Assembly (NCBI GenBank): GCA_964566575.1
Contig: CAZMKD010000024.1
Location: 14 to 64,013, forward strand
Reading direction: 5' to 3'
Length of the DNA stretch: 64,000 nt
Origin: an uncultured Verrucomicrobiota bacterium
GTDB lineage: Bacteria > Verrucomicrobiota > Verrucomicrobiia > Palsa-1439
Shown here: positions 1 to 64,000 of the stretch, piece by piece
Layout: each line of letters opens with the position of its first letter
Position numbering within the stretch: the first letter of the stretch is position 1
Notes under the pieces: model-generated
Databases searched by the model: none
Told to the model about the DNA's origin: nothing
Seen by the model: the letters and a program-made list of their open reading frames with translations, nothing else
Translations under genes and position numbers: made by a program

Positions 1-1
1 G

Positions 2-127
2 GAGCGCAATCGTGAACCACGGCGCTATGTGTGGCGAGCCGAAGGTGCCGCCATCCTTGAAAAGATCGTCCGCGCACGCGCTAAACTCGAAGAAATAAAA
101 CCAGACACTTCAAGGACAGCACACTAG
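2..127 (+). CDS. C-terminal fragment of an upstream ORF that runs off the window start (…RYVWRAEGAAILEKIVRARAKLEEIKPDTSRTAH*)
   Basis: Frame +2 is open from the window edge to a TAG at ~125; no start codon is visible; composition is ordinary. Confidence 0.25.
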   Translation, partial: ERNREPRRYVWRAEGAAILEKIVRARAKLEEIKPDTSRTAH

Positions 128-180
128 CCGGTCACGTTCATGGCACACGGCGCGTCACTGCCAGCGAGATCACGGCGACA

Positions 181-918
181 GTGAACAAGGCGTTCAACTC
201 ACAATCTACATTCACGCCGCACATCAATATGCGGACGGCAACACCGGCTCCAAAAGTTGACGGCACGAAGTTGCTGGCCGGTATCGTCGAGCGCGGCGCG
301 GACTTCACTGAGGCGGAACTTTGGGAGTCATCGCCCGTGCGGATTGACTGGACGCCCGAACAAGATGCCGTGGAGGTCTTGCGACGGTTGTATCAACCCA
401 CCGACCGGCTATTCATCGGCACGCGGTACGATACCGGCGTCGAGTACGTCTTGACTGTCGCGGACTGGTTGAAGCGTTTTGAACGCGGCGCGAAGTTACC
501 GGAACACATCATCCCGAACCCGTTGACCGGCGAACAAGGATTGACCAAAGAGGGTAAGCCGAGTTACCGCGCCGACGATTGCGTTGCTCAATTCCGATTC
601 GCGGTTGTCGAGTTTGACGAAATGCGCCGCGACCAGCAAATCCGTTTTTGGGCTGGCGTGAAACTTCCGGTTGTGGCGTTGCTCGACTCAGCGGGAAAGA
701 GCGTTCACGGCTGGATTAAAATTAACGCTGTTAATACTGCCGACTGGCAACGGCGCGTCGAGGGCAATCTGTTCGCCATGTTGACCGCCATCGGCGCGGA
801 CAAGGCTTGTAAGAACGAAGCGCGGTTGTCCCGGATGCCCGGCCACTACCGCACCGAAAAACAACGCTGGCAACGTGTGCTTTATCTCAACCCAACCGGA
901 GGCCAGGTCATTCCATGA
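181..918 (+). CDS. Primase-like (prim-pol / PriCT-like) replication protein of a mobile element
   Basis: 245-aa ORF whose stop overlaps the next start (ATGA); composition and neighbourhood (immediately upstream of a DUF3631-type NTPase) are typical of phage/island primase modules; assignment by resemblance only. Confidence 0.5.
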   Translation: MNKAFNSQSTFTPHINMRTATPAPKVDGTKLLAGIVERGADFTEAELWESSPVRIDWTPEQDAVEVLRRLYQPTDRLFIGTRYDTGVEYVLTVADWLKRFERGAKLPEHIIPNPLTGEQGLTKEGKPSYRADDCVAQFRFAVVEFDEMRRDQQIRFWAGVKLPVVALLDSAGKSVHGWIKINAVNTADWQRRVEGNLFAMLTAIGADKACKNEARLSRMPGHYRTEKQRWQRVLYLNPTGGQVIP

Positions 919-2420
919 AAACGATCACCGCCGAAGAGATGTTGAACGAGCAAGCCGCCGAAGTGGGCGCGGCAAGTCTGGACGCCTTCACTGAAACTTA
1001 CCAGCAACTCGCCAAGCTGCCGTTGGCTGAGTACGACCGCCAACGCAAGACTGAGGCGAAGCGGCTGGGGATTCGCACCGGTACGCTGGACGCCGAAGTT
1101 GCGCGTCGCCGAGAGACTACCGCCGATGCCAACATGCAAGGCCGAGCCGTCGAATTGGCGGACTTGGAATTGTGGCCGACGCCGGTGGACGGCGCAGAAG
1201 TGCTGGCGGAAATCGCCGAGACGATCACCAACTACGTTGTGCTGCCCGCTGGCGCTGCCGATGCAATCGCCGTCTGGGTGGCACACGCCCATGCCTGCGA
1301 CGCATTTCTACATACGCCTCGACTTAACATTCAGTCGCCGGAAAAACGCTGCGGTAAAACCACGTTGCGTGACGTGCTTGCCACGCTTGTTCGGCGTCCG
1401 CTGACGACCGAAAACCTCACCACCGCCGTTTTGTTCCGCCTGATTGAGAAATATCAACCGACCGTGCTGGCCGATGAATACAATGAGTGGCTGCATGAGA
1501 ACGATGAACTGCGCGGACTGCTGAACGCCGGCCACAAGCGCGGCGGGCGCGTGTACCGCTGTGAAGGTGACTCCAACGAGGTTCGCGGATTCAACGTCTT
1601 TGCCCCGGTTGTATTGGCTGGCATCGGTAACCTGCCGGGAACACTGCACGACCGCAGCATCGTCATCAAGCTGGTGCGTGCCAAGCCCGGCGAGGTCAAA
1701 GCCGGATTCGATTCGCGCCGGACACAAGCCGAGACGGAGCTTTGCCGGAAGCTGGCTCGCTGGTGTGCCGATAATGCCAAGCAAATCGAAACGACTGACC
1801 CGACCTTGCCCAACGGCGCATTCAACCGGCTGGCGGACAACTGGCGTCCGCTCTTTGCCATCGCCCAGGTTGCCGGCGGCGACTGGCCGCAACGTCTTGC
1901 CCGCGCCTTCGCGTTGCTCACGACGCAAGAGGATGCCGACGCGCATGGCATCGGCGCGATGTTACTGGCGGACATCCACGCCGCCTTCAAGGATGCTGCC
2001 GCGGACCGCATGTTCAGCAAGTCGCTGGTTGAATCTCTCGTTGCCATGTCTGACCGACCGTGGAGCGAGATTCGAGGTAAGACCCAAAAGCCGATCACCG
2101 AAAATTGGCTTGCTCATCGGCTGCGCGGCTTTGGTGTGTCACCGAAAACGCTACGCATCGGCACTGACCGCGCCAAAGGCTACGAGCTTCAAGACCTGAC
2201 CGAAGCCTTCGAGCGATACCTGCCGGAGCTTTCAGACCGTGACAGCGTGACAAGCCCGGTAAACATTGGTGCAACCTCGCACTCGCAAGCCGTGACATCG
2301 GCAAGTCCTGTCACGGTTCAAGACTCGCACGAAACCGTTGAAAACACCGCATTGTCACGGTGTCACGTTTCCAAAACCCCCGAACCGGAGATTGCCGCAA
2401 GTGACACGCTTCGATTCTGA
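915..2420 (+). CDS. DUF3631-family P-loop NTPase (C-terminal domain of phage/plasmid primase-helicase proteins)
   Basis: Walker A 'SPEKRCGKTT' and Walker B-like 'VLADE'; domain arrangement matches DUF3631 proteins of integrative elements; 4-nt start/stop overlap with the upstream primase-like ORF. Confidence 0.6.
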   Translation: MKTITAEEMLNEQAAEVGAASLDAFTETYQQLAKLPLAEYDRQRKTEAKRLGIRTGTLDAEVARRRETTADANMQGRAVELADLELWPTPVDGAEVLAEIAETITNYVVLPAGAADAIAVWVAHAHACDAFLHTPRLNIQSPEKRCGKTTLRDVLATLVRRPLTTENLTTAVLFRLIEKYQPTVLADEYNEWLHENDELRGLLNAGHKRGGRVYRCEGDSNEVRGFNVFAPVVLAGIGNLPGTLHDRSIVIKLVRAKPGEVKAGFDSRRTQAETELCRKLARWCADNAKQIETTDPTLPNGAFNRLADNWRPLFAIAQVAGGDWPQRLARAFALLTTQEDADAHGIGAMLLADIHAAFKDAAADRMFSKSLVESLVAMSDRPWSEIRGKTQKPITENWLAHRLRGFGVSPKTLRIGTDRAKGYELQDLTEAFERYLPELSDRDSVTSPVNIGATSHSQAVTSASPVTVQDSHETVENTALSRCHVSKTPEPEIAASDTLRF

Positions 2421-2652
2421 GACCTTGCTGGTCGAACTTCGTGCCGCAGGCGTCAGCTTGTGGATTGACGACGGCGACACCCTGGATGTCTGGCCGGCTT
2501 CGCGCCTGACCGCCGACCAAGTGGCCGCATTGAAGGCGCATAAGGCCGAGATCGTCGCCGCGCACCGCAAGCGGATGATTGACCTCTTGCCATCGGATGA
2601 AGTCTGTCGGGAGTGGCGGCGACGCTACGCTAACGCGGAGCAACGAGCATGA
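2401..2652 (+). CDS. Small protein with a TubC_N-like docking domain (LLVELRAAGVSLWIDDGDTLDVW…)
   Basis: GTG start at 2401 overlapping the end of the DUF3631 ORF; the motif resembles the TubC N-terminal docking domain found in phage and island proteins. Confidence 0.35.
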   Translation: MTRFDSETLLVELRAAGVSLWIDDGDTLDVWPASRLTADQVAALKAHKAEIVAAHRKRMIDLLPSDEVCREWRRRYANAEQRA

Positions 2653-2771
2653 CCGCGAGTTGATCTGCTTGCGCCCCTACCGGACGCGCCGGTTTCTTGT
2701 GATGAAGCTTCCGGCGGCTTGGGCGGTTTCTCAAGACTGTTGCTTCGAGCCGGATTTCGTGGAGCGATCTG

Positions 2772-3545
2772 CTACGGGAAACTCAACTTCTGCCCCAACA
2801 CTTTGCCTTTTAATTGCGTTAAGGCCATGTCCGTGCCTTGAGTGGTCACAGACAGACGTGTTCCAAGTGCTTCGCCAGTGCCAACCAAGCGCAACTTCGA
2901 CGTTTGCGTTGTCGCGTTATAGCTTCCAGTGACTTGGTAGCCCAATTCACGACTGTTGGACAGCGTTATTGTCCCGGTGCCCGTCAAAACGTTTCCCGAT
3001 GCCGTGAAGTCGATGTCCAACGACCAATCTCCGGTCATGCCGTCAGGCAACGGAAGCTCGACCTCACCATATTGCGTTAAGCATTTGTGACCGACGATAC
3101 AAACACGAGTTGAGATAGTTTCCAACACCGACAGCGTGGACGGCACGATAACTCCCGTTCCGCGCCCCTTGGCTGTACCGATGAATGAAACGCCGCCGGA
3201 TACGCCGCTTAAAGTGCCTTTCCATCCGCCCTTAAAACCAACGGTCGGAGGCTTAGAAAAAATGCGCCCTGATGTGTAACCCGTTCCTTCGATGTGATCG
3301 ACACCGTTATCGAAAACCTCTGATCGTACGCCGGTGATTCGCCCATTACTCTGCTGATGTGTGACCACAATTACAATGTCGTCCGTGTCCATACCGTTTG
3401 TATAGCTACCGCTTATGTCCCACAGAGGGAAGTCTGTGAACGGGTAGGTGAATTGACCACTGGACACTTGGGCAACGGCTGCACAAAAGCAGTGGAGCGA
3501 CAGGGTGACAAATCCGACAAGGGCAAGCGTGACTTTGCGTCTCAT
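2772..3545 (-). CDS. Secreted hypothetical protein (cargo)
   Basis: N-terminal signal peptide (MRRKVTLALVGFVTLSLHCFCAAVAQV), Gly/Thr-rich beta-type composition, no recognisable catalytic motif. Confidence 0.6.
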   Translation of the reverse strand: MRRKVTLALVGFVTLSLHCFCAAVAQVSSGQFTYPFTDFPLWDISGSYTNGMDTDDIVIVVTHQQSNGRITGVRSEVFDNGVDHIEGTGYTSGRIFSKPPTVGFKGGWKGTLSGVSGGVSFIGTAKGRGTGVIVPSTLSVLETISTRVCIVGHKCLTQYGEVELPLPDGMTGDWSLDIDFTASGNVLTGTGTITLSNSRELGYQVTGSYNATTQTSKLRLVGTGEALGTRLSVTTQGTDMALTQLKGKVLGQKLSFP

Positions 3546-3649
3546 AGTTCCTCCAACAACTTCGGGGTGACATGCCCAGTGTAAGTAATCGGTGTATCGA
3601 AAAGCAATAACGAAACTCTCATCTTTGGCTTTGTGACTGGTGCAACTCT

Positions 3650-4147
3650 TTAGGGTTTTGACGGCTCCGGTGTTGTCGTGAGATTGTTGTCTGTGGCGTC
3701 GGTAACCGCAGCCCCCTTGCCGTCCGCTACGTCCGCCGCCTGAATCGCCCGCAATGCCTCCCTTGCCTCCATCAACATCGCAGCCAGGTTGACTGTTACC
3801 GTCACGCCAGCCGGTACCTGGCCCATAAGTTCCAAGTGCTGCTGTGAGGCAATCTTTGAGGCAATGTAGGCTTGCATCGGTGACAGTTCGTGCGCTGTCT
3901 GCGCCGCTCGCTCTTGTGCCAATGCCGATAGCTCCAACGCCCGTTGTGCGATCAGCTTTTTTACCTGAGCGAAACCGTCCACGTCGCGGGTCAACAAGCG
4001 TCTGATCGTGGTGACATGGCAGCCCGCCATATCAGCGGTTTGCTGTAAGTCGCCTGTCTCCGCAAACGTCCGCAATGCTTTTGCTACGGCTAGCGGCTTT
4101 TGCTCCTCAATGCGTGGCCTTCTTGGTGGTTTCTTTTCTCCTGTCAT
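3650..4147 (-). CDS. HTH DNA-binding protein, possibly a small-terminase (TerS)-like or regulatory protein of the element
   Basis: HTH 'TADMAGCHVTTIRRLLT' near the N-terminus, ~165 aa, basic N-terminus; size and architecture resemble phage small terminase subunits (inference). Confidence 0.5.
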   Translation of the reverse strand: MTGEKKPPRRPRIEEQKPLAVAKALRTFAETGDLQQTADMAGCHVTTIRRLLTRDVDGFAQVKKLIAQRALELSALAQERAAQTAHELSPMQAYIASKIASQQHLELMGQVPAGVTVTVNLAAMLMEAREALRAIQAADVADGKGAAVTDATDNNLTTTPEPSKP

Positions 4148-4436
4148 GGTTCACTTCCTTTTTGGTTTTTTGCTTTTGATTTCGCGCGGTATCCGAACGG
4201 GACTCCTACGGGGTATGCCGCATCCTGCAACACCCTTCCCCCTACCTCACTGTTAGCCATCGCCAAAAACTTGCAACCCAAACTTGCAACCCGACAGTGA
4301 AAACCAAGAGCGCACTGGATAACGCGAGCAACACTTCAGCCTGAGACGCGAGCGACTCGCAAGCCTTGTCACACTAGGCTTTGATGCCAGCAGTTGCCGA
4401 CAGAGGACACGCGACACACTTTCGGGAAAATCCTCA

Positions 4437-4485
4437 TGGCGGAATTAGGAAACCGACGCTCTATCCATCTGAGCTACGGGAGCGC
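4437..4485 (-). pseudogene. tRNA-Arg(CCU)-like 5' fragment (acceptor strand, D-arm, anticodon loop) lacking the T-arm and 3' acceptor strand; probable att-site remnant
   Basis: Minus strand reads GCGCTCCCG-TAGCTCAGATGGATAGAGCG-TCGGTTTCCTAATTCCG: a canonical D-arm (GCTCAG-TGGATAGAGC) and a UUCCUAA loop with a CCU anticodon; no T-arm (GTTCGA) or matching 3' acceptor strand downstream. Confidence 0.45.
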
Positions 4486-4529
4486 AGCAACCTAATCTAT
4501 CTTAAGCCGGTAACGGCGCGAGCCAAAAG

Positions 4530-4826
4530 TTAGCTACTCCACACCATCGCGTCGTCCACCGGTAAGCTTTGCTCGACGGCCTGCGGACGCGGCTCCGGCT
4601 GCTGGCGACGCGGCGCGCTCAGGATTTGCACGGGCTGGCCGTTGGCTTGTTCCCGCTCCTTGGTGAAGATGTCGAGCAGACGCTCGACCGGGCCACTGGG
4701 ATTGCGGCGGCGGTTTTCGAGGTGCTTGACCTGTTTGACGGTGACGCCGAGCCAAGTGGCGAGTTGGGCTTGGGTGATTTGCGCGTGCGAGCGCAACTGA
4801 CGGATGTTCTCAGCGTTCCACTCCAT
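4530..4826 (-). CDS. XRE-family (Cro/C1-type) HTH transcriptional regulator
   Basis: 'ITQAQLATWLGVTVKQVKHLENRRRNP' is a classic HTH_XRE motif; 98 aa. Confidence 0.75.
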   Translation of the reverse strand: MEWNAENIRQLRSHAQITQAQLATWLGVTVKQVKHLENRRRNPSGPVERLLDIFTKEREQANGQPVQILSAPRRQQPEPRPQAVEQSLPVDDAMVWSS

Positions 4827-4900
4827 AGGATCCGGTGTACCGGGTTCCTCCTTGTGGTTATCTTTCTAGCAGAACGCCGCGCGAATTTCAAGCCCAAGAC

Positions 4901-4928
4901 TTGAGCGTGTGGCCGGTTGTGCTACGAT
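4901..4928 (+). promoter_or_regulatory. Candidate sigma70-type promoter upstream of hpf (TTGAGC -N16- TACGAT)
   Basis: -35/-10-like hexamers with a 16-nt spacer ~30 nt upstream of the hpf start; the RBS AGGGGAG lies 6 nt before the ATG. Confidence 0.25.
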
Positions 4929-4958
4929 GCAGTCGCCAACCAACGAGGGGAGATCGAC

Positions 4959-5282
4959 ATGGATATTCTGATTCAGGCGGATGGATTGACTCTCAGCAGC
5001 AACCTTAGAGATGCAGTCGAGCAGAAGATCGGCCGCGTCGAACAGTACGCGCCGCGCGCCCTCCGCGCCCGTGTCCGCATCCGCAAGTCCAGTGCGCGGG
5101 CCAATCAGGCGCAATACGTTGTGCGTGTGCTCATCGAATTGCCAGGGCGCGATCTCAGTGCCGAGCAGATCGGCCCGGAGCCGATGCAGGCGCTGGATAT
5201 TCTGGCCGAAAAAATCGAGCGTCGTCTCCGCCGCCGCAAGACCCGGCGGCTCGCCAGCCGTAAGACCCGCGTGCGCGGGTGA
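4959..5282 (+). CDS. hpf: Ribosome hibernation promoting factor (RaiA/HPF, S30AE family)
   Basis: 'MDILIQADGLTLSSNLRDAVEQKIGRVEQYA…' is typical of HPF/YfiA; strong RBS; basic C-terminal tail. Confidence 0.75.
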   Translation: MDILIQADGLTLSSNLRDAVEQKIGRVEQYAPRALRARVRIRKSSARANQAQYVVRVLIELPGRDLSAEQIGPEPMQALDILAEKIERRLRRRKTRRLASRKTRVRG

Positions 5283-5314
5283 CAGAGCCTACGGGCGTGT
5301 GGTAGGCTCACGTC

Positions 5315-5956
5315 GTGCACATCCGCAACGTGATTCTCGATTGGTCCGGCACGCTCGTGAACGACTTGCCGCCGGTCTTGGACACGACCAATCACGTGTT
5401 CGCAACCTTTGGTTTGCCGGCGTTGACGCTGGATGAATTCCGTCGCGAGTTCTGTCTGCCGATCCGCGCGTTTTATGAGCGACGGATTCCGCACGCGCCC
5501 CAAGCAAAGCTCGAAGAAGTGTTTCTGGCCCGGTTCCACGAAGTACAGGACCAGATCACACTCCTGCCGCAAGCGCTGGGGTTCCTGAAATATTGCCGGG
5601 GGGCCGGACTCGGCACCTACATTGCCAGCACGGTGGACGCGCACACCTATGAGTACCAGAGCAACCGCTTCGAGCTGACCGGCTGGATCACCAAGCCCTA
5701 TATCGGCATCGAGGACAAACGTCAGAAAATCCACCAGATCCTCGAGGAAAACCGGCTGACGCCGGCCGCAACACTATTTGTCGGCGACATGGAGCACGAC
5801 ATCGAGACCGGCAAGCACGGTGGCGTGCGCACGTGCGCGGTGTTGACCGGGTACAACCACGTCGAGAAGCTGGCGGCGATGCAGCCGGACGTGATCTGCG
5901 ACCATCTCGGTGAATTGCAGCAATGGATCGAATCACAATCAAAGACCTCGAAGTAA
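5315..5956 (+). CDS. HAD-superfamily hydrolase (phosphatase/phosphonatase-like)
   Basis: HAD motif I variant 'ILDWSGTL', motif IV-like 'GDMEHD'; 213 aa. Confidence 0.7.
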   Translation: MHIRNVILDWSGTLVNDLPPVLDTTNHVFATFGLPALTLDEFRREFCLPIRAFYERRIPHAPQAKLEEVFLARFHEVQDQITLLPQALGFLKYCRGAGLGTYIASTVDAHTYEYQSNRFELTGWITKPYIGIEDKRQKIHQILEENRLTPAATLFVGDMEHDIETGKHGGVRTCAVLTGYNHVEKLAAMQPDVICDHLGELQQWIESQSKTSK

Positions 5957-6270
5957 ACACGCAGATCGGCGTGACCGAGGCAGAGCGCGCACAGTTGCAG
6001 CGGCTACTGATCACCGTCGAAATGGAACGCGATCTCGCCGAAGCCGGTCGCACCGACATGGAATCCGCCACCGCGCCGTATGACGTCGTCGCCAATCTCA
6101 TCCAGCAAGTCGTCGCCGCGCGTCCGCGCAAACTGCTCGAAGCCGTCGCCGAAGAAATAGCCGATGCGATCCTGTCTCGCAGGCTGGCCGTGGCGGTAAC
6201 GGTCGAAGTGAAGAAGTTCAGCATTCCGCACTCCCAGTACGTGTGTGTCCAAATCCGCCGGACGCAATGA
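5923..6270 (+). CDS. folB: Dihydroneopterin aldolase
   Basis: 'IKDLEVNTQIGVTEAERAQLQRLLITVEM…' matches the FolB fold signature; ~115 aa. Confidence 0.75.
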   Translation: MDRITIKDLEVNTQIGVTEAERAQLQRLLITVEMERDLAEAGRTDMESATAPYDVVANLIQQVVAARPRKLLEAVAEEIADAILSRRLAVAVTVEVKKFSIPHSQYVCVQIRRTQ

Positions 6271-6947
6271 ATGCTCGGTATCCCATCGTGGTCTTGATCG
6301 CCGGGTGGCTGTGGCTAGGCGCTGCATTGGCCGACACGGTGCGCCTGAAGACCGGTGAGACCTTCGAAGGCACGATCCTGAGCGAAACGGACACCAAGGT
6401 CAGCATCGAGGTTGAATACGCCGCCGGGACGATTCTCTCGACGGAAACATTCAACAAGGGCGAGATCGACGAAATTATCCGGTCCACACCCGAACAACTG
6501 GCGCAGCGCGCCATGGAACGCGCCTACGCGAACACGCAGAAATACAAATTAGATTCCGCGCACAACTACACTCTCAACTACTACCAACTCGTCAGCGACC
6601 GTGTGTTGCGGCGTTTTCTTGCTGATTACCCGGACTCGCCTTACACGAATGCAGTCCAAGCCAAACTCAAAGAGTGGATCGCAGAACAAGGCAAGGTGGC
6701 CAGCGGTTTGCGCAAGTACCACGGCGTCTGGATACGGGCGGAAGAAGCCGCTCGACGGAATGCGGAAGCCCAGCCCCGATCGGCCATGGATCACGGCAGG
6801 GCGGCGGAAGCTGACTCGGCTGTCACCCCAGCCCAGAAAGACATCGTTGACGAAGTCGGGGAACTTCTCAGCCGATATTGGGTCATCGCGATCGTGGTGG
6901 TGGTGGCGATGCTGTGGCTGTGCGTGCACATCTTTACGCACGATTGA
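6267..6947 (+). CDS. Hypothetical secreted/membrane-anchored protein with a C-terminal TM helix
   Basis: N-terminal hydrophobic segment 'IVVLIAGWLWLGAALA', C-terminal TM 'YWVIAIVVVVAMLWLCV'. Confidence 0.55.
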   Translation: MNARYPIVVLIAGWLWLGAALADTVRLKTGETFEGTILSETDTKVSIEVEYAAGTILSTETFNKGEIDEIIRSTPEQLAQRAMERAYANTQKYKLDSAHNYTLNYYQLVSDRVLRRFLADYPDSPYTNAVQAKLKEWIAEQGKVASGLRKYHGVWIRAEEAARRNAEAQPRSAMDHGRAAEADSAVTPAQKDIVDEVGELLSRYWVIAIVVVVAMLWLCVHIFTHD

Positions 6948-6957
6948 TGCGCGTCCA

Positions 6958-7524
6958 TCAGCGCCAGTACTTGTACATATCGTCGGCATCGGTCTTCTCG
7001 AACGTCGGAAACCGCGTGTGTCCGGGATCGGTCGGCGCGATGCCGAGCCAGCGGTTTTCCACGGCTTGATACATCGCGATGGGCACGCGGTCCATCGGCA
7101 GGATCAGCTTCTGCCGGTCGTAATCCGACCACACCTTGGGGATGATCACGGACAAGCTGGTCATCACGGTGCACACAAGAATCGTGGCGGACATCGCGCC
7201 GAAAATCAGTCCGACAACGGCATCAATCACCCGTGGATACCGGGGTGTCGACTTTCGTTCCACGAGCGCCGTTAACACTATCAGCGGAGTCGCGCCGACC
7301 AGAAACATCACCCAGTATGCCCCGAAGGCTGCGTAGCCGTTCTGCCCGTTGAACCACGGGGAGAGCAACCGGGTGACCAACCACCAATACCGGAGCGCGA
7401 TCATCATGGCCAGAAACTGAAACACTGTGCTGGCCAGTTCGTAAAACGCGCCAAAATGCATCCCCAGCCGCGCGAACCCCAGGATGATCAAAAACGCCAA
7501 GACACTGATGACGATTTCCACCAT
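6958..7524 (-). CDS. cvpA: CvpA-family membrane protein (colicin V production protein homologue)
   Basis: Four-TM architecture and CvpA-like N-terminus (MVEIVISVLAFLIILGFARLG…). Confidence 0.7.
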   Translation of the reverse strand: MVEIVISVLAFLIILGFARLGMHFGAFYELASTVFQFLAMMIALRYWWLVTRLLSPWFNGQNGYAAFGAYWVMFLVGATPLIVLTALVERKSTPRYPRVIDAVVGLIFGAMSATILVCTVMTSLSVIIPKVWSDYDRQKLILPMDRVPIAMYQAVENRWLGIAPTDPGHTRFPTFEKTDADDMYKYWR

Positions 7525-7525
7525 A

Positions 7526-9322
7526 TCAACTCGCTTGCAGCACCTCCTCCGCCGACGTCACGCCGCTCAGAATCTTCTCGACGCCGTCCTCGCGATACGG
7601 CCGGTACGACTGCTGGCCGGCCAGTTCCTGCAACCGCTGCTGGTCCACTCCGTCATGAATCGCCTTGCGTAGCGGCTCGCTCAGCACGAGCAACTCGAAG
7701 ATGCCGGATCGCCCCTGATACCCGGTCATGTCGCAATGGTCGCACCCACCGGCCCGATAAATCGTGTTGCCGTCCGGCAACGTCAACCCAATCTCGCTTA
7801 GCTCCGTTCCTTTCGTCAACACCGCCTCGCGACAACGCCGGCAAAGCACCCGCACAAGTCGTTGCGCCACCACCATCAGTAGCGAGGAAGCGATTTGATG
7901 GCGCTCGATGCCCATGTCTTCCAATCGCATCACCGTGCCGACGGCGTCCTGCGCGTGCACGGAACTAAACATCAAATGGCCGGTCAGCGCCGCCCGCGCG
8001 GCGATCTTCGCCGCCTCCGCGTCGCGCATCTCGCCGACGAAAATCACATCCGGGTCCTGCCGCAAGATCGACCGTAGCCCGGATTCATACGTGACGCCGG
8101 CCTTGACGTTGACGGCGATCTGGGTCGCGCCGGTCAATTCGTACTCGACCGGATCCTCAATCGTCATGATGTTCAATCGCTGCGCGTCCAGCCGGCTCAA
8201 CGCAGCGTACAACGTCGAGGTTTTCCCCGAGCCGGTCGGCCCGGCCACGAGGATCATGCCATTGCGTGAGTGAATCACCCGGTCAAACTGCTCCATCATC
8301 GGCATCGGCATACCCAAATCGCTCAAGGCCAACACACCGCTTTGCCGGTCGAGAATTCGCAGCACCAATTTCTCGCCATGAATCGCGCTGGCCGTCGCCA
8401 CACGGAAATCAACCTCACCGGCTTTCGTCCGCACGCGGAACCGGCCATCCTGGGACTTACGTCGCTCGGCGACGTCGATTTGCGCCAGCGCCTTCATTGC
8501 CGCCGCTACGTGGAGTCCGTCGGCTTTGTCGAACGTGAACCGCTCGTGCATTACGCCGTCGATGCGAAACCGCACCCGACTGCCATGATCCGTCGGTTCG
8601 AGATGCACGTCGCTCGCGCGTTGCGCCAACGCTTGCTCCAACACATCGCGCGCCGCCTCAATGCCGGTCATCTCGGGCGAGTCTTGTTTGATGGCGATCG
8701 GGTTGCGATTGGCATCGAGAAATTCCAATTGAACTCCTGCCGTCGATCCTGCGGACGAAGGTGACACCTTGGCTCGGCCGCCGAATAAGCTCCGCTTCTT
8801 CGGTACCTCGTTCGGTTGCAATCCGGCCACCCGACCGCCGAGGCTGCGCAGATCTACCGCGCGGCGACGCCGGGCCATTCGCTTGAGGAGGTAGATCGCG
8901 AAACCAAGCCCCGGCAATAGCAACACATCGGCGTTAGTCCGGAGAATTTCTGACCGGGTGCCTTTTACGTCGAGCCCGACCCAAAACAGCATCGCGACCC
9001 ACAGCGAACTCACCACCGTGAAGCCCAGCAGCCAGAAATCCATGCTCCAGCGATGAACGTAGCGCGGGGGCAGGCTTTCCTCGGCCAGTGCCGGTTCAGG
9101 CGCGGCGACAACGGGATGGACGACCTTCGCGCCGTCGATGACTTCCACTTCAGCAATGGGCAGCGTGATCACGCCGTACGACACTTTCACCTGCAGATTG
9201 GTCTTGTCGCGGTTGAGTATGGTAGCGTTGCGATAGATTAATCCGCCGGTAAGTCGAATCTCGGACGCCCATGCGGCACTGGCGCAAGCCAGCAGGCCAA
9301 GCAGGGTGAGACGCACGCGCAT
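7526..9322 (-). CDS. GspE/PilB-family secretion ATPase with an atypical N-terminal signal peptide, periplasmic segment and TM region
   Basis: Walker A 'GPTGSGKTSTLYA', Asp/His boxes, C-terminal tetracysteine 'CRRC…CDHCD'; N-terminus 'MRVRLTLLGLLACASAAWA' followed by the hydrophobic helix 'FWLLGFTVVSSLWVAMLFWVGL'. Confidence 0.85.
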   Translation of the reverse strand: MRVRLTLLGLLACASAAWASEIRLTGGLIYRNATILNRDKTNLQVKVSYGVITLPIAEVEVIDGAKVVHPVVAAPEPALAEESLPPRYVHRWSMDFWLLGFTVVSSLWVAMLFWVGLDVKGTRSEILRTNADVLLLPGLGFAIYLLKRMARRRRAVDLRSLGGRVAGLQPNEVPKKRSLFGGRAKVSPSSAGSTAGVQLEFLDANRNPIAIKQDSPEMTGIEAARDVLEQALAQRASDVHLEPTDHGSRVRFRIDGVMHERFTFDKADGLHVAAAMKALAQIDVAERRKSQDGRFRVRTKAGEVDFRVATASAIHGEKLVLRILDRQSGVLALSDLGMPMPMMEQFDRVIHSRNGMILVAGPTGSGKTSTLYAALSRLDAQRLNIMTIEDPVEYELTGATQIAVNVKAGVTYESGLRSILRQDPDVIFVGEMRDAEAAKIAARAALTGHLMFSSVHAQDAVGTVMRLEDMGIERHQIASSLLMVVAQRLVRVLCRRCREAVLTKGTELSEIGLTLPDGNTIYRAGGCDHCDMTGYQGRSGIFELLVLSEPLRKAIHDGVDQQRLQELAGQQSYRPYREDGVEKILSGVTSAEEVLQAS

Positions 9323-9323
9323 G

Positions 9324-9923
9324 TCAATCGTCCGCAGGTTCGTTCGAGGCAAGTTTCTCCGTGGCGAGACTGTGGTCGCCTTGAGCGGCGATCATGCCGG
9401 CGCGGCGGGCGTACTCAAAGATGCCACCGGCATCAATCACTGGCCGGGCGTCGCCGAGCGGTTTGGTCGCGTATTTCTTGCCGGCAACCTTCAGCGTATT
9501 GGCGTCGAGGTCGAGTTCGACTTCGTCGCCGGTCTTCAACGTCTCGCAAAGCCGGTCACTGGATTCGACGGGGTAAAGCTCGCCGGTCGCGACGCAGTTG
9601 CGGAAAAAGATGCGGGCGAAACCCTCAGCGATGACGGTCTGGCAGCCGGTCGCGCCCAGCGCGATGGGGGCATGTTCGCGGGAGCTGCCGCAGCCAAAAT
9701 TGCGACCGGCAATGACAATTGGGTACGCTGTTTTCAATTGTGCGTCGGTCACGTACCGGGCGGGGTACTGGTCGCGGGGCAGGCCGCATAAGGCGTAGCT
9801 GCCAAGCTTCTCATATTCCTCGGCAATGGTGGGAACGAGGTTCAAATATTGCGCCGGGATGATTTGGTCAGTGTCGATATTGTCACGCACGACGTACACC
9901 GGGCCGCGGATGATATGACTCAT
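9324..9923 (-). CDS. leuD: 3-isopropylmalate dehydratase / aconitase-family small subunit
   Basis: 'MSHIIRGPVYVVRDNIDTDQIIPAQYL…GRNFGCGSSREHAPIAL' is the LeuD signature; ~199 aa from an internal ATG; no leuC is adjacent. Confidence 0.8.
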   Translation of the reverse strand: MSHIIRGPVYVVRDNIDTDQIIPAQYLNLVPTIAEEYEKLGSYALCGLPRDQYPARYVTDAQLKTAYPIVIAGRNFGCGSSREHAPIALGATGCQTVIAEGFARIFFRNCVATGELYPVESSDRLCETLKTGDEVELDLDANTLKVAGKKYATKPLGDARPVIDAGGIFEYARRAGMIAAQGDHSLATEKLASNEPADD

Positions 9924-9973
9924 GCCGGGCAGTCTAGCAGCATCGCGGGAGCGCTGGCAAGGGGGCTGCTTAA

Positions 9974-11254
9974 GTGGAGAGCATGTCAGAGTATAGCGAC
10001 CCAGAACGGCTGTATACATTGGATTACCCGGACGGCTGGTTGCCGTTGACACACGAAGGCTCACCGCATGTCACGCTGGCAAGCCTGACCACGGGCGGCT
10101 ATCTCAAGATTGAGGCTTACCAATTTGAACAACCCAAGACAGACGAGATGCGTCCCGAGAAGACGCTGCGGGCGTTGCTGGACTGCGAACGGCGGACGTG
10201 GCCGCAGGTCGGCGAACCGTTGATCCGGTGCCGGACGCGCGAGGGAATGGCGATTGCCATGGCCACCTACACGCGCATCGAGATGGAGGGTGACGATCAT
10301 GCGGCGGATTTCGGGCACACCCAAGCGTGGATCTTCTCGCGCGGCGACGTGCAGGTGCGCTGCTTGTTCCGGTGCCGCAGCACCGATGCGGGCGAGGACG
10401 ACGATGAATTGGAGCAGATCATCAATACCCTTTGTCTGACCAACACCCGCCACCTCGATGCGGCGAGTTTTACGAGTTACTACTACAGCCTGCTCAAGCG
10501 CCACCGGCCGCAGTTGGCTGTGAAACGGCCCAACGGACTGGCGATCACAATGTCCGACGGACAGATCATTTTGCTCGAGCACTTGTTCAACCACTACCTC
10601 CAAGAGCCCGACCACATGGACGAACTTATTGAGTCGCACATCGGGTTGTTGGATTTCTGCGGCGATGACGTGCCGGATCTGACGAATTTCAAACTCATCA
10701 AACCGCTGCTGTTCCCTAAACTGTTCCGCGCGGCGTCGAGCGGACAGCCGCCGCACCGGGCCAAGCTCTGGCCGGGTTTGGCGATAGGCGCGGTCATTCA
10801 GGGCACCGTGTTCAACTACGGCGTCAATAACGAGCGGCTCAAGAGTTGGAGCGTGAGTTCCCTCAGCGACATTAAAGAGCATCTGATCGAAAACCTCTAC
10901 AACATCTCGCCGGTCGCTCCGCGCGGGCTGCGCGATGAGGACGGCACGACGCAGGCGATCAGCTACGTGGATCATCCGTTCAGCGCGTCATTCGTGTTGT
11001 TCCAGGATTTCTACGAAACGACGGCGCATAATCTCGACGCCGACGAGTTCCTCGTGGGGTTGCCGGACCCGAGTTGTGTGTCCTGCTTCCGCAACGACGA
11101 TCCGCGGTTCGTTGTCCAGCACACCGCCATGCTCCGGTGGGACTATCACCGCAGCGTCGAGAAACTCACCGACACCATCTACCTTGTGACCGGCCCGACG
11201 GTGAAGGAAGTCAAACCGTATGACATCCTCCACTGTTGCGTGAAGAAAGCTTGA
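9974..11254 (+). CDS. Hypothetical protein (C-terminal half possibly DUF1444/YtpQ-like)
   Basis: 426-aa ORF with ordinary composition; the antisense ORF 10061-10975 is Arg-rich and judged spurious. Confidence 0.5.
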   Translation: MESMSEYSDPERLYTLDYPDGWLPLTHEGSPHVTLASLTTGGYLKIEAYQFEQPKTDEMRPEKTLRALLDCERRTWPQVGEPLIRCRTREGMAIAMATYTRIEMEGDDHAADFGHTQAWIFSRGDVQVRCLFRCRSTDAGEDDDELEQIINTLCLTNTRHLDAASFTSYYYSLLKRHRPQLAVKRPNGLAITMSDGQIILLEHLFNHYLQEPDHMDELIESHIGLLDFCGDDVPDLTNFKLIKPLLFPKLFRAASSGQPPHRAKLWPGLAIGAVIQGTVFNYGVNNERLKSWSVSSLSDIKEHLIENLYNISPVAPRGLRDEDGTTQAISYVDHPFSASFVLFQDFYETTAHNLDADEFLVGLPDPSCVSCFRNDDPRFVVQHTAMLRWDYHRSVEKLTDTIYLVTGPTVKEVKPYDILHCCVKKA

Positions 11255-11303
11255 CCGGCGAGCTTGTCGGCAGGTCGTTGCCGCCCTCGACGATCTCCTT
11301 CCA

Positions 11304-11455
11304 TCAGATTAACTCATCCTCCCGTTTCGTGCGCGAGGTTTTCGGCTTCTTGGTCTGCGTCGCTTTCGCCTCTGCGCCGGCGCGTTCAAGGTTCAACTTC
11401 AAGAGTCGTTCGAGGATATGTTCGTCGGTGAGGTCGGTGGGCCAGCCGTAGTCGG
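11304..11455 (-). pseudogene. Diverged remnant of the 3' end of an MmeI-family RM/MTase gene (…DYGWPTDLTDEHILERLLKLNLERAGAEAKATQTKKPKTSRTKREDELI*)
   Basis: ~75% aa and ~70-80% nt identity to the last ~45 codons of the RM gene ending at 12225; no upstream body in frame. Confidence 0.5.
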
Positions 11456-12238
11456 CGGAAGCCGGCGGGGAAATTTCTCCGGGTAGCGCTCGCACAGGAA
11501 GCCAATGCGGTATCCCATCGCGGACAAGCTGATCCCTTGTTCCTGGGCCAATTGCCGTACCGTCGCTCCGGACTTCCAGCGCTCGCTGAGCCGGTTGATG
11601 GACGGCAACCGAGTTTGCCAATACCGCCGCCACCGCCGTTCCCTGGCTTGGCGCCATACAGAAGTCATGGCCACCCGGCGCGGAAACTTGTGCGGATACA
11701 GCTTGCGCCAGTAGCCAATCCGCACGGCGATACAAGCCCGGTTGACCCCGTATTCTTCCGCCAATTGACGCAGCGACGCCCCGGCCTTCCAGCGGGCGCT
11801 CAACCGGTTGATGGCGGGCAACTGGCTTGCACGGCGCTGCTGCTTCCGGAGTTCCCGCGCGAGCTTTTCCTGCTCGCGGCGTTCGGCCCGGGCGCGAATG
11901 GTCCCCTCGTGGCGAAGGACCTGGCTCGACGGGTACCCCAGCCCCTGACGGATTTGTCGGACGCGTTCGCGGCCGAGACCATACCGGCGCGCCAGCACGA
12001 TGTCGGTCGTCGTCAATAGTTCCTTTTTCAGTTGCTGGTACTCCGGCGCGCCGAGTTTTTGTAAACGATAGCCACGGCGCCGCAACAGGCGTTGCTGGTG
12101 CAAAAACAGGTAAACGCGATTCCCGTCCAAGTGGAGCCGTTTGGCTGCGACCGTCCCCGACAACTGTTGCTGGCAGTACAGTCGCCGAATCGCTGCCTCT
12201 TGCTCCGCCGTGAATCGCTTGCGCCTAGAGCATTTCAT
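11399..12238 (-). CDS. Tandem-HTH repeat protein (three sigma-70 region-4/transposase-HTH-like modules); start overlaps the RM stop
   Basis: Internal repeats 'LPAINRLSARWKAGASLRQLAEEYGV…YPHKFPRRV' and 'LPSINRLSERWKSGATVRQLAQEQGI…YPEKFPRRL'; ATG embedded in 'GATGAAATGCTCTAG', the last codons of the RM gene. Confidence 0.6.
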   Translation of the reverse strand: MKCSRRKRFTAEQEAAIRRLYCQQQLSGTVAAKRLHLDGNRVYLFLHQQRLLRRRGYRLQKLGAPEYQQLKKELLTTTDIVLARRYGLGRERVRQIRQGLGYPSSQVLRHEGTIRARAERREQEKLARELRKQQRRASQLPAINRLSARWKAGASLRQLAEEYGVNRACIAVRIGYWRKLYPHKFPRRVAMTSVWRQARERRWRRYWQTRLPSINRLSERWKSGATVRQLAQEQGISLSAMGYRIGFLCERYPEKFPRRLPPTTAGPPTSPTNISSNDS

Positions 12239-15200
12239 CGGCGTGTTTGGCGCGTGAGGTTTTCGGTTTCTTGGTTTGCGCTAACTTTGCTTCAGCGGCG
12301 GCACGTTCGAGGTTCAACTTCAGGAGGCGCTCCAGGATTTGTTCGTCGGTGACATCGGCGGGCCAATCGTAGGCGGCGGCGACGGCGGCGTCCAGTTTCT
12401 TGTGCGCCAAATCCAGCCAGGTCGGGCGTTCGTTGTAGAGATTGGTGAGCGTGCGTTTCTTGAGCTTGCCGGCGCAGTCGGCGTCCTTCGGGACGAGGCG
12501 CGGATACCGAGCAACGCCGATCTTGTAGGCCGCGTCACCTGACGCGGCGGTATTCCCGGATACGCCCGCTGAGGTCAGCGGGCCTACAACATACCGGGCC
12601 CAAGGCCCGTTCGCGCTGGCCGGGAACTCCAGCACTTCCTCGCACGTCCATTCCGGTGGATTGAGCCAGCGCTCGCGCAACTCGTTCAACTCTTTCGCGG
12701 CGGCGGCAATCGCGGTTTCCTGCTCCGGCGTCGCCTGCGGAAACAAAAACGTCTCGAAACATTCGGTCGGGTTGTAAGTGCGGCGTTCGCCACCGTGTAG
12801 CGCACAGGTTGCCGTAGTCCAGACTTCATGGATGCGTGACTGGAGAACTCCGAAATGGAAGTCGTCAGCGAAGGCGATGGCGATGACTTTCGAGTCCGGT
12901 AAGATGACGCTGTCCTGCCAAACGAAGATGCGGTACTTGGCGACGCGCGAAGTCGCGAGGTACCGGCGTGAACCCACAATGCTTTCCCTGAACGCCGGTA
13001 GCGTTTCACCCAGCAACCACCAATGCTCTGCGCGTGTCCTGCGGTTGTTCTTTTCGCGTTCAGGCTTCACGTGTTCAACCACGTGCCGGAAGGGCGCTTC
13101 GTAGAGCGCGGCTTCTTGCTGCGGTGTGCCGACGCCGAAGTCCACAATCCACCGGTTGGAACATTCGCGCACCAAGTCGCTGCCGTTGCGGAATGGGCGG
13201 AGCACGTCGCTGGTGGGTTTGCCGTGTGGAGTCGGCATCTGGAGCATGGCGATGGCTTGTTCTTCGGTGATGTCGAAATCGCCAACCTTGGTCGTGCCCA
13301 TGAAACAAAGGTTTTTGTTGCGCGGAGAGGAACTGCTTGCCGGTGGTGTCGAGGCCACTGGACAAGTCCGCGTTGATTTCGGCGATGTCTTTGCCGTCAA
13401 GAGTTGGGTTGTCGGGAGTTTTCGCGTTGCCGAATCCGACCATGCAAATGCGGATGGCCGTGCCTTCGTCCCACCAGTCGCGGTCGGAGATGGCGAAGAA
13501 GATTTTGCCGGTCTCTTTAATGCGCTCGAAGGCGTGGCGGGAACTGACTTGTTTCGACCCGGTGGTGGCAAGCAAACCGGCACGCTGACATTTGCCGCCA
13601 GCAATCAGTTCGCGGGCTTTCTCAAACCAGTAACAACAGAAGTCCGAAGTGGCTGGCAAACGGTCGCCAAACGTGTCGAAGATGGCTTTCGTGTATTCGT
13701 CACCGAGTTCTGTCCGCAGGCGTTTGTTGCCGAGGAACGGCGGATTGCTGACAATGACATCACACTCCGGCCAGTCGCGTTCGGTGTAGAATTTCAGCGC
13801 ATCTTCTTCTTCGTGTTCCTTTGCGCGCGCCTGCTTCAACGTCTTGGCCTTGCTCCGGTAATGCGGGACTACCAGCGCGTCTTCGTTGTGAAATCCGTCG
13901 AGGACTTGTAGGACGGGCGAGCGATCGAGCGGGAAGCCTTTGTCGCGCAGCCATTGGAGGTAGCCGATCTGGACGGAGACTTGCGCCAGTTCGAAGGCGT
14001 AGGGATTGATCTCGATCCCGCGCAGTTGTTGGACGCTGACTTGCGGCGTGAACTGGAAGCCGAGTTGCGTGGCGAAGGCGATGACTTCCTTTTCGAGACT
14101 CAACAGAAGTTGGAGCGAGACGTACAGGAAGTTGCCGCTGCCGCACGCCGGGTCGAGCACGGTGGTGGCACTGAGTTTTTTGAGGAACTTCGCGAGCCGG
14201 TCGCGGTCGGCGGTCGTGCCTTTGCCTTTGGCGTAGGAACGAATGAGGTCGCGTTTGATCCCCGTCCATTCGCGGCGCAGCGGTTGCATGAGGACGGGTT
14301 CGACGAGCGTCTTGATGTCGTCTTCGCTTGTGTAGTGCGCGCCGAGTTGGGCGCGGAGTTTGCCTTCGCCGTCGAGCGCGCGCTCGAACAGCGTGCCCAT
14401 GATGCTGGGTTGGACGTATTCCCATTCGCATTCGGCGGCAGCAGCGAGCGCGCGGATTTCGTCCTCGGTCAGTTCAAAGACGGTGGCTTCTTCAAAGAGG
14501 TGGCCGTTGAAATGCTGGATCTTGTGCAGGCCGAACGTGCCGCCCTTGGCCATTTTGCGGAACAGTTCTTCGAGGCGCTCGGCGAAGAAGCGCGGGTCGT
14601 CTACGCCCTGCTTGGCGAGGTCGCGGAAAATATCCTTGGGCAACAGGCCCACGTCCTCGGCAAAGAGACAGAAGATGATGCGATTCAGGAAGCGGGCGAT
14701 CCGGAGATTCTTCTTCTGCGCGACATGCACTTCCTTCCGTGTCCGGGCGTTGCTGAGTTCGACCGACTCGCGTTCCTGCAGCGAGCGGGCAACGGCGGCG
14801 ATTCGGCCGGCAAGGTCTTCGGTGACTTTGCTCGCGGTGTGCAGGGGTCGCAACGCTTCGGGGTCGGCAAAGACACCACGCAAAATCCGCAGACTCTCCT
14901 GCATGTCGATGGTCGCGTTGGTGAATTCGTGCGTCTCCTGCACCGCGCCATTGAAGTTGGTGCGGACGATGTAGCGGTCGAAATCGCAGACGACGAGCAG
15001 CGGCGGATTCAGAAGCGATTCGCGATACCGGAGCAGTTGCGTGTACGCGGCGTTGAGATTCTTCTTCTTGCCCTTGTACTCCCACGCGAAACAGTCCTTC
15101 TTCCACACATCGGCGAAGCCGCGGTCACCGGGTTCACCGTAGTCAGTATCCGCCTCCTTCACCAGCAGCAATTCGGCATCCTTGACGACGCGTTTCTGGA

Positions 15201-15387
15201 AGCAGAATGACTCGCTACCGGTCGGGTCGGCCTCGGCGGGAGTTGACTGGCCGAGCAACCGGCACAGGTCGTTGAAGTGTTCCTGGTAGGCAGACGACTC
15301 CTTACCAGTGTAGGCGCTCCACTTCCTTTTGAACTGTGCCCACGTCAATCCGCCCATAGCGGCAGAATCGGCATCCTTCCGTGACAT
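12225..15387 (-). pseudogene. MmeI-family type IIL restriction-modification enzyme (PD-(D/E)xK nuclease, N6-adenine MTase and TRD in one polypeptide), interrupted by a frameshift near 13312-13316
   Basis: N-terminal 'GFADVWKKDCFAWEYKGKKKNL' (D…EYK nuclease motif), MTase motif I 'LDPACGSGNFL', motif IV 'VSNPPFLG', conserved C-terminal 'TDEQILERLLKLNLERA'; the two ORFs (13075-15387 and 12225-13604) overlap in different frames, with out-of-frame Arg-rich tails. Confidence 0.75.
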
Positions 15388-15430
15388 GCCGGCAAGTTAT
15401 AGGCAATGGCGCCGGGCGGGGCAAGCCCGC

Positions 15431-15468
15431 CGCGAAAACAAGAAGCCGGGCACGAGGGCGTGCCCGGC
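15431..15468 (-). terminator. Rho-independent terminator downstream of gap
   Basis: Perfect 11-bp GC-rich stem (AGCCGGGCACG/CGTGCCCGGCT) with a 4-nt loop, followed on the minus strand by TTCTTGTTTTCG. Confidence 0.45.
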
Positions 15469-15486
15469 TTTCGTGTGCAGACAAAG

Positions 15487-16623
<1,137 letters not shown>

Positions 16624-16797
16624 TCAAACGAAACCTTCGTTGAATACTACTTGAGCTAACGGGGCGCTTAGGCTAGCCACAGCTTATTGGCGACCGGCAA
16701 AATTAGAACAACCAATTCGACCGGAAATTTTGATCTCGATAATCCGGTAAAAGAGCTGGCGCTCAGGCCCAAAGTGGCAACTACCGGTGTGGTGGGG

Positions 16798-17697
16798 TTA
16801 GACTTCAACCAGCACCCGGTGACCGGGTTTGACTTCACGCCATTCCGTCTGTTTATCCTGAATCTTGCGGCGGGCTTCTTCGGGGGAAATGTCGTCGAGC
16901 ACGATGCGTTGCCGGCGTCTGGCCGGGTCGATGTCCGGCACCGCGGAGAGCAACGCTTGCGTGTAGCGGTGTTGCGGGTTGGAGTAGATGTCCTCCGCGC
17001 TGGCTTCCTCGACCACCTTGCCGAAATACATCACCAGCACCCGGTCACTGATGTGTTCGACGACTGCCAAGTCGTGTGCGATAAACAGGTAGGTGAGTTT
17101 GAATTGTTCCTGCAGGTCGCTGAGCAGGTTGATGATTTGCGCCTGCACGCTGACGTCGAGCGCGCTGACCGGCTCGTCGCAGACGATGAACTTCGGTTGC
17201 ACCGCCAGCGCGCGGGCGATGCCGATGCGTTGACGCTGGCCGCCGCTGAATTCGTGCGGATACCGGCGCGCGTGCTCGGGCGCGAGTCCGACCGACTTCA
17301 GCAAGTCCGCCACCCGGTCGCGTTCGTCGGCTTTGTTTTTGGCCAGTTTGTGGATGCGCAACGGTTCGGCGATGATGTTGCCGACGGTCAGCCGCGGGTT
17401 GAGCGAGCCGTACGGGTCTTGGAAAATCATCTGCGCTTGCCGGCGAAATGCGCGGAGATCGGCGATTTCGCGGCCGTCAAAGTGAATCGTACCGGCGGTC
17501 GGCTCGATGAGCTGCAGGATCGTGCGCCCGAGCGTCGTCTTGCCGCAACCGGATTCACCGACGAGGCCGACGCATTCGCCTTCGTTGATGGCGAACGAGA
17601 CGCCATCCACCGCGCGCACCCAACCGACCGTGCTTTGGAGCACGCCAGCCTTGATGGGGAAATACGTCTTGAGGTCTTTGACTTCGACGAGGCTCAT
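16798..17697 (-). CDS. Oligo/dipeptide ABC transporter ATP-binding protein (OppF/DppF-like)
   Basis: Walker A 'GESGCGKTT', ABC signature 'LSGGQRQR', C-terminal oligopeptide-ABC extension. Confidence 0.85.
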
Positions 17698-17764
17698 CGG
17701 GTCTTTCTGTAGCCGAAGCGTAAGCTTCGGCCGAGGCTGACGCCTCGGCTACAGGGTTTCGCTT

Positions 17765-18745
17765 TCAAATCGTCCTCTTCAATTCCGGTTTGTCCCAATA
17801 CGGACAGCGGACTTGCCGGCCCTCGGCGGCGACTAATGCCGGCTCGGGATCTTTCGTGCAATCGCTCTGCGCCCGGTCACAGCGCGGCGCGAATTTGCAC
17901 CCCGCCGGCAACCGCGCCGCGCTCGGGACGGTGCCGGGAATGGACTGCAACCGGGCCGCGCGTTCACCGAGCCGCGGAATCGAGCGCATCAGCGCGGCGG
18001 TGTACGGATGCAGCGGTTTCTTCAAAAGCTCGGCGGCCGGTGATTGTTCGACGACGCGGCCGGCATACATGACGCAGACATTGTCGGCGAGGTCGCCGAC
18101 GATGCCGAGGTTGTGCGTGATGAGCAGGATGCTCATGCCGATTTGTTTCTTGAGATCCTTCAGCAAATCGAGAATTTGCGCCTGAATCGTGACGTCGAGC
18201 GCCGTCGTCGGTTCGTCAGCAATGAGCAAGGCCGGGTTGCAGGCGAGGCCCATGGCGATCATCACGCGTTGCTGCATGCCGCCGCTGAGTTGGTGCGGAT
18301 AATCGCGCAACCGGCGCTCGGGGTCGGGGATGCGGACGAGTTTGAGTAAGCGCACGACTTCGTCGTTGGTCGCCACCTCGGGCCGGTGAAGCTGGAGCGC
18401 TTCCTTGATCTGGTAGCCGATGCGGAAGACCGGATTCAGCGAAGTGGACGGCTCCTGAAAAATGTAGGCAATCTTCGCGCCGCGAATCTTGCGCAGCCGG
18501 TTCTGATCCATCTTCAAGATGTTTTCGCCTTCGAAGAGGACTTCGCCGCCTTTGTAAACGCCGGGCGGAGTGGCGACGAGTTTGCCGAGCGCGAGCGCGG
18601 TCACACTCTTGCCGCAACCGGATTCGCCGACGAGCGCGAGCGTCTCGCCTTTCTGGATGGAGAACGAAACGTCATCCACCGCGCGCACTTCGCCCTCGTC
18701 GGTGAAAAAGCTGACCTGCAAATTCTTTACGTCCAGCAGACTCAT
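17765..18745 (-). CDS. Oligo/dipeptide ABC transporter ATP-binding protein (OppD/DppD-like)
   Basis: Starts at '[13 protein letters not shown]'; Walker A '[10 protein letters not shown]', signature 'LSGGMQQR', C-terminal Cys-rich tail. Confidence 0.85.
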
Positions 18746-19188
18746 TCCTCGCCCTCGTGATAGTTCACGGTGCGGCCCTTGATGACCTTGCCGCCGACAT
18801 TCCATTTGCGGCTGTCCGGGTAATAACACGCGTCGCCGCGCTGGTTGTCAGCGATGACGTAGTATTTCAACGCGGACTTGGCGGTATTGATGATCTGATG
18901 CGGTTCGTTGGGCGGACACATCAGGACGTCGCCGGCCACGATGCGTTGCCGGCCGCTGGGAGTGCGGACTTGGCCGGTGCCGCTGACGATGACGTACATC
19001 TCGTGCTCGGCGGTGTGGAGGTGATACGGGAAATTGGCTTTGCCGGGCTTGATGGTGATGAGCGCCAACTCAAACGGCACGCCGCGGTGACCGAGTTTGC
19101 GCGACGTGTCTTGATACAGGATGCCGAACTTGCCTTTCGGTGATTTGTATTCGCGCACCGGAATTTTGGAGAAATTGATCTTCTTCAT
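18742..19188 (-). CDS. Cupin-domain protein embedded in the opp operon
   Basis: Cupin motifs 'PYHLHTAEHEMYVIVSG' and 'PPNEPHQI'; 4-nt overlaps with both flanking genes. Confidence 0.65.
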   Translation of the reverse strand: MKKINFSKIPVREYKSPKGKFGILYQDTSRKLGHRGVPFELALITIKPGKANFPYHLHTAEHEMYVIVSGTGQVRTPSGRQRIVAGDVLMCPPNEPHQIINTAKSALKYYVIADNQRGDACYYPDSRKWNVGGKVIKGRTVNYHEGEE

Positions 19189-20166
19189 GCAGCCCTCGCT
19201 TCGGCGGTGCGGAGTTTTGGGTCGAGCGCGTCACGCAGGGAATCGCCGAAGATGTTAAACGCCCAGACGATGATAAACATCGCAAACGTTGCGCCGCCGA
19301 GTTCGTACCAGTGTCCCTGCCAGAGGCGGACTTTGGAATCGCTGATCATGATGCCCCAACTCGGTTCGCCGGCCACGCCGATGCCGAGGTAGCTGAGCAC
19401 GACCTCGGTGAGAATCGCGCCTGGGAAGCGCAGGGAGAAATTGATGATGATCAAGTGCATCACGTTCGGCAAGATGTGGCGGAACATCACCGCGAACGGA
19501 CTGGCGCCGAGCGCTTTCGCGGCGAGGACGTATTGCCGGTCGCGGTGCTTGATGTATTCGCCGCGGATGAGCCGGCAGAGCCCGACCCACGTCGTCAACC
19601 CGATGCCCATCGCGGCGGCCACCACGCCGGGATCGAAGTAGCGTGACAAACTTTGTCCGCCCACGGTGTTCGTCAACAGTCCCCGGAAAACGATGATGAC
19701 GGCAAAGATAAATAGCAGGCCGGGCACGGAATCGAACACGGTGTAAACGTACACAATCAGATCGTCGGTCTTTTTCCCAAAGTAGCCGGCAATCGCACCG
19801 AGCAGCACGGCGATGGGAATCGCGATAATCGAGGTCAAGATGCCCACCTCGAACGCGACGCGCGTGCCTTGCACTACTTGCAGGAAAATGTCGCGCCCGA
19901 GCGCGTCCGTGCCGAGTGGATTGCGCAACGAGGGCGTGGCGAAATGGTTGTTGAAGTCGACGACTTTGTACGGTGCCTGTTTCTGCGCGATCCGGTAATA
20001 CCAGTAGACGCCTTCCGCATACGCCGCGACGCAGGAGTACAGCACGATGACCGTCAGGCACACCATCGCCAGCCGGTTGCGGCGGATCTGACGCCACGCA
20101 ATCTGCCAGAGTGTGGACGGAGCCTCCGGTGTCGCGATCGGTGCGGGCATGGTGGCGGCGGCGCTC
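19185..20166 (-). CDS. ABC transporter permease (OppC/DppC-like)
   Basis: Six-TM BPD_transp_1 architecture with an OppC-like N-terminal extension; ATGA overlap with the upstream permease. Confidence 0.85.
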
Positions 20167-21133
20167 ATCGCAGTTTGATCCTCGGGTCCACCAATGCGTA
20201 GCACACGTCGGTCACCAGGCTCGCGAACACGTACATGATCGAGCCGATCATGACGGTGGCCTTGATAACCGGGATGTCGTTGGAGTTGATCGCCTCGACC
20301 GCGAGATAGCCGATGCCTGGAATGCCAAAAAACGTTTCGAGCAGCAGGTTGCCGGTGTAGAGAAACGGAATCGCGATCACGGAATGCGTGATGACCGGGA
20401 TCATCGCGTTCTTGAGCACATGTTTGAACAACACGGTCTGTTGCGTCGCGCCTTTCGAGAATGCCGTGCGCACGTAGTCCTGATACATCTCGTCGAGCAT
20501 CACCGTACGGAAGAAGCGCACTTCGCCTCCGAGTCCGCTCACCACGCCGACCAACACGGGCAAGAACAGATACTTCACAGTTTCAAATCCCCAAATCGGA
20601 AACCAACCGAATTTGTACGCGAACACATACTGGCCGACGAGTATGTAGACGAGGTAGCTGATACTCATCCCGATCACGCACATCACCACCAATGACCGGT
20701 CAAACCACGTATTCCGGTAGTACGCCGCAAACAGCGCGATGACGACCGCGAGAATTGTCTCGATAAAGAAAATGGGCACCGCCAGCACCAGCGAAGGGAG
20801 CATGCCGTTGAGCATCAGAGTCGAGATTTTCTGTTGGCTCGCGAACGACCGGCCGAAATCAAACGTACAAATCTGTTTGCAGTACAAAAACCACTGCGAC
20901 TCAAACACGCGATACACCGGGCCTTGCCGGGCCGCTTCCATGTTGAACCACTTCGGCAAGTCGAGATTCAGTTCCTTGCGCAACGCCGCGATCTCGTCCT
21001 TCGAGGCGTGCCGGCCGAGCATCTGCGACGCGGGGTCCCAGCCCACGACGTTGAAGAGGGTGAACGTCACCAAGGCCACGCCGAACACGACCGGGATCAC
21101 ATACAACGTTCGGCGGATGATGTAGGCGAGCAT
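20165..21133 (-). CDS. ABC transporter permease (OppB/DppB-like)
   Basis: 'MLAYIIRRTLYVIPVVFGVALVTFTLF…' is the typical OppB N-terminus; 322 aa. Confidence 0.85.
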   Translation of the reverse strand: MLAYIIRRTLYVIPVVFGVALVTFTLFNVVGWDPASQMLGRHASKDEIAALRKELNLDLPKWFNMEAARQGPVYRVFESQWFLYCKQICTFDFGRSFASQQKISTLMLNGMLPSLVLAVPIFFIETILAVVIALFAAYYRNTWFDRSLVVMCVIGMSISYLVYILVGQYVFAYKFGWFPIWGFETVKYLFLPVLVGVVSGLGGEVRFFRTVMLDEMYQDYVRTAFSKGATQQTVLFKHVLKNAMIPVITHSVIAIPFLYTGNLLLETFFGIPGIGYLAVEAINSNDIPVIKATVMIGSIMYVFASLVTDVCYALVDPRIKLR

Positions 21134-21146
21134 TGGGAAGACCTTT

Positions 21147-22901
21147 TTAGTGTTTCATCAATGCAGGGTCAACCCGGTAATACTTCACGTTCGAGTATGG
21201 CCGGTCGTGGTACTTGTAGTTCTTCAGCCACGGCGCGAACAGCCCGAACGCCAGCGGATGCGTCATGAAGATGGCGGAGCAATCCTCGACCACCAGCGCT
21301 TCCATCTTGCGATACAGCGCCGTCCGCTCAGGCGAATCCTCCATCACGCGCGCCTGCTCAAACAGCCGGTCGAACTCCGCGCTGACGTAGTTGGAGTTGT
21401 TCGGCCCCGGCGACACGTTCTTGCTGTAAAACAGCAGAAAGAAATAGTACGCGTCCGGCGCATCCACGACCCAGCCGACCCGGTACATCTGACACTGTTT
21501 GCGTTCGAGCTTCTTCAGAAACTCCGGCCAGTTGTTGTAGCTCGGGCGCAGTTCCACGCCGATCTTCTCCCAAAAACTTGCCAGCAAATCGGCCGACTGA
21601 CGCTCCTCGACATCCGCCGCCGTCGGCAGCTCGATCGCCAACGACAGCCGCCGCCCTGTTTTCGGATCGATCCCGCCGGGATAACCCGCCTCCGCCAAAA
21701 GCCGGCGCGCCCGGTCGAGGTCGTACGGAAACCGCGCCGGCAAGTCGTAGCCGTTGCCCGGCACGCTGGGCGGCAACACGCCTTTCGCGGCGAGTTGCCG
21801 GTTGTTGTAGAACCGCACCCATTGATCATAATTCACGGCGCAGGCGAGAGCCTGACGGAGACTCTTGTTCGCGCCAACGACCGGGTCTTCCATGTTGAAG
21901 CCGACGTAGTACGTCGCCAGCCGCGGCGCTTTGTCGAGCCAGATGCCCCGCGCCTTCAACTCGGGTGTCAGTTCCTGCTGCGTCGAAATCACCGCGTCGA
22001 AATTCTGCCGCGCGATGCCCGAGGCTGCAAGCCCGCCGGAGAGGAATGCCAGCCACTCCGTCGAATCGTCGGCGATGACGTATTGGGTGACGCGATCGAG
22101 AAACGGAACCGGCTGGCCGGCGTCGTCGAGCAAACCGCGCTCACGGTCGCCGGGCGCGCCGCGGGTCGGGTACGTGTCGCCGTGGTAATTCGGATTGCGC
22201 GCGAACTCGATGGCGTAGTTGCGCCATTTCCAGTTCGCCAACACAAACGGCCCGGTGCTTACCGGATGGTTCAGAAATTCCTTCCCGTAAAACTCCACCG
22301 CCTCGCGTGCGACCGGGAACGTTTCACTTTGAGTGAGACTGAAGAGCAATTGCGGGAACGGCTCGCGGAGTTTGATCTGAATCGTATAAAGGTCGAGCGC
22401 CTTGAGTCCCGCGACCGGCTCGTCGTAGCTCACGCGGCGCTGGCCGGATTCCTTCCGGTATTCATCCAGGCCGGCAATGCGACCTTCGACCGTGAAATAC
22501 CGGGGGCTAAGGTTGTGGATATCGGCGAGACGCTTGATGGAATAAATAAAATCCTCTGCGACAAGCTCCCGGCCTTTGCCAGCGGGAAAACATATGTCGT
22601 CGGCGAAGCGCACGCCCTTTTTCAGGTGAAACGTGTACGTCAGCCGATCCGCCGAAATCTCCGGCATCCCTTCGGCCAACATTGGCTTCAGCCGGTACGG
22701 CCGTTCGAGGTATTCGTATTCGTAAAGCCCCTCGTAGACTTTGCAGATCGCGGCAATGGCCGTCGTATCGCTGGACGTGACAGGGTCAAACCCGCGAATG
22801 CGTTCGGTTGCACCGACGTAGTGGAGTTGGGGATGGGATTCGAAATCCGCCAGCGCAGCGGTGGCGATGAGACAGGCAATGGCCAGCGCCAGCGCGCGCA
22901 C
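21147..22901 (-). CDS. ABC transporter substrate-binding protein, family 5 (OppA/DppA-like), paralogue 1
   Basis: 584 aa with a signal peptide; SBP_bac_5-type composition; 60% identical in its N-terminal half to the adjacent paralogue. Confidence 0.85.
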   Translation of the reverse strand: MRALALAIACLIATAALADFESHPQLHYVGATERIRGFDPVTSSDTTAIAAICKVYEGLYEYEYLERPYRLKPMLAEGMPEISADRLTYTFHLKKGVRFADDICFPAGKGRELVAEDFIYSIKRLADIHNLSPRYFTVEGRIAGLDEYRKESGQRRVSYDEPVAGLKALDLYTIQIKLREPFPQLLFSLTQSETFPVAREAVEFYGKEFLNHPVSTGPFVLANWKWRNYAIEFARNPNYHGDTYPTRGAPGDRERGLLDDAGQPVPFLDRVTQYVIADDSTEWLAFLSGGLAASGIARQNFDAVISTQQELTPELKARGIWLDKAPRLATYYVGFNMEDPVVGANKSLRQALACAVNYDQWVRFYNNRQLAAKGVLPPSVPGNGYDLPARFPYDLDRARRLLAEAGYPGGIDPKTGRRLSLAIELPTAADVEERQSADLLASFWEKIGVELRPSYNNWPEFLKKLERKQCQMYRVGWVVDAPDAYYFFLLFYSKNVSPGPNNSNYVSAEFDRLFEQARVMEDSPERTALYRKMEALVVEDCSAIFMTHPLAFGLFAPWLKNYKYHDRPYSNVKYYRVDPALMKH

Positions 22902-22903
22902 GG

Positions 22904-24718
22904 CTACCGCACCTTGGTTTGCCAGTTCAGGTCGGTCTTGTAAAACTTCATGTTCGGGTACGAGAAGTCGTGGAACTTATAGTTCGTGAACCACTGCTGC
23001 TGCAACCCAAACGCCAGCGGATACGTCAGCGTCATCCACACGGCGTCGGCGTTGACTATGTCGGCCAATTGCATATAGAGCTTGGTGCGCTCCGTCCCGT
23101 CTTGCATTTGGCGGGCTTGGTCGAAGAGTTCGTCAAACTTCGGGTTGCTGTAGTTCGTGTGGTTCGGGCCGGGCGACATGCTCTTGGAGTAGAACAACGT
23201 CAGATAATTCTCGGCATCCGGGTAGTCCGCGACCCAGCCGAGCCGGAACATCTGTTGTTGTTTGCGCTCTATCTTCTTCAGGAACTCCGGCCAGTTGTTG
23301 TACTCCGGTACGAGCTGCACGCCGATCGCGGAAAAGAACGCGGCCATCAGCTCGATTGATTGTCGTTCCTCCGGCTCGCTGGCGTTGCCGAGTTGGACGG
23401 TGAGTTGCAAGCGGTTGCCGGTCTTGGGATCGATGCCGCCGGGGTAACCGGCTTCGGCGAGCAGCTTCTTCGCCTTCTCCAAATCAAACGGATACGGCAA
23501 CGGTTTGCTCTCGTCGTGTCCGCTCATGCCAGGCGGGATCGGGCTGTTGGCCGGCATCTGGCGGTCGTTGTAGAACTCGCACCACTTCGCGATGTCCACC
23601 GTGTGGCAGAGAGCCTGCCGGAGTTTGCGATGCCGCGCGTCCTCGGCTGGGTCTTTCGACCGGCCTACTACCGGGTCCTCCATGTTGAAGCCGAGGTATG
23701 TCGTCCATAAATTCGGCGCTTTCTCCAACCGGATGCCTTTCTGTCGGAGGTCGATCGTCAACTCTTTCTGCCCGGAGATTACTGCGTTGAAATTATCCTT
23801 AGCGATGCCGGCCTGGCCAAGCGCACCGGACAGGAACATCAGCCACTCCGTCGAATTGTCCGCGATCACGTATTGACGAACTTCCTGGATGAACGGCACA
23901 GGCTTGCCGGCCTCGTTGAGCAATCCTTTCTCCTTGTCACCCGCTTCGCCAATCGTCGTGTATGTGTCACCGTGATAGGTGGGATTCGCCCGGTAGGTGA
24001 TGCCGTAATTCCGGTACGTCCAGTCGGCAACGAGGTACGGGCCGGTGCCGACCGGGTGATTGAGAAACTCCTTGCCGTAAACCTCCACCGCCTCGCGCGG
24101 CACGACAAACGTGTAGCTCATCGTCAACACCCAGATCAATTGCGGGTACGGCTGCGTGAGCTTCACCTGCAACGTGTGCTTGTCGAGCGCCTGGATGCCC
24201 GCGACCGGCTCGTCGTAACTGACTTGCCGTTTCGACGACTCCTCGTGGTACGCGTTGATGCCGGCAATCTTGTCCTCGAAAATCCAGAAACAAGTGCTCT
24301 GCGTCTTCACGTCCGCAATGCGTTTCCAAGAGTACGCAAAATCTTCCGCCGTCACCTCGCGCCCCTTGCCGCCGGGGAAACACGGATCGTCCGTGAAGCG
24401 CACGCCTTTCTTGAGATGAAACGTGTACGTCAACCCGTCCGGCGAGACCTCCGGCATCCCTTCCGCGAGATTTGGCCGCACCCGGTAGGGCCGGGCGAGA
24501 TATTCGTATTCGTAGAGGCCTTCGTAGACTTTGTAGATCGCGTACGCGCTCGGCACGTCGGAGGACTGCACCGGGTCGAATCCGCGAATCCGGCTCGTCG
24601 CCCCGCAATACACCATTCCCGTCGCGACGCCGAAATCTGTGCGGGTCGAGGATTGCTCCAGCGCCCACGCCGGAGCGGAGAGCAACAATGCGGCGACCAC
24701 CAGTTGGGTCGCACTCAT
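22904..24718 (-). CDS. ABC transporter substrate-binding protein, family 5, paralogue 2
   Basis: 604 aa with a signal peptide; tandem paralogue of 21147-22901. Confidence 0.85.
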   Translation of the reverse strand: MSATQLVVAALLLSAPAWALEQSSTRTDFGVATGMVYCGATSRIRGFDPVQSSDVPSAYAIYKVYEGLYEYEYLARPYRVRPNLAEGMPEVSPDGLTYTFHLKKGVRFTDDPCFPGGKGREVTAEDFAYSWKRIADVKTQSTCFWIFEDKIAGINAYHEESSKRQVSYDEPVAGIQALDKHTLQVKLTQPYPQLIWVLTMSYTFVVPREAVEVYGKEFLNHPVGTGPYLVADWTYRNYGITYRANPTYHGDTYTTIGEAGDKEKGLLNEAGKPVPFIQEVRQYVIADNSTEWLMFLSGALGQAGIAKDNFNAVISGQKELTIDLRQKGIRLEKAPNLWTTYLGFNMEDPVVGRSKDPAEDARHRKLRQALCHTVDIAKWCEFYNDRQMPANSPIPPGMSGHDESKPLPYPFDLEKAKKLLAEAGYPGGIDPKTGNRLQLTVQLGNASEPEERQSIELMAAFFSAIGVQLVPEYNNWPEFLKKIERKQQQMFRLGWVADYPDAENYLTLFYSKSMSPGPNHTNYSNPKFDELFDQARQMQDGTERTKLYMQLADIVNADAVWMTLTYPLAFGLQQQWFTNYKFHDFSYPNMKFYKTDLNWQTKVR

Positions 24719-24722
24719 GGCA

Positions 24723-25160
24723 CTACGGAGTCTTGGCCGGCTCGGAGGCCGGCTCCTCAGGAAGGGCAGTCGGCAAAGCGGTCGGCTGCGACGGCGCGGG
24801 AGCCGATAGCGTGGTCGGCTGCGACGGCGCGGCAGCCGGCAATGCGGTCGGTTGCGACGGCGCGGGAATCGGCAACGCAGGGGCGGATTGGACCGCTTTC
24901 TCCATCAGTGACCCAGTGCCGCCGCGCCGGGTGTGCAAAATCGCCAACAGCAACGTCGTGCCGAGCATGATGCACGCGCACCAAATCGTCATCTTCAGCA
25001 ACGCCGTCGTGGTGCCGGCGCCAAAGACCGTCTCAGTCATCCCGCCACCGAACGCCGCGCCAACGCCTTGGTCCTTCGACTTCTGCATCAGCACCAACAC
25101 AATCAAAAACAGTGCCACCAACACGTGGATCACCGTCAAAATTCCAATCAATACGCTCAT
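24723..25160 (-). CDS. secG: Preprotein translocase subunit SecG with a proline-rich repetitive C-terminal extension
   Basis: 'MSVLIGILTVIHVLVALFLIVLVLMQKSKDQGVGAAFGGG…' is the SecG signature; the tail 'PAPSQPTALPA' x3 is encoded by 33-bp tandem repeats. Confidence 0.7.
   Translation of the reverse strand: MSVLIGILTVIHVLVALFLIVLVLMQKSKDQGVGAAFGGGMTETVFGAGTTTALLKMTIWCACIMLGTTLLLAILHTRRGGTGSLMEKAVQSAPALPIPAPSQPTALPAAAPSQPTTLSAPAPSQPTALPTALPEEPASEPAKTP
24781..24880. repeat. Three tandem 33-bp repeats (GTCGGCTGCGACGGCGCGGG…) inside the secG 3' end
   Basis: Units begin at 24781, 24814 and 24847 with >85% identity. Confidence 0.6.
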
Positions 25161-25930
25161 ATATTTCCTCTCGCGCTCTTCACAATATCTCCAAATCCTT
25201 TCGCATCCAAACTCGCGCCACCCACCAGCGCGCCGTCCACGTCCGGCTGCGACAACAAATCCGCCGCATTCGCCGGCTTCACGCTGCCGCCGTACTGGAT
25301 GCGCACCTTCGCGGCGGTGGCCGGATCGAACGTCCGCGCCAGCATCTCGCGAATGAAACAGTGCACTTCCTGCGCTTGCTGCGGCGTCGCGTTGCGACCC
25401 GTGCCGATTGCCCACACTGGTTCGTAGGCAATCACCGACTCCAGAATATCATCTTTCGTGAACCCGGCAAGGCTGCCTTCAAGTTGCTCGATCACGACTG
25501 CCTGTGTCATGCCGCCATCGCGATGCTGGAGCATCTCGCCGACACACACAATTGGCCGCAACCCGTTGGCCAGCGCCGCTTTCGCGCGCTTGTTCACGCC
25601 GGCATCGGTCTCACCGAAGAACTGCCGGCGCTCGCTGTGCCCGACGATGGCATACCGGACGAAAAGCTCCTTGAGCATCGCCGGCGCGGTCTCGCCGGTA
25701 AACGCGCCTTCCCTCTCCCAATGCACATTCTGCGCGCCGAGCTTGATGTCGGAGTCCTGCAAAATCGTACTGACCGCATACAACGCCGTAAACGGCGGAC
25801 ACACGACCACTTCGACGCCCTCGATGCCGGCAATCTCGCGCTTCAGCGCGCTAATCAACGCCAGCGCGTCCGCTGCCGTCTTGTACATCTTCCAGTTGCC
25901 GGCAATGATCGGCTTGCGTTGTGGATTCAT
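25157..25930 (-). CDS. tpiA: Triosephosphate isomerase
   Basis: 'PIIAGNWKMYKT…AYEPVWAIGTG…' are canonical TIM motifs. Confidence 0.9.
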   Translation of the reverse strand: MNPQRKPIIAGNWKMYKTAADALALISALKREIAGIEGVEVVVCPPFTALYAVSTILQDSDIKLGAQNVHWEREGAFTGETAPAMLKELFVRYAIVGHSERRQFFGETDAGVNKRAKAALANGLRPIVCVGEMLQHRDGGMTQAVVIEQLEGSLAGFTKDDILESVIAYEPVWAIGTGRNATPQQAQEVHCFIREMLARTFDPATAAKVRIQYGGSVKPANAADLLSQPDVDGALVGGASLDAKGFGDIVKSARGNI

Positions 25931-26020
25931 TTCCGGGCTAGTGTCCAGATTTGCCGGGAACAGTCAATACTTTCAGATTGAGTCCCAACTGCCGGCGACC
26001 TAGGCTGGCGCTGTGCTCCA

Positions 26021-27256
26021 ATGAAAGGGAGATTTGCCGGATACCTCTTGGCCGGGATTACCGTTCTACTGATACTGGTTTTCCTCGGCCGGTATGCCTT
26101 GCGCGAAGCTCCGCCTGAACCAACAGCGGCAAAGATTGAGCCGGTAGAACCGCAGCGGCAACACAGACCCCGGCCTGTGTTTCAAGTTTTGCCGGCCGAA
26201 CCGCCGGTAACTCAACCGCAAGAGTCGCCCGTTACAAATGCTGCCACGCTCTACCGGCAGGCATTCGCGCTCTACGATGCACTGTCCAAGGAGGAGAAGG
26301 TAATGTTGGCAGATTCGCGGACGAATGTGGACGCCTCCGTCGAGGCGGAATTGTGCGAGAAAATTCGTCCGATCTGCGACCTGATGCACGAAGCCACGGT
26401 GGTGACGAATTGCGATTGGGGCATCGAACCGCTGGCGATCGAAACCGAACTGCAATTTCTTTCTTTTCTTTCGCCCTCGCGAGCCTGTGTGGGCGCGGCC
26501 ATCTGGAGTGCTAATCATTGCCGTAAGAGCGACTCGACTCGCGCAACGGACGATGTGTTGTCCGCACTGCGACTTGGTAAACAGGTCTCGCAGGCTTGCA
26601 TCATCGGCAGTCTGGTGGACATCGGAATTCAAGGCATCGCAGCTTATGGTGTGGCGTCGAATCTGAATTCGTTTCGCGGCGTGGATGGTCAGCGACTGGC
26701 TGCGGCAATTGGTGACGCGGCGTATGCAGAAGCGCCGGCACGCGCAATGGAACAGGACGCCACCATGGTCGACCGTTTCGCCGCCAGATTAGCCACACTG
26801 CCTCAGGCCGAATTTGAGAAAGAGATCGAGAAGCTTACTACTGCGCTAGTGGGAATGCGGCCCCCGCCGAAAATGGATCAGGCTGCCGCAGCGGACGCGC
26901 TGAACCAGATTGCAGATCTCCAACGAGAATTGGGAAAGCTCTTGGCGTCCGGATCCGAAGCAGAATACGAAGCTTGGCAGCGTGAGTCCGATGAGCTTCA
27001 GAAATCCAATCCTTTAGCGAAGCTTCTTCTGGCGGCTCTTGACGGCGTCGTCGATAAGGTGCAACGCGCAGTCATCACGAGAGAGATGTTGATCGCAGCG
27101 CTCGCCGTTGCGGAAACGGGCACGGACGCGCTGACAACGCATCCGGACCCTGCCACCGGTCAGCCGTTCATCTACACTGAAACCGCCGACGGCTTTGAAC
27201 TCCAATCCGGCTACCAAACCACCAACGGCCCGCCGCTCAAGATGCAGTTCAAATAG
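26021..27256 (+). CDS. Hypothetical membrane-anchored protein
   Basis: N-terminal TM 'YLLAGITVLLILVFLG', Pro-rich linker, Ala/Leu-rich helical body; 411 aa. Confidence 0.5.
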   Translation: MKGRFAGYLLAGITVLLILVFLGRYALREAPPEPTAAKIEPVEPQRQHRPRPVFQVLPAEPPVTQPQESPVTNAATLYRQAFALYDALSKEEKVMLADSRTNVDASVEAELCEKIRPICDLMHEATVVTNCDWGIEPLAIETELQFLSFLSPSRACVGAAIWSANHCRKSDSTRATDDVLSALRLGKQVSQACIIGSLVDIGIQGIAAYGVASNLNSFRGVDGQRLAAAIGDAAYAEAPARAMEQDATMVDRFAARLATLPQAEFEKEIEKLTTALVGMRPPPKMDQAAAADALNQIADLQRELGKLLASGSEAEYEAWQRESDELQKSNPLAKLLLAALDGVVDKVQRAVITREMLIAALAVAETGTDALTTHPDPATGQPFIYTETADGFELQSGYQTTNGPPLKMQFK

Positions 27257-27282
27257 CCTGCTTGTTGGACTACCGGCTTACT

Positions 27283-27365
27283 TGTCGGACAGCGCCGCGA
27301 CGCCGGGAAGTTCTCGGCCTTCGAGGAACTCCAGCGACGCGCCGGCAGTGCTTATGCGAAGTTGA
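27283..27365 (-). pseudogene. Diverged remnant of the pgk 3' end (…[25 protein letters not shown]) just downstream of the DUF5615 gene
   Basis: Minus-strand translation matches the pgk C-terminus '…[26 protein letters not shown]'; ~70% nt identity including an 18-nt identical core (AACTCCAGCGACGCGCCG). Confidence 0.5.
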
Positions 27366-27672
27366 CGTTGTTCACAATGCCGGATTCGCCGGCCCTGTCG
27401 AGCAGACGAACCAGTGCCGCACGCTCAGCCACGCGTGTTTTCTTGCGAATCAAAATGATGAGACCGCGATGGGGTTGTGATCTCGCTAAGGCCAGATAGT
27501 CGTCGCGGTTGCAGGTAATCAAGATCCAGCCTCGTTGATTGGCATGGGCGAGGACGTCAATGTCGGCGGTTTCTTCGGGCAAGACTTCGCGCAAACGTAC
27601 AACTTCATGACCGAGCGCACGGACGGAATAGACAATGTCGTCCGGAACGTCGTGATCCAGCAGGAAGGTCAT
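27352..27672 (-). CDS. DUF5615-family PIN-like protein (putative toxin component)
   Basis: ~106 aa; typical partner of DUF433 proteins; 4-nt overlap with the upstream DUF433 gene. Confidence 0.6.
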   Translation of the reverse strand: MTFLLDHDVPDDIVYSVRALGHEVVRLREVLPEETADIDVLAHANQRGWILITCNRDDYLALARSQPHRGLIILIRKKTRVAERAALVRLLDRAGESGIVNNVNFA

Positions 27673-27932
27673 GCGTCGGGCGGCGACATCTGACGGGCGA
27701 CCAGTACGTCAATCTCTCCGCGATGGTCTTCGTAGTACGCGAGGCATTCGTACACCTGCGCCTTCGTGATGTCCGGGAAACAGGTCGCGGCGATACTGTC
27801 TACGGTCTCGCCGTTCTGGAGCAACCCGACGACATCGTGCACGCCGATGCGTGTGCCCGCAATGATGGCGTTACCGCCTCGCACCCCGGGCTTGCGGGTG
27901 ATGTACCGATACTCTGTTCCGAGTTCTGCCAT
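27669..27932 (-). CDS. DUF433-domain protein (putative antitoxin/DNA-binding component)
   Basis: 'YRYITRKPGVRGGNAIIAGTRIGVHDVVGLLQNGETVDSIA…' matches the DUF433 signature; 87 aa. Confidence 0.65.
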   Translation of the reverse strand: MAELGTEYRYITRKPGVRGGNAIIAGTRIGVHDVVGLLQNGETVDSIAATCFPDITKAQVYECLAYYEDHRGEIDVLVARQMSPPDA

Positions 27933-27989
27933 GCGCTACGTCTATACCACGCGGCAGGCTGCACGGCAAATCGGAAAACCCGGTAGTTC

Positions 27990-29189
27990 TCAGCGATCGG
28001 ACAACGCGGCAACCCCCGGCAGTTCCTTGCCTTCCAAAAACTCCAGCGACGCGCCGCCGCCGGTGCTGATGAACGTAACGTCCTTGGCCACGCCAGCCGC
28101 CTTCACGGCTTTCGCGCTGTCGCCGCCGCCGATGATCGAGGTCGCGGCCTTGTTACCGGCTACAGCCTTCGCCACGCTGAACGTGCCGTTCGAAAACTCC
28201 GGTATTTCGAAGATGCCCATCGGCCCGTTCCAGACGATCGTCTTCGCGCCGGCGATCTCTTTCCTGTAGCGCTCGATGGTTTGCGTCCCGATATCCACGC
28301 CGCACCAGCCGTCCTCGATGCTCGGGCCGTCGGTGACGCGCGTCGTCGCGCCGGCTTTGGGTTCGGTCGCTTGCAGATGATCGAGTGGCAACAGGAACGT
28401 CTTGCCCTTCGCCTTCGCGAGCAACTCGCCGGCAAGACCGACCTTGTCGTTCTCGACGAGCGATTTGCCGATGCCGAATCCCTGCGCCTTGTTGAACGTG
28501 TACGCCATCGCGCCGCCGATGAGAATCGCGTCGGCCTTCTGCAGCAGGTTTTCGATGACCGCGATCTTATCGGAAACTTTCGCGCCGCCGAGAATTACGA
28601 CGAACGGTCGTCCCGGGTTTGCCAACGCGCCGCCGAGGTATTTTAATTCCTTCTCCATCAGAAAACCGGCCGCCGCTTTGCCGCCGCGCTTTTTGATGAT
28701 CTCCGCCGCCGCGGCTGTCGAAGCGTGCGCCCGATGCGCCGTCCCGAACGCGTCGTTGACGTAGATGTCGATTCCATTCGCGAGCTTACCGGCAAACGCC
28801 GCGTCGTTCTTCTCTTCCTCCGCATAGAATCGCAGGTTCTCCAGCACCAGAACGTCGCCCGGTTGCAGGATGGCCTTGGTATTCTCGACCTTGTCGCCGA
28901 TGCAATCGTCCACGAACGCCACCGGCCGCGACAAAATCTCCGCCAACCGTTGCGCCGCCGGCCGCAACGACTGTTTCGGATCGCGTTTCCCTTTCGGCCG
29001 GCCGAGGTGTGAACACAAAATGACGCGCGCGCCGTACTGCCAGAGATACTCCAACGTCGGCACGGTTGCCTTGATGCGCTTGTCGTCGGTGATCGCGCCG
29101 GTCTCGTCGAGCGGCACGTTGTAATCAACGCGGCAGAGCACTGTCTTGCCGCGAATGTCCTTCAGATCGTTAATGGAAAGTTTCGCCAT
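27990..29189 (-). CDS. pgk: Phosphoglycerate kinase
   Basis: Starts at 'MAKLSINDLKDIRGKTVLCRVDYNVPL'; canonical PGK motifs throughout. Confidence 0.9.
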   Translation of the reverse strand: MAKLSINDLKDIRGKTVLCRVDYNVPLDETGAITDDKRIKATVPTLEYLWQYGARVILCSHLGRPKGKRDPKQSLRPAAQRLAEILSRPVAFVDDCIGDKVENTKAILQPGDVLVLENLRFYAEEEKNDAAFAGKLANGIDIYVNDAFGTAHRAHASTAAAAEIIKKRGGKAAAGFLMEKELKYLGGALANPGRPFVVILGGAKVSDKIAVIENLLQKADAILIGGAMAYTFNKAQGFGIGKSLVENDKVGLAGELLAKAKGKTFLLPLDHLQATEPKAGATTRVTDGPSIEDGWCGVDIGTQTIERYRKEIAGAKTIVWNGPMGIFEIPEFSNGTFSVAKAVAGNKAATSIIGGGDSAKAVKAAGVAKDVTFISTGGGASLEFLEGKELPGVAALSDR

Positions 29190-29239
29190 AAGCTCCGGCG
29201 AGAGTAGCGGAAGACGAAGGTGAGTCAAACTGAAAACCG

Positions 29240-29995
29240 TCAGTGCCACACGTTCAGATACATCGGTCGGACATGCACCTCGCCGCCCGGAAAGTAGAAT
29301 GTCTTCTCGTACGAAAACGTTCGTGAGGCCGGGTCGTATTTCAACACGCGCGGCCGGTCGGTGTAGTTCGGATCGTAGATGAGATAGCCGCCGTCCGTGG
29401 CGGCGTACGCCACCACGGCGTGGTTGATGTCAACGTTGGGAAAATTGTAGAGCCACAAGACCATCGGATGCCCGCGTGCCAGCCACCGGTCGAGCAACTC
29501 GTGGAAATACGCGTGCTCGGCCCGCGTCGGCTCAATCTGCATTACGTATTTACGCGTGTGAAAATACGTTGTCCAACCGGCGCCGAGGTTGGCCCGCAGA
29601 ACCTTGCCGTCTCGCTCACTGAACTCGTGCAAGCCCGCGTAACCGGGGAAGACAATCTTCTCTGCCGGAATCGAATCCCACGCCGCATGCCGTGTGACCT
29701 CGCGCACGCGTCGGGCAAGTTCGTCGGGGCTTACCGGTGACGCGGCCGCATCGAAGCGAGCGTGTTTCCAGAATTGCACCGCGGTCGCCGCCATCACGAA
29801 ACAACGCCGGCTGTAATGGTCACCATCTTGCCGGTCATCGGTCACGCGGCTGCCGTCGCGGTAGCTGAAGACCGTTTCGTTGGCGAATGCGTACGTGTCC
29901 TCCGGGAATCGAAACGGCCGGGTTTCGCCGCGCGGTGGTTGCGTCGGCAACGTCGAACAGCCGGCCAGTAGCAGCAATAGGATTGAGGATCTCAT
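29240..29995 (-). CDS. Hypothetical lipoprotein
   Basis: Lipobox 'LLLAGCS' after the signal peptide; 251 aa. Confidence 0.6.
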   Translation of the reverse strand: MRSSILLLLLAGCSTLPTQPPRGETRPFRFPEDTYAFANETVFSYRDGSRVTDDRQDGDHYSRRCFVMAATAVQFWKHARFDAAASPVSPDELARRVREVTRHAAWDSIPAEKIVFPGYAGLHEFSERDGKVLRANLGAGWTTYFHTRKYVMQIEPTRAEHAYFHELLDRWLARGHPMVLWLYNFPNVDINHAVVAYAATDGGYLIYDPNYTDRPRVLKYDPASRTFSYEKTFYFPGGEVHVRPMYLNVWH

Positions 29996-30635
29996 CGCAG
30001 TTCCATCAACGCCTGGAAATCGGCATCGTGTTCGACGTTTCTAGGATGAAACAGGAATTCATGCAACCCCGATGCCGGCAATTTCGCTATCGCGACGCGT
30101 ACTTCGGCGGCGTTCATCCGAAACGTGCGGTGGACGCCCCACAATGTGTTGCTCGTGCGAAACGGACTGCGCGGCCACCAACCAGCGCGGCGCACCCAAC
30201 CGTCGAACGACGCCGGCAACACATCGAGCATCGCGCGGAAGACGAACGGATGTGTGTGCAGATGATGATGGGAATTGACGAAGGCGCAGCGCAATCCCGT
30301 CGCTTGAAATTGTTCCCATTGCGCCGCGACTTCGTGCCGCATCAACGCGCGCGCCTTGCCAAACAAGCCGATGGCCCAGCCGGCTTTCGCGTACGAATCG
30401 CCCCACGGCCACTCGGCGCACGTGACCGGCCGCGAATGACATACGTGCAAATGCCAACCCACTTGCAGCGCCGGCGTCGCGACGGCGAGCGTCACGGCGT
30501 CGTCCGTGGCCGGCTGTCCCATCATCAGACTTGCGCCGTGCAACGCGCCGTCGCGGTGGGCGCGCACGATGGCGGCGTTGGCCGCGTGGGTGATGCCGAA
30601 ATCGTCGGCGATGAAAAAGACTTCTCGATTCAAGA
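29992..30635 (-). CDS. YdjC/ChbG-family carbohydrate deacetylase (HpnK-like)
   Basis: 'EVFFIADDFGITHAANAAI…' is the YdjC N-terminal motif; probable TTG start near 30635 to avoid overlapping the divergent epimerase gene. Confidence 0.6.
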
Positions 30636-30655
30636 CGGAACGGTATACTGCCGCA

Positions 30656-31681
30656 ATGCTCGCGGGTTCGCAATGCCTCGTTACCGGCGGCACCGGTTTC
30701 ATCGGCCGCTACGTCGTGCGCCGCCTGCTCGCCCACGGCGCAAACGTGCGCGTGTCCTGCCGGTCGCGCACGAAGGCGGAACGACTCTTCGGCAACGCCG
30801 TCGAGACCGGCGATTCCTGCCGGGGCGTTGAGATTGTCTTCCATCTGGCCGGCGTCTACCAGTTTGGCCGACGCGCCACGGCGGAGATGTTCGCCACGAA
30901 CGTCCGGGGCACGGAGCGTCTTCTCGAAGCCGCGTGGGACGCGCGTGTCGAGCGATTCGTCCACATCAGCTCCTCTGGCGTTCTCACCTGCAACGGCGCA
31001 CCGATCAGCGAAAGCAGCTTTCCCCTCTACGTTTCACCACGCGAGTCGTACAGGCACTCGAAGTGGCTCGGCGAACTCGCCGCGTTGGCAGCCGCCAAAC
31101 GCGGCTTGCCGGTAACCATCGGCAGCCCGACAAGTCCCCTCGGCGCGGAAGATGAGACGCCGACGCCGACCGGTCGAATCGTCGCCGACTTCGTGGCCGG
31201 TAGGTTTCCGTTCTCGACGCGAACAGCGTTAAACTTTGTCGACGTGACCGAGCTAGCCGACGGCATCCTGGCGTTGGCCAATCGCGGTCGCACTGGCGAG
31301 CGTTACATCCTCGGCCATCACAATATTTGGCTTACGGATTTCCTCCAAGTCCTCGAACGTTGCTGCGACTTGCCACGCTCGGAGCGTGGCCGGCCCGCGC
31401 CGCGCCGGGAATTACCGTGGCCGGTCATTGCCGCCGCGGCCGGCATTGGTGAAGTGGCCGGGGCGTCACGAGTGTGCTGGGAAACGGCGCGGGGCGCTCG
31501 CAAACGCCAATTCTTCGACCTCCGCAAGGCTACCGACGAACTCGGTTGGCAGGGCCGGACGCCGATTGAAACCAGCGCTCGCGCCGCGGTTGCATGGTTT
31601 CGCCGTCAGCCGGTACGCGAGCCACTGGTGCTCGCCCCAGTCCGAGCAGGGCAAGCCGAGACGAATGTCGCTGCATCCTGA
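30656..31681 (+). CDS. NAD-dependent epimerase/dehydratase (HpnA-like sugar epimerase)
   Basis: Rossmann motif 'LVTGGTGFIGRYVVRRLL', catalytic 'YRHSK'. Confidence 0.75.
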   Translation: MLAGSQCLVTGGTGFIGRYVVRRLLAHGANVRVSCRSRTKAERLFGNAVETGDSCRGVEIVFHLAGVYQFGRRATAEMFATNVRGTERLLEAAWDARVERFVHISSSGVLTCNGAPISESSFPLYVSPRESYRHSKWLGELAALAAAKRGLPVTIGSPTSPLGAEDETPTPTGRIVADFVAGRFPFSTRTALNFVDVTELADGILALANRGRTGERYILGHHNIWLTDFLQVLERCCDLPRSERGRPAPRRELPWPVIAAAAGIGEVAGASRVCWETARGARKRQFFDLRKATDELGWQGRTPIETSARAAVAWFRRQPVREPLVLAPVRAGQAETNVAAS

Positions 31682-32813
31682 GTGGTGGTTGTGCGGTTGG
31701 ACGGTCGCCGCCGCCGCGTGGTGGATCATCGCCATTGTGTTTGTAGGCCGTGTGACCTCACGCGGCGCAGCGCGGGCGCCCGCTGAGATCAGCGCGCCAA
31801 CACTGAAACTTTCCATTTTCAAACCCATCCCATCGATCCACGACGATTCCCTGTTTGCCGCCGTGGAATCATTCGCGAGCCAACTCGACGAGCACAGCGA
31901 ACTGTTGCTCGGCATCGAGGAACAACACGCCACACGTTGGCAATCGTTTCGGCGGGACCGGGTGAAACTGATTTGTTTGCCGCGACCGGCGCAGTTTCTC
32001 AGCCCGAAAGTTTCGTGGTTTCACACGCTGGCCGGACACGCGACCGGAGAACTCTGGCTGTGGAGCGATGCCGACATGGTCTTGCCGGCAGGCGGGTTGG
32101 CTTCGCTCCGTCAAGAATTCGCGTCGAGCGGCTGCGCGCTGCTGACGACGCCGTACGTGGTGCGGCAAGCCAACGGCGCGGCGACACTCGAAGCCTTGTT
32201 TGTGAATGCGGAGTTTTATCCCGGCGTGCTCGCCGCGGCCGGTCGAATGAACTTCGCGATGGGTGCGGGGATGATGTTTCGTGCCGATGATTTCCGCCAG
32301 CGCGTGAAGTGGGAAGCCCTAGGTTGCCGGCTCGCGGACGATAATCTGCTCGGGCAGACGCTCACGCCGGTCCGGGTCAGCGATCTGACGTTGGAGACGT
32401 TGCCGGCGTCCGTGGGATGGGGCGACGCGATTGCGCATTATGCGCGGTGGCACAAGACGGTGCGCTGGTGTCGGCCCGGCGGTTACGCGGCGCAATTGCT
32501 CATCCTGCCGGTATTGGGTTGGGCGGTGATCGGCGCTTGGCCGTTTGCGCTCGCCACAATGCAACTGGAAGTGCTTGCGGCGTGGCTGTTGTGCCGGCAA
32601 GCCGGAATGTGGGAGCGCCCTTCCGGGCGCGATGGCTGCCGGTCGCGCCCGGAAGGGCGCTCCCACAAAATCATTCCGACGGTTCTCGCGCTGGAACTGT
32701 GGAGCATGTTGCGCGCGGTCACGTGGCTGGCGTGTTGGCTGCCGTGGCCGGTCACGTTCCACTCGCAGCGCCGCAAATGGTACAGCTTGTATCGGTCCGA
32801 ACCGATTACTTGA
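31665..32813 (+). CDS. Family-2 glycosyltransferase (HpnI-like / ceramide-glucosyltransferase-like), containing an in-frame palindromic insert
   Basis: N-terminal TM, 'WSDADMV' D-x-D region, C-terminal TM helices; starts at 'MSLHPEWW'; a 58-bp perfect inverted repeat lies inside the ORF (32609-32666). Confidence 0.65.
   Translation: MSLHPEWWLCGWTVAAAAWWIIAIVFVGRVTSRGAARAPAEISAPTLKLSIFKPIPSIHDDSLFAAVESFASQLDEHSELLLGIEEQHATRWQSFRRDRVKLICLPRPAQFLSPKVSWFHTLAGHATGELWLWSDADMVLPAGGLASLRQEFASSGCALLTTPYVVRQANGAATLEALFVNAEFYPGVLAAAGRMNFAMGAGMMFRADDFRQRVKWEALGCRLADDNLLGQTLTPVRVSDLTLETLPASVGWGDAIAHYARWHKTVRWCRPGGYAAQLLILPVLGWAVIGAWPFALATMQLEVLAAWLLCRQAGMWERPSGRDGCRSRPEGRSHKIIPTVLALELWSMLRAVTWLACWLPWPVTFHSQRRKWYSLYRSEPIT
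32609..32666. repeat. Perfect 24-bp inverted repeat with a 10-nt spacer (GTGGGAGCGCCCTTCCGGGCGCGA-N10-TCGCGCCCGGAAGGGCGCTCCCAC) within the GT2 coding sequence
   Basis: The arms are exact reverse complements; they encode an Arg-rich segment 'MWERPSGRDGCRSRPEGRSH'. Confidence 0.8.
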
Positions 32814-33423
32814 TGCCGAAGTCGAAGATCGTGCCGGCCCCGCCGATCGGGCGGAAGAAGCAATACTCGCCGGGGGCGAGGTCTTGTTCGACCGTGATCT
32901 TAAACACGCCGGGCGACACTTTTTCGGAGTTGAATCCACGGACGGCTTTCTTGTCCACGCCCGCCTTGCTGCCGGAGTACCACCCGGCTTTGCCGACGAC
33001 GAGACGGCGCGTCTTGCCTTTGTCTTTGATTTCCATCGCGGACAAGGCGTAGTCGTCGGGCGAAAGATTGGCGTCTTCGCCGAGCCCGCCGCCGACGTTG
33101 CCAAAGTAGAAGTAGAATGTCGGCCGGCGCTCGGTGATCTGCACGGCGGCATTGCCGCCTTCGATCACGGCTTTCTGCTTGGTTTCCTGGCCGTAGCCGC
33201 CAAAGAACGCAAAGCCTTGCTTGGTTTTGCCGTAGGACGTGGTCTCGATCTTGGTCATCTTCTTCGCCCCGCCGGTTTCGGTGTAATGGTAAATGCCAAG
33301 CTCGTGCGGCGCCGCCGGGTCGTTCGGGTCGCCGACGGCTGGTTGCGCTTCTTCCGCGCGTACGACGGCGACGGCCAGCAATGAGGCCAAGCCGAGATTC
33401 AGAATTGTCACAGCAATCTTCAT
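32806..33423 (-). CDS. Secreted hypothetical protein (paralogue A)
   Basis: Signal peptide 'MKIAVTILNLGLASLLAVAVVRA'; C-terminal '…GEYCFFRPIGGAGTIFDFGIK' is shared with paralogue B. Confidence 0.6.
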   Translation of the reverse strand: MKIAVTILNLGLASLLAVAVVRAEEAQPAVGDPNDPAAPHELGIYHYTETGGAKKMTKIETTSYGKTKQGFAFFGGYGQETKQKAVIEGGNAAVQITERRPTFYFYFGNVGGGLGEDANLSPDDYALSAMEIKDKGKTRRLVVGKAGWYSGSKAGVDKKAVRGFNSEKVSPGVFKITVEQDLAPGEYCFFRPIGGAGTIFDFGIK

Positions 33424-33501
33424 GAGTTCCTCCTGTTATTGAATTGTATTTTACAGTCCTGGCAGGTCTTATTCAAATCAAAACATGCGACTGCCGATGG
33501 C

Positions 33502-34299
33502 TCACTGTTTTGCTTTGATTCCAAAATCGAACAAATCAACCTGCCCGTGCTTAAGCGCTTCGCGCGAGGCATCCGCATTGTGGATGAAGCAGTACTCGCC
33601 GCGCGTCAGATCCTGCGTTGGGATGATCTTGAAAATGCCAAGGGCGACCTTGTCGGCGGTTGTCGCTACGAATGCCTTTGGGTCGAGACCACTCTTCGTG
33701 CCGCCAAAGAATTCCTGTTTGCCGACAGCCAAACGTCGATCATTCTTGTCAGCGCGAACCTCAAGCCGGGCGAGAACAAGATCATTTGCGTCCGCATCGG
33801 CGTCAGATGCCGGCGTGTAATAGTAGAAGGTGGGTCGCCCATCGCCCGTTTGCAGTGTCGCTGCTGCGCCGTACAGCGTGGCTCTTGACTTCTTGTTCCA
33901 GCCGCTCGACCTGCCCGCATCCTTTGGCTTGAGCCGCGTCATTTTTGGCTGGCCATCGACCTCTTGGTAAAGCCACAAACCAGTTTCATGTGAGACGAGA
34001 GGGTCGTTCGACACAGCCGCCATCGTTGGCTGCGCCTTCGGGGTTTCGGCTTGTGGGTGGGAAATACTCATCATTGCGCGGATGATGCTATCCGAAACGC
34101 CAGCCGCCTTGAGTTGTTTCAGGCCATCGGTGCTGAGGTCGAATTCCCCTTGAGAGTTCTTGATCTTGTCGAAGATCAAATCCTCGGCAAGCCCAACCTT
34201 TTGGAGTTCGATCACACTGTTGTTGGTGAGTGTTTCCGTGGCAGCGAACACACGGACCGCCAAGGCCAGCCCAAGAATTATGGTAAATGTTCCTCTCAT
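33502..34299 (-). CDS. Secreted hypothetical protein (paralogue B)
   Basis: Starts at 'MRGTFTIILGLALAVRVFA'; C-terminal '…GEYCFIHNADASREALKHGQVDLFDFGIKAKQ' is homologous to paralogue A. Confidence 0.6.
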   Translation of the reverse strand: MRGTFTIILGLALAVRVFAATETLTNNSVIELQKVGLAEDLIFDKIKNSQGEFDLSTDGLKQLKAAGVSDSIIRAMMSISHPQAETPKAQPTMAAVSNDPLVSHETGLWLYQEVDGQPKMTRLKPKDAGRSSGWNKKSRATLYGAAATLQTGDGRPTFYYYTPASDADADANDLVLARLEVRADKNDRRLAVGKQEFFGGTKSGLDPKAFVATTADKVALGIFKIIPTQDLTRGEYCFIHNADASREALKHGQVDLFDFGIKAKQ

Positions 34300-34521
34300 G
34301 TGAGACTCCTCATGGGTTTCTACTGCTGCACACCCTCGGGTGCAACCAAAATGCAACTGCACTCTTGCCCCAGCGCGCCGCTCGTTGCACAATCGGATGC
34401 GAGCGATGACCACCGAGGGCTTTGATATGGAGTGCTGCGGCTTGCCGCAGCTTTGCTGTTCCGGCTGTACGACGAGCCACGCCCGAAGAAAGCGGTGGCA
34501 AGCCACCGCACTCCAAAACCC

Positions 34522-35742
34522 ATGACCACCCCACAATCCCAACGCATTGTCGTCACCGGCCTCGGTGCGGTCACGCCGCTCGGGCCGGACTTGTCGACGA
34601 CATGGCGACGGCTCATAGCCGGCAAAGACGGCGCGGCGCCGGTGGAACTATTCGACGTTTCCGGTTGCCGTTGCAAAATCGGCGGCACGGCGCAGCTTCC
34701 TCCGGTACAATTCGACCGTAAACGCGCCAGACGTCTCACCCGCTCCAGCCAGCTCGCATTGACGGCCGCGCAAGAAGCGCTCGATCACGCGGGATTGCTC
34801 AGCGCCGACGGCAAATCCACTATCGCGGAGTTGCCGGTCTCCGCCAGCACCACTGGCGGCGGCATGACTCTCGGCGAACAATTCTTCCGCGCCGTTGCCG
34901 CGCACCAGCGCGACCGCAGGTACTGGCTCGTCTCGCATTACACCGCGCAACAACAATTACTCGATCTTCAAGAGATCCTCGGATTTCGCGGTCCGGTCAC
35001 TATCATCGCCAACGCCTGTGCCAGTGGCGCCAACGCGGTCGGCCACGCGCGCGACCTCATCCGGTCAGGCCGCGCCGAGTGTGTGCTCGCCGGCGGCTAC
35101 GAAGCGCTGACCGAACTGATCTACGTTGGTTTCGATTGTTTGCAGGCGTTGACGACGGACCGGTGCCGGCCGTTCGACACACAGCGCAACGGCCTCATGC
35201 TCGGTGATGCGGGAGCGTTCCTCGTCCTCGAGTCGGAAGGTCATGCGCGACGCCGCGGCGCGAAGATTTTGTGCGAACTGGCCGGCTACGGCCACGGCAC
35301 CGACTTGCATCATCTCACGCAGCCAAACCCGACCGGCCAACCGCTCGTGCAAGCCGCCGCGATGGCGTTCGCCGATGCCGGGATCGAACCCAGCCAGATT
35401 GGTTACCTCAACGCTCACGGCACGGCCACGCTGTTGAACGACGGCAGCGAAGGCGCAGCCTTCTCAACCATTTTCGGCGACGCCATGCCGCGGATCAGTT
35501 CGACGAAAGCGGCCATCGGCCACACGCTCGGCGCCGCCGGTTCGGTGGAAGCGGTGTTTGCGGTGCAAGCGTTGACGACCGGCGAGTTGCCGCCCCAGCT
35601 CAACGTACGCACGCCGGAGCCGTCCATGGCCGGGCATCTGGTCACGCGAGGCGAACAGAGCACCGCGTCCGCCACGATGAGCGTCAACCTCGGTTTCGGC
35701 GGCTCGAATGCCGCTTTGATATTCTCGCGTCATGAATCTTGA
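34522..35742 (+). CDS. Beta-ketoacyl-ACP synthase (FabF/KS-alpha-like)
   Basis: Active-site Cys in 'IIANACASGANAV'; His residues in 'NAHGTAT' and 'IGHTLGAAG'. Confidence 0.85.
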   Translation: MTTPQSQRIVVTGLGAVTPLGPDLSTTWRRLIAGKDGAAPVELFDVSGCRCKIGGTAQLPPVQFDRKRARRLTRSSQLALTAAQEALDHAGLLSADGKSTIAELPVSASTTGGGMTLGEQFFRAVAAHQRDRRYWLVSHYTAQQQLLDLQEILGFRGPVTIIANACASGANAVGHARDLIRSGRAECVLAGGYEALTELIYVGFDCLQALTTDRCRPFDTQRNGLMLGDAGAFLVLESEGHARRRGAKILCELAGYGHGTDLHHLTQPNPTGQPLVQAAAMAFADAGIEPSQIGYLNAHGTATLLNDGSEGAAFSTIFGDAMPRISSTKAAIGHTLGAAGSVEAVFAVQALTTGELPPQLNVRTPEPSMAGHLVTRGEQSTASATMSVNLGFGGSNAALIFSRHES

Positions 35743-36709
35743 ACTGGGAATTGCCGGCATGGGCGCAGTCTCACCGGTGGGAGTCGGCGTCAACGCGTTG
35801 CTGGCGGCGCGCGAACTGGTGCCGGAAGTGATACCGGCCTACGGCTCGGGCGTGTCCTACCGTGTTTTCCGTGTGAACCAGAAACACGAACGACTCACGC
35901 GCTGGCAGAACGAAGCCCGACTGCGGCGCACGAGCGCTATTTCGGTATTCATGGTTGAAGCCGCAAAACAGGCGCTCGGTGAAACGACGCCGGCATCACT
36001 TGGTATCGTCGCGGCGTTGGGAACTGGCGCGGTGATTCCAACGAGGCGGTTCTACGAGGGCGTCATCAGGAGCGGGCCGCGCTTTGCGAGCCCGAACATT
36101 TTCCCCGAGACGGTTTTCAATTCGCCGGTCAGCCACGTCGCCTCGGTGCTCGGCTCGGCCGGACCGTGTTATTCAGTCATCGGCGATGAAGCGGCGTGGG
36201 TCAGCGCGATCAGCGTGGCGGCGACGTGGCTGGCGAATGGGTTGGTCGAAAATGTGTTGGTCATCGGCGCGGAGGAGTTCGATCCAATATTGCTTGATGC
36301 GTATGCCGCCGTGCGTTGGCTGCGGAACGGGGGACGGTATGTGCCGGCGGAAGGCGCCGTGGCCTTACTGCTGCGGCGAGCGCGATCGGGAGACAAGCGT
36401 GTGGCGGGCATTATCGAGGGTTTCCCGTATCGCAACCGGAAAGACGCCCGCCGGGCGGCGCGGGAATGCGTCGCCGCCGCGGGGACTTGCCGTCTGCTTT
36501 ACCGGTCGGCGCAGAACAATTGGTTCGCTGATATCGAAAAGGAAATCAACGGTCCGAGTGCTCCGGCATTGCCGTATTGCGGCGAGGCGTTTGCGGCGTC
36601 GGCGGCGTGGCACACGGTGCGGGCTGTGTCACAAGCGAGCGATCACATCCTGCAGCCGGTCTGGGGGTTGACGCAGCAATGTTCCGCTTTGCTTTTGGCA
36701 GCAGGCTAA
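35732..36709 (+). CDS. KS-like chain-length-factor-type protein (no active-site Cys)
   Basis: KS fold without the catalytic Cys (…YSVIGDEAAWVSAI…); 11-nt overlap with the upstream KS, as in aryl-polyene KS/CLF pairs. Confidence 0.7.
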   Translation: MNLELGIAGMGAVSPVGVGVNALLAARELVPEVIPAYGSGVSYRVFRVNQKHERLTRWQNEARLRRTSAISVFMVEAAKQALGETTPASLGIVAALGTGAVIPTRRFYEGVIRSGPRFASPNIFPETVFNSPVSHVASVLGSAGPCYSVIGDEAAWVSAISVAATWLANGLVENVLVIGAEEFDPILLDAYAAVRWLRNGGRYVPAEGAVALLLRRARSGDKRVAGIIEGFPYRNRKDARRAARECVAAAGTCRLLYRSAQNNWFADIEKEINGPSAPALPYCGEAFAASAAWHTVRAVSQASDHILQPVWGLTQQCSALLLAAG

Positions 36710-36715
36710 TTATAT

Positions 36716-36985
36716 ATGGTGGCGCGTATGGCACAGGTTTCCTTGGATGAACTCAAGCGGCTGCTCGTCGAGAATTGCGTGTTGAAGGTTGATCTCAACG
36801 AGATCTCCGCGGATACGCCGTTGTTCGGGCCGAACAGCGTGGGGTTGGACTCGTTAGACGCGTTGCAAATGACGGTCGCCATCGAACAGAATTACGGGCG
36901 CGCGATTCCCGATTCGCAGGTCGCCCGGCAAGCGTTGCGCACACTCGGCACGTTGCGCGATTGGTTGGCGCAGCCCGGCGCTTAG
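36716..36985 (+). CDS. Acyl carrier protein
   Basis: Phosphopantetheine attachment motif 'GLDSLDAL'; 89 aa. Confidence 0.75.
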   Translation: MVARMAQVSLDELKRLLVENCVLKVDLNEISADTPLFGPNSVGLDSLDALQMTVAIEQNYGRAIPDSQVARQALRTLGTLRDWLAQPGA

Positions 36986-36991
36986 GACGTC

Positions 36992-38284
36992 ATGAATCCC
37001 GGCCACAATTACGACACCATCATTGTCGGTGGCGGACCCGGCGGTAGCACGGCTGGCGCATTCCTGGCGCAAGGCGGTCACAAGGTCCTCATCCTCGAAA
37101 AACTGAAATTCCACCGGTTTCGTATTGGCGAATCGCTGTTGCCATTCGGCAACGACGTGCTCAAGGCTTCCGGCGCCTGGCCGAAGATCGAGGCTGGCAA
37201 GTTCATTCCGAAAAACGGCGCGGAATTTTACGTCGCCAACGGCTCGCAGTCGCTCCGGTTTTGGTTCAAGAACTCTCTGACGCCGGCGCACGCGAGCACC
37301 TTTCAGGTCGAGCGCGCGAAGTTCGACGAAATCCTGCTGCGGCACGCCGCCGAGTGCGGGTGCGAGGTGCGCGAGTGCTGCGCCGCGAAGTCGGTTGCTG
37401 CCGACGAGGACGGCGTGATGGTGACGTTCGCCGACGCAGCCGGTCACGCGCACACGTTGCGGGCGCGTTGGCTGGTGGACGCGAGCGGGCGGGAGACATT
37501 TTTAGCGAAGGCGCTGCATCTGCCACGGGTCAGCTTGCCGGTGCCGAAACGTGTCGCGGTGTACGCGCATTACCGGGGCGTGTACCGCAACGAAGGTGAC
37601 GCTGCTGGGCACATCACCATCGTGCGGCTCGAGGATGGCTGGTTCTGGTTCATCCCGCTCGACGCGGAGAAGACATCGGTTGGCATGGTGCGTGCGCTCG
37701 ACGACTTCAAACGCGCCGGCAACGATGTCGAGCCGTGGCTCGAACAGACCATTGCATCGAGCGCCGAGTTGAGTCGCCGGATGACCGGCGCGACGCGCGC
37801 GAGCGACGTGTTTACGACCAGCGATTACACCTACCGGTATGACTCGCTCGCGACGGCGCGCACGTTGATGGTCGGCGACGCGGGCGGGTTCATTGACCCG
37901 ATTTTCTCGTCGGGCGTGTTCATCGCACTGAAATCGGCAGAGTTGGCGGCGCAGATGATCTTGCGGGCTGGTGACCGCGGACTCACGGCGACAGAGTGCC
38001 GTGGCTACAGCAAGAAGATCCATCGGATGATGGACATTTACTTCAAGCTCATTGTCGCGTTTTACGACAACGATGCGTTTGCAGTGTTCATGCATCCTAT
38101 TAACCGGTTCCAGATGATTCGCACGATTGCCTCGGTGCTGGCCGGTAACACCGAGCGCAACTTCGGCTTGTGGTGGCGGATGCAACTGTTCTACACAATC
38201 TGCCGGCTCCAGCACCGGCTCACGCTCGCGCCGCGCGTGGATTACTCCGAACACGCCGCGCCCGGTCAGCCGATTCACTTGTGA
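36992..38284 (+). CDS. Flavin-dependent halogenase / FAD-dependent oxidoreductase (halogenase 1)
   Basis: FAD motif 'DTIIVGGGPGGSTAGAFLA'; tryptophan-halogenase-type motif 'GWFWFIPL'. Confidence 0.7.
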   Translation: MNPGHNYDTIIVGGGPGGSTAGAFLAQGGHKVLILEKLKFHRFRIGESLLPFGNDVLKASGAWPKIEAGKFIPKNGAEFYVANGSQSLRFWFKNSLTPAHASTFQVERAKFDEILLRHAAECGCEVRECCAAKSVAADEDGVMVTFADAAGHAHTLRARWLVDASGRETFLAKALHLPRVSLPVPKRVAVYAHYRGVYRNEGDAAGHITIVRLEDGWFWFIPLDAEKTSVGMVRALDDFKRAGNDVEPWLEQTIASSAELSRRMTGATRASDVFTTSDYTYRYDSLATARTLMVGDAGGFIDPIFSSGVFIALKSAELAAQMILRAGDRGLTATECRGYSKKIHRMMDIYFKLIVAFYDNDAFAVFMHPINRFQMIRTIASVLAGNTERNFGLWWRMQLFYTICRLQHRLTLAPRVDYSEHAAPGQPIHL

Positions 38285-41200
38285 AAAAACCGTCCGTCTG
38301 GCCGACGCTCATCGCCGTGCCGCTCGTGCTCATCATAGGCGCGTGGGCGCTGGCGACGATCCGACTCCAGACCGAACTTCTGCCGTTGCTCCCGCAACAA
38401 CTCGACAGCGTCCGCGGGATGAGCCTGTTTCAAGCCGCGTTCACGTCGGCGCAGGACGTGACTGTGGTGTTCGAGTCACCGGCCAATGTCGAGGAACTCA
38501 ACCGGCAACTCCGCGCGCTTCCCGAAGTCGAGGCCACCACCACGCTCGGCGGCCGCCAACTCGAACCGATGGTCAAATCTCTCGCGTGGATAATCGCGAA
38601 CCTGCCGCCCGAGAAGTTTGCCGAGTTCCAGACACTGTTCGCGGCCGATCGGCTCGATGACCGGCTGCAATCGGCGCGCGACGAACTGGCCGGCGCGGTC
38701 AATTTCAGCGCCGCCGCGATGTTGCAGTTCGATCCGCTCGGTCTGTTGTCGTGGCTGCAGGAACACGCCGGGCTTCCGCCACAGGATGCGGCCGGCATTT
38801 CGGCGATCGTCGTGCACGCCCGGCACGAACTGCGGACGTTTGAGGATTGCCAGCGGTTTGTGGACGCGGTGCGCAGTGTGACCGGCACGACCGGTCTCAT
38901 CACCGGCCGCGCGGCGTTTGTCTCGGAGACCTCGAAGCAGATGCGGCGCGACATGTTTCTGATGGTCGGCGTGGCGACGGTGCTGGTGGCGCTGGCGTTC
39001 TGGCTGTTTTACCGGTCGCTCGGCGCGCTGCTCTGGATTCTCGCGCTGCAGGCGCTGGCGCTGTTGTGCGGCGTGGTGGCGGCGCGCCTGTTGTTCGGCG
39101 AACTCAATGTGTTGAGCATCGGGTTCGCCTCGATCCTGCTCGGCGTCGGGATGGATTACTGCATTCTCGTCTATCATTTCCACGCGACCGGCGCCGCCGA
39201 ACAGAACGGCCAGCATTGGCGGATGCTGCGCGGCGCGATCTGGCTCAGCGCGCTCACGACCGCCGCGTCGTTCGGCGTGCTGTATTTCGCGAGCTTCCCG
39301 GGCCTGCAACAACTGGCTGTGCTCATCGGGACCGGCCTGCTTGCCACGGCGTTTTTTGCGACCGTGACGGAGCCGCTCGTGTTGGGGCGGACAAAGCCGG
39401 TCGCGCCCAGCTGGCTCCTGACCAGCAGCGACGGGTTTGCGGCGTTCATCAGTCGATACCGGCGCGGCATTATGGTCATGTTGATTCTCAGTTTGGTTGT
39501 CACCGCCGGTCTTTTTCCCGTCCTGCGCCGGTACAAGTTCTACGACGCCGACTTGAAACGCCTCCGCCCCGCGGCCAGCGAGGCGTACCGGGGACTCGAC
39601 GTGTTGCTCAAGACGCAACAATCGCGTGAGATCTTCGAAGTCATCGTGCCCGGCCAGACGTGGGACGAGCTTCGCGCGAATGCCGCCGCAGCCGCAGCCG
39701 CTGCGGGTGCGCCAAAGCCGATGTTGGTGCCGCAGGACGATTTTCTGGAGCGCAACCGGACGAGCTGGCAGCCCGGCAAAATCGTGCTCGTGGCGTCAGC
39801 ATTGGAACGGGCCGGCTTCGACGAGAGTTGGGGACGCGCGACGACGTTGTTGCTCCAGGAACTCGACAAATGGCCGGCTGATGCCGAGGCAAAGTTGTTT
39901 GTCTCGAATGTCGTCAAGTTGCCGGGCGACGAGAAACTGGCGTTGCTGCGGTTGCCATCGTCGGCCAGCGCGTGGAACGCGGTGAAAACGGCCGTGCCGG
40001 CGGCGTTGCCGGCCAATTGGTCGCTGTTGACGTCCGATCTTGGGCTGAGTGCGCGTGCGGATTTCCGGAAATTGTCAGTCTGGATTTTGCTGGCGGTCGT
40101 CGGGTTGTGCTGGCTCGCGCACCGGTCGGTGCGGTTGGTGGCGTTGAACATGGTGGGACTGTTGATCTCGGTGCTCGGATTGTTGATGTTGCTGTTCGTG
40201 ACCCGGCAATCCATGACGCTGATGTCGTTGTTGTCGGTGCCGCTGCTGGTGGGGATGATTATCGACATCAGCCTGCATCTGGTGCTGGCGATGGAGGAAA
40301 ACAAGGGCGACATCCGCGGAACGTTCCGGCACATGGCGGGGCCGGTGTTGCTGACCGGGTTGACCTCGATGATCGGGTTTGGCGCGCCAATGGCGACGCA
40401 GCAGCCGGTCTTGCAGAATTTCGGGATGGTGATGGATCTTGGCATCTTCGCGGCGGTGGTGACCGGGTTGGTGTTGTTGCCGGTATTTCACTCGGCGGCG
40501 CATCTGCGGCCGCATTATTCGGCGACGTTGTACCGGGCGTTCTGGTTTGATTTGGCGGCAGCGTATGTCAGAATCGTTGGCGCATGCGCGGCGCGCGCCA
40601 CGGGCCGGTTTCTCGGTGGGCTTTACCGGGTCACGCATCCGCACCGTTGCCGGGTGGCGCGGGCGAACCTCGCGCTGACCGGGGCGAAGACGGACGCGCG
40701 AACGTTGTTTGCGAATTTCGGGCAGACGATGGCCGATTATTTTGTGCTCGGCAACCGGACAGGCGAGGCGGCGAGGCAGTTGATTGCCGAGCACGTCGGC
40801 GACAAGCCTTTGCGCGCCGTCGTGGCCGAGGGGCGCGGGGCGTTGCTGGTGACGGCGCATCTTGGGTTGTTCGAACTTGGCAGCCTGTTGATGCCGGAAA
40901 TCGGTCAGGGCGCGGTGATCGTAACGGCGCCCGAGCCGAGCGAGGAACTCGGCCGGTGGCGCGCGCAATTCCGGGCGCGCTGGGGCGCGGAGACATTTGA
41001 GGTGGCGACGGACAATTTCAGTTTCGTGGAGATTACGCGCCGGCTCGCGAAAGGCCAGTGCGTCGCTATGTTGATTGACCGGCCATACGGCGACAACGCC
41101 GTCCCGGTGGAGTTCCCGTGCGGCAAGGTGCCGTTCTCGACAGGCCCGGTGTGGCTCAGCCTGTTGTCGGGCGCGCCAATCGTGCCGGTCACGGTCACGG

Positions 41201-41382
41201 CACGGGCGGCGGGAGGTTACCGGGTCGAGGCGCACGCGCCAATCCGGCCACAGTGGTTGCCGGAAGGCCGCGACGAGACCGTGCGGCATTACACGCGGGA
41301 AGTGGGAGCGTTGTTTCGAAAGGTGATATGCGAGCATCCAGAGCAGTGGTATCAATTTGTGGACTTATCTGCGTCGCGCTGA
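38283..41382 (+). CDS. MMPL/RND-type exporter fused to a C-terminal LpxL/HtrB-type (lysophospholipid/lipid A) acyltransferase domain
   Basis: Two six-TM bundles with large loops (MMPL topology) over ~800 aa, followed by ~270 aa resembling the LPLAT_LABLAT family (…LLVTAHLGLFELGS…, …AMLIDRPYG…, …PVEFPCGKVPFSTGPVWLSLLSGAPIVPV…). Confidence 0.8.
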
Positions 41383-41984
41383 AGTCGGGCGCGGTCACGC
41401 CGCTCTCGGACGCCGAGCAGCAGCCCTATGTGGACGCGTTTGTGCGCATCCAGCAGCAAACACAGTCGTACCAAGCCGAGCTGCACCAGACGGTGCGGCT
41501 GCGCGGCTTGAAGAAGCCGGTCGAGAGCACGGGACGCATCCTGTACAGGGCGCCGGGCTCGCTGCGATTGGCGTTCACGAAGCCGGCGGGCGAGTACATG
41601 CTCATTACCGGCGACGACATCTACGTGAAGAAATCCAACCGACCGCTTTCGCATCGCAAGACCGACAGCCAGAATGCGCGTCCCGACCAGAATGCCCGGC
41701 TGCTGCTGTTGTTGTTTCAGGGCCGTGTACACGATTGGTTGGAGTTTTTCACGGCGACCGTGGCGCGCGAGGACGACGACCTCATCGTCACCCTGCGCTC
41801 GAAGCAGGCGGACGTCAAAGTGGAAATCGAGAACATCGTCGCCTTGCCCTCGTACGATATCCGGTCGATCCAGATCCGATTCGACAAGGACAACTCGCTA
41901 ACCTACGAGTTCTTCAACCCGGTCCGCAACGCGCCGGTCGCCGACAACCTTTTCGAAATCTCCGAGTTCGACCGAAAACTATGA
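41328..41984 (+). CDS. LolA-like outer-membrane lipoprotein carrier family protein
   Basis: Signal peptide, ~200 aa; position (after the exporter/acyltransferase) and composition match the LolA-like genes of aryl-polyene clusters; start overlaps the upstream gene. Confidence 0.55.
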   Translation: MRASRAVVSICGLICVALKSGAVTPLSDAEQQPYVDAFVRIQQQTQSYQAELHQTVRLRGLKKPVESTGRILYRAPGSLRLAFTKPAGEYMLITGDDIYVKKSNRPLSHRKTDSQNARPDQNARLLLLLFQGRVHDWLEFFTATVAREDDDLIVTLRSKQADVKVEIENIVALPSYDIRSIQIRFDKDNSLTYEFFNPVRNAPVADNLFEISEFDRKL

Positions 41985-42367
41985 GCCTCACCCCGCACGG
42001 TCCCGGCTTCTCGTTTCTCGACGCGCTCGACGTGCTCGAACCCGGCCAGCGCGCCCGCGGCCGCAAGTGGCTCGACCCGGCCAGTCCGTATTTCGCTGAC
42101 CACTTCCCCGGCAACCCGATCATGCCGGGCGTGTTGCTCATCGAATGCGCCGCGCAAACTGCCGGCGCGCTCTGGCAGCAGCCACAAGCTTTCCTCGCGA
42201 GCGTCCAGCAATTCAAGTTGGCGAAGCCAGTCTTGCCGGGGCAAACGGTCGAGATTGACGTCGCGCTTGAAAAAGATTTTGATGCGCTGGCGCAGTTTGA
42301 GGTTATGCTGACGGTTGCCGGCGCGACTGTGGCGCACGGCAAAATCACCATGAGCCGAAACGTATGA
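41981..42367 (+). CDS. FabA/FabZ-like 3-hydroxyacyl-ACP dehydratase (hot-dog fold)
   Basis: 'FSFLDALDVLEPG…YFADHFPGNPIMPGVLLIE' is the FabZ catalytic-His motif; ATGA overlap with lolA-like. Confidence 0.75.
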   Translation: MSLTPHGPGFSFLDALDVLEPGQRARGRKWLDPASPYFADHFPGNPIMPGVLLIECAAQTAGALWQQPQAFLASVQQFKLAKPVLPGQTVEIDVALEKDFDALAQFEVMLTVAGATVAHGKITMSRNV

Positions 42368-43875
42368 CGGACGAATCCTACGATGTCGCAATTATCGGCG
42401 GTTCGCTGGCCGGCGCGGCGACGGCGACGTTGCTGCTGCACGAGCATCCGAAGCTGCGCGTGCTCATCCTCGAACGCTCGACGAAATTCACACGGCGCGT
42501 CGGCGAAGCCACGGTCGAAGTGTCCACCTACTTTCTCAGCCGCGTCCTCGGGCTGACGCAGCATCTCAACGAATCGCACCTCGTGAAACAAGGGATGCGG
42601 TTCTGGTTTGCCGGCGAGCAGACGGCCTCGCTGGCGGATTGCAGCGAGATTGGCGGTCGGTACATGGCGCGTGTGCCAGCGTATCAAATCGACCGGGCCG
42701 TGCTCGACGAGGAAGTGTTGCGCCGAGTCGTGGCGCTCGGCGCGGAATTGTGGCGGCCAGCCACGGCCAAGCGTGTGAAGTTGGCGTCGGGCGGCGAGCA
42801 GGAGATTACGCTCGACGACAACCGGACAATCCGGGCGCGCTGGGTCGTGGATGCGTCCGGCGTGGCGGCGTTGTTGGCTCGGCAGGAAGGGTGGTGGCGC
42901 GCCAACGAGGAGCATCCGACGTCTGCGGCTTGGGCGCGGTGGCGCGGGGTGAAGGATTGGGACGGGCTGGAGCTCGCGCAGAAGTTTCCAATGTGGGCGA
43001 AGGAATGCTACGGCGTGCGCGGGACGGCGACGAATCATCTGACCGGGCATGGTTGGTGGGCGTGGTTGATTCCGTTGAAGGGCGGCGACGTGAGCGTCGG
43101 CGTGGTGTTCGACCAGCGATTGGTGAAGTGGCCGCAAGACGGGGCGCTCGGGCAACGGTTGAAGGATTTTCTGATGCAACACCCGGTCGGCCGCGAGTTG
43201 ATGGCCGACGCGCAGCCGGTCGAGGGCGATGTGCTCTGGCGCAAGAACCTGCCGTATTATTCGACGACGTTTGCCGGCGACGGCTTCGTGTTGGTGGGCG
43301 ATGCCGGGGCGTTTCTCGATCCGCTCTACAGTCCCGGCATGGATTGGGTGGCGTTCACGAGCGTCTGCGCCAGCCGGTTGATCCTCGGAGAGATGACGGC
43401 AGCACAGTTCAATTGCGATTTTACCGTCAGTTACCGGCGCTGGTTCGAGGCGCTCTACAAGGACAAATACGACTACATCGGCGAGTATGACCTGATGCGC
43501 GCGGCGTTTCTGATGGATCTCGGGTTGTACTATCTCGGTGTGGTATCGCAGCCCTACTCGCTCGGCGTGAAGGCGTTCACGGTGCCGGTATTCACCACGC
43601 CGGTGGCGACGCCGTTTTTCCGGCTGATGCGCCTGTACAATCGCCGCCTTGCAGCCATCGCCCGCGCGCGCCGCGCGCGTGGAGTTTCGCGCCGTCAGAA
43701 CGAACACCGGCGGTTCATGTTTGGCGGTTACACGTTTGCGTCGCGCAGCGGGTGGCACATCGTCAAGGCGCAGGGGTACTGGGGTTGGCTGGAATTGACG
43801 GAGGGCTGGCGCAGTTGGTTTGAACCGCGCACGGTTGCCTTGCCGGCCGTGAAAGCGCTGACCACAGGAGATTGA
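42364..43875 (+). CDS. Flavin-dependent halogenase (halogenase 2)
   Basis: FAD motif 'DVAIIGGSLAGAATA'; halogenase 'GWWAWLIPL' motif. Confidence 0.7.
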   Translation: MTDESYDVAIIGGSLAGAATATLLLHEHPKLRVLILERSTKFTRRVGEATVEVSTYFLSRVLGLTQHLNESHLVKQGMRFWFAGEQTASLADCSEIGGRYMARVPAYQIDRAVLDEEVLRRVVALGAELWRPATAKRVKLASGGEQEITLDDNRTIRARWVVDASGVAALLARQEGWWRANEEHPTSAAWARWRGVKDWDGLELAQKFPMWAKECYGVRGTATNHLTGHGWWAWLIPLKGGDVSVGVVFDQRLVKWPQDGALGQRLKDFLMQHPVGRELMADAQPVEGDVLWRKNLPYYSTTFAGDGFVLVGDAGAFLDPLYSPGMDWVAFTSVCASRLILGEMTAAQFNCDFTVSYRRWFEALYKDKYDYIGEYDLMRAAFLMDLGLYYLGVVSQPYSLGVKAFTVPVFTTPVATPFFRLMRLYNRRLAAIARARRARGVSRRQNEHRRFMFGGYTFASRSGWHIVKAQGYWGWLELTEGWRSWFEPRTVALPAVKALTTGD

Positions 43876-44606
43876 CTGTGCAACCGCACCCGACACTGGA
43901 ATCTCACTACCGGTCGCTCGAGGCCAAGCCCCAGTTTCTTCGCGGCATCTTCGACCGCACCGCGCCGCACTATGAGGCGATCAACCGGTGGGGATTCTTC
44001 GGCAGCGGCGACTGGTATCGCCGGCAAGCCCTGCTGCGCGCCGGCCTCACACCGGGAATGCGCGTGCTCGATGTCGCAGCCGGCACGGGGCCAACGGCGC
44101 GCGCGGCGGCCGGCATCGTCGGCGATGCCGGCCACATTGTGTGCCTCGACGCGAGTCTCGGCATGTTGCGGGTTTCGCAGCAAGCACTCGGCGCGCGTCA
44201 CGTCCAAGGCGTGGCGGACCGGCTGCCGGTGCGCAGCGGCAGTTTCGATTTCCTCACGATGGGCTTCGCGCTCCGGCATGTTGAGAATCTGGAGAACGCG
44301 TTCCGCGAATACCGCCGCGCGCTCCGGCCGGGCGGCAAGGCGTTGATCCTCGACACGATCAAACCGCGCAGCCGCGCCGCGCAGGTTTTCGCCAAAGTCT
44401 ATTTCCACGACGTGCTGCCGTGGTGTGCCCGGCTGATCACCGGCAACGCCGAGACGAGCACACTTGTGAAATACTACTGGGATTCGATGAGCCAGATGTT
44501 GCCGCCTGAGCGCGTGTGCGACGCGATGCGCGCCGCTGGATTTCAGGACGTGGCCGGGCGCGTGTTGATGGGCATCTTCAGCGAGTTCGAAGGCGTGAAC
44601 CGCTGA
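43872..44606 (+). CDS. Class I SAM-dependent methyltransferase (UbiE/COQ5-like)
   Basis: SAM motif 'VLDVAAGTGPTA'; TTG/GTG start overlapping the upstream stop. Confidence 0.8.
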   Translation: MTVQPHPTLESHYRSLEAKPQFLRGIFDRTAPHYEAINRWGFFGSGDWYRRQALLRAGLTPGMRVLDVAAGTGPTARAAAGIVGDAGHIVCLDASLGMLRVSQQALGARHVQGVADRLPVRSGSFDFLTMGFALRHVENLENAFREYRRALRPGGKALILDTIKPRSRAAQVFAKVYFHDVLPWCARLITGNAETSTLVKYYWDSMSQMLPPERVCDAMRAAGFQDVAGRVLMGIFSEFEGVNR

Positions 44607-46141
44607 CGTGCCGCCAGTTGTTTCTCAACCCTCCCGCGCAGGTAACCCCGGTAATCGCGGAACTGCTCGATCAGTATGCTGACCACGAAAAACTCGCGCA
44701 TCAGTCTCGGGTCGTGCCGGCGCACCGCGCCGACATGCCGCCAGAAACGCCAGCGCGTGGCCGGTCGCACCCCTAGCCGCCAGCACACCTTGAGAAACGT
44801 CCGCAGCGCTTCCCCGCGTTGACGCAACATTACTGGCCGCCGTCGCACACATTCGACGCGTGGCGGCGGCAACATCTGGAAATACCGGACTGTCCGGTCG
44901 AGAAACCGCGCCGGCTCGTACAAGTCCCACACCAGCTCGATGTATTCCCGGGCAATCTCCTCGACCGGCCGGGTCGGCACGAAGTTCATTACCGTGTCCG
45001 GGTTCAGTCGCGCGTCTTCGCCGAGCAACCGGCCCTCGCGTTCGAGCCGCTCCCACAACGGCGTGCGCGGCAACGCCTGCAACAACGACACCAGCGCGGT
45101 CGGGATCGCCGCGCGCTCGATCGTCTCCGCAATCCGACGTCCCGCGCCCGGCGCCTCGCCGTCGAATCCGAGAATGAACGAACCCATCACCCGGATGCCG
45201 GCCCGCGTGATTTTCCCGACTGCTTCCTCGACTGGCGTGAGCGTGTTCTGGAGTTTGTGCGCCGACTTCAGGCTGGCGACGTCCGGCGTCTCGATGCCAA
45301 CGAACACGCTGGTGAAATTGCACTCGGCCATCAAGTCGAGCATCTCCGGCTCGTGCGCGAGATTGAGCGACGCCTCGGTCTGAAATGCAAACGGATGACC
45401 GCGCTCGCGCTGCCACTCCTTCAACGCGCGCAACAACGGCAGTGTCTGGGCCCGGTTGGCGGTGAAGTTGTCGTCCACAATGAACACGTCGCGATCCCAG
45501 CCGAGGTCGTAGAGCCGCGACAACTCTGCCAACACCTGCGCCGGTACCTTCGCGCGCGCCCGGCGACCGTAGATCGCAGTCACGTCACAAAACTCGCATT
45601 GAAACGGGCAGCCGCGCGAAAACTGCACCGACATCGTCTCGTAATCGCCGAACTCGAGCAGATCGAACCGCGGCACCGGCGAAGTCGTCATGTTCGCGAA
45701 CTGACCGGGCACGCTGAACCGGCCACTCGTCTGACCGGCCCGCAACGCGTCGACAAACACCGGGATCGTGAGTTCCCCCTCGCCGAGCACGAGATAATCC
45801 GCGCCGGCCGCCGCGACATCCTCCGGCAACGTTGTCACGAATGGCCCGCCCACCGCGACCTTCTTGCCGCGCGTCTTCGCTTCGCGTATCACCGCGAAGA
45901 AATCCTCGCGCTGCGCGGTCATCGCCGACACCAGCACTAGCTCGGCCCAATCCCAATCCGACTCGGTGACCGACCGCGCGTTGCGATCCACAAGCCGGTA
46001 TTCCCAGTCCTGCGGCAGCAACGCCGCAACGGTCGTCAGGTTGAGCGGTGGCAACAGCACTTTGCGGCCGAGAATTTCGAGCACGCGCTGAAACGACCAC
46101 ATCGCCGGCGGGAATTCGGGCAGCACAAGCAGCGCGCGCAT
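44543..46141 (-). CDS. B12-binding radical SAM protein
   Basis: N-terminal B12-binding region, 'SRGCPFQCEFCDV' CxxxCxxC cluster; starts at 'MRALLVLPEF'. Confidence 0.8.
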   Translation of the reverse strand: MRALLVLPEFPPAMWSFQRVLEILGRKVLLPPLNLTTVAALLPQDWEYRLVDRNARSVTESDWDWAELVLVSAMTAQREDFFAVIREAKTRGKKVAVGGPFVTTLPEDVAAAGADYLVLGEGELTIPVFVDALRAGQTSGRFSVPGQFANMTTSPVPRFDLLEFGDYETMSVQFSRGCPFQCEFCDVTAIYGRRARAKVPAQVLAELSRLYDLGWDRDVFIVDDNFTANRAQTLPLLRALKEWQRERGHPFAFQTEASLNLAHEPEMLDLMAECNFTSVFVGIETPDVASLKSAHKLQNTLTPVEEAVGKITRAGIRVMGSFILGFDGEAPGAGRRIAETIERAAIPTALVSLLQALPRTPLWERLEREGRLLGEDARLNPDTVMNFVPTRPVEEIAREYIELVWDLYEPARFLDRTVRYFQMLPPPRVECVRRRPVMLRQRGEALRTFLKVCWRLGVRPATRWRFWRHVGAVRRHDPRLMREFFVVSILIEQFRDYRGYLRGRVEKQLAARQRFTPSNSLKMPINTRPATS

Positions 46142-46292
46142 GGCACGCCGAGGATACGTTTGGACACACGGCAGCGTCAAGCGCGTCATCGGCGGCGCGG
46201 AACAGATTTTTCCGATTGACACCTCGCCGGTGATTGGCAAGGATGCCGGTATCTTCGGGTCGCACTGAAGTTAGTACAAGGGTTGGCGGTAG

Positions 46293-46916
46293 TTGAACGA
46301 CGTACTGAAGTCAGCAAGCGAGAACATGCGACACGAAGAACATGACCCTGCTCGACCGGACCTTCAGCCGGTTGCTATAGCTTTTTGCTCGAATCACCCT
46401 CCGGTATCACACTCGCGACGGTATGTAGCTAACTGTCCGTCGCCCGCAGTCCAACATCGAGTGCTGTTGATAGCCGCACTGGTGGTTATCTGTCTCGGCG
46501 ATGTTACGGAAGCGGCAGCCCCAAGGACCGAGAAGGAAAAACTGAAGGCGCTAAATGCAGCCCGGTTTTTTAAGTACACTGGCGAACAACGCACTTGGCC
46601 CACGGTCGATACGGCGGCGATTCGTATCCTGCCAAGTACCGACCGTGTTTCAATTTACCAAAGTCTGCCGGCGAAGCCCTATGAAATCATCGGGGTGATC
46701 GAAGTCGCTCGCCGAGACTCATCCGTTAGACGTGCTCTTGAGGCGGCGCAAGCTGGCGGTGCGGACGCCATTGTTGTCTGTCCACACGAGGCATTCACCG
46801 CCGCCGGGATTAAGCCGCCGCTCGAACTGGTGATCAAAGGCAAGGATCCCAGAGCTGTCGTGTCGTTGGTCGGCCTCTTGATACGCTGGAAGTCAGATGT
46901 AGCCCCCGTGCCGTGA
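46293..46916 (+). CDS. Hypothetical protein
   Basis: ORF with an internal hydrophobic segment 'VLLIAALVVICLG'; start uncertain. Confidence 0.35.
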   Translation: MNDVLKSASENMRHEEHDPARPDLQPVAIAFCSNHPPVSHSRRYVANCPSPAVQHRVLLIAALVVICLGDVTEAAAPRTEKEKLKALNAARFFKYTGEQRTWPTVDTAAIRILPSTDRVSIYQSLPAKPYEIIGVIEVARRDSSVRRALEAAQAGGADAIVVCPHEAFTAAGIKPPLELVIKGKDPRAVVSLVGLLIRWKSDVAPVP

Positions 46917-47003
46917 AAACCATTCGGAATCGGATCTCGCTCCCGTTGGCTTGCAGTTGTCGAACGCAGTCAAACCAAACATAACCGATAAGGAGAAGCG
47001 ACT

Positions 47004-47477
47004 ATGAAACCAGAGAAACACCTGCTGCTAGGCGTGGTCATTGGCCTGTTGGTCCTCGGCGCAATCGGCTGCGCGTCGGTTCCCAAGACTTCAGCCGCGC
47101 TCGATGCTGAGGCGAAGAAGTTTGTCCCCGAACCGGGTAAAGGGAGTATTTACGTCAGGCGCGGCGGTGGCGTGGGGGCCGCGGTTCTGATGCCAGTGTT
47201 ACTCGATGGTCGGATCGTTGGAAACTTGGCGCCGGACACATTTCTACTGTTGATTGTGCCGCCCGGCGGACACGTTGTCGGCACATCGCTGGCTTATGCA
47301 GAAGCGGCCGGGCAACAGAAAATCAATATCGAAGCTGGGAATAACTATTTTTTCAAGGTCAGCATCCGGATGGGTATGTGGGCCGGGAAAGCACACCTTG
47401 AACAATTGACCGAGGAAGAGGGGCGCGAGAAGGTTCTCAAGTCGAAACGCGCCGAATCTATGGTTTACGAGTTCTAA
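47004..47477 (+). CDS. Small lipoprotein (DUF2846-like)
   Basis: Lipobox 'LGAIGCAS'; ~157 aa. Confidence 0.55.
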   Translation: MKPEKHLLLGVVIGLLVLGAIGCASVPKTSAALDAEAKKFVPEPGKGSIYVRRGGGVGAAVLMPVLLDGRIVGNLAPDTFLLLIVPPGGHVVGTSLAYAEAAGQQKINIEAGNNYFFKVSIRMGMWAGKAHLEQLTEEEGREKVLKSKRAESMVYEF

Positions 47478-47552
47478 ACCACCGGGCAGATTCGCTCCGC
47501 GTGTTGGCATCGGCGGCGTTGCCTTCCCGGTAATTCCCGGTATCATCGGGTC

Positions 47553-48932
47553 ATGCCGAGCCGCGTCCTGCTCATCAACAGCAACACCTGCGACCAGCCC
47601 TACCCGGTCTTTCCGCTCGGGCTTGCGCACGTGGACACTGCGCTCCGCAAGGCCGGTCACACCACGCGGTTTTATGATGGCCCGGTCGAAACCGACTCGC
47701 TGGAGAACATCATCACGGCGTTCGCGCCGGACTTCGTCGGCATCTCCTGCCGCAACGTGGACGACATCCAGATGACCCGACAGGAAACCTATTTTGACCT
47801 GCCGTCCCGGTTCACCCGTCAAGTCCGGGCAGCCACGCGCGCGCCGGTCATTCTTGGCGGCAGCGCGTTCTCGTTGTATCCGCAGCCGATGCTCGAACTG
47901 ACCGGCGCGGATTACGGCGTGCAAGGCGAAGGCGAGATTGCCGCGGTCCGGTTGATTGCCGCGCTCGAACGCAGCGCGAGTTTCCGAAACGTGCCGGGGT
48001 TGGTGTACCGTGAGGATGACCGGATCATCTGCAACGCCCGGCAACCCATGTCACCGGCGGAACTCGCACCGGCCGAGCGGCGCTCGGAGTTGGCGGAGTA
48101 CTACGCGCACCGCAGCTCGATGTTGAACATCCAAACCCAACGCGGTTGCCCGTTGACGTGTTGTTACTGTACCTATCCGCTCATCGAAGGCCGGGCCCCG
48201 CGCCGCCGCGATCCCGATGAGGTGGCGGAGGAACTCGCCACCATCGCCGGGCAGGGCGTGAAGTACGTGTTCATCACCGACTCCGTGTTCAACACCACCA
48301 ACGAACACGCCGCCGCGGTGTGCGAGGCGATCCTGCGACGGGGCGTGAAGATGCAGTGGTGCTGTTTCCTGCGCCCGAGCGATCTCGACCGGGACCTGAT
48401 CGGCCTCATGGCACGCGCCGGCATGACGCACGTGGAATTCGGCTCGGACAGTTTCTGCGACCCGGTGCTCAAAGAGTATGGCAAGTCGTTCACGTTCGAA
48501 GACATCCTCGAAGCCGGTACAAACGCCCACGCCGCGAAGATTCATCAGGCGCACTTCCTTATCTGCGGCGGCCCCGGCGAGACTTGCGAGACGCTGGAGA
48601 AGACGTTCGAAAACTCGCGGCGGTTGCCGGGTGCGGTGATCTTCGGTTTGGCCGGCATGCGCATCTATCCGGGCACGCCACTGCACGAGCGCGCGCTGCG
48701 GGAAGGCGCGATTAGGCCGGCTACCGGCCTGCTCCGGCCCGTCTATTACCTCTCGTCGGCATTGGATAAGGAAACGGTGTTGGCAATGCTGGAGGATTTC
48801 AAGCAACGCGCGCCCAACTGGATCGTCGGCGAGCTGCCGGCGTCGTACAACGACTTCGCCGCCCGGCTGCGACAGCGCGGCGTGGTCGGGCCGCTCTGGG
48901 AATATTTTCAGGCGCTACAACGCATGACGTAG
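47553..48932 (+). CDS. B12-binding radical SAM protein (HpnJ-like class)
   Basis: N-terminal B12-binding Rossmann region (LINSNTCDQPYPVFPLGLAHV), 'QRGCPLTCCYCTYP' cluster. Confidence 0.8.
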   Translation: MPSRVLLINSNTCDQPYPVFPLGLAHVDTALRKAGHTTRFYDGPVETDSLENIITAFAPDFVGISCRNVDDIQMTRQETYFDLPSRFTRQVRAATRAPVILGGSAFSLYPQPMLELTGADYGVQGEGEIAAVRLIAALERSASFRNVPGLVYREDDRIICNARQPMSPAELAPAERRSELAEYYAHRSSMLNIQTQRGCPLTCCYCTYPLIEGRAPRRRDPDEVAEELATIAGQGVKYVFITDSVFNTTNEHAAAVCEAILRRGVKMQWCCFLRPSDLDRDLIGLMARAGMTHVEFGSDSFCDPVLKEYGKSFTFEDILEAGTNAHAAKIHQAHFLICGGPGETCETLEKTFENSRRLPGAVIFGLAGMRIYPGTPLHERALREGAIRPATGLLRPVYYLSSALDKETVLAMLEDFKQRAPNWIVGELPASYNDFAARLRQRGVVGPLWEYFQALQRMT

Positions 48933-50069
48933 CGCGGCCGTGTCGAGCTTGCCCCGATCCGTTCGGGGCAACACGCGGGCGAGAATGTATCTCTTCGGCA
49001 GTTGCCAAACCGGCAACTTCCCACGCAACTCCGATTCGACTTCCTCGCATTCGGTTTCTACGGCAGCAGCGAGGTAATCGTTGCCGCGCGCGTCCTTCAA
49101 CACAGTCACCCACGCATCGGTCACGCCGACCACCGAACGCAGCGCGCGCTCGACTTCGGCCGGGGAAACTTTCTTTCCGCCAATATTGGCGACGACACCG
49201 ACGCGGCCGATGAGTTTGAGTTCGCCGTACCGGTTCCATTCCCCGCAATCCGTGAGGACTTGCCGGCCGACGACGACGCGGCCATCCCGGCGAATTTTCA
49301 CGGAAACGTTTTTTAAGGGTTTGCCGACGCCGCGGCCGGTGAGAGTGGCGTTGCCGGTGCGGTCGTAGCAGATGCCGCCGGTTTCGCTCGCGCCGTAGAA
49401 GTTGTGAATTTTCAGCCGGTAGCGCTCGTAAAATTGCCGGGCCACTTCCGGCGACAACGGCGCACCGGCTGAAATCACCAGCCGCAACGAGGCCGGCTTC
49501 TTTGCATCGAGCGCCGCGAGCGCGCGGAGGACTGCCGGCACAGTTGGGAACACGGTTACATTGTGTTGCCGGATCAAATCGAGAATCTCACGCGGCGTGA
49601 TCGTCTGCGCGCAGAGGACCGGCGTGCCTTGCAGGATCAGCGGCATGACGAGGTTGCCGAGTCCGTAGGAATGTCCGAACGGGATGAGCGCGAGGTTGCG
49701 GTCGGACGGACGGATGTCCATCGTCGCGCAGATGTTGCGGCCGTCATTGATGAGATGGGCGGGGCTGCAATAGACCGGCTTGAATCCGCCGGTGGTGCCG
49801 GAGGTGAGTTTGACGCAGCAGGCGCGCGCCGCGACGCGCGGGATCACCGGTGCCGAAGGATCGAGCGGTAACGCGGTTGCGCCGAGGCGTTGCGCGGCGA
49901 GGAACCGGATGAACCATCGTGCGCTGTTCGGTTCGCTGATCGGAATCACGCGGCCGGTCAAGTGCAGACGGTTGGCTTCGGCGGTAATGTCGGCGAACGT
50001 CCACACGCGCTCGGCGTCGATGACGGCCAGCTTGCCGGCGGGGTTGGCTCCCCAGAGTTTCCAGATCAT
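48915..50069 (-). CDS. AMP-dependent synthetase/ligase (short acyl-ACP/CoA ligase type)
   Basis: 'LTSGTTGGFKP' AMP-binding motif and 'YGASETGG'; starts at 'MIWKLWGANPAG'. Confidence 0.75.
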   Translation of the reverse strand: MIWKLWGANPAGKLAVIDAERVWTFADITAEANRLHLTGRVIPISEPNSARWFIRFLAAQRLGATALPLDPSAPVIPRVAARACCVKLTSGTTGGFKPVYCSPAHLINDGRNICATMDIRPSDRNLALIPFGHSYGLGNLVMPLILQGTPVLCAQTITPREILDLIRQHNVTVFPTVPAVLRALAALDAKKPASLRLVISAGAPLSPEVARQFYERYRLKIHNFYGASETGGICYDRTGNATLTGRGVGKPLKNVSVKIRRDGRVVVGRQVLTDCGEWNRYGELKLIGRVGVVANIGGKKVSPAEVERALRSVVGVTDAWVTVLKDARGNDYLAAAVETECEEVESELRGKLPVWQLPKRYILARVLPRTDRGKLDTAALRHAL

Positions 50070-51361
50070 ACGTCGGGGCGTAGTTCGTATTTGTAGCCGA
50101 GTTTGCCGAAATAGACGCGAAGTATGGGAGCAGTGATGACGGTGCTGAGAATGGCCATCAGCACCAACATCGTAAAGACGTTCGGCGGAATCACGCCGAG
50201 ATCGAGGCCAACGTTGATCACGACGAGTTCCATAAGCGCACGCGTGTTCATCATGATGCCGAGACAGCCGGCATCGGCCCAGGTCATGCCACAAAACCGC
50301 GCCGCCACGGAACAGCCGACAAATTTGCCGACGGTGGCCGCGCCGATGATCAGCGCGCACCAACCCCACAACGCGAGTGAGTCGAGGCCGTGCACGTTGG
50401 TGCGCAGGCCGGTAAAGGTGAAGAAAATTGGCAGGAAAAACACGCTGACAAAATGCGAGACGGTCTTCTTCCACGCCGCGACGAACTCCGCATGGTCGTG
50501 CAACATCATGCCGGCGACGAACCCGCCGAATATGACGAACACACCGAGCCGGAACGTAATCAGTCCTGAGATGAAGATGACCATGATCATGATCGCCATC
50601 AAGTCGTGGGGTAAGTGTTCATTGACCGGCTTCATGGAGTCGATGACGCGTTTCAGAAGCGGTCGTACGAGGAAATGGCACACCACGAGATAGACGGCGA
50701 GCAACGCGATCTGGATCGCAAAATTTCCCGGCGAAAACTGCGCCGTCGTCAACGCGCTGACAACCGCCAGCAGCGTCCAGCCGGTTAGGTCGTCCATCGC
50801 GGCGGCGGTGATCGCGATCGCTCCGAGCCGCGTGCGTTGAATGCCCAGTTCCATCATGATTCGGCCCAGAATGGGGATGGCGGTAATCGAGAGCGCGACC
50901 GCGAGAAAGAGCCGGTAGGCGAGGGCGTTGATGCCTGGCGCCAATGTCTGATGAGACCAAGTTCCGACGAGCCAGCCCAGCGCAAACGGCAACGCGATGC
51001 CAGCCGCCGATACGCTAAATACCGCGGCGCGATTCTGTTTCTCCTTCAAATGGCTGAAGTCGAACTCCAGCCCGATCTGGAACATGAGTAGGCACAGCCC
51101 GATTTGGCTAAGGATGATCATCGGCACGGGCGAGATCGAGTGGAATACAAACTCGAATTGATTCGGGAACAAACGGCCGAACAAGGATGGCCCGAGAATC
51201 AGTCCGCCGATGATTTCGCCGACGACGCGCGGTTGGCCGAGCCAACGCGCTACTTTGCCAGACAGCCGGGCGGCGGCGAGAATGGCGAGCAGTTCGATGA
51301 GGGTAAACGAAACCAACCTCTCGGTTTCGTGGACGGAGGTGGCAGCGGCCAGTAGGTTCAT
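50066..51361 (-). CDS. Cation:proton antiporter (CPA2 / Kef-type)
   Basis: 12-13 TM helices; N-terminal 'LIELLAILAAARLSGKVARWLGQPRVVGEIIGGLILGP' is the CPA2 signature. Confidence 0.8.
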   Translation of the reverse strand: MNLLAAATSVHETERLVSFTLIELLAILAAARLSGKVARWLGQPRVVGEIIGGLILGPSLFGRLFPNQFEFVFHSISPVPMIILSQIGLCLLMFQIGLEFDFSHLKEKQNRAAVFSVSAAGIALPFALGWLVGTWSHQTLAPGINALAYRLFLAVALSITAIPILGRIMMELGIQRTRLGAIAITAAAMDDLTGWTLLAVVSALTTAQFSPGNFAIQIALLAVYLVVCHFLVRPLLKRVIDSMKPVNEHLPHDLMAIMIMVIFISGLITFRLGVFVIFGGFVAGMMLHDHAEFVAAWKKTVSHFVSVFFLPIFFTFTGLRTNVHGLDSLALWGWCALIIGAATVGKFVGCSVAARFCGMTWADAGCLGIMMNTRALMELVVINVGLDLGVIPPNVFTMLVLMAILSTVITAPILRVYFGKLGYKYELRPDV

Positions 51362-52368
51362 CGTGCCAGAGCGTTGCCGGTGCGTGAGCGCAGGTATTCG
51401 GAGACGCTGACTGAGCTCGGCTTGCAGCCGGCACGGTCGATGGCGGAGAGGACGCGGTCTTCATCCATGATGAAGCGGTCGCGCCGGTAAATTGGGTACT
51501 GCGACTGATATTCGGACGGCGAGAGGTTGATCGTAGTGAGGTTGGCGCCGGCATTGAGTGCGCGCGCGTAGCCGTCGTAGCCAACCATCTTCAGCGCGCT
51601 CACCGCCGGGATGATCCAGTGCGGCGAGGCCAAGCGCATGAGGGCGATGCAATTCAGCGTAAGCTCCAAATCGCCATTGGGCTGGGTCGTAAACGGCGTG
51701 TCTTCGCCGGAGATGAACGGGCTGACGCTGTAGCCGGCCAGGGGCAGCCCCGCCAGAAGTTCGAGCGAATTGAGAATCATCTCGTCGGTCTGGCGGGGCA
51801 GGCCGACGATGATACCGGAGGAGACGTTCCAACCGGTCGAAGCCAGATACCGGATTGCGTCGAGGCGCTGTTCGAGCGTGCCAGGGGCGAGAATGTCGCG
51901 ATAATGGGCGGCGTCGCCCGTTTCGATTTTCAGCACACAGTAATCGGCGCCGGCGTCGCGCAATTCGTCAAACTCGCGCGGGGAAAGTGTGCCGAGACAG
52001 ACCGTGATGCCGAGCTTGGTGTGCCGGCGGAGTTGTCGGAAAAGCGGCAGGACGATTTCGCGCACGGCGACCGGGTCTTCGCCTGCCTGGATGTCGATAT
52101 CGGTAATCGCGGCTGGGCGGTGGTGGACGAGCAGTTCAAGGATCTGATCGGTTGTGAGTCGGTAGCGGTCGAGTTGCCGGTTGTCGCGGCGCATGGCGCA
52201 GTAGTTGCAGTTCTGCCGGCAATAACTGGAGATTTCAATGACGCCGCGCACAAATATCTTGCGACCAAACGTTGTGTCCCGTGTCTCACCGGCGATGTGA
52301 TGAAGGGACTGCTGCGCGGCGTCTGAACAATGAAGTTGCTCGCGCCCAATTGACCAAAACTCACCCAT
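51358..52368 (-). CDS. Radical SAM protein (BioB/HydE/ThiH-like)
   Basis: 'CRQNCNYC' cluster; TIM-barrel-type composition; 4-nt overlap with the downstream antiporter gene. Confidence 0.75.
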   Translation of the reverse strand: MGEFWSIGREQLHCSDAAQQSLHHIAGETRDTTFGRKIFVRGVIEISSYCRQNCNYCAMRRDNRQLDRYRLTTDQILELLVHHRPAAITDIDIQAGEDPVAVREIVLPLFRQLRRHTKLGITVCLGTLSPREFDELRDAGADYCVLKIETGDAAHYRDILAPGTLEQRLDAIRYLASTGWNVSSGIIVGLPRQTDEMILNSLELLAGLPLAGYSVSPFISGEDTPFTTQPNGDLELTLNCIALMRLASPHWIIPAVSALKMVGYDGYARALNAGANLTTINLSPSEYQSQYPIYRRDRFIMDEDRVLSAIDRAGCKPSSVSVSEYLRSRTGNALAR

Positions 52369-52601
52369 TCGTCGGCATCATAGCGAAATCGTGTCCGCAA
52401 GCACAATAGGAAGTTTGCCGGTTGAACTGCGCAGGCCGAGGGGAACTCACCGAACCTGCCCCGAGGCCAAGGCTGCCAGTGCTCCCCAATCCGTTGAGGC
52501 ACGCCGGCCAGACCGACAACACGGAATTGGACCGACTGTTGAAACTAAAGCAGTTAGTACCGGATTTCGATCCGAAGAAATTCGCTGCGGCGCGACGTTC
52601 G

Positions 52602-53363
52602 TTACCTGAAGAGCCCCTGGACGAAGCCGATTTCGTAAATCATGAACAGGCCAAACCCGATACTGACCAAACCAGAGACCAGACCAAATCTGCGATGAAA
52701 CGTGGCCGACCGACTTGCGGTGTAGGCGATCGGCAGCGCGATGGTCGCTGTGATTAACATCATGCCGGCAATGGTGCCGGCACCGAACACCAGCAAGTAC
52801 GCCACGGCCCACAATGGATTCTGGATGATCGGCAACACCAGCAACGCCACGGCTGCCGATCCAGCCAATCCATGCACGACGCCGGCAATTAGTGGCCGGA
52901 CCGTTGGATACAAGCGCCACTTGCCAAACCGGCGGTCGAGCCAGCCTTGCGGCGTGGCTTGTTCGGCGTGGGTGTGATGTTCTGGATGATGGCTGTGTTT
53001 ATGGGCATGGACGTAATCGCCATGCTGGTGTGGATGAACGTGTTCGTGAGTGGCCAGGCCAATCGAGCGCAAAAGGCACTTCAGATTCCACGCTCCTAGT
53101 CCGATCAGCATCAGCGCGACCGAAAACTCCAGACTCATTCCCAGTCGCGGTGGGATGACCAACCCGAACAACACGATTGCGCCACCAAGCGCAACGACCG
53201 TCAAGGTGTGTCCCAACCCCCAGACCGCGCCAATACACGCCGCGGCGCGGATGGAACGTTCGCGGCTAACGATCGTCGTCACGGCGATGACATGGTCGGC
53301 ATCGGTAGCGTGTCGCATGCCGAGGAAGAATCCCAAGCATATGATCGCGAGCAATGTCACCAT
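52602..53363 (-). CDS. Nickel/cobalt efflux transporter, NicO/RcnA family
   Basis: 'FFLGMRHATDADHV' motif; His-rich loop 'HEHVHPHQHGDYVHAHKHSHHPEHHTH'. Confidence 0.75.
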   Translation of the reverse strand: MVTLLAIICLGFFLGMRHATDADHVIAVTTIVSRERSIRAAACIGAVWGLGHTLTVVALGGAIVLFGLVIPPRLGMSLEFSVALMLIGLGAWNLKCLLRSIGLATHEHVHPHQHGDYVHAHKHSHHPEHHTHAEQATPQGWLDRRFGKWRLYPTVRPLIAGVVHGLAGSAAVALLVLPIIQNPLWAVAYLLVFGAGTIAGMMLITATIALPIAYTASRSATFHRRFGLVSGLVSIGFGLFMIYEIGFVQGLFR

Positions 53364-53821
53364 GCGGTCTGCTCACAGAAATTGTTGTGTGTCGTTCCCG
53401 CCCGGCGGGAATGAGTCACGATCAACAGCGGGGTTATCAGGGCAAATACCGACATCTTGAACATTCTAGTGCCAGCCTATTCCTGACGCCAGCTTTTGGT
53501 GCCGGTCGCGAAACTTACTGGTTAGACGACGACGACACATTCTCGAATTAGGACACCACTGGCAATCCACGGTGGGTTATGCCCCACAACTCAGGGCCGG
53601 CCCATTTCGGAGCCTGCCAGCAGTCCGGAAATTCAACGATGCGACAACCGGAAGAAGGTATGGTTACGACAATGATGACCGGTAGCGCTACGAAACACTG
53701 GGGATACTTCCTGATCTTTTCTTTCTGCGTCCTGTTAGCTGCCAACGGAGGGACGTTCACAACGATGCCATGCGGAGATTCTGGAGCGCGGGCGCACCGC
53801 GACGAAAATGCGGCCCGCCTC

Positions 53822-54133
53822 TCAGTTTCCCAGGATTTTCAGGAACGAGCGCAGCGGGCCGGTCTTTTGGGCGGACGCCAGGATGGTGTCGAGTTCGGTG
53901 GCATCCAGCCACAAGCCCCGGCAACTCGGGCAGACGTCCACCGCGCCGTGTTTTTCCGTCAGCAACATCTGGCCGCACTTGGGACAATGCATCCAGTGTA
54001 GGTCTTTGAGCCGGTGCTTTTCCTCGGCGGCGGCTTTCTGTTGCTGCTCGCCGGCCTGTTGCAGCCGCTGCTTCAGTTCTTGTTCCTTGAAGTACTGCTC
54101 TTCTCTTTCGCTGGGTTCAACCGGCACAGTCAT
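53822..54133 (-). CDS. Zinc-ribbon (zf-TFIIB-like) small protein, copy A
   Basis: 'HCPKCGQ…CPSCRGLWLDATEL'; coiled-coil 'EQYFKEQELKQRLQQAGEQQQKAA'; near-identical paralogue at 55148-55468. Confidence 0.6.
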   Translation of the reverse strand: MTVPVEPSEREEQYFKEQELKQRLQQAGEQQQKAAAEEKHRLKDLHWMHCPKCGQMLLTEKHGAVDVCPSCRGLWLDATELDTILASAQKTGPLRSFLKILGN

Positions 54134-54258
54134 CACCTCGGTTTGTTGGAGACAGGTTACACAAGACATCTACGACCGACAAGCAGGAAGCCGCCTTCCA
54201 AGTGCCGGTCGGTTTCGGTTGACGCAGGGGCGGACGACCAACACAATCGCTGTTCCAG

Positions 54259-55089
54259 ATGAGTGCGTTGATGATACCGCTGGTGATTTTCATTCTTTGC
54301 GACGCGCTGTTTGTCGTCTGGCCAAAGCGAGCGGCCCGTGGCGGGGGCGCGGGGAGGAACGGGCTTGGGCAGGCGGCGATGATGGCGGCGGTGGCGCTGA
54401 CGGCGGGATGCGCCGCGCCGACGAACTCGCTGTTTCCGCCCGCGGCCGGCGAGCCGGTGCGCACGGTGCACGTCGTCAACCACGGCTGGCACACGGGGCT
54501 GGTGATGGCGCGGGCCGATCTGCCGGCGGACTGGCCCGCGCTGGAGGATTTTCCCCAGACCCGGTTTTTGGAGTTTGGCTGGGGCGATGCCGGTTATTAT
54601 CCGGCGGAGCGGCCCGGGTTTTGGCTGGCGGCCAAAGCGGTGTGCTGGCCCACGCCGAGCGTGGTGCACGTGGCGGCCATCCCGGGCGCTATTCGCGAAG
54701 AGTTTCCGGACAACGACATCGTGGCCGTTGAGCTTTCGGAGGCGGGCTTTGAGCGGTTGCGCGACCGGGTGCGCCACACATTTGATCTGGTGGATGGCCG
54801 GCCCGTGGCGACCGCGCGCGGGTTGTACGGCGACGGAAAGTTTTACCGGGCGCGAGGAAAATTCTATTTTCCGCGGATGTGCAATTACTGGAGCGCGTCG
54901 GTGCTGCGGGCGGCGGGTTGTCCGGTAACGCCGGCGCGCGCGTGCACGGCCGGCGGTGTGATGGCGCAGGTGAGAAAATTCGGGCAGCCACTGCCGCGCG
55001 TTGCAGGCGGCGGCGGGGCGTTTTTCGACCGCGACGTGGACGAACTGCTCCGACTCCAAGACACGCCCCGCATCGGTCGCTGTACTTGA
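54259..55089 (+). CDS. DUF2459-family lipoprotein
   Basis: Lipobox 'LTAGCAAP'; 'VVNHGWHTGLV…LEFGWGDAGYY' is typical of DUF2459 (TIGR02117). Confidence 0.6.
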   Translation: MSALMIPLVIFILCDALFVVWPKRAARGGGAGRNGLGQAAMMAAVALTAGCAAPTNSLFPPAAGEPVRTVHVVNHGWHTGLVMARADLPADWPALEDFPQTRFLEFGWGDAGYYPAERPGFWLAAKAVCWPTPSVVHVAAIPGAIREEFPDNDIVAVELSEAGFERLRDRVRHTFDLVDGRPVATARGLYGDGKFYRARGKFYFPRMCNYWSASVLRAAGCPVTPARACTAGGVMAQVRKFGQPLPRVAGGGGAFFDRDVDELLRLQDTPRIGRCT

Positions 55090-55147
55090 TGGGCGTCGGC
55101 GCAAGACAGTGACACCGCACGGCCGGGCTGGCAAGCAGTTGGTGGCG

Positions 55148-55468
55148 TCACTTGCCGAGGATTTTCAGAAACGAACGCAGCGGGCCGGTCTTCTGGGTGG
55201 ACGCCAAGATGGTGTCGAGTTCGGTGGCGTCCAGCCACAAGCCCCGGTAAGTTGGGCAGACGTCCACGTCCACCGCGCCGTATTTTTCCGTCAGCAACGT
55301 CTGGCCACACTTGGGACAATGCATCCAGTGCAGGCCCTTGAGCCGTTGTTTTTCCTCTCCGGCGGCTTTCTGTTGCTGCTCGCCGGCCTGTTGCAGTCGC
55401 CGTTTCAGTTCTTGTTCCTTGAAGTATTGCTCTTCCCTGTTGCTCGGTTCAACGGGCATGGGGTTCAT
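55148..55468 (-). CDS. Zinc-ribbon (zf-TFIIB-like) small protein, copy B
   Basis: ~90% identical to copy A at both protein and DNA level. Confidence 0.6.
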   Translation of the reverse strand: MNPMPVEPSNREEQYFKEQELKRRLQQAGEQQQKAAGEEKQRLKGLHWMHCPKCGQTLLTEKYGAVDVDVCPTYRGLWLDATELDTILASTQKTGPLRSFLKILGK

Positions 55469-55856
55469 TTTCCTTTCCGTGGGTTAAGGTCGCTTTCTGA
55501 TCAAGCAACTTCAGAATCATCACTACCGAGGCGGCCAGCATCAAACTGATCAACGTGGCGGCCACAACCTTTTCAGACTGACCGGCCGCCACCGCCTGCC
55601 AGCCCATCACAGTCCGCCAGCTAAACACGATCGTGAGCAAGAGGGTGGTGACCAAGGCGGCGGTGCGACTCCAGCGTTTCCCACGCGCCATGAGGATGCC
55701 CCACAGTAGGGAAAGCCCCCCGAATGTGCCGCCGGAAATCAGGGCCGTCCTGGCCTTTTCGGGATTCGACAGGAATCCCACCACGCCAATCACGATGAGA
55801 AACAGGCCGTAAGCCACGACCCAGCGCGCCAGTGGTTGCGACTGTTGCATGTTCAC
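55449..55856 (-). CDS. Small hypothetical membrane protein (four TM helices)
   Basis: Four hydrophobic helices; 135 aa. Confidence 0.5.
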   Translation of the reverse strand: MNMQQSQPLARWVVAYGLFLIVIGVVGFLSNPEKARTALISGGTFGGLSLLWGILMARGKRWSRTAALVTTLLLTIVFSWRTVMGWQAVAAGQSEKVVAATLISLMLAASVVMILKLLDQKATLTHGKENEPHAR

Positions 55857-55880
55857 GTGACTCCCTCCTTTGACCCGTGC

Positions 55881-56768
55881 TTACTTTTTTGCGGGTGTGC
55901 CCCCAGCGGTGGGGCTGCCGAGGTAGCGGAACAGATCGGAGTCGGTCGACAGAAACAGCGTGGTGCGTTTCCCCAGAAACTGTTCATACGCATGCAGGCT
56001 GCGCAGGAAAGTGTAGAACTCCGGGTCCTTGCCGTAGGCCTCCGCGTAAATCTTCGTGGCCGTGGCGTCGCCTTCGCCGCGCAGTTTCTGCGCCTGTTGT
56101 TCGGCGGTGGCTAGGATGATCGTGCGGTCCTTGTCGGTCTCGGCGCGCAGTTTGGCGGCTTCTTCTTCGCCTTCGCTGCGGTAGCGTTTGGCCTCACGTT
56201 CGCGTTCGGCCTGCATGCGGGCGAACACGCTGGCCTGCACTTCACGTGGCAGGTCGGCGCGTTTGATGCGCACGTCCACCACTTCGATGCCGAACTCGCG
56301 CGCCTTTTCACGCGCGGTGGCGGCGACGGCCTCCATGATCGGCTCGCGTTTCGCGCCGATGACGGCCGCAAAGGTGTGGCTGGCCACTTCGCGGCGCAGT
56401 TCGGAGAACACCAGGTCGTCCAAGCGCGCGCGGGCACCGGACTCGTCGCGGACGGTCTTGTAGAACAGCAGCGGATCGCTGATGCGCCAGCGGGTGATCG
56501 GGTCGGCGACCAGCCGTTTCTTGTCCTGCGTGAGGTATTCGGCCTGCGGGGCGTCGCTGACCAGGTTGCGCCGGTCGAACCGGTTGACGGTCTGGAGGAA
56601 CGGCAGTTTGAACGCCAACCCCGGTTGCTGGATGGTGCGCTTGTATTCGCCGAACTGGGTGATGACGACTTGTTCGGTCTCATTCACGTTGAAGAACGTT
56701 TGGTTGGAGACGATGAGTGCGACGGCGATCAGGATCAGGCCGCCGATGCTGAAGAGTTGTTTGGTCAT
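55881..56768 (-). CDS. hflC: Protease modulator HflC (SPFH/band-7)
   Basis: N-terminal TM plus an SPFH domain; located downstream of hflK. Confidence 0.85.
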   Translation of the reverse strand: MTKQLFSIGGLILIAVALIVSNQTFFNVNETEQVVITQFGEYKRTIQQPGLAFKLPFLQTVNRFDRRNLVSDAPQAEYLTQDKKRLVADPITRWRISDPLLFYKTVRDESGARARLDDLVFSELRREVASHTFAAVIGAKREPIMEAVAATAREKAREFGIEVVDVRIKRADLPREVQASVFARMQAEREREAKRYRSEGEEEAAKLRAETDKDRTIILATAEQQAQKLRGEGDATATKIYAEAYGKDPEFYTFLRSLHAYEQFLGKRTTLFLSTDSDLFRYLGSPTAGGTPAKK

Positions 56769-56773
56769 AATGA

Positions 56774-57808
56774 TTACCTCACTTTTACTGGTTCGGTTCC
56801 GGGACGGACTGGCGCCGGAGTGGCCGGTAGCGGCAGGCCGCCGCCCATCGGCAGCAACGGCATCAGCCGCTCGCCGACCTTGCCGTCCACGATGACTTTG
56901 TCAACGTCGGGCAGGATTTTTTCCACGGTCTCCAGGTGGAGCCGGTCGCGCGTGACCGACTTGGCCTTTTCGTATTCGGCCAGCACGCTCAGGAACCGGG
57001 CCGACTCGCCTTGCGCGCGCAGCACCCGTTGTTCCTTGTAGGCTTCGGACTCGCGCAGGACTTGCTGCGCCGAGCCGCGGGCGCGCGGGACGATATCGGC
57101 CTGGTAGCCGCGGGCCTGGTTGATGAGTTTCTCGCGGTCTTCGCGGGCGCGCACCACGTCGTGGAAGGCGTCCTTGACCGCGTCGGGCGGGTCGGCGGCC
57201 TGCAACTTCACCTCGGTGATGGCAATGCCCGATTGATAATCGTCCATGAGCCGTTGCACGAACACCCGCGCGCCGTCCTGCACCTTGGCGCGTTCCTCGA
57301 TCATCACCTGGTCAATGGTCATGTTGCCCACGGTGCTGCGCAACGCGACCTGCGTGGCCGCGTGCAGCGCTCCTTCGGGATCGCGCAGCCGGAACAGATA
57401 CTTCGAGGGATCGGCCACACGATACTGCACGATCATCTGCGCCTCGACGATGTTCTCATCGCCGGTGAGCATCAACGCCTCTTCGGACACGCGTTGGCCG
57501 GCGCGAACCCCGACCTCGATGCGGCGGATTTGTTCGACGCTGACCACGTTGACCTGCTGCACCGGCCAGGGGACGCGGTAGTTCAGGCCCGGCTCGGTGC
57601 GCGCCGTTTCCTTGCCGAAGGTGCGCACCACGCCGACGTGACCGGGATCGACCACATAGACGCCCGACGCCAACCACAGTAATGCCAACACGACCGCCAC
57701 GATGGGTAGGATTCTCGGCAGCTTGTGTTTGAGCCACGTGCTGAAGTATTCGAATTGCTCCGCCACCTGCTGATCCAACGGTCGCGGTTCACCTGGATAA
57801 TTAGGCAT
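56774..57808 (-). CDS. hflK: Protease modulator HflK (SPFH/band-7)
   Basis: TM plus SPFH domain with a Pro-rich C-terminal tail. Confidence 0.85.
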   Translation of the reverse strand: MPNYPGEPRPLDQQVAEQFEYFSTWLKHKLPRILPIVAVVLALLWLASGVYVVDPGHVGVVRTFGKETARTEPGLNYRVPWPVQQVNVVSVEQIRRIEVGVRAGQRVSEEALMLTGDENIVEAQMIVQYRVADPSKYLFRLRDPEGALHAATQVALRSTVGNMTIDQVMIEERAKVQDGARVFVQRLMDDYQSGIAITEVKLQAADPPDAVKDAFHDVVRAREDREKLINQARGYQADIVPRARGSAQQVLRESEAYKEQRVLRAQGESARFLSVLAEYEKAKSVTRDRLHLETVEKILPDVDKVIVDGKVGERLMPLLPMGGGLPLPATPAPVRPGTEPVKVR

Positions 57809-57830
57809 GATTTCCTCCTATGTTTGGTTG

Positions 57831-58508
57831 TTAGCGGCGCGAACGCCCCCGCGTCAGCAGCTGCATCAGTTGTAGAAAACTCATTGTGAACGCCGCGATG
57901 TACGTCCAAGCCGCGGCGTTGAGCACGCGATCCACCCCGTCCAATTCCTGCGGGTTAATGAGGCTGCGCTCCAGTAACGCCCGCCGCGCCCGGCGGCTGG
58001 CGTCGAATTCCAGCGGCAGCGTGATCAACTGGAACAGCAGCAACACCACAAACAACGCGATCCCGATGCGCATCAACGGCGGAATCCGCATGACCAACCC
58101 CAGCACGAACAACGGCAGCGCCGCCCACGAGCCGAACTGGGTCACTGGTGCCATGGACATCCGCACCCGCATTGGCCAGTAGGCCAACTGGTGCTGCAAG
58201 GCGTGGGCCGCCTCGTGCGTCGCGATGCCCACCGCCGCCACCGAATCGCCGTCGTGCACCTCCTCGGAAAGCCGCAACGCCCGTTTCTGCGGGTCATAAT
58301 GATCGGTCAGATACCCGCGCGTCTGTTCTACCGGCACCTCCTGCAGGCCGGCCGCGTCCAAAACCTCCCGCGCCGCTAGCGCGCCGGTGATGTCGCGCGT
58401 CGTGCGCTGTGCCGACCCACGCCGGTATGCCGCGAGCAGCCGCCACTGCGCCCACAGCGCTAGCAGCAACCCGGGGATCAACAACAAATCCAATCGTCCC
58501 AACAACAT
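57831..58508 (-). CDS. Membrane zinc metallopeptidase (Zn_peptidase_2 family)
   Basis: 'HEAAHALQH' HExxH motif flanked by TM helices; 225 aa. Confidence 0.75.
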   Translation of the reverse strand: MLLGRLDLLLIPGLLLALWAQWRLLAAYRRGSAQRTTRDITGALAAREVLDAAGLQEVPVEQTRGYLTDHYDPQKRALRLSEEVHDGDSVAAVGIATHEAAHALQHQLAYWPMRVRMSMAPVTQFGSWAALPLFVLGLVMRIPPLMRIGIALFVVLLLFQLITLPLEFDASRRARRALLERSLINPQELDGVDRVLNAAAWTYIAAFTMSFLQLMQLLTRGRSRR

Positions 58509-58974
58509 CTGTGATCATCCTTTCCCGTTCGTTTCAATCAGGGAATGGGCACAATCCAGTCTCACCCGGTAGTGCCCGACGGAACAAAGCTGCTTAGAGC
58601 AGCGGAGGGCTGCGCGGCGAGCGCGATGTGGCACACACATGGAGCGCTATCGCCGGTCGGTGGTCCAGCGACCGCCAGCAAGCCACCGCTGGCGGCGCGA
58701 CGACGGGCGGTGGGGAAACTGTTCTCGCAGCAACAACCAGTTGACGGATCGCCGTGCGCGCCAGCACACACTCCTCCACCGCACCACGCGTCTCGGCTTC
58801 CACCGCCGCCGTTACCGGCACGGCGACCAGCCCAAGCCCCGACAGGCCCAGCGCCACTATTTTCAGCATTCGCCGCATCGCCATTGCTGTGGACTCTGCG
58901 CCAATCCGACTCCCCGCGCAAGCAAAACCGCTTGCCGCCTTGCGTCGACCGGGCCGCACCCGCTGTTGACGCCA

Positions 58975-59157
58975 CATCAGATTCTCGTGGCGATGATCAC
59001 GCTGACGCTGCTCCTGCCATGCATCGCAACGTTGTTCATGATTTCCCGAGAACTCGGCAAGAAAACCGCAACGTGGATCACGCTCTTCATTTTCTCGTTG
59101 CCTCTCTTTGTCGGCGGACTGGTCAACCACTTGGGAAGGTTCTTGGGATTCTGAGAT
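58975..59157 (+). pseudogene. Possible 3' remnant of feoB (final membrane helices only)
   Basis: 'LLPCIATLFMISRELGKKTATWITLFIFSLPLFVGGLVNHLGRFLG' resembles the FeoB C-terminal gate region (…YTPCVAAL…); the upstream frame is junk. Confidence 0.3.
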
Positions 59158-59398
59158 GACCACGTACCTGTATTGTCCGCTGTGCGGTTTCGAGTTCGCG
59201 AAGCGCGATACATGGTGCGCGCACGGTTGTCCACTCGGGCGCTTCAGCAAACCGGTGTGCTGCCCGAACTGCCGGTACGAGTTCCCCGAGAAGCCCGCAT
59301 CGATTGGCTGGCTGCAGCGGCTGCTTCACCGGCCGAAACCGCCGGTCGCGCGGCACGATTCCGTCCCTCTGCCCCCTCAACGAAGCCGAGTCGTGTGA
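59156..59398 (+). CDS. Small Cys-rich zinc-ribbon protein
   Basis: 'YCPLCGFEF…CAHGCPLG…CCPNCRYEF'; lies between the FeoB-like remnant and feoA. Confidence 0.3.
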   Translation: MTTYLYCPLCGFEFAKRDTWCAHGCPLGRFSKPVCCPNCRYEFPEKPASIGWLQRLLHRPKPPVARHDSVPLPPQRSRVV

Positions 59399-59616
59399 AG
59401 TGGCGTGTTTGCATTGCGTGTTTGCATTGCGAGCATGCGTCGCGGCCCAGTACGCTCGCCGTGTACGGACTTGTTCCCGGCAGTCGCGTGGTGCTTCAAA
59501 AAAAGCGACCGACCTACGTGATCCGTATCGGCGAAACGGATCTGGCGCTGGACATCGACATCGCAAACACAATCCTGGTTCGGCGAGTTGTGGCGCCGGT
59601 CGAAGTGGCCCAGTAG
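59395..59616 (+). CDS. feoA: FeoA-family protein
   Basis: '…GSRVVLQKKRPTYVIRIGETDLALDIDIANTILVRRV' is the FeoA SH3-like motif; GTG start. Confidence 0.55.
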   Translation: MKWRVCIACLHCEHASRPSTLAVYGLVPGSRVVLQKKRPTYVIRIGETDLALDIDIANTILVRRVVAPVEVAQ

Positions 59617-60024
59617 CTTGGCAAGATGTACGCAGAACCCGGCGACAATATCGTCCGTGCAGACGGCTCACAAGTTCGCGCGGAGTGATGGAACTAAGTG
59701 GCCCGTATTCGCTCTCATTGACATCGGGGTAGGGAGAATTTAACCGGCAGGCTGACCGAAGGAAGCTGACCGAAGGAAGCTTGACTATGCTGACCCTTAC
59801 GGTAATGTCATTCCACGTATGGGTGAGAGGTTTTCACGACGCTGAAGCCTCCGGGAAGATGCCAAGATGCATTACTGCAAGCCATTCAGTAGTTTCCTTG
59901 TTGACGGTCGGGCCTCAGTCTTGGCTCTTCGGCCCTACGGATCGTCGCTCGATGTTGCTACCAGCAACGACGATGTGTCACGAATTGACTTACAGCGAGT
60001 GGCAATTTGATACTGAAATTACCC

Positions 60025-62256
60025 ATGAGAGCTAGGCAACCTTTCTACTTTCTTACCGTCTGTGCGGTGCTGGTGCGCGGGATGTTTGGCGGCGGAACTT
60101 GCACGGCGTATGCCGACTGGACGAATGTTTGGAGCGATGAATTCGATGGCACCAGTTTCGATTTGTCGAAGTGGACGTTTGATATTGGCAATAATTCGGG
60201 CTGGGGTAACGGGGAACGCGAGTACTACACCGCCCGCACCAACAATGCTTATATTGCGGGTGGCGTGCTCCACATCGTCGCCCTAAAGGAGTCCTTTAAC
60301 GGATTCCCCTACACCTCGGCCCGTATTAAGACCCAAGGGCTTTTCTGGAAAAAATACGGGCTTATCGAGTTTCGTGCCAAATTGCCACAAGGCTTGGGTT
60401 TCTGGCCCGCACTCTGGATGCTGGGCACGAACTTCACCTCGGTCGGCTGGCCCGCCTGCGGAGAAATCGACGTGATGGAGAACAAAGGAAGCATTCCAAC
60501 CCAGGTAGGAGTCGCCATCCATTATTCCGGCCCGAGTAATAACCACCTGTACAATTCGCAGACTTACACCCTGCCCGGCGGCGGGTCCGTGACGAACTTT
60601 CATACCTACGGCCTGCAATGGGCGACCAACTCCATGTCCTTTTATGTTGACGGTCAGCTCGTGCAAACGTGGACCTCGTGGTCCAGTTCCACCGGCCCCT
60701 ACCCTGCCCCCTACAACCAGCCATTCTTTCTCCTGATGAACCTCGCTGTGGGCGGTCAGTACCTTGGTTCGCCTTCCGACGCGACCATCAACGCCAACAC
60801 CACATTCCCGGGGGAGATGCAGGTCGATTACGTCCGCGTTTACGATGATGTCCCGCCGGTAACACCCCCCGATACACCGACCGGATTGGCGGCGACTCCG
60901 GGCGGCTCGCAGGTCTCGCTGAGTTGGAATGTTTCGTCTAACGCGACCAGTTACAACGTGAAGCGTGCGACAGCCAGTGGCGGACCGTACACTAGAATCG
61001 CCAATCCCACCGCGGCCAGCTATAACGACACGGGGGTCGTCAATTGTGCCACTTACTACTACGTCGTCTCAGCCACGAACACCGTTGGCGAAAGCGCCAA
61101 TTCGGGCGAGGCGTCCGCCACGCTGGGCTCCTACAGCATTGCTGTCAACTCCGGTGGTAGCGCGGCCAGCCCGTTTATCGCCGACGCCAACTTCACGGGT
61201 GGAACTGTCGCCACGACCGCTTCGGCGATTACCACGACAGGTGTGACCAATCCCGCGCCCCAAGCGGTCTATCAATCGGAGCGCTGGGGTGCTTCGACCT
61301 ACACCTTCAGCAGTTTGACGACAGGCACCAGTTACAATGTGCGTCTACACTTCGCAGAAATCTGGTTTGGCCCCAGCAATCCCGGGGGTGGGGGCGCAAA
61401 CAGCCGTAAGTTCAACGTCGCGATCAACGGCACACAGGTTCTCACAAACTTTGACGTCTATGCTGCATCCGGCGGCCAGAATCGGGCCATCATCAAGGAG
61501 TACGCGTTCACGCCCAATGGTAGCGGCCAGATCATCCTTGCGTATACTGTCGGTACAGCAGATCAGCCCAAGTCCAGCGGCATCGAAATCATTCTCCCGT
61601 CGCCAACGGCACCGACGGGACTGGGGGCGGTACCGGGGGACGCACAGGTCGCATTGAATTGGGGCGCGGTGACTGGCGCTACCGGCTACAACGTCAAGCG
61701 CGCGACAAGCGGTGTCGGACCCTTCAACGCTGTGACCAATGGCGTAACGGGCGTGGCTTACACCAATACCGGTCTGACGAACGGCACGACCTATTATTAC
61801 GTGGTCTCGACTGTGAAAGGCGGTTGCGAAAGCACGAACTCGATTGCGGTCAGCGCGACTCCTGTTTCGCCGTTGACGCCGTTCGAGCAATGGCAAATCC
61901 AATATTTCGGCAGCACCAACAATCCAAACGCCGCCCCCGACGTGGATGCCGATGGTACCGGCCAGAACAACCAGTTCAAGTACGTCGCCGGTCTCGACCC
62001 GACCAACCAGGCTTCCGTGTTTGTGCTCAACATCGCCAGCGGGACCAATCTGCCTGACCAGATTGATCTGCTATTTGACCCTGTGGTCGCTGGCCGCACC
62101 TACACGCCGCAGTTCAGCATGGACCTAGTCAGCGGCGTGTGGACGCAACTGACCGGCTATGCGGGTCCCGTGACCAATGCTAGCCAAGTCACGATTACGG
62201 ACCTGAACGCTACACAATCGAACAAGTTTTACCGCATCGACATCTCGTTGCCGTAG
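60025..62256 (+). CDS. Secreted GH16 beta-glucanase with FN3 and malectin-like carbohydrate-binding domains
   Basis: GH16 catalytic motif 'GEIDVMEN', signal peptide, two FN3-like modules (…YNVKRAT…GGPY…YYYVVSA…) and a malectin-like segment. Confidence 0.85.
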   Translation: MRARQPFYFLTVCAVLVRGMFGGGTCTAYADWTNVWSDEFDGTSFDLSKWTFDIGNNSGWGNGEREYYTARTNNAYIAGGVLHIVALKESFNGFPYTSARIKTQGLFWKKYGLIEFRAKLPQGLGFWPALWMLGTNFTSVGWPACGEIDVMENKGSIPTQVGVAIHYSGPSNNHLYNSQTYTLPGGGSVTNFHTYGLQWATNSMSFYVDGQLVQTWTSWSSSTGPYPAPYNQPFFLLMNLAVGGQYLGSPSDATINANTTFPGEMQVDYVRVYDDVPPVTPPDTPTGLAATPGGSQVSLSWNVSSNATSYNVKRATASGGPYTRIANPTAASYNDTGVVNCATYYYVVSATNTVGESANSGEASATLGSYSIAVNSGGSAASPFIADANFTGGTVATTASAITTTGVTNPAPQAVYQSERWGASTYTFSSLTTGTSYNVRLHFAEIWFGPSNPGGGGANSRKFNVAINGTQVLTNFDVYAASGGQNRAIIKEYAFTPNGSGQIILAYTVGTADQPKSSGIEIILPSPTAPTGLGAVPGDAQVALNWGAVTGATGYNVKRATSGVGPFNAVTNGVTGVAYTNTGLTNGTTYYYVVSTVKGGCESTNSIAVSATPVSPLTPFEQWQIQYFGSTNNPNAAPDVDADGTGQNNQFKYVAGLDPTNQASVFVLNIASGTNLPDQIDLLFDPVVAGRTYTPQFSMDLVSGVWTQLTGYAGPVTNASQVTITDLNATQSNKFYRIDISLP

Positions 62257-62711
62257 CTATTTGCTAGATGGACAAAAACCGATCGTCTGGTCTTTGGGGC
62301 TGCTCAGTGAAAAGTATGACAGTAATGACTCAAGCTTGTGCTGCAAAATGCTACGCTCGCACCGTAGCTCCTCGTAGTAGGTGTTGCCATTTCCTGGGGC
62401 GCACGAGGAGATTGAACGATGCAGTTCATTGGAAGGCACTTTGAACTCTGATAAGTTTAGATCAAGCGCACATTCGAGCCGCTATACTTCGGAATGATAT
62501 TGCTGAACCCATTTCTGCTTCACCGCATGTGTACTGGGAACATTTTTGAGTAGTTACAACCAAAAGAAAGGACACCGTGAATCCTATCAGGCTGCTAAAG
62601 AAGTCTGAAGTTCGTCGATTTTCTCTTGGCGCACGGTTTGGGCAGGCGACTGGGATGCCACTCGGTAGCAAGCGAGCGATCGGATCGAGCCAGCTTTCGT
62701 CCGTGAGTGGC

Positions 62712-63821
62712 TCATGAACTCACTTCCAGTCGCACCAAGTTATAGGCGCTGAGCGTCACCAGCACTTCTTGGGCGATCTTCCAGCGCCCCACGAAGCGCG
62801 TCCGCGCCAGCCGCCCGACCGTCTTGCACCAACCGAAGATTTCTTCCACGCGTTTGCGCAGCCGTTGACTGACCCGGTAGCGCGCCTGCCGCATCCGGCG
62901 CCGCGCCCGCTGCCGCGCCCGCGCGGCGGCGTCCTGCGCCACGATGCGGCCCGGCCGGATCGGCACGTGCGGTTCAATGCCCGCCCGCTCCAGTTGCGCC
63001 AGAAACTTCCCGTCATCGTAGCCGCCATCCAGACCCAGCGTCTGCGGACGCAAGCGATGCCGTCGTTTCGCGTGGGCCACGAGCACGTGGGCTTGGCGGC
63101 GCTCCGCGTGAGCGTCGGCGGCGTCCACTCCGGCGCCGACACACAGGCCATGACGGTTCTCCATTAACACATGGGCGCTATGGCACAGGTGGGCTTCTTT
63201 GCCGGCACCCTTGTTGGCCAGCCGCGCTTCGGGATCGGTCGCGCTGTGGTGCGTTTCGTTGGTGCGGCGGTCGCCGTGAAAGTTGACGGTCGGATTGCTG
63301 GGATCGTCGGGCGGTTCACTGACCGCCGGGCGCGCGTTGGGCTGGAAGCTCTTCGCGCTCGCCCACGAGCCAATCAGCGTGCCGTCCCCCGTGAAGTGTT
63401 CGTCGCTGACGTAGCCTTCCAAGATCGCTTGGCGCACCAGCGTGTCGAAGAACGCCTGCACCAAGCCGTGCACGGCAAAGCGCTCCCGGTTCACGCTGAA
63501 GACCTCCGGCGTCCACGCGCGCTGCTCCAACGGCAGATCGACAAACCACCGATACAGTTCATTGAACTCGATCTGTTCCATCAGGGCGATCTCACTGCGA
63601 ATCGAGTACAGCGCCCGCAACAGCAGCGCCTTGAGCAATTGCTCGGGCGGGATCGAGGGGCGGCCGAGGGGGCTGTAAGCGGCGTTGAACTGGTGGTTCA
63701 TCTGCGCCAAGAGTTCATCACAGCGCCGTTTGATGGGTCGCAACGGATGGTGGGGTGGGACGCGTTGCTCCAACGAGATGACCACGAACAATGATTCCTG
63801 CCGATCCAGTTGCCCACGCAT
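62712..63821 (-). mobile_element. IS5-family DDE transposase gene
   Basis: 369 aa, 'DDE_Tnp_1' architecture (…HFTGDGTLIGSWASAKSF…GLDGGYDDGKFLAQLERAGIEPHVPI…); terminal inverted repeats not resolved. Confidence 0.75.
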
Positions 63822-64000
63822 ACGAATGCCTCCTTGTTTGCGTGGTAGTATAGCCGGCCCGTCAACCCAACTTTATTAGCAGCCTGCTAGTGTAGTGTCC
63901 AATAAGTGATTGATAGTATTGGTGGGCGGTGTAAACTCCCTCCATGCCGCGTTCCGCACCATCACTGATCTTGACCGTCCCCGAACAGAAACAACTGACC

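Follow-up and report, generated by a model that had tools for sequence, protein, structure and literature searches.

A GspE/PilB-type ATPase with its own membrane anchor, paired with a CvpA-family protein in Verrucomicrobiota

Motors of the GspE/PilB type are soluble hexamers that are recruited by GspL or PilM, and to our knowledge every characterised ATPase of this type that carries a tetracysteine motif works with a platform protein of the GspF/PilC family. Hexameric translocation ATPases that sit on a transmembrane (TM) segment at their own N-terminus are represented by the VirD4/TraD type IV coupling proteins and by FtsK. CvpA is an inner-membrane protein found in dozens of phyla. Within the 64-kb stretch of DNA that has been analysed here (the window), a gene on the minus strand (7526..9322) encodes a self-anchored GspE/PilB-type ATPase from which the GspL-binding N1E domain is missing. 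The protein differs from a soluble cytoplasmic one in having a TM helix and an N-terminus that resembles a signal peptide, both of which recur throughout its family. The self-anchored character had already been proposed from the sequence of the window, before any database search (referred to below as the sequence-only reading), and the conserved N-terminal extension together with the TM helix supports it.

The open reading frame of 598 amino acids plus stop has been delimited by translation and by its full-length homologues. It runs from an ATG at 9322 to a TGA at 7528-7526, with a TTG at 9352 as an alternative in-frame start. Full-length homologues of 50-82% identity and 97-100% coverage have been found in more than 120 clusters, which derive mostly from Verrucomicrobiota MAGs and in which the 224-residue N-terminal extension is conserved. 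The N-terminal architecture is common, at the protein level, to more than 90 aligned homologues (91 full-length sequences), and an exhaustive search with a profile of residues 1-224 has recovered full-length ATPases with identities as low as ∼35%. A profile search that started from five distant anchored ATPases was dominated by double-core PilB proteins of Patescibacteria. Judged from these sequences, the architecture is widespread within one bacterial group; the homologues carry only generic names ('GspE/PulE family'). An exact look-up of the 598-residue sequence has returned no record, and in a search of the literature outside subscription journals neither a publication on the anchored-ATPase architecture or the ATPase-cvpA pair nor a reported link of CvpA to an ATPase gene has been found.

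The FEFLD strand, the N2 domain and the C-terminal ATPase domain occupy residues 199-598 (7529..8728, minus strand, as for all features of this gene), as seen from Pfam and PDB matches. T2SSE (PF00437) covers residues 225-595 with E = 1e-119 (399.8 bits against a gathering cut-off of 24.9), and the core matches EpsE/GspE, PilF and PilB in the PDB at ∼1e-85 to 1e-96, starting from their N2 domains. In the Walker A motif GPTGSGKT (residues 361-368; 8219..8242), G361, P362, T363, G364, G366, K367 and T368 are invariant over 91 sequences and S365 nearly so. Equally invariant, in the regions of the catalytic acidic, arginine and histidine residues, are E389, D390, G430, E431, R433, D434, T447, G448 and H456. 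All four cysteines of the tetracysteine zinc motif (C494, C497, C527, C530; 7733..7843), a mark of the assembly (non-PilT) subclass, are invariant in the same set; the complete core with tetracysteine motif, as first read from the letters, is borne out. A search for the N1E/GSPII_E_N domain (T2SSE_N, PF05157) has given no match in the ATPase, whose residues 1-198 are taken up by anchor and tether, and the protein scores below the NCBIfam equivalog cut-offs of both GspE (TIGR02533, 453.4 vs 630.25) and PilB (TIGR02538, 417.9 vs 675.65).

Ahead of this core, the predicted model gives the order Sec-type signal peptide, Sm/SH3-like barrel, Pro-rich linker, TM helix, hairpin and basic linker. The signal peptide (residues 1-19; 9266..9322) has been assigned by eye from the n-region MRVR, the hydrophobic core and the site AWA|SE. 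The N-terminus reads MRVRLTLLGLLACASAAWA|SE, just as the sequence-only reading had described it, and cleavage would be expected after residue 19; relatives share a corresponding segment (e.g., SLFA|SEVKL), and the net charge of the n-region averages +1.2. A lipoprotein reading of the LLAC within the signal peptide has been ruled out, as the Cys is not conserved. Residues 20-64 (9131..9265) are predicted by AF2 and fold search to form a small periplasmic beta-barrel of five or six strands and of Sm/SH3-like fold, with a pLDDT of ∼83 in the full AF2 model and of 89 as an isolated domain. In a Foldseek comparison with the PDB it comes closest to Hfq/Sm, to a designed SH3 barrel and to YgdR (TM-score 0.72-0.78), statistically weak matches with E of 0.05-0.1 (best 0.046) and, for Hfq, an rmsd of 0.9 Å over 42 residues. 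Pfam matches of a repeat-containing relative to Hfq, LSM and RimP-SH3 stay below threshold, and in ∼300 other proteins a domain of this type comes after a signal peptide. The adjoining Pro-rich linker (residues 65-91; 9050..9130) is variable in length, of low pLDDT, and ends in the juxtamembrane motif YVHxWxM, of which Y88, V89, H90, W92 and M94 are conserved. It leads into TM1 (residues 92-118; 8969..9049), a helix in AF2 with a pLDDT of 87-91, in which W108 is invariant and W114 and D118 are nearly so. The apparent insertion energy of TM1 is −0.2 kcal/mol in the window protein, with a mean of −1.9 kcal/mol over 91 homologues.

TM1 is followed by a cytoplasmic loop and a hydrophobic hairpin, VLLLPGLGFAIYLL, and then by KRMARRRR (residues 119-157; 8852..8968), a region that has been defined from AF2, charge and insertion energy. 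It holds a weaker hydrophobic stretch at 133-146, succeeded by RRRR, and is modelled by AF2 as two helices (123-135 and 139-157) with a break at P137/G138; its invariant positions are P137, G140 and Y144. On average, 14.9 residues run without a charge between two flanks that are each rich in K/R, and the mean insertion energy is +6.0 kcal/mol. The Pro-Gly-kinked hairpin lacks the length and the hydrophobicity needed to cross the membrane and is probably re-entrant or interfacial. Of the 'one or two TM helices' originally counted, most likely one (residues 92-118) spans the membrane and the second stretch is a non-spanning hairpin. By charge and hydrophobicity, the barrel would lie outside and the two flanks of the hairpin inside, an overall topology that we infer from sequence and models; if the hairpin did span the membrane, the signal-peptide model would fail. 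A basic, disordered cytoplasmic tether (residues 158-198; 8729..8851; pLDDT 28-45, net charge +4 to +7) with the conserved motif GRVAGLxPxEAPKKRGLFGGR connects the hairpin region to the ATPase core.

Directly downstream of the ATPase gene, in the place where gspF or pilC usually sits, stands a cvpA-like gene (6958..7524, minus strand), which has been identified by Pfam and synteny and encodes a Colicin_V protein of 188 aa with four predicted TM helices. The gap between the two genes is 1 nt (TGA 7528-7526, t, ATG 7524) and not 2 nt as earlier stated. The product scores 45.4 bits with Colicin_V (PF02674), above the gathering cut-off of 29.3, and precomputed Colicin_V matches, some marked as weak, cover the partners of all related loci; a comparison with NCBIfam has given no family at E ≤ 0.001. 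The C-terminal tail of ∼60 residues is conserved and ends in DPGHTRFPTFEKxDxDDFxKYW. A conserved Asp and a GxxxG motif have been described in TM4 of CvpA (Warr et al.). In an alignment of seven partners, G106xxxG110 is conserved in all, and the position of the preceding Asp is D in four, N in two and G in one. cvpA has been found directly downstream of the ATPase gene, usually at 1-3 nt, in 56 of the 56 loci with downstream sequence, a set that contains many close relatives and, in a few cases, the same contig twice. The pairing also holds in five relatives of ∼33-45% identity that lie in unrelated housekeeping contexts, some of them anchor-only and lacking the barrel, and the single unanchored homologue that has been read, from Chthoniobacterales (L003), has no cvpA. 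cvpA is the invariant partner of the anchored ATPase, and its status as a genuine neighbour, noted from the start, has been confirmed.

On the other side of cvpA, a convergent gene on the plus strand (6267..6947) encodes a protein of 226 aa in which a signal peptide and a barrel of the same type are joined by a helical stretch to a TM anchor at the C-terminus. Its similarity to the N-terminus of the ATPase has been detected by BLASTP (E = 2e-4) and by hhalign (probability 95%, E = 4e-8). The copy in the window is shortened (226 aa vs ∼400 aa in relatives), and the neighbour is found beside the ATPase-cvpA pair in most relatives. Across the 64-kb window, neither T2SSF (by tblastn) nor a second T2SSE nor a prepilin motif has been found, and a Pfam scan of ∼47 of its larger ORFs has shown no family of type II secretion (T2SS) or type IV pili (T4P), in agreement with the earlier statement that pilin, secretin and platform genes are missing nearby. 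A regular-expression search for prepilin motifs in the flanks of 68 related loci (L004 left out) has returned only false positives, which lie in a ribosome hibernation factor gene. Linkage to T2SS genes has been observed in two divergent lineages: GspF (T2SSF) adjoins the pair in L011, and the contig of P0211 carries genes for GspG (T2SSG), N_methyl and GspK (T2SSK) 2.8-6 kb from it. Since GspF or pseudopilin genes lie near the pair in both, a type-II-secretion-like role is no less likely than the unrecognised, entirely new process to which the sequence-only reading had pointed.

The best explanation of the locus, which we hold with moderate confidence, is a self-anchored motor of GspE type with CvpA as its working partner; the process that it serves would probably resemble type II secretion. 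The hexameric ATPase would have lost its soluble N1E recruitment domain and gained a membrane tether of its own: a Sec signal peptide would export the Sm/SH3-like barrel into the periplasm, a single TM helix would bring the chain back to the cytoplasm, the kinked hairpin would dip into the inner leaflet, and the basic tether of ∼40 residues would hold the ATPase ring beneath the membrane. The gene appears to be co-transcribed, and probably translationally coupled, with that of the four-TM CvpA-family protein, which presumably contacts the ATPase physically. Together with the barrel-domain periplasmic neighbour, the two may form one inner-membrane complex, in which the built-in anchor would replace recruitment of the GspL/PilM type and an export step resembling that of type II secretion or of an endopilus would be powered by ATP hydrolysis in these Verrucomicrobiota. 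A more tentative proposal, possible although on the unlikely side, is that the CvpA-family protein is dedicated to the self-anchored GspE-like motor as its partner in the membrane and acts, in effect, as its platform, and that with the barrel protein they make up an unrecognised ATP-driven machine of the inner membrane.

The same pair may alternatively be a stand-alone machine that is unrelated to pili and type II secretion, in which CvpA and not GspF/PilC is the polytopic partner that the hexamer turns or gates. Candidate processes are the export of a small peptide or lipid, envelope maintenance and envelope signalling, which would fit the link of E. coli CvpA to colicin V export and envelope stress. 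The position of cvpA in the usual gspF/pilC slot as the sole invariant neighbour, the lack of T2SS/T4P genes in the window and in nearly all related flanks, the absent N1E domain and a core below both equivalog cut-offs argue for it, as does CvpA itself, through its connection with ColV export and with the sigma-E response. Against these points stand the GspF or pseudopilin genes that neighbour the pair in two divergent lineages and the dependence on a GspF/PilC-family platform of the characterised tetracysteine ATPases known to us; moreover, as genes for secretion are frequently dispersed in these phyla, little weight attaches to the lack of them in the flanks. We regard this alternative as rather unlikely and retain the self-anchored motor of a type-II-secretion-like process as the preferred reading.

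A functional tie of the ATPase to leucine or branched-chain metabolism, by way of a leuD operon, is very improbable. Upstream of the ATPase gene lies a gene for a small subunit of the leuD type (9324..9893, minus strand), with Aconitase_C and TIGR02087 matches above their cut-offs. The two are separated by 1 nt (TGA 9326-9324, c, ATG 9322); the 3-nt overlap given in the sequence-only reading does not hold with the ATG start, and with the TTG at 9352 the overlap would be 29 nt. Directly upstream leuD has been found in ∼33 closely related loci, and nearby in rearranged form in L069. In more divergent relatives, however, this synteny is lost, on which ground the metabolic reading has been rejected: a gene on the opposite strand intervenes in L007 and L055, kilobases separate leuD from the ATPase gene in L059 and L022, and leuD is absent from the flanks of L009, L011, L021, L044 and L066-L068, in all of which cvpA is still attached. 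There is, moreover, no mechanistic rationale for such a function. The adjacency of leuD is lineage-specific synteny outside the conserved module, and the leuD-ATPase-cvpA unit originally suggested is thus reduced to its invariant ATPase-cvpA part.

It is barely credible that the N-terminal extension arose through misannotation and that an internal Met (e.g., M94 or M218) starts an ordinary soluble GspE, for although M94 is nearly invariant and lies just ahead of TM1, no clear Shine-Dalgarno sequence precedes the ATG at 9322, and the gene is split into pieces in two long-read contigs, residues 1-93 are conserved as protein, with the barrel at a pLDDT of 89 and linker indels in frame across 91 sequences, the profile of the extension retrieves full-length ATPases at low identity, a start at M94 would still yield a membrane protein, and the split genes sit in contigs whose neighbouring genes are frameshifted as well. 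The conservation of residues 1-93 contradicts the internal start, which is rejected; by sequence conservation, the ORF is real and its extension is translated, and not a chance lengthening of the frame.

An ATPase that crosses the membrane itself, with a domain on the periplasmic side, would be another way to couple a GspE/PilB motor to the envelope, and a ring bearing six tethers and six periplasmic barrels would have an unusual geometry. The pairing with cvpA holds down to ∼35% identity across unrelated genomic contexts, and an obligate association with a secretion ATPase is a new clue to the poorly understood CvpA family, for which a role as platform, if true, would be the first mechanistic handle. 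The finding also bears on secretion in Verrucomicrobiota that lack recognisable parts of the GspL/M type.

With regard to described systems, the anchor weakly resembles PLDc_N (PF13396), a two-helix membrane module that occurs, for example, at the N-terminus of cardiolipin synthase, in the W...D that ends helix 1, the basic loop and the LLLP.xG..Y of helix 2. PLDc_N is usually drawn as two TM helices, whereas the second helix of the anchored ATPases is too short and polar to span. Membership of the anchor in this family has been set aside as unproven: at E ≤ 1 Pfam gives no PLDc_N match in the window ATPase, two of 19 relatives match at E ≥ 0.05, and the sole link is an indirect one, through P0186, which is matched by the N-terminal profile and passes PLDc_N. 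The partner is like E. coli CvpA (PF02674) in passing the Pfam gathering score, in its four predicted TM helices and in the GxxxG motif, and unlike it in lacking an NCBIfam match, in its C-terminal tail of ∼60 residues and in always lying beside an ATPase gene. With GspE/EpsE and PilB/PilF, its best PDB and NCBIfam matches, the ATPase shares the N2 and C-terminal core, Walker A and tetracysteine motif, but it has signal peptide, barrel, TM helix and hairpin in place of N1E, and its next gene is cvpA and not gspF or pilC, with no system genes nearby in the window. As in the GspE-GspL and PilB-PilM/N complexes, the hexamer would sit against the inner membrane on its cytoplasmic side, with a connection to a domain in the periplasm; here, in contrast, the link would be covalent within one N-out polypeptide, and the anchor has no homology to GspL or PilM. 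VirD4/TraD and FtsK belong to another branch of the ATPase superfamily, with a non-homologous anchor and neither signal peptide nor periplasmic barrel, and provide by analogy only a picture of how a self-anchored ring can work.

The ATPase gene runs from an ATG at 9322 to a TGA at 7528-7526 on the minus strand and encodes 598 aa, with an N-terminus that reads MRVRLTLLGLLACASAAWA/SE, the slash standing at the predicted signal-peptide cleavage site. An in-frame TTG at 9352, ten codons 5' of the ATG, could serve as an alternative start, and the N-terminus is kept either way. Residues 225-595 match Pfam T2SSE (E = 1e-119). Upstream lies a gene for a LeuD-type small subunit (9324..9893, minus strand; Aconitase_C, TIGR02087 above cut-off), beside which no leuC large-subunit gene is found, and downstream a Colicin_V/CvpA family gene (6958..7524, minus strand; Pfam 45.4 bits against a cut-off of 29.3). 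The sequence-only reading had placed the ATPase between leuD and cvpA, which holds, but with a 3-nt overlap and a 2-nt gap, where we have found a 1-nt gap on each side; the rest of its description of the gene has proved correct.

Searched at full length, the protein matches more than 120 clusters, about 600 aa long, with 50-82% identity at 97-100% query coverage, the named ones being called just 'GspE/PulE family protein' and coming from Verrucomicrobiae/Verrucomicrobiia MAGs. In alignments of 19 and of 91 full-length homologues, all parts of the ATPase N-terminus are conserved, including the signal-peptide-like start: the block ASEvKLKxGxxYxDVTILxRD...VPYGxIxLPLxxVxSIDGV of a small barrel domain, a Pro-rich linker of variable length with frame-preserving indels, the juxtamembrane motif YVHxWxM followed by a hydrophobic helix (W108 invariant, W114 and D118 nearly so), after a loop VLLLPGxGFxxYL (P137, G140 and Y144 invariant), and a basic stretch with GRVAGLxPxEAPKKRGLFGGR that leads through EFLDxDGNPIxIR into the ATPase. 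An internal Met as the true start, which would have left the extension untranslated, has been rejected, since the extension is conserved part by part and its indels stay in frame. An exhaustive search of 1.84 billion cluster representatives with a profile of residues 1-224 has given 17 clusters at E <= 1e-30 and 40 at E <= 1e-10, and reaches ATPases that are pairwise about 33-45% identical (P0149, P0160, P0173, P0347); by these counts the anchored-ATPase family is real yet small. The motif YVHxWxM(D/E), residues 88-95 (about 9038..9061), is conserved for no obvious reason on the periplasmic side of the helix 92-118 (TM1), and the GRVAGL motif, residues 163-183 (about 8774..8836), is likewise conserved within a cytoplasmic tether that is disordered elsewhere, and has the look of a partner-docking motif. 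In two long-read ENA contigs (L001, L002) the ATPase is frameshifted into overlapping ORFs, as is in L002 the gene for a 426-aa protein beyond leuD; the split genes are likely assembly errors, and these fragments, the sole matches of the initial N-terminal search, could mislead.

AlphaFold2 on the 91-sequence alignment (mean pLDDT 78) has modelled, after a signal-peptide helix, a five-strand barrel at 20-62 (pLDDT about 83, and 89 when the barrel is folded in isolation), a disordered segment 63-90, the 27-residue helix 92-118 (pLDDT 87-91), and helices 123-135 and 139-157 separated by a break at P137/G138, followed by disorder at 158-196 and then by the ATPase. The best PDB folds for the barrel are Hfq/Sm proteins, a designed SH3 barrel and periplasmic YgdR (TM 0.72-0.78; rmsd 0.9 A over 42 residues), and since E is only 0.05-0.1, as expected at 50 residues, 'Sm/SH3-like small barrel' describes the fold and assigns no family. 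About 300 other proteins found with the profile of residues 1-224 also carry this barrel type behind a signal peptide, often repeated and in some accompanied by outer-membrane beta-barrel or HEAT domains; an extracytoplasmic barrel would be consistent with this occurrence.

Averaged over the 91 homologues, the net charge is +1.2 in the n-region and -2.3 in the barrel, the loop after TM1 carries 3.2 K/R, the uncharged run of the second hydrophobic stretch measures merely 14.9 residues (range 10-17), and the region downstream of it is strongly basic (+4.2, then +6.6). On the Hessa 2005 scale, the mean apparent insertion energy is -1.9 kcal/mol for TM1 as against +6.0 kcal/mol for the second stretch. 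We take the latter not to span, because a signal peptide and two spanning helices would leave the ATPase periplasmic, which is unworkable. The signal peptide would be cleaved and the barrel lie outside, TM1 as the single spanning helix would return the chain inward, the helix-PG-helix hairpin would be re-entrant or interfacial at the cytoplasmic face, and the basic tether would join it to the cytoplasmic ATPase. The TM1-hairpin unit bears a weak likeness to the Pfam PLDc_N module, indirectly via the protein P0186 and in two of the 19 relatives at E = 0.05 or weaker. Among the anchor-only relatives, which lack signal peptide and barrel (P0211, P0251, P0256), the second helix is more hydrophobic in P0251 and P0256 but not in P0211; speculatively, the barrel may have been added onto an older two-helix anchor.

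Gene context has been compared by local profile searches in six homologue loci and 53 metagenome-scan loci found with an N-terminal profile, most of them from related soil and peat Verrucomicrobiota. A cvpA-like gene comes next on the same strand in all 56 loci with at least 200 nt past the ATPase stop, at a gap of 1-3 nt in 47 (the same contig appears twice as L005 and L042, and as L011 and L056). Five distant anchored ATPases, P0160 (locus L066), P0347 (L068), P0173 (L069), the anchor-only P0251 (L067) and P0211 (gene table only), are likewise each followed by a Colicin_V gene, at 7-194 nt (the 194 nt in L066, from called genes), amid unrelated housekeeping genes (truB, ribF, recO, hisG, CCG-domain). 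About 33 close relatives retain the block 426-aa protein(-) leuD(+) ATPase(+) cvpA(+) barrel-TM protein(-) folB(-); one gene parts leuD and the ATPase in L007 and L055, leuD lies kilobases off in L059 and L022, and it has not been found in the flanks of L021, L044, L009 and L011. The sole unanchored homologue read, a 418-aa Chthoniobacterales protein in L003 (59% core identity) that begins at FEFLD, has no cvpA beside it. Given the 56 loci, the five distant pairs and the breaks at leuD, the conserved unit is the anchored ATPase with CvpA, and leuD is a passenger of lineage-specific synteny; of the expected leuD-ATPase-cvpA arrangement, the cvpA part is thus conserved in relatives, whereas the leuD part is confined to the close ones. 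The divergent gene for the 426-aa protein upstream of leuD (9974..11254) is conserved, has no Pfam domain and in most relatives accompanies leuD.

At 187-212 aa, the partner CvpA proteins contain four hydrophobic helices, with a K/R-rich loop ahead of TM4, and share a conserved GxxxG motif as well as a conserved C-terminal tail, some 60 residues long, that ends in DPGHTRFPTFEKxDxDDFxKYW; this tail would be periplasmic by the positive-inside rule and the described topology of E. coli CvpA. CvpA is required both for the export of colicin V and for resistance to deoxycholate, and genetic evidence connects it with the activation of sigma-E (Warr et al., bioRxiv 10.1101/2020.09.25.314492). Convergent with cvpA lies a gene (6267..6947, plus strand) for a 226-aa protein with signal peptide, barrel and C-terminal TM, in whose family the signal peptide is followed by this barrel type, then by a helical/coiled-coil region and a Pro-rich stretch, with a TM anchor at the C-terminus; its barrel resembles that of the ATPase (BLASTP E = 2e-4; hhalign probability 95%, E = 4e-8). 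Compared with about 380-415 aa in L001, L002, L005 and L007, the window copy is some 170 residues short mid-chain, with coiled-coil and Pro-rich parts gone, which looks like an in-frame deletion; two tandem copies are present in L002, L005, L017, L033, L039 and L058. ATPase, CvpA and convergent protein would be three adjacently encoded membrane proteins with predicted periplasmic parts, and the ATPase presumably contacts CvpA physically.

Elsewhere in the window, an MmeI-family type IIL restriction-modification gene (13075..15387, minus strand; MmeI_N, helicase spacer and methyltransferase domains) is overlapped by an ORF at 12225..13604 with the tail motif ILERLLKLNLERA.AEAK..QTKKPKTSR, which we read as its putative C-terminal part split off by a frameshift; an extra copy of the tail motif in the ORF 11304..11735 (minus strand) looks like a remnant duplicate. 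A lipid or aryl-polyene-like biosynthetic cluster at about 30500..48900 comprises an epimerase, a GT21 glycosyltransferase, a ketoacyl synthase, a FabA/ApeI-like dehydratase, a methyltransferase, two halogenase-like FAD enzymes, two B12-binding radical SAM enzymes and a 1070-aa MMPL transporter-lipid A acyltransferase fusion (38170..41382). Mobile-element-like content, with several ORFs lacking a Pfam match, is seen at 1..4900, with a DUF3631 protein (915..2420) and a short ORF with an XRE-type HTH by eye (4530..4826), and at 62712..63821, an IS transposase (DUF772 and DDE_Tnp_1).

Concerning the role of the ATPase, no T2SSF, second T2SSE or prepilin motif has been found in the window, nor any secretion-system Pfam family in the about 47 larger ORFs scanned, in agreement with the earlier remark that pilin and platform genes are missing nearby; the prepilin motif is also absent from the flanks of every related locus with DNA. 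A literature search with most subscription journals outside its reach has returned no publication that describes either a GspE/PilB anchored in the membrane or a gene pair of CvpA with GspE/PilB, and databases give generic names alone, so that, as an absence of evidence only, the anchored ATPase appears undescribed there, and nothing has marked its extension as a common, characterised variant. A link to known systems is seen in two divergent lineages: L011 has a T2SSF gene in convergent orientation to cvpA, and the P0211 contig carries T2SSG, N_methyl and T2SSK genes 2.8-6 kb downstream. A serious, if less likely, rival is a separate machine with CvpA itself as its membrane partner, as cvpA occupies the usual gspF or pilC gene position. 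The sequence-only reading had proposed a self-anchored motor for an unrecognised membrane process; the motor stands, and for the process, in view of L011 and the P0211 contig, a type-II-secretion-like role is the more likely reading.

In the ATPase core, Walker A GPTGSGKT is invariant save for the nearly invariant S365 in the 91 homologues, as are the catalytic acidic, Arg and His residues and C494, C497, C527 and C530. The ATPase best matches V. cholerae EpsE/GspE, Thermus PilF and PilB among solved relatives (about 1e-85 to 1e-96), all alignments beginning at the N2 domain, and a Pfam scan has found no N1E/GSPII_E_N domain, which binds GspL/PilM. NCBIfam ranks GspE (453 bits) before PilB (418 bits), both well under the equivalog cut-offs, and the protein can be placed as an assembly-type GspE/PilB ATPase of a distinct clade. 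PilB/GspE proteins of some 1000 aa occur in Patescibacteria, Moranbacteria among them (P0272-P0346); their length and very high ATPase-profile scores suggest two tandem cores per chain. To our knowledge, every characterised tetracysteine GspE/PilB ATPase drives a GspF/PilC-type platform, and we therefore rank first, with moderate confidence that extends to the architecture, a type-II-secretion-like role in which the anchor would stand in for GspL/PilM.

Follow-up and report, generated by a model that had tools for sequence, protein, structure and literature searches.

A diverged second copy of the 3' end of an MmeI-family restriction-modification gene lies beyond its helix-turn-helix partner: a probable displacement scar

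The window, i.e., the whole 64-kb stretch of DNA that was analyzed, carries on its minus strand a Type IIG restriction-modification (RM) gene at 12225-15387, delineated using Pfam, PADLOC, an identity profile, and correction of a frameshift. Enzymes of the MmeI family combine in one polypeptide an N-terminal nuclease, a helical spacer, a gamma-class N6A methyltransferase, a target recognition domain (TRD), and a C-terminal domain. The Pfam domains MmeI_N, MmeI_hel, MmeI_Mtase, and MmeI_TRD scored above the cutoff, with MmeI_C just below it, and PADLOC classified the gene as REase_MTase_IIG (E = 3.5e-166 and 1.2e-84). Thus, the gene has the domain composition of an MmeI-family Type IIG enzyme. 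A reading made from the letters alone (the sequence-only reading) had spoken of an MmeI-like RM gene, but no single open reading frame (ORF) spans it: a +1 frameshift at a run of five adenines (13312-13316), which may be a genuine mutation or an error of sequencing, divides it into ORFs at 13075-15387 and 12225-13604. Deletion of one A from this run yields a single RM ORF of 1053 codons. Relative to the RM gene of a metagenomic locus, L062, the gene is a mosaic, with 82-96% identity over residues 100-550, 30-56% in the TRD region (residues 600-850), and about 80% in the tail, which suggests that 3' segments of the RM gene have been exchanged between alleles. The GC3 of the RM gene and its downstream neighbor is 0.73-0.76, similar to that of host genes, indicating that the donor was probably related.

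The downstream neighbor, an 840-nt gene on the same strand (11399-12238), encodes a 279-amino-acid helix-turn-helix (HTH) protein and was defined from the ORF list, an alignment of 15 homologues, and an AF2 model. Its start codon (12236-12238) sits within CCGATGAAATGCTCTAG, 14 nt before the RM stop codon (TAG, 12225-12227) ends, so that the two genes overlap by 14 nt (12225-12238). The sequence-only reading had rightly seen the ATG embedded in the last RM codons; its placement of the 279-amino-acid ORF within a 770-bp spacer needs revision, since the ORF overlaps both copies of the RM tail described below. It borrows 14 nt of the upstream copy and enters the downstream copy for about 60 nt in another frame. 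The conserved part of the protein stops at ...EKFPRRLPP (about position 11453), and the last ~18 codons are read-through into the downstream copy, which suggests that the junction deprived the gene of its native C-terminus and stop codon.

The AF2 model (mean pLDDT of 85) contains twelve helices arranged as four three-helix units, in agreement with the earlier description of the protein as a tandem HTH. The third and fourth modules arise from an internal 213-nt tandem duplication on the minus strand (11530-11856; 11530-11643 versus 11743-11856, 70% identical), which is also found in the homologue P0002. Pfam produced only sub-threshold HTH matches, and a Foldseek comparison of the model with the PDB returned nothing below E = 0.25, the matches being generic three-helix HTH domains only. 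A profile search collected 778 representatives, and all ten of the remote relatives scanned, the longest included, were arrays of HTH modules without an enzymatic domain. The protein itself likewise has no enzymatic domain. Its most likely role is that of a regulator that binds DNA and whose expression is tied to that of the RM gene via translational coupling, a prediction made with low confidence. A phage origin of the gene was rejected: IMG/VR contained no relative, PHROGs gave only weak generic HTH matches, and PADLOC gave none.

The end of the RM gene is present twice. A repeat search followed by alignment revealed a 145-nt direct repeat (11314-11458 versus 12235-12379, 79% identical) with a spacing of 921. 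Stretched to both stop codons, the copies occupy 11304-11458 and 12225-12379 and have 37 nucleotide differences in 155 nt; their nucleotide identity is 76-79%, depending on the extent compared. The repeat is real, chance being ruled far out for a 64-kb window, and the downstream copy was recovered by tblastn with E = 4e-21. Both copies lie on the minus strand. The upstream one is the current RM 3' end and finishes with ...AAYDWPADVTDEQILERLLKLNLERAAAEAKLAQTKKPKTSRAKHADEML before its stop, and the downstream one, comprising 50 codons and a TGA stop, reads ...ADYGWPTDLTDEHILERLLKLNLERAGAEAKATQTKKPKTSRTKREDELI. The amino acid identity of about 75% that was noted previously was confirmed, with 13 of 51 codons differing and the stop position being identical. 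Beyond the downstream copy, 50 nt separate it from the stop of a convergent gene for a 423-amino-acid protein. A 143-amino-acid ORF at 11304-11735 was rejected as a genuine gene; it matches no known family and only runs across the HTH gene in a different frame of GC-rich DNA.

The two tails differ in the manner of coding sequences. Third codon positions carry 22 of the 37 differences (binomial P = 0.001), and the downstream copy preserves the reading frame and the stop register. This pattern suggests that most of the divergence predates the present arrangement, both copies having ended working genes in separate lineages. On this basis, the downstream copy appears to stem from a diverged allele whose evolution was that of coding sequence, rather than from a local duplication. 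Its terminus, ...EDELI, is of a type present in several RM genes that have no HTH partner, whereas the HTH-linked RM tails all terminate in ...EML with the HTH ATG embedded. The body of the downstream copy (LLKLNLER...QTKKPKTSR) is nearest to the HTH-linked RM subclade (74-76% amino acid identity); the earlier allele would therefore have been a close cousin, and an old local origin is compatible with the same observation.

We compared the window junction with the 3' end of the HTH gene in another metagenomic locus (L009) and with the current RM tail. The HTH gene meets the downstream tail at CCGCCG (11453-11458, minus strand), 6 nt that are common to the HTH gene (CTT CCG CCG, encoding LPP; FPP in P0002) and to the RM tail (GCC GCC GCC TAC). 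In a genome of 61% GC, a GC-rich motif of only 6 nt is weak evidence for a junction. The distal boundary looks like an illegitimate joint at short microhomology, as a displacement scar would have.

The association between the HTH gene and the RM tail is not confined to the window. In at least eight distinct metagenomic loci, an HTH homologue is preceded by this RM-tail sequence, again with a 14-nt overlap, which was found in L009, L011, L014, and L062. In L062 the RM gene is complete and the HTH gene comes directly after it, and in L009 at least 28 codons of RM tail precede the HTH gene and run to the contig end. Decayed RM 3' pieces of 31-118 codons precede it in L014, L049, L050/51, and L063, and 27-36 nt of RM tail remain upstream of it in L001, L007, and L011. 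Among GTDB genomes, none of 22 RM homologues with the same tail had the HTH gene beside it. The recurrence of the tail and overlap suggests that what arrived was the 3' part of an RM gene along with the HTH gene linked to it. The HTH gene had been regarded as an independent small cassette; judging from these loci, it appears instead to be the native downstream partner of an RM clade in metagenomes. In L001, families of intergenic repeats lie between small same-strand genes. Their consensus fold is weak (-1.3 kcal/mol) and shows no covariation, unlike attC sites, and the examined part of the contig contains no integrase. An integron, which was considered for the HTH copies of this locus, is doubtful.

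Two other loci in the window have a comparable architecture, as does a third outside it, in line with the recurrence that the sequence-only reading had suggested from the RM locus and pgk. At pgk (27278-28056, minus strand), the tail of the gene (27990-28056) is followed by a full-length DUF433 and DUF5615/PIN-like pair (27352-27932) and then by a second tail (27278-27344) that reads ...GASLEFLEGRELPGVAALSDK. These tails differ at 17 of 67 nt and in only two conservative residues, with an identical stop position. Ten of the 17 differences are at third positions (P = 0.027), and the longest identical run is 18 nt. The joint lies directly after the toxin stop codon, with no more than 5 nt shared. 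The possibility that the toxin C-terminus is built from the second pgk tail was rejected, since the eight homologues examined all end in ...NINFA (106-108 amino acids among the matches listed). The third instance in the window (53822-55468, minus strand) involves a small zinc-ribbon gene (55148-55468) and a displaced copy (53822-54126) without the first ~3 codons; between them sits a DUF2459/TIGR02117 gene on the opposite strand (54259-55089). The repeat (53822-54126 versus 55148-55458) is 88% identical, the homology stops at the stop codon, and 21 of 31 differences occupy third positions (P = 9e-5). Outside the window, an unrelated metagenome-assembled genome (MAG), L037, has a comparable tail duplication downstream of an RM gene, where the third-position bias is absent (9 of 24 differences; P = 0.41).

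The surroundings of these loci were searched for features of mobile elements. Tyrosine and serine recombinase domains were absent from the genes flanking the three loci, and the 64-kb window contains no tRNA, which speaks against a site-specific integrative element or cassette. With no tRNA in the window and no Rfam match in 10800-15600, a tRNA or structured RNA as the target was rejected. There was no reverse transcriptase ORF near the RM locus, and a promoter and terminator scan of 11100-12700 gave nothing above the shuffled background. A comparison of the window, L062, and L050 found no conserved operator or other motif upstream of the RM gene, which leaves a regulatory role for the HTH protein without support. 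In relatives located through the 423-amino-acid neighbor gene, the left-hand synteny is kept, but the right flank varies and contains no RM gene, and an intact ancestral RM allele was not found at this site.

We consider it probable that the downstream tail is the relic of an earlier RM allele, displaced by illegitimate recombination when an RM 3' part and its HTH gene came in. This account draws on the coding-type divergence of the tails, the microhomology at the junction, the linkage of RM and HTH genes elsewhere, and the mosaic RM gene. An earlier MmeI-family allele would have resided here, its end separated by 50 nt from the convergent gene. DNA of a diverged allele, derived from a related bacterium, would then have taken the place of the resident 3' part, bringing a different TRD, its own tail, and the natively overlapping HTH gene. 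The upstream join is seamless and may reflect homologous recombination within the highly conserved N-terminal and methyltransferase part, for which the high identity of residues 100-550 to L062 provides indirect support. With a longest identical run of only 13 nt, the two tails are unlikely to have recombined with each other, and an anchor farther upstream is favored. On the downstream side, the incoming DNA would have ended in the last HTH codons and fused at CCGCCG to resident codon -50, so that the old tail was shifted downstream and not removed. Such a route would amount to 3'-end (C-terminal) displacement through homology-facilitated illegitimate recombination (HFIR). The same product could form in two steps, by insertion of an RM gene and an HTH gene beside the old gene and a subsequent microhomology deletion; the one-step route and the position of the upstream crossover are what we infer. 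The sequence-only reading had claimed that a tail copy was displaced, which is supported, and had offered replacement of a former RM allele by recombination as its alternative, which is the reading the evidence favors. Nothing pointed to dedicated machinery behind the recurrent placement of small cassettes that it had proposed: a recombinase and a tRNA are missing, no clear att core is apparent, and the DUF433/DUF5615 pair lacks flanking repeats elsewhere.

An unlikely alternative is that a 921-bp unit of RM tail and HTH gene, circular or linear, integrated into a resident RM gene, either by a single Campbell-type crossover in the tail or through a site-specific recombinase supplied in trans. 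In that case, the tail would be a portable homology arm or att site, and the unit a true tail-anchored mobile cassette. A tail-cassette-tail order is the exact product of single-crossover integration and occurs three times within 64 kb, and HTH genes with variable lengths of RM tail are found in RM-free contexts (L001, L007, L011, and L014). However, a longest identical run of 13 nt is a poor RecA substrate and offers no clear att core, and neither a recombinase nor a tRNA lies nearby. The HTH loci elsewhere lack a second tail, the DUF433/DUF5615 pair lacks flanking repeats in L068, L070, and L071, and none of the 22 related RM genes has been invaded. Moreover, the cassette would end inside the HTH gene, whose native C-terminus was removed, which is unexpected for a defined element end.

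Still less probable is that the tail and HTH gene were duplicated locally in tandem, after which the second HTH gene disappeared and the orphan tail slowly decayed. Such a duplication would accord with the tandem or multiple copies of HTH genes elsewhere (L007 and L001), with the internal tandem duplication of the HTH gene itself, and with the placement of both tails in the same RM subclade. A decaying orphan is expected to drift evenly over codon positions, whereas 22 of the 37 differences between the RM tails fall on third positions with frame and stop intact, and the 17 differences at pgk leave all but two residues unchanged and those conservatively replaced. The relic also ends in ...DELI, with a stop codon directly behind the corresponding ATG, and the 50 nt before the neighbor gene hold no trace of a second HTH gene.

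It is very improbable that the assembly fused two coexisting strain variants into one contig. The assembly is apparently of the metagenome type, and the tails do resemble alleles of different strains, but the 6 nt at the join are far below any assembler k-mer, the 279-amino-acid protein crossing the junction is present in an independent Logan assembly, and the same structure occurs at three window loci and in one other MAG. Finally, a diversity-generating retroelement, in which the downstream copy would be the template for mutagenic retrohoming into the RM tail, is suggested by the resemblance of a ~150-nt repeat at a gene 3' end and its downstream copy to a VR/TR pair, but is refuted by mismatches that are mixed and not adenine specific (G/A 8, A/G 5, C/T 4, G/C 4, and others), and by the missing reverse transcriptase and Rfam match.

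If the displacement reading is correct, it provides a concrete picture of how a Type IIG enzyme may change its recognition domain, through an exchange that is homologous on one side only and after which the old tail persists. It also shows an uncharacterized multi-HTH family to be a partner that is conserved downstream of a single RM clade. The presence of three scars within 64 kb, including one at the housekeeping gene pgk, suggests that recombination with illegitimate ends involving DNA of related strains is frequent in this lineage, and relic tails with third-codon-biased divergence could mark such events genome-wide. Should scars of this frequency prove ordinary, the locus would be merely a well-documented recombination scar. 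A more far-reaching joint reading, which we regard as doubtful, is that 3'-end displacement regularly adds small units (the HTH partner, the DUF433/DUF5615 pair, and the DUF2459 gene) after resident stop codons in this lineage, with a diverged copy of the target's tail serving each unit as a portable homology arm. On this view, the poly-HTH family would be a specialized hitchhiker on the conserved tails of MmeI-family genes, and its arrival would also switch the recognition domain.

The arrangement shares features with several known systems. Controller (C) proteins of RM systems are about 80 amino acids long and contain one HTH; their genes usually precede the R gene, and their binding site is a C-box. 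The HTH protein resembles them as a predicted DNA-binding protein whose gene shares an operon with a restriction gene, but the proteins of its family have 3-4 HTH modules in 200-280 amino acids and are encoded downstream, and a conserved operator was not found. With four modules in 279 amino acids and no upstream motif in the window, L062, or L050, the protein was rejected as a C protein. Elements such as e14 and phage 21, which integrate at the 3' end of icd in E. coli, and islands in tRNA genes supply a replacement gene end. As with these elements, the gene here is not disrupted by the insert; its diverged 3' end would be borne by the incoming DNA, and the original end lies at the far side of the insert. 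These elements have an integrase and an identical att core, whereas here the insert is 0.7-1 kb, there is no recombinase, and the longest identical run is 13 nt. Exchange of TRDs in MmeI-family and Type I enzymes likewise produces a mosaic, in which the catalytic part of the gene is conserved and the recognition domain has been swapped. No relic is expected from an ordinary double crossover; in the window, one end would be illegitimate and the old tail remains.

The closest parallels are with recombination that is homologous at one end only. HFIR has been described in transformable bacteria (de Vries & Wackernagel 2002; Prudhomme et al. 2002; Meier & Wackernagel 2003; as cited in PMC5361080 and PMC3240628). 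The proposed event would similarly be homologous at one end and illegitimate at the other, where a few bases of microhomology form the joint, with foreign DNA added beside the anchor; HFIR was defined experimentally, whereas here it is deduced from the scar alone. Here, the illegitimate joint precedes the point where the homologous gene ends, and the expected outcome is a duplication-like relic and not a deletion. In Rhs, CDI, and T6SS effector-immunity loci, C-terminal displacement (Jackson et al. 2009, as cited in PMC5361080) has been proposed to occur via HFIR (Kirchberger et al. 2017, PMC5361080). On the proposed reading, both settings would have a conserved 5' body as the anchor, a new variable 3' part arriving with a linked downstream gene, and an old 3' end that is moved downstream as an orphan relic, with no recombinase involved. 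Unlike those loci, the genes affected here are a Type IIG RM gene, pgk, and a small zinc-ribbon gene and include no polymorphic toxin; the linked gene encodes a multi-HTH protein in place of an immunity protein, and there is one relic rather than an array. Thus, the kind of scar is known from toxin loci, and its setting in RM, pgk, and zinc-ribbon genes is new.

The 3' end of the MmeI-family RM gene is repeated downstream, as the sequence-only reading had claimed. A repeat search and alignment returned a direct repeat of 145 nt (11314-11458 and 12235-12379) at 79% identity with a spacing of 921 nt. The upstream copy forms the end of the gene, which lies on the minus strand, contains all five MmeI-family domains (Pfam) and is classified by PADLOC as a Type IIG REase-MTase. 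Compared up to both stop codons, the tails (12225-12379 and 11304-11458) differ at 37 of 155 nt and 13 of 51 codons, with the stop at the same position. A +1 frameshift in an A5 run (13312-13316) interrupts the gene, and a single 1053-codon ORF is restored when one A is taken out. Possible causes of the frameshift are a sequencing error in the homopolymer, a genuine mutation that inactivates the gene, and phase variation. Between the copies lies a 279-aa ORF (11399-12238) that starts at the ATG within CCGATGAAATGCTCTAG, 14 nt ahead of the end of the RM stop, and covers, in a different frame, about 60 nt of the downstream copy.

The 279-aa protein yielded only below-threshold HTH matches in Pfam and none in NCBIfam or PADLOC. 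Its AlphaFold model (12-sequence alignment, mean pLDDT of 85) consists of twelve helices arranged as four three-helix HTH units connected by long helices, and units 3 and 4 derive from a 213-nt duplication inside the gene. Foldseek matched only generic HTH domains in the PDB (best E-value, 0.25). A profile search of 1.84 billion representatives found 778 relatives; the ten that were scanned, the longest included, were all arrays of HTH modules (the search matched at most 9-10 stretches in any one protein), and none contained an enzymatic domain. No relatives were found in IMG/VR. Four remote relatives of 700-1186 aa (P0290, P0299, P0306 and P0308) are very long HTH arrays with no other domain. 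We infer that the 279-aa protein is probably a DNA-binding regulator coupled to RM translation. A search for its operator found none.

Close homologues of the HTH gene are rare, forming 15 clusters among 5.8 billion proteins, all metagenomic apart from the window's own. In every retrieved locus with upstream sequence available, the HTH gene was preceded by RM-tail sequence with the identical 14-nt stop/start overlap. What precedes it ranges from a complete 1051-aa RM gene (locus L062) through 118 codons of RM 3' end without the RM body (L014), 67 tail codons adjoining a different methyltransferase (L063) and 31 tail codons (L049) to 27-36 nt of tail (L001, L007 and L011). In L050/51, an RM N-terminus of about 20 aa is joined straight to the final ~95 aa, an internally deleted gene; in L009, the tail ahead of the HTH gene ends in ...LERAAEEAKAAQTKKPKTSRGKRDDEML. 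The HTH gene accompanied none of 22 GTDB RM homologues with the same extended tail (L015-L027, L032, L036 and others). Thus, the RM and HTH genes form an operon-like pair of one subclade, in which the RM gene often decays and is outlasted by the HTH gene with a variable tail stub. The earlier notion of a free cassette aimed at the RM tail was not upheld; the HTH gene belongs natively with the RM genes of this subclade.

Several loci have features of their own. L050 (9652-10014) and L041 (242-560) each contain an independent RM relic, in which a large internal deletion has fused the first 12-20 codons directly to the last 30-95 and kept both gene ends. Positions 1-12300 of L001, a 16-kb metagenomic contig, carry two HTH genes (3490-4101 and 5731-6342) among small same-strand genes separated by intergenic repeat families of 55-120 nt; the layout is cassette-like, and no attC-like fold was found in these repeats. 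In L007 (7301-10582), tandem HTH genes (~9379-9993 and 10001-10582; 73% identical) adjoin a short Phage_integrase-domain gene, a metallophosphatase gene and a ligase-like gene; the region is possibly a mobile element. In L011 (1080-1385), the HTH gene is preceded by an ORF that begins with what we take to be an RsmI-type methyltransferase N-terminus, passes into unrelated sequence and finishes with a stub of RM tail (...RAKRADEML), apparently a housekeeping gene truncated by an insertion.

Third codon positions hold 22 of the 37 differences between the window's tails (binomial P = 0.001), and frame and stop position are kept. This pattern indicates that the divergence mostly arose while both tails ended functional genes in separate lineages, and it favors the alternative offered by the sequence-only reading, that the downstream copy is the tail of a former RM allele. 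The relic ends in ...EDELI, as do several RM genes without an HTH partner, and all HTH-linked RM tails end in ...EML with the HTH ATG embedded. By the motifs LLKLNLER and QTKKPKTSR in its body, the relic belongs to the RM subclade of the current tail.

Mapping of the junction relied on two comparisons, one with the 3' end of the HTH gene in L009, the closest homologue, and one with the RM tail now in place. HTH homology runs through CTT CCG CC and RM-tail homology starts from CCGCCG-CTACGG, the hexamer CCGCCG (11453-11458) being common to both. The native final codons and stop of the window's HTH gene are gone; its homologues extend 5-20 residues beyond FPxR. Judged by sequence, the junction has the hallmarks of an illegitimate joint, mediated by microhomology, between an arbitrary incoming DNA end and the interior of a resident gene. 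Identical runs between the two tails do not exceed 13 nt, which makes it unlikely that the tails recombined with each other.

Aligned with the L062 enzyme, the repaired RM protein has 82-96% identity over residues 100-550, 30-56% across the TRD region and about 80% over the tail; 3' segments with the TRD are thus exchanged between alleles. The RM and HTH genes have the same GC3 as host genes, indicating that the donor was a relative. Relatives conserve the 423-aa neighbor and the genes on its left side (LeuD, T2SS ATPase and CvpA), with 82-84% identity. Its right flank varies (glycosyltransferase, ExbB/ExbD or GSDH), and none of the relatives examined has an RM gene beside it. Accordingly, the block of RM gene, HTH gene and relic is an insertion, at a junction that varies. 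The ancestral RM allele was not found among relatives of this neighbor.

The simplest account combines a homologous crossover in the RM body with an illegitimate joint at CCGCCG. An incoming piece comprising an RM 3' part with a new TRD, its tail and the HTH gene would have recombined within the conserved 5' body, a much better anchor than the tails, and joined at CCGCCG within the old tail, which would stay downstream, 50 nt from the neighboring gene. A two-step path, in which insertion of RM plus HTH beside the old gene was followed by a microhomology deletion, would give the same product. Integration of a tail-anchored mobile cassette, whether Campbell-type or site-specific, is unlikely and unsupported: neither a clear att core nor a nearby recombinase was found, HTH loci elsewhere have no second tail, and the element would end inside a gene. 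Local tandem duplication is contradicted by the codon-position pattern, since an orphan duplicate would drift regardless of codon position. An assembly chimera is contradicted by the overlap of just 6 nt at the join, by a junction-spanning protein in an independent Logan assembly and by recurrence of the structure at other loci. A DGR is likewise contradicted, by the mismatch spectrum and by the lack of a reverse transcriptase.

The proposed recurrence of displaced tails was supported by two further cases in the window. The final 22 codons of pgk (27990-28056) recur at 27278-27344, with a full-length DUF433 and DUF5615/PIN-like pair between. The copies differ at 17 of 67 nt, with only two conservative K/R changes and the same stop position, and the joint directly follows the toxin stop codon. 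Elsewhere, this pair has unrelated neighbors and no flanking repeat; hence, the repeat reflects particular events rather than a property of the cassette. A zinc-ribbon gene (55148-55468) recurs without its first ~3 codons at 53822-54126, beyond a DUF2459/TIGR02117 gene on the other strand. These copies are 88% identical, 21 of 31 differences fall at third positions (P = 9e-5), and homology stops at the stop codon. Of the two, the upstream copy in the operon no longer has one Cys of its second CxxC (CPTYRG) and has acquired a VD insertion; the displaced copy retains CPSCRG and has no native start. No recombinase domain, tRNA or Rfam element was found near any of the three window loci. The window also contains a 33-nt tandem unit (GGTCGGCTGCGACGGCGCGG...) in three copies (24747-24867), inside or beside a tandem paralogue pair (21147-24718). 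In L037 (10732-11856), from an unrelated MAG, three small genes, presumably akin to DUF6883-like, DUF4926-like and MqsA-type zinc-finger genes, separate an MmeI-family RM gene from a 120-nt RM-tail relic downstream. This duplication has no third-position bias, and the relic looks more canonical than the tail in current use.

The locus provides a clean example, hints at frequent displacement events in this Verrucomicrobiota lineage and offers a simple diagnostic: relic tails with a third-position bias and microhomology joints. Elements like e14 in icd also leave behind a diverged gene end of this sort, but do so with an integrase. The nearest known phenomenon is C-terminal displacement at Rhs, CDI and T6SS effector loci, where a new 3' end with its linked gene pushes the old end downstream, with HFIR as the proposed mechanism (PMC5361080). 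Compared with those loci, the setting here is new: a Type IIG RM gene with an uncharacterized multi-HTH partner, as well as pgk and a small zinc-ribbon gene.

Follow-up and report, generated by a model that had tools for sequence, protein, structure and literature searches.

The window, which comprises 64 kb of DNA in total, harbors a gene cluster organized around a plus-strand operon that encodes a beta-ketoacyl-ACP synthase (KS), a CLF-like dead KS, an acyl carrier protein (ACP), a first flavin-dependent halogenase (Hal1), a fusion of an MMPL exporter with an acyltransferase, a LolA-like carrier, a dehydratase (DH), a second halogenase and a SAM methyltransferase. Neighboring operon genes overlap at their starts and stops by 4-55 nt or are parted by gaps of just 6 nt, which bears out the tight coupling described in the original prediction. 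All genes listed there are present, as judged by their coordinates, Pfam and NCBIfam family matches and a codon-position GC like that of real genes in the window (GC3 0.7-0.8), and a separate gene caller applied to the same contig (L002) returned identical ORFs. The same gene set was found in L001, L007, L009, L012, L013, L016, L019 and L020 and partially in L008, nine related Verrucomicrobial contigs that are independent of each other and are all derived from metagenomes, where the cluster is known from genes alone. Every related locus carries the KS, dead KS, ACP, acyltransferase and DH, and most of them also carry the AMP-ligase, the GT21/SDR/YdjC/DUF8321-2 genes, the HydE-like radical-SAM gene, Hal1, MMPL and LolA. 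Since the same gene set recurs in related loci, the arrangement is more than chance, and this is a real gene cluster kept among uncultured Verrucomicrobia; its co-conservation likewise upholds the earlier view of a single lipid or secondary-lipid cluster. When every sizeable ORF of the 64 kb was scanned with Pfam, no ketoreductase (KR), thioesterase or ammonia-lyase came to light, in line with the original prediction. The scans showed a single DH and a single ACP, and no starter-forming enzyme, be it an XanB2-type chorismatase or an ammonia-lyase.

The KS (34522..35742, plus strand; PF00109, PF02801) is an active enzyme of a divergent FabF-like lineage with an intact Cys-His-His triad, which scores 332 bits against the NCBIfam fabF equivalog with its cutoff of 494 and shares 36.6% identity with E. 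coli FabF, 31.9% with ApeR and 30.9% with ApeO. In a small tree, the KS and its relatives form a distinct clade, which is nearer to E. coli FabF (33-37%) than to ApeO or the Skermanella KS (27-33%); the clade is placed at 36% identity to FabF and 28% to ApeO. Its truncated, CLF-like partner (35732..36709, plus strand; alternative start at 35759 according to the second gene caller) gives only weak FabF-like matches, and both the active-site Cys and the second His are replaced by Glu. Among 115 homologues, Glu occupies the Cys position in 96 and Asp in 12, and at the His340 position 97 have Glu and 12 have Asp; in L019 and L020 the dead KS is fused to the KS. Similarity of this partner to ApeC was undetectable and no solved CLF was matched, while the second-best solved match of the family is the anammox FabFmut chain 9s5h_C, a weak similarity (28-38 bits) that ordinary FabF equals. 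The dedicated ACP (36716..36985, plus strand; PF00550) possesses the DSL serine, has ApeE as its top reference match (35% identity) and is 51-90% identical across all related loci. The FabZ/ApeI-like 3-hydroxyacyl-ACP dehydratase (41981..42367, plus strand; PF07977), with its His and Glu present, barely exceeds the cutoff of the ApeI-like model PF22818 (29.5 versus 28.5 bits) and has FabZs as its nearest solved relatives, with 27.6% identity to ApeI; KS and DH alike resemble FabF and FabZ more than the Ape proteins that correspond to them.

Hal1 (36992..38284, plus strand) was assigned from PDB matches and motifs to the type acting on carrier-protein-tethered substrates, and its top matches are 8zop, CndH, ChlB4, Mpy16, Bmp2, PltA and CmlS (E 1e-41 to 1e-48). 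In its FIPKNGAEF motif the Lys aligns with that of CndH, and the protein also carries WFWFIP and FIDPIFSSG. The second halogenase (42364..43875, plus strand), assigned on the same grounds, is divergent with a C-terminal extension and has CndH, PltA, 8zop and CmlS as its top PDB matches; the Lys of LVKQGMRFWF is aligned to that of CndH, WAWLIP and FLDPLYSPG are found, and homologues of 71-81% identity occur in L007, L012, L013 and L016. Both ORFs thus bear the sequence hallmarks of true flavin halogenases (catalytic Lys, WxWxIP, FxDPxxSxG), and in the catalytic-residue test set beforehand both retained the Lys and had true halogenases as best solved relatives. The substrates of CndH, PltA, Bmp2 and Mpy16 are aryl or pyrrolyl groups tethered to a carrier, and the requirement of flavin halogenases for an electron-rich target speaks for an aryl, pyrrolyl or enol group here. 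Halogenation is optional, because the core is present in L008, L009 and L020 without halogenases. The UbiE/MenG-family methyltransferase (43872..44606, plus strand; PF01209) was not found in the other Verrucomicrobial loci examined. It shares 41% identity with the methyltransferase of a Skermanella xanthomonadin-type cluster, a halogenase-like gene of which is 36% identical to Hal1, and the best annotated plasmid-borne homologues of both proteins lie inside a xanthomonadin-type cluster.

On the minus strand, a short adenylating AMP-ligase (48915..50069; PF00501), which probably loads a starter acid onto the ACP, displays 25% identity to ApeH and 28% to the ligase from the Skermanella cluster and is kept in L001, L007, L008, L012, L016 and L020. 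A CPA2-type Na+/H+ exchanger (50066..51361, minus strand; PF00999 at 1.5e-51) is translationally coupled between the ligase and HydE-like genes and is 71-85% identical in L007, L012 and L016, all of them loci with halogenase 2. The HydE/PylB/BioB-like radical-SAM enzyme itself (51358..52368, minus strand) contains CX3CX2C, scores below the NCBIfam cutoff (HydE 210 bits versus 255; PylB 142 bits) and is kept in L001, L009, L012 and L016 at 44-84% identity. Two further radical-SAM proteins bind B12. One (47553..48932, plus strand) belongs to TIGR04072, 'rSAM_ladder_B12', a lipid biosynthesis family, whose cutoff of 360 bits it exceeds with 422, the sole such equivalog match in the cluster; TsrM and AprD4 are its nearest solved structures, and the methyltransferases TsrM and BzaD are its closest characterised relatives. 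In L019 and L020 this gene comes first in the operon of the KS, with a gap of 9 nt before the KS-CLF gene in L020; it stands alone in L003 and L015, and in L005 is paired without FAS genes. The other (44543..46141, minus strand; PF02310, PF04055, PF13282) carries DUF4070 and adjoins its companion at 58-77% identity in L013, L016, L019 and L020, the four other lineages with the pair inside the cluster. These radical-SAM genes are absent within 10 kb at five related loci; in the KS tree, the pair-less L012 and L007 nest among loci with the pair, which suggests that the pair was present in the ancestor. Both enzymes may have a wider role, since the DUF4070 family is very large and cyanobacteria keep 52-55% identical proteins.

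The sugar-lipid genes begin with a lipoprotein (29240..29995, minus strand; lipobox LLAGC), which is DUF8321/DUF8322-like, found no match in the Pfam copy used and possesses invariant Cys65, His192 and Asp208 (alignment A2), a possible periplasmic hydrolase or acyltransferase. Because it overlaps the YdjC gene by 4 nt and homologues of 42-76% identity accompany YdjC in six other loci (L001, L007, L009, L013, L019, L020), the left border of the cluster would move to 29240. The YdjC-family, HpnK-like sugar deacetylase (29992..30702, minus strand; PF04794 at 1e-32) scores 132 bits against the HpnK cutoff of 233 and is kept in L001, L009, L013, L019 and L020. It is followed by an extended SDR (30656..31681, plus strand; PF01370, PF07993) with TGxxGxxG and YxxxK motifs, kept in six loci, which is HpnA-like (220 bits, cutoff 368; SdmB, thioester-reductase and OleD weaker) and may act on sugars as an epimerase/dehydratase or else be a keto/thioester reductase. 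A GT21-family lipid glycosyltransferase (31665..32813, plus strand; PF13506 at 1e-25), likewise kept in six loci, is similar to HpnI (85 bits, cutoff 310) and ceramide glucosyltransferase. The B12 pair and this Hpn-like sugar trio, highlighted in the original prediction, have proved to be genuine recurrent partners across loci. Within the operon, the fusion protein (38281..41382, plus strand; PF03176, PF03279) joins an MMPL/RND-type lipid exporter to an LpxL/PatA-type (lipid-A-type) acyltransferase whose AHLGLFE corresponds to HX4E, with HpnN-like and PIM acyltransferase matches at 108 and 64 bits; L007 encodes exporter and acyltransferase by individual genes, and the acyltransferase occurs without MMPL in L008, L009, L019 and L020. 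The LolA-like periplasmic lipid carrier (41328..41984, plus strand; PF03548) reaches 64 bits against the LolA2_flexi cutoff of 125, and all the Hpn-, HydE- and LolA2-like matches are under curated cutoffs.

The cluster resembles both aryl-polyene pigment clusters and anammox 'ladderane-like' clusters, yet falls outside both. Its general plan agrees with that of aryl-polyene and xanthomonadin clusters: priming by an AMP-ligase, a KS with a dead partner, an ACP and a DH, an acyltransferase, a glycosyltransferase and a deacetylase, and MMPL and LolA. These components also make up the arcuflavin cluster as published, Na+/H+ antiporter included (PMC3949708). In xanthomonadin-type clusters, 3-hydroxybenzoate is loaded by an AMP-ligase and the corresponding halogenase and methyltransferase tailor the aryl head group (PMC3949708, PMC3691225); this type is the best match for the halogenase and methyltransferase found here. 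A bona fide aryl-polyene, flexirubin or xanthomonadin member producing a halogenated aryl polyene ester with extra decorations would also accord with the ApeE-like ACP, the ApeI-like model just passed and the 'arylpolyene' clusters often reported in Verrucomicrobia. However, the KS lies closer to FabF than to ApeO, ApeR or the Skermanella KS, its partner resembles neither ApeC nor any solved CLF, LolA2_flexi stays under cutoff, and the ape core definition (bioRxiv 10.1101/2020.12.19.423268) is at odds with a single KS, ACP and DH lacking KR and thioesterase; such membership is therefore unlikely. The claim of the original prediction, which read the cluster in this way, that the operon carries the core of the aryl-polyene family finds no support here, while the overall logic of the parts and the Hal1 and methyltransferase homologues survive from that reading; its aryl starter and its polyene would be conjectural.

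The chain-building core is paralleled by anammox cluster I, which contains an ACP, FabZ, a FabF2/FabFmut heterodimer, a flavoprotein and a B12-radical-SAM protein (bioRxiv 10.64898/2026.05.19.726425; PMC10139942). The cluster might accordingly correspond, in Verrucomicrobia, to the 'ladderane-like' FAS clusters of anammox bacteria and Desulfotalea, with halogenases and export genes added later. The KS/dead-KS pair, ACP, FabZ-like DH and TIGR04072 protein would then build an unusual methyl-branched, cyclised or polyunsaturated fatty acyl chain of non-aromatic nature. The exceeded TIGR04072 cutoff, the radical-SAM start of the L019 and L020 operons and the FabFmut match agree with this; in Rattray's tables, paralogues from Kuenenia and Rhodopirellula likewise have Glu or Asp in place of the Cys and Glu in place of the His, 'ladderane' clusters are reported from Verrucomicrobiota MAGs, and 'ladderane-like' ones of this kind from non-anammox phyla, Verrucomicrobiota among them (PMC9902471). 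Nevertheless, we give this derivation only a small chance, as the FabFmut similarity does not rise above that of ordinary FabF, the halogenases favor an aryl, pyrrolyl or enol substrate, the cluster has an AMP-ligase for priming and tailoring genes like those of xanthomonadin clusters, and five related loci are devoid of the B12-radical-SAM gene within 10 kb. The four proteins with hopanoid top NCBIfam matches (HpnK, HpnA, HpnI and HpnN) might also point to a hopanoid side-chain pathway, in which bacteriohopanepolyol-glucosamine is made and moved by them and then acylated by the cluster. HpnJ is the radical-SAM partner of the hopanoid pathway, and a radical-SAM gene does accompany GT21 and YdjC; but it is HydE-like rather than HpnJ, the four scores fall far under their cutoffs, and no squalene-hopene cyclase, HpnH or HpnG was found in the window or any related locus, which renders this explanation very improbable.

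On balance, the cluster probably encodes a type-II FAS/PKS-like pathway of a Verrucomicrobial lineage that is dedicated to a specialised glycolipid of the envelope, whose product is most likely a halogenated, methylated acyl chain on a sugar-lipid that is exported to the outer membrane. As read from the genes observed, their intact catalytic motifs, their shared conservation and their family relationships, assembly would begin with the adenylation of a carboxylic-acid starter, which we infer to be most likely a hydroxy-aryl acid, and its transfer by the AMP-ligase to the dedicated ACP. The active KS and its dead Glu/Glu partner would then elongate the chain with malonyl units, and keto-reduction by a housekeeping FabG or the cluster SDR would be followed by dehydration by the FabZ-like DH. 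Chain length and unsaturation are likewise putative, and neither a polyene nor a specific chain can be asserted since KR, second DH and thioesterase are missing. On the ACP-bound chain, the two halogenases would introduce a presumed Cl or Br, and the UbiE-like methyltransferase and the B12 pair would make further changes, most likely C-methylations; the part of each radical-SAM enzyme is assigned tentatively. The fused acyltransferase domain could subsequently move the chain to a hexosamine-bearing lipid, the candidate acceptor, generated by the GT21 transferase, YdjC deacetylase and SDR; such an anchor has a precedent in aryl-polyene lipids, in which the chain is esterified to a GalNAc-phosphate-glycerolipid (bioRxiv 10.1101/2020.12.19.423268). 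Finally, MMPL and the LolA-like carrier would bring the product to the outer membrane. Points against this pathway are the missing maker of an aromatic starter, optional halogenation, stand-alone TIGR04072 genes, the sub-cutoff Hpn, HydE and LolA2 matches, a KS and DH that side with FabF and FabZ, the lack of a KR, a second DH and a thioesterase, the huge DUF4070 family and loci from metagenomes only.

Several small genes accompany the cluster. A DUF2846 lipoprotein (47004..47477, plus strand; PF11008 at 38 bits) is doubtful as a cluster member because it was seen in the window alone and in none of the related loci. The small protein at 46293..46916 (plus strand; start possibly 46425), which matched no Pfam or NCBIfam family, has a 44% identical homologue immediately after the DUF4070 gene in L019. 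Divergent from the KS operon, a secreted or lipoprotein-like 265-aa protein (33502..34299, minus strand; no Pfam or NCBIfam match) is followed by its tandem paralogue of 205 aa (32806..33423, minus strand; GC3 0.79; no Pfam match). Homologues of the former, 36-41% identical, are found at the corresponding place in L007, L012, L013 and L019, where both paralogues match one and the same gene of ~298 aa upstream of the KS.

The gene cluster is distinctive in that xanthomonadin-like tailoring and export genes are combined with a FabF-derived lineage of ketosynthase (KS) and dead KS of its own, and with a B12 radical-SAM (rSAM) family, TIGR04072, which NCBI and antiSMASH tie to ladderane clusters. 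Its core is a plus-strand operon in which adjacent genes overlap by 4-55 nt or lie 6 nt apart. The operon harbors, in order, the KS (34522-35742), a short KS-like partner termed the dead KS (35732-36709), an acyl carrier protein (ACP, 36716-36985), the first halogenase-like gene (Hal1, 36992-38284), a fusion of an MMPL transporter with a lipid-A-type acyltransferase (38281-41382), a LolA-like gene (41328-41984), a FabZ/ApeI-like dehydratase (DH, 41981-42367), the second halogenase-like gene (Hal2, 42364-43875), and a UbiE-like methyltransferase (43872-44606). A B12-rSAM gene with a DUF4070 domain (44543-46141) is located beside the operon on the minus strand, and two small ORFs separate it from the second B12-rSAM gene, that of TIGR04072 (47553-48932). 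A second operon, on the minus strand and with 4-nt overlaps, carries a HydE-like rSAM (51358-52368), a CPA2 antiporter (50066-51361), and an AMP-ligase (48915-50069), while the left side of the first operon is occupied by a GT21 glycosyltransferase (31665-32813), a short-chain dehydrogenase/reductase (SDR, 30656-31681), a YdjC-type deacetylase (29992-30702), and, beside the latter, a minus-strand lipoprotein gene (29240-29995).

Identical ORFs were obtained on the same contig by an independent gene caller, which reproduced the gene content and the tight plus-strand coupling described in the original prediction. The window has a G+C content of about 60%, and its real genes show a third-position G+C of 0.7-0.8. 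Inspection by eye revealed intact motifs in the KS (Cys-His-His), the ACP (DSL), the DH (His/Glu), and the acyltransferase (HX4E), together with three CX3CX2C motifs and the TGxxGxxG and YxxxK motifs of the SDR. Pfam scans of every sizeable ORF across the 64 kb found no ketoreductase (KR), thioesterase, ammonia-lyase, or chorismatase, in agreement with the earlier statement that the first three are lacking, and Rfam and tRNA scans of the window gave no match, including no cobalamin or SAM riboswitch.

The KS shares 36.6% identity with E. coli FabF, 31.9% with ApeR, and 30.9% with ApeO, and it reached 332 bits against the fabF equivalog TIGR03150, below the cutoff of 494, and is thus not a housekeeping FabF. 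An origin in housekeeping fatty acid synthesis (FAS II) was rejected on this score and on the grounds that the partner is a dead KS and that both are encoded in an operon of their own rather than in a fab operon. In a small neighbor-joining tree with limited sampling, the verrucomicrobial KSs constituted a clade of their own with 58-82% mutual identity, which was placed on the FabF/ApeR side, apart from ApeO and the xanthomonadin-type KS of Skermanella. The dead KS is about 90 residues shorter than FabF; the position of the active-site Cys is occupied by Glu in 96 and by Asp in 12 of 115 homologues, and that of the second His by Glu in 97/115 and by Asp in 12/115. The profile of the dead-KS family matched only FabFs and the anammox FabFmut chain in the PDB, no chain length factor (CLF) being among these matches, and no BLAST match of the dead KS to ApeC was detected. 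The family comprises about 500 clusters at 50% identity (E ≤ 1e-10) among 1.84 billion representatives, including KS-dead-KS fusions of 743-820 aa. Such fusions of 753-760 aa also exist in two of the related verrucomicrobial contigs, L019 (4787-7069, minus strand) and L020 (6241-8502, minus strand), which supports the notion that the KS and the dead KS act as one unit.

Hal1 was related to the solved halogenases 8zop, CndH, ChlB4, Mpy16, Bmp2, PltA, and CmlS with E values of 1e-41 to 1e-48 (about 1e-47 for CndH/8zop), these matches scoring far above geranylgeranyl reductases and monooxygenases. It contains the motifs GGGPGG, WFWFIP, and FIDPIFSSG, and the K of FIPKNGAEF is aligned with the catalytic Lys of CndH. 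Hal2 is more divergent (E 7e-19 to CndH) and possesses GGSLAG, WAWLIP, and FLDPLYSPG, with the K of LVKQGMRFWF retained. Judged from these sequences, both proteins are predicted to be flavin-dependent halogenases, since each displays the GxGxxG FAD motif, WxWxIP, the catalytic Lys, FxDPxxSxG, and relatives with proven halogenase function. The original assignment of two flavin halogenases thus holds against the alternative of generic FAD monooxygenases devoid of the catalytic residues, because the Lys and the motifs are kept in both ORFs. The closest relatives of Hal1 and Hal2 act on carrier-protein-tethered substrates, with which the halogenation of an ACP-bound intermediate would fit. Among annotated plasmid-borne homologues, the best match to Hal1 is encoded in a xanthomonadin/arcuflavin-type cluster on a Skermanella plasmid.

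Searches with the acyltransferase fusion, the dead KS, and both B12-rSAMs located related loci, which were compared gene by gene by tblastn. The organisms carrying them are Verrucomicrobiota, as indicated by the record of L001 and the source names of the homologues, and all examples of the cluster come from uncultured bacteria. The KS, dead KS, ACP, acyltransferase, and DH are common to all related loci, while the AMP-ligase, the block of GT21, SDR, YdjC, and lipoprotein, and the HydE-like rSAM are found in most of them; the gene set is therefore more than a chance neighborhood. Hal1, MMPL, and LolA occur together in the window and in L001, L007, L012, L013, and L016, while L019 has Hal1 and a LolA-like gene without MMPL, and L020 has only the LolA-like gene of these three. 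Hal2 is accompanied by the CPA2 antiporter in the window, L007, L012, and L016; Hal2 is also present in L013, whose contig ends before the position of the antiporter, and L008 and L009 represent minimal versions of the cluster. A scan of genome contigs with the MMPL-acyltransferase protein returned one locus only, and a scan of metagenome contigs with a four-sequence alignment only a 1.9-kb fragment.

The gene of the CPA2 Na+/H+ exchanger (minus strand) is flanked by those of the HydE-like rSAM and the AMP-ligase and translationally coupled to them. The exchanger has counterparts with 71-85% identity in L007, L012, and L016, the loci also possessing Hal2, a Na+/H+ antiporter likewise belongs to the unrelated Azoarcus arcuflavin cluster, and the exchanger may be connected with the supply of halide or ions. 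The lipoprotein (lipobox LLAGC) always adjoins YdjC, and its Cys65 (YxRRCFV), His192 (INHAVV), and Asp208/Asn210 (YDPNY) are invariant across seven loci and look like a Cys-His-Asp catalytic triad. Its homologues in the related loci bear the precomputed Pfam label DUF8321/DUF8322, and it may serve the pathway as an acyltransferase or hydrolase in the periplasm. The two minus-strand ORFs at 32806-33423 and 33502-34299, neither of which matched any family, are paralogues of a single gene of about 298 aa located upstream of the KS in L007, L012, L013, and L019, and represent a local tandem duplication.

The protein encoded at 47553-48932 matched TIGR04072 ("rSAM_ladder_B12") over its full length with 422 bits, above the cutoff of 360, which is the only equivalog match above cutoff in the cluster. 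It carries PF02310 and PF04055, with the CX3CX2C motif as CPLTCCYC, and among characterized proteins it is nearest to the methyltransferases BzaD and TsrM. The family of the DUF4070 protein is very large, and its cyanobacterial members are 52-55% identical. The two B12-rSAM genes are located between Hal2 and the AMP-ligase in L013 and L016, as in the window, while the KS operon of L019 and L020 starts with the TIGR04072-type gene, the DUF4070 gene being divergent beside it. The view that the two are unrelated neighbors, to which the absence of the pair from L001, L007, and L012 and the stand-alone genes of the TIGR04072 family in L003 and L015 might lend some credit, was overturned by the presence of the pair inside these four clusters. 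Moreover, L012 and L007 are nested among the pair-bearing loci in the small KS tree, suggesting that the pair is ancestral and was later lost or moved. In a Thermoanaerobaculia MAG (L005, 8500-11425; L006, 903-3828), a TIGR04072-type gene is paired with another B12-rSAM gene, and no fatty acid synthase or polyketide genes were found near this pair, so the family may have a role beyond the cluster. A literature search on TIGR04072 gave no match. The HydE-like rSAM scored 210 bits against HydE, the [FeFe]-hydrogenase maturase, below the cutoff of 255, and no hydrogenase genes were found in the window. It could supply the starter, as it shares an operon with the AMP-ligase in four loci, or modify the sugar, as it adjoins GT21 in L001 and L009.

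The original prediction placed the cluster in the aryl-polyene/flexirubin-like family. Its observation was confirmed and its interpretation partly supported: the logic is similar, while membership of the aryl-polyene family did not stand, as the KS is nearer to FabF, no match to ApeC was obtained, and only one DH, one ACP, and no KR are present. With the E. coli CFT073 ape cluster and E. coli fabF as references, an ApeO/ApeR-type KS with an ApeC-type chain length factor was not recovered, and of the ape core set of two DHs (ApeI and ApeP), a KR (ApeQ), and two ACPs (bioRxiv 10.1101/2020.12.19.423268), the 64 kb contain one DH, one ACP, and no adh_short KR. The ape clusters of E. coli CFT073 and Xenorhabdus (ApeA-R), which make the aryl-polyene lipids (APELs), nevertheless resemble the window in the ligase-primed ACP, KS/CLF, DH, acyltransferase, glycosyltransferase, MMPL, and LolA. 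The MMPL, LolA-like carrier, LPLAT acyltransferase, glycosyltransferase, and AMP-ligase are all present at the level of Pfam families, and among these five direct similarity is detectable only to ApeM (MMPL, 30% over 175 aa) and ApeH (AMP-ligase, 25%). The ACP matches ApeE best (35%) and the DH ApeI (28%), the DH scoring 29.5 bits against an ApeI-like model (cutoff 28.5). The dead KS, acyltransferase, LolA, glycosyltransferase, and methyltransferase did not match their Ape counterparts in E. coli CFT073; ApeC, ApeD, ApeL, ApeJ, and ApeB have no detectable similarity in the window, and ApeR, ApeQ (KR), ApeP, ApeK (thioesterase), ApeG, ApeN, and the second ACP are missing from it. With respect to flexirubins, the LolA-like protein scored 64 bits against LolA2_flexi (NF053544), below the cutoff of 125. 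Among the closest known systems are the xanthomonadin/arcuflavin-type clusters of Xanthomonas, Azoarcus sp. BH72 (arcA-V), and Skermanella sp. TT6 (plasmid pTT6-1, unstudied), which share the KS with an adjacent N-terminal-only KS-like protein, ACP, DH, and AMP-ligase, the tailoring by flavin halogenase, SAM methyltransferase, glycosyltransferase, sugar deacetylase, and acyltransferases, and the export by an MMPL exporter and a LolA-like carrier, even accompanied by a Na+/H+ antiporter (PMC3949708). The published Azoarcus arcuflavin cluster encodes halogenase, deacetylase, glycosyltransferase, exporter, LolA, and Na+/H+ antiporter (PMC3949708), and Hal1 and the methyltransferase are 36% and 41% identical to the Skermanella genes. 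In contrast, the window KS is only 29-33% identical and lies on a different branch, the FabG-type KR, XanB2 chorismatase, and second DH are lacking, the deacetylase is of the YdjC type rather than the polysaccharide-deacetylase type, the glycosyltransferase is GT21 rather than GT2, the acyltransferase is fused to MMPL, and a second halogenase, the HydE-like rSAM, and two B12-rSAMs are added. Xanthomonadin clusters are known to include halogenase genes, and their products bear 0-2 bromines (PMC3691225); literature searches on halogenase plus rSAM in aryl-polyene clusters and on xanthomonadin plus halogenase plus glycosyltransferase gave no match.

The KS with a dead partner, dedicated ACP, FabZ-like DH, flavoprotein, and B12-rSAM also recall anammox cluster I (kuste3603-3608) and the ladderane-like FAS clusters of Desulfotalea, antiSMASH "ladderane" hits being found in non-anammox phyla as well (bioRxiv 10.64898/2026.05.19.726425; PMC2649909; PMC9902471). 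Cluster I comprises ACP, FabZ, a flavoprotein, a B12-rSAM, and a FabF2/FabFmut heterodimer that behaves like a KS with its CLF (bioRxiv 10.64898/2026.05.19.726425; PMC10139942). Planctomycete FabF paralogues in which Cys is exchanged for Asp/Glu and His for Glu were listed by Rattray et al., who also noted that the loci of Kuenenia and Desulfotalea contain ligase, glycosyltransferase, deacetylase, and rSAM genes. However, the window flavoproteins are halogenases rather than phytoene-dehydrogenase-like proteins, the dead partner has only about 320-340 aa and bears Glu/Glu, FabFmut being full-length with Val/Asn/Glu, and export, glyco, and ligase modules are present, so that ladderane production is not expected. 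"Ladderane" gene cluster calls of unknown function have been reported in Verrucomicrobiota MAGs (PMC9902471), and in view of these parallels the cluster belongs to a class already met by genome miners; neither "arylpolyene" nor "ladderane" is a fitting label for it, which calls for caution in genome mining. A hopanoid pathway was suggested by the likeness to HpnI/HpnK/HpnJ/HpnA/HpnN, namely a lipid GlcNAc-transferase-like glycosyltransferase, a YdjC deacetylase, an accompanying radical-SAM, an SDR, and an RND/MMPL lipid pump, and the Hpn families were the top NCBIfam matches. All of them scored well under their cutoffs (HpnA 220/368, HpnI 85/310, HpnK 132/233, HpnN 108/752, and HpnJ 61-81/578), the window rSAM is from a different family than HpnJ, and shc, hpnH, and hpnG were found neither in the window nor in the related loci, whereupon this pathway was rejected.

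In the proposed pathway, the AMP-ligase would load an acid onto the ACP as primer, and the halogenase type and the xanthomonadin-like tailoring genes favor an aryl one. The chain would be lengthened by the KS and dead KS, its keto group reduced by a trans-acting FabG or the cluster SDR, and the product dehydrated by the DH, while the halogenases, methyltransferase, and B12-rSAMs would tailor it. The acyltransferase would then transfer the chain to a hexosamine lipid that GT21, YdjC, and SDR would provide, and the product would be exported by MMPL and LolA. Such an anchoring would mirror that of the APELs, whose chain is esterified to a GalNAc-phosphate-glycerolipid, a hexosamine lipid of the outer membrane (bioRxiv 10.1101/2020.12.19.423268).

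A tentative and rather improbable reading regards the cluster family as a non-anammox sister of the anammox "ladderane" cluster I with anchoring and export in the aryl-polyene style. Under such a relationship, the KS/dead-KS (Glu/Glu) heterodimer would build an ACP-bound chain, which the TIGR04072 and DUF4070 rSAMs would modify by C-C or C-methyl chemistry. The verrucomicrobial outer membrane would then contain halogenated, rSAM-modified acyl-hexosamine lipids that form a class of their own, new to science. If true, these more tractable relatives could reveal what the ladderane-associated rSAM does, the TIGR04072 family being uncharacterized and having resisted heterologous expression from anammox bacteria (PMC10139942). 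Identification of the product would provide a poorly studied phylum with a new halogenated envelope lipid and offer a comparative handle on the function of this family.

The flanks of the cluster consist of housekeeping genes, including GAPDH, TIM, PGK, an Opp transporter, and NicO and SPFH proteins. The glycolysis genes GAPDH (15487-16623), TIM (25157-25963), and PGK (27990-29249) share the minus strand (15487-29249) but are interrupted by the Opp-type peptide ABC transporter and a 411-aa ORF of unknown function, and PGK adjoins the lipoprotein gene of the cluster, possibly overlapping it by 10 nt. Amid these housekeeping genes lies an MmeI-like type IIL restriction-modification enzyme (13075-15396, minus strand) with MmeI N-terminal, helicase-spacer, and methyltransferase domains. 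A DUF3631 protein (813-2420, plus strand) close to the left window end and a DDE (DUF772/DDE_Tnp_1) transposase (62712-63872, minus strand) close to the right one are signs of mobile DNA at the contig edges, well outside the cluster. A large secreted-looking protein with GH16, malectin, and fibronectin-III domains (59989-62256, plus strand) is unrelated to the cluster.
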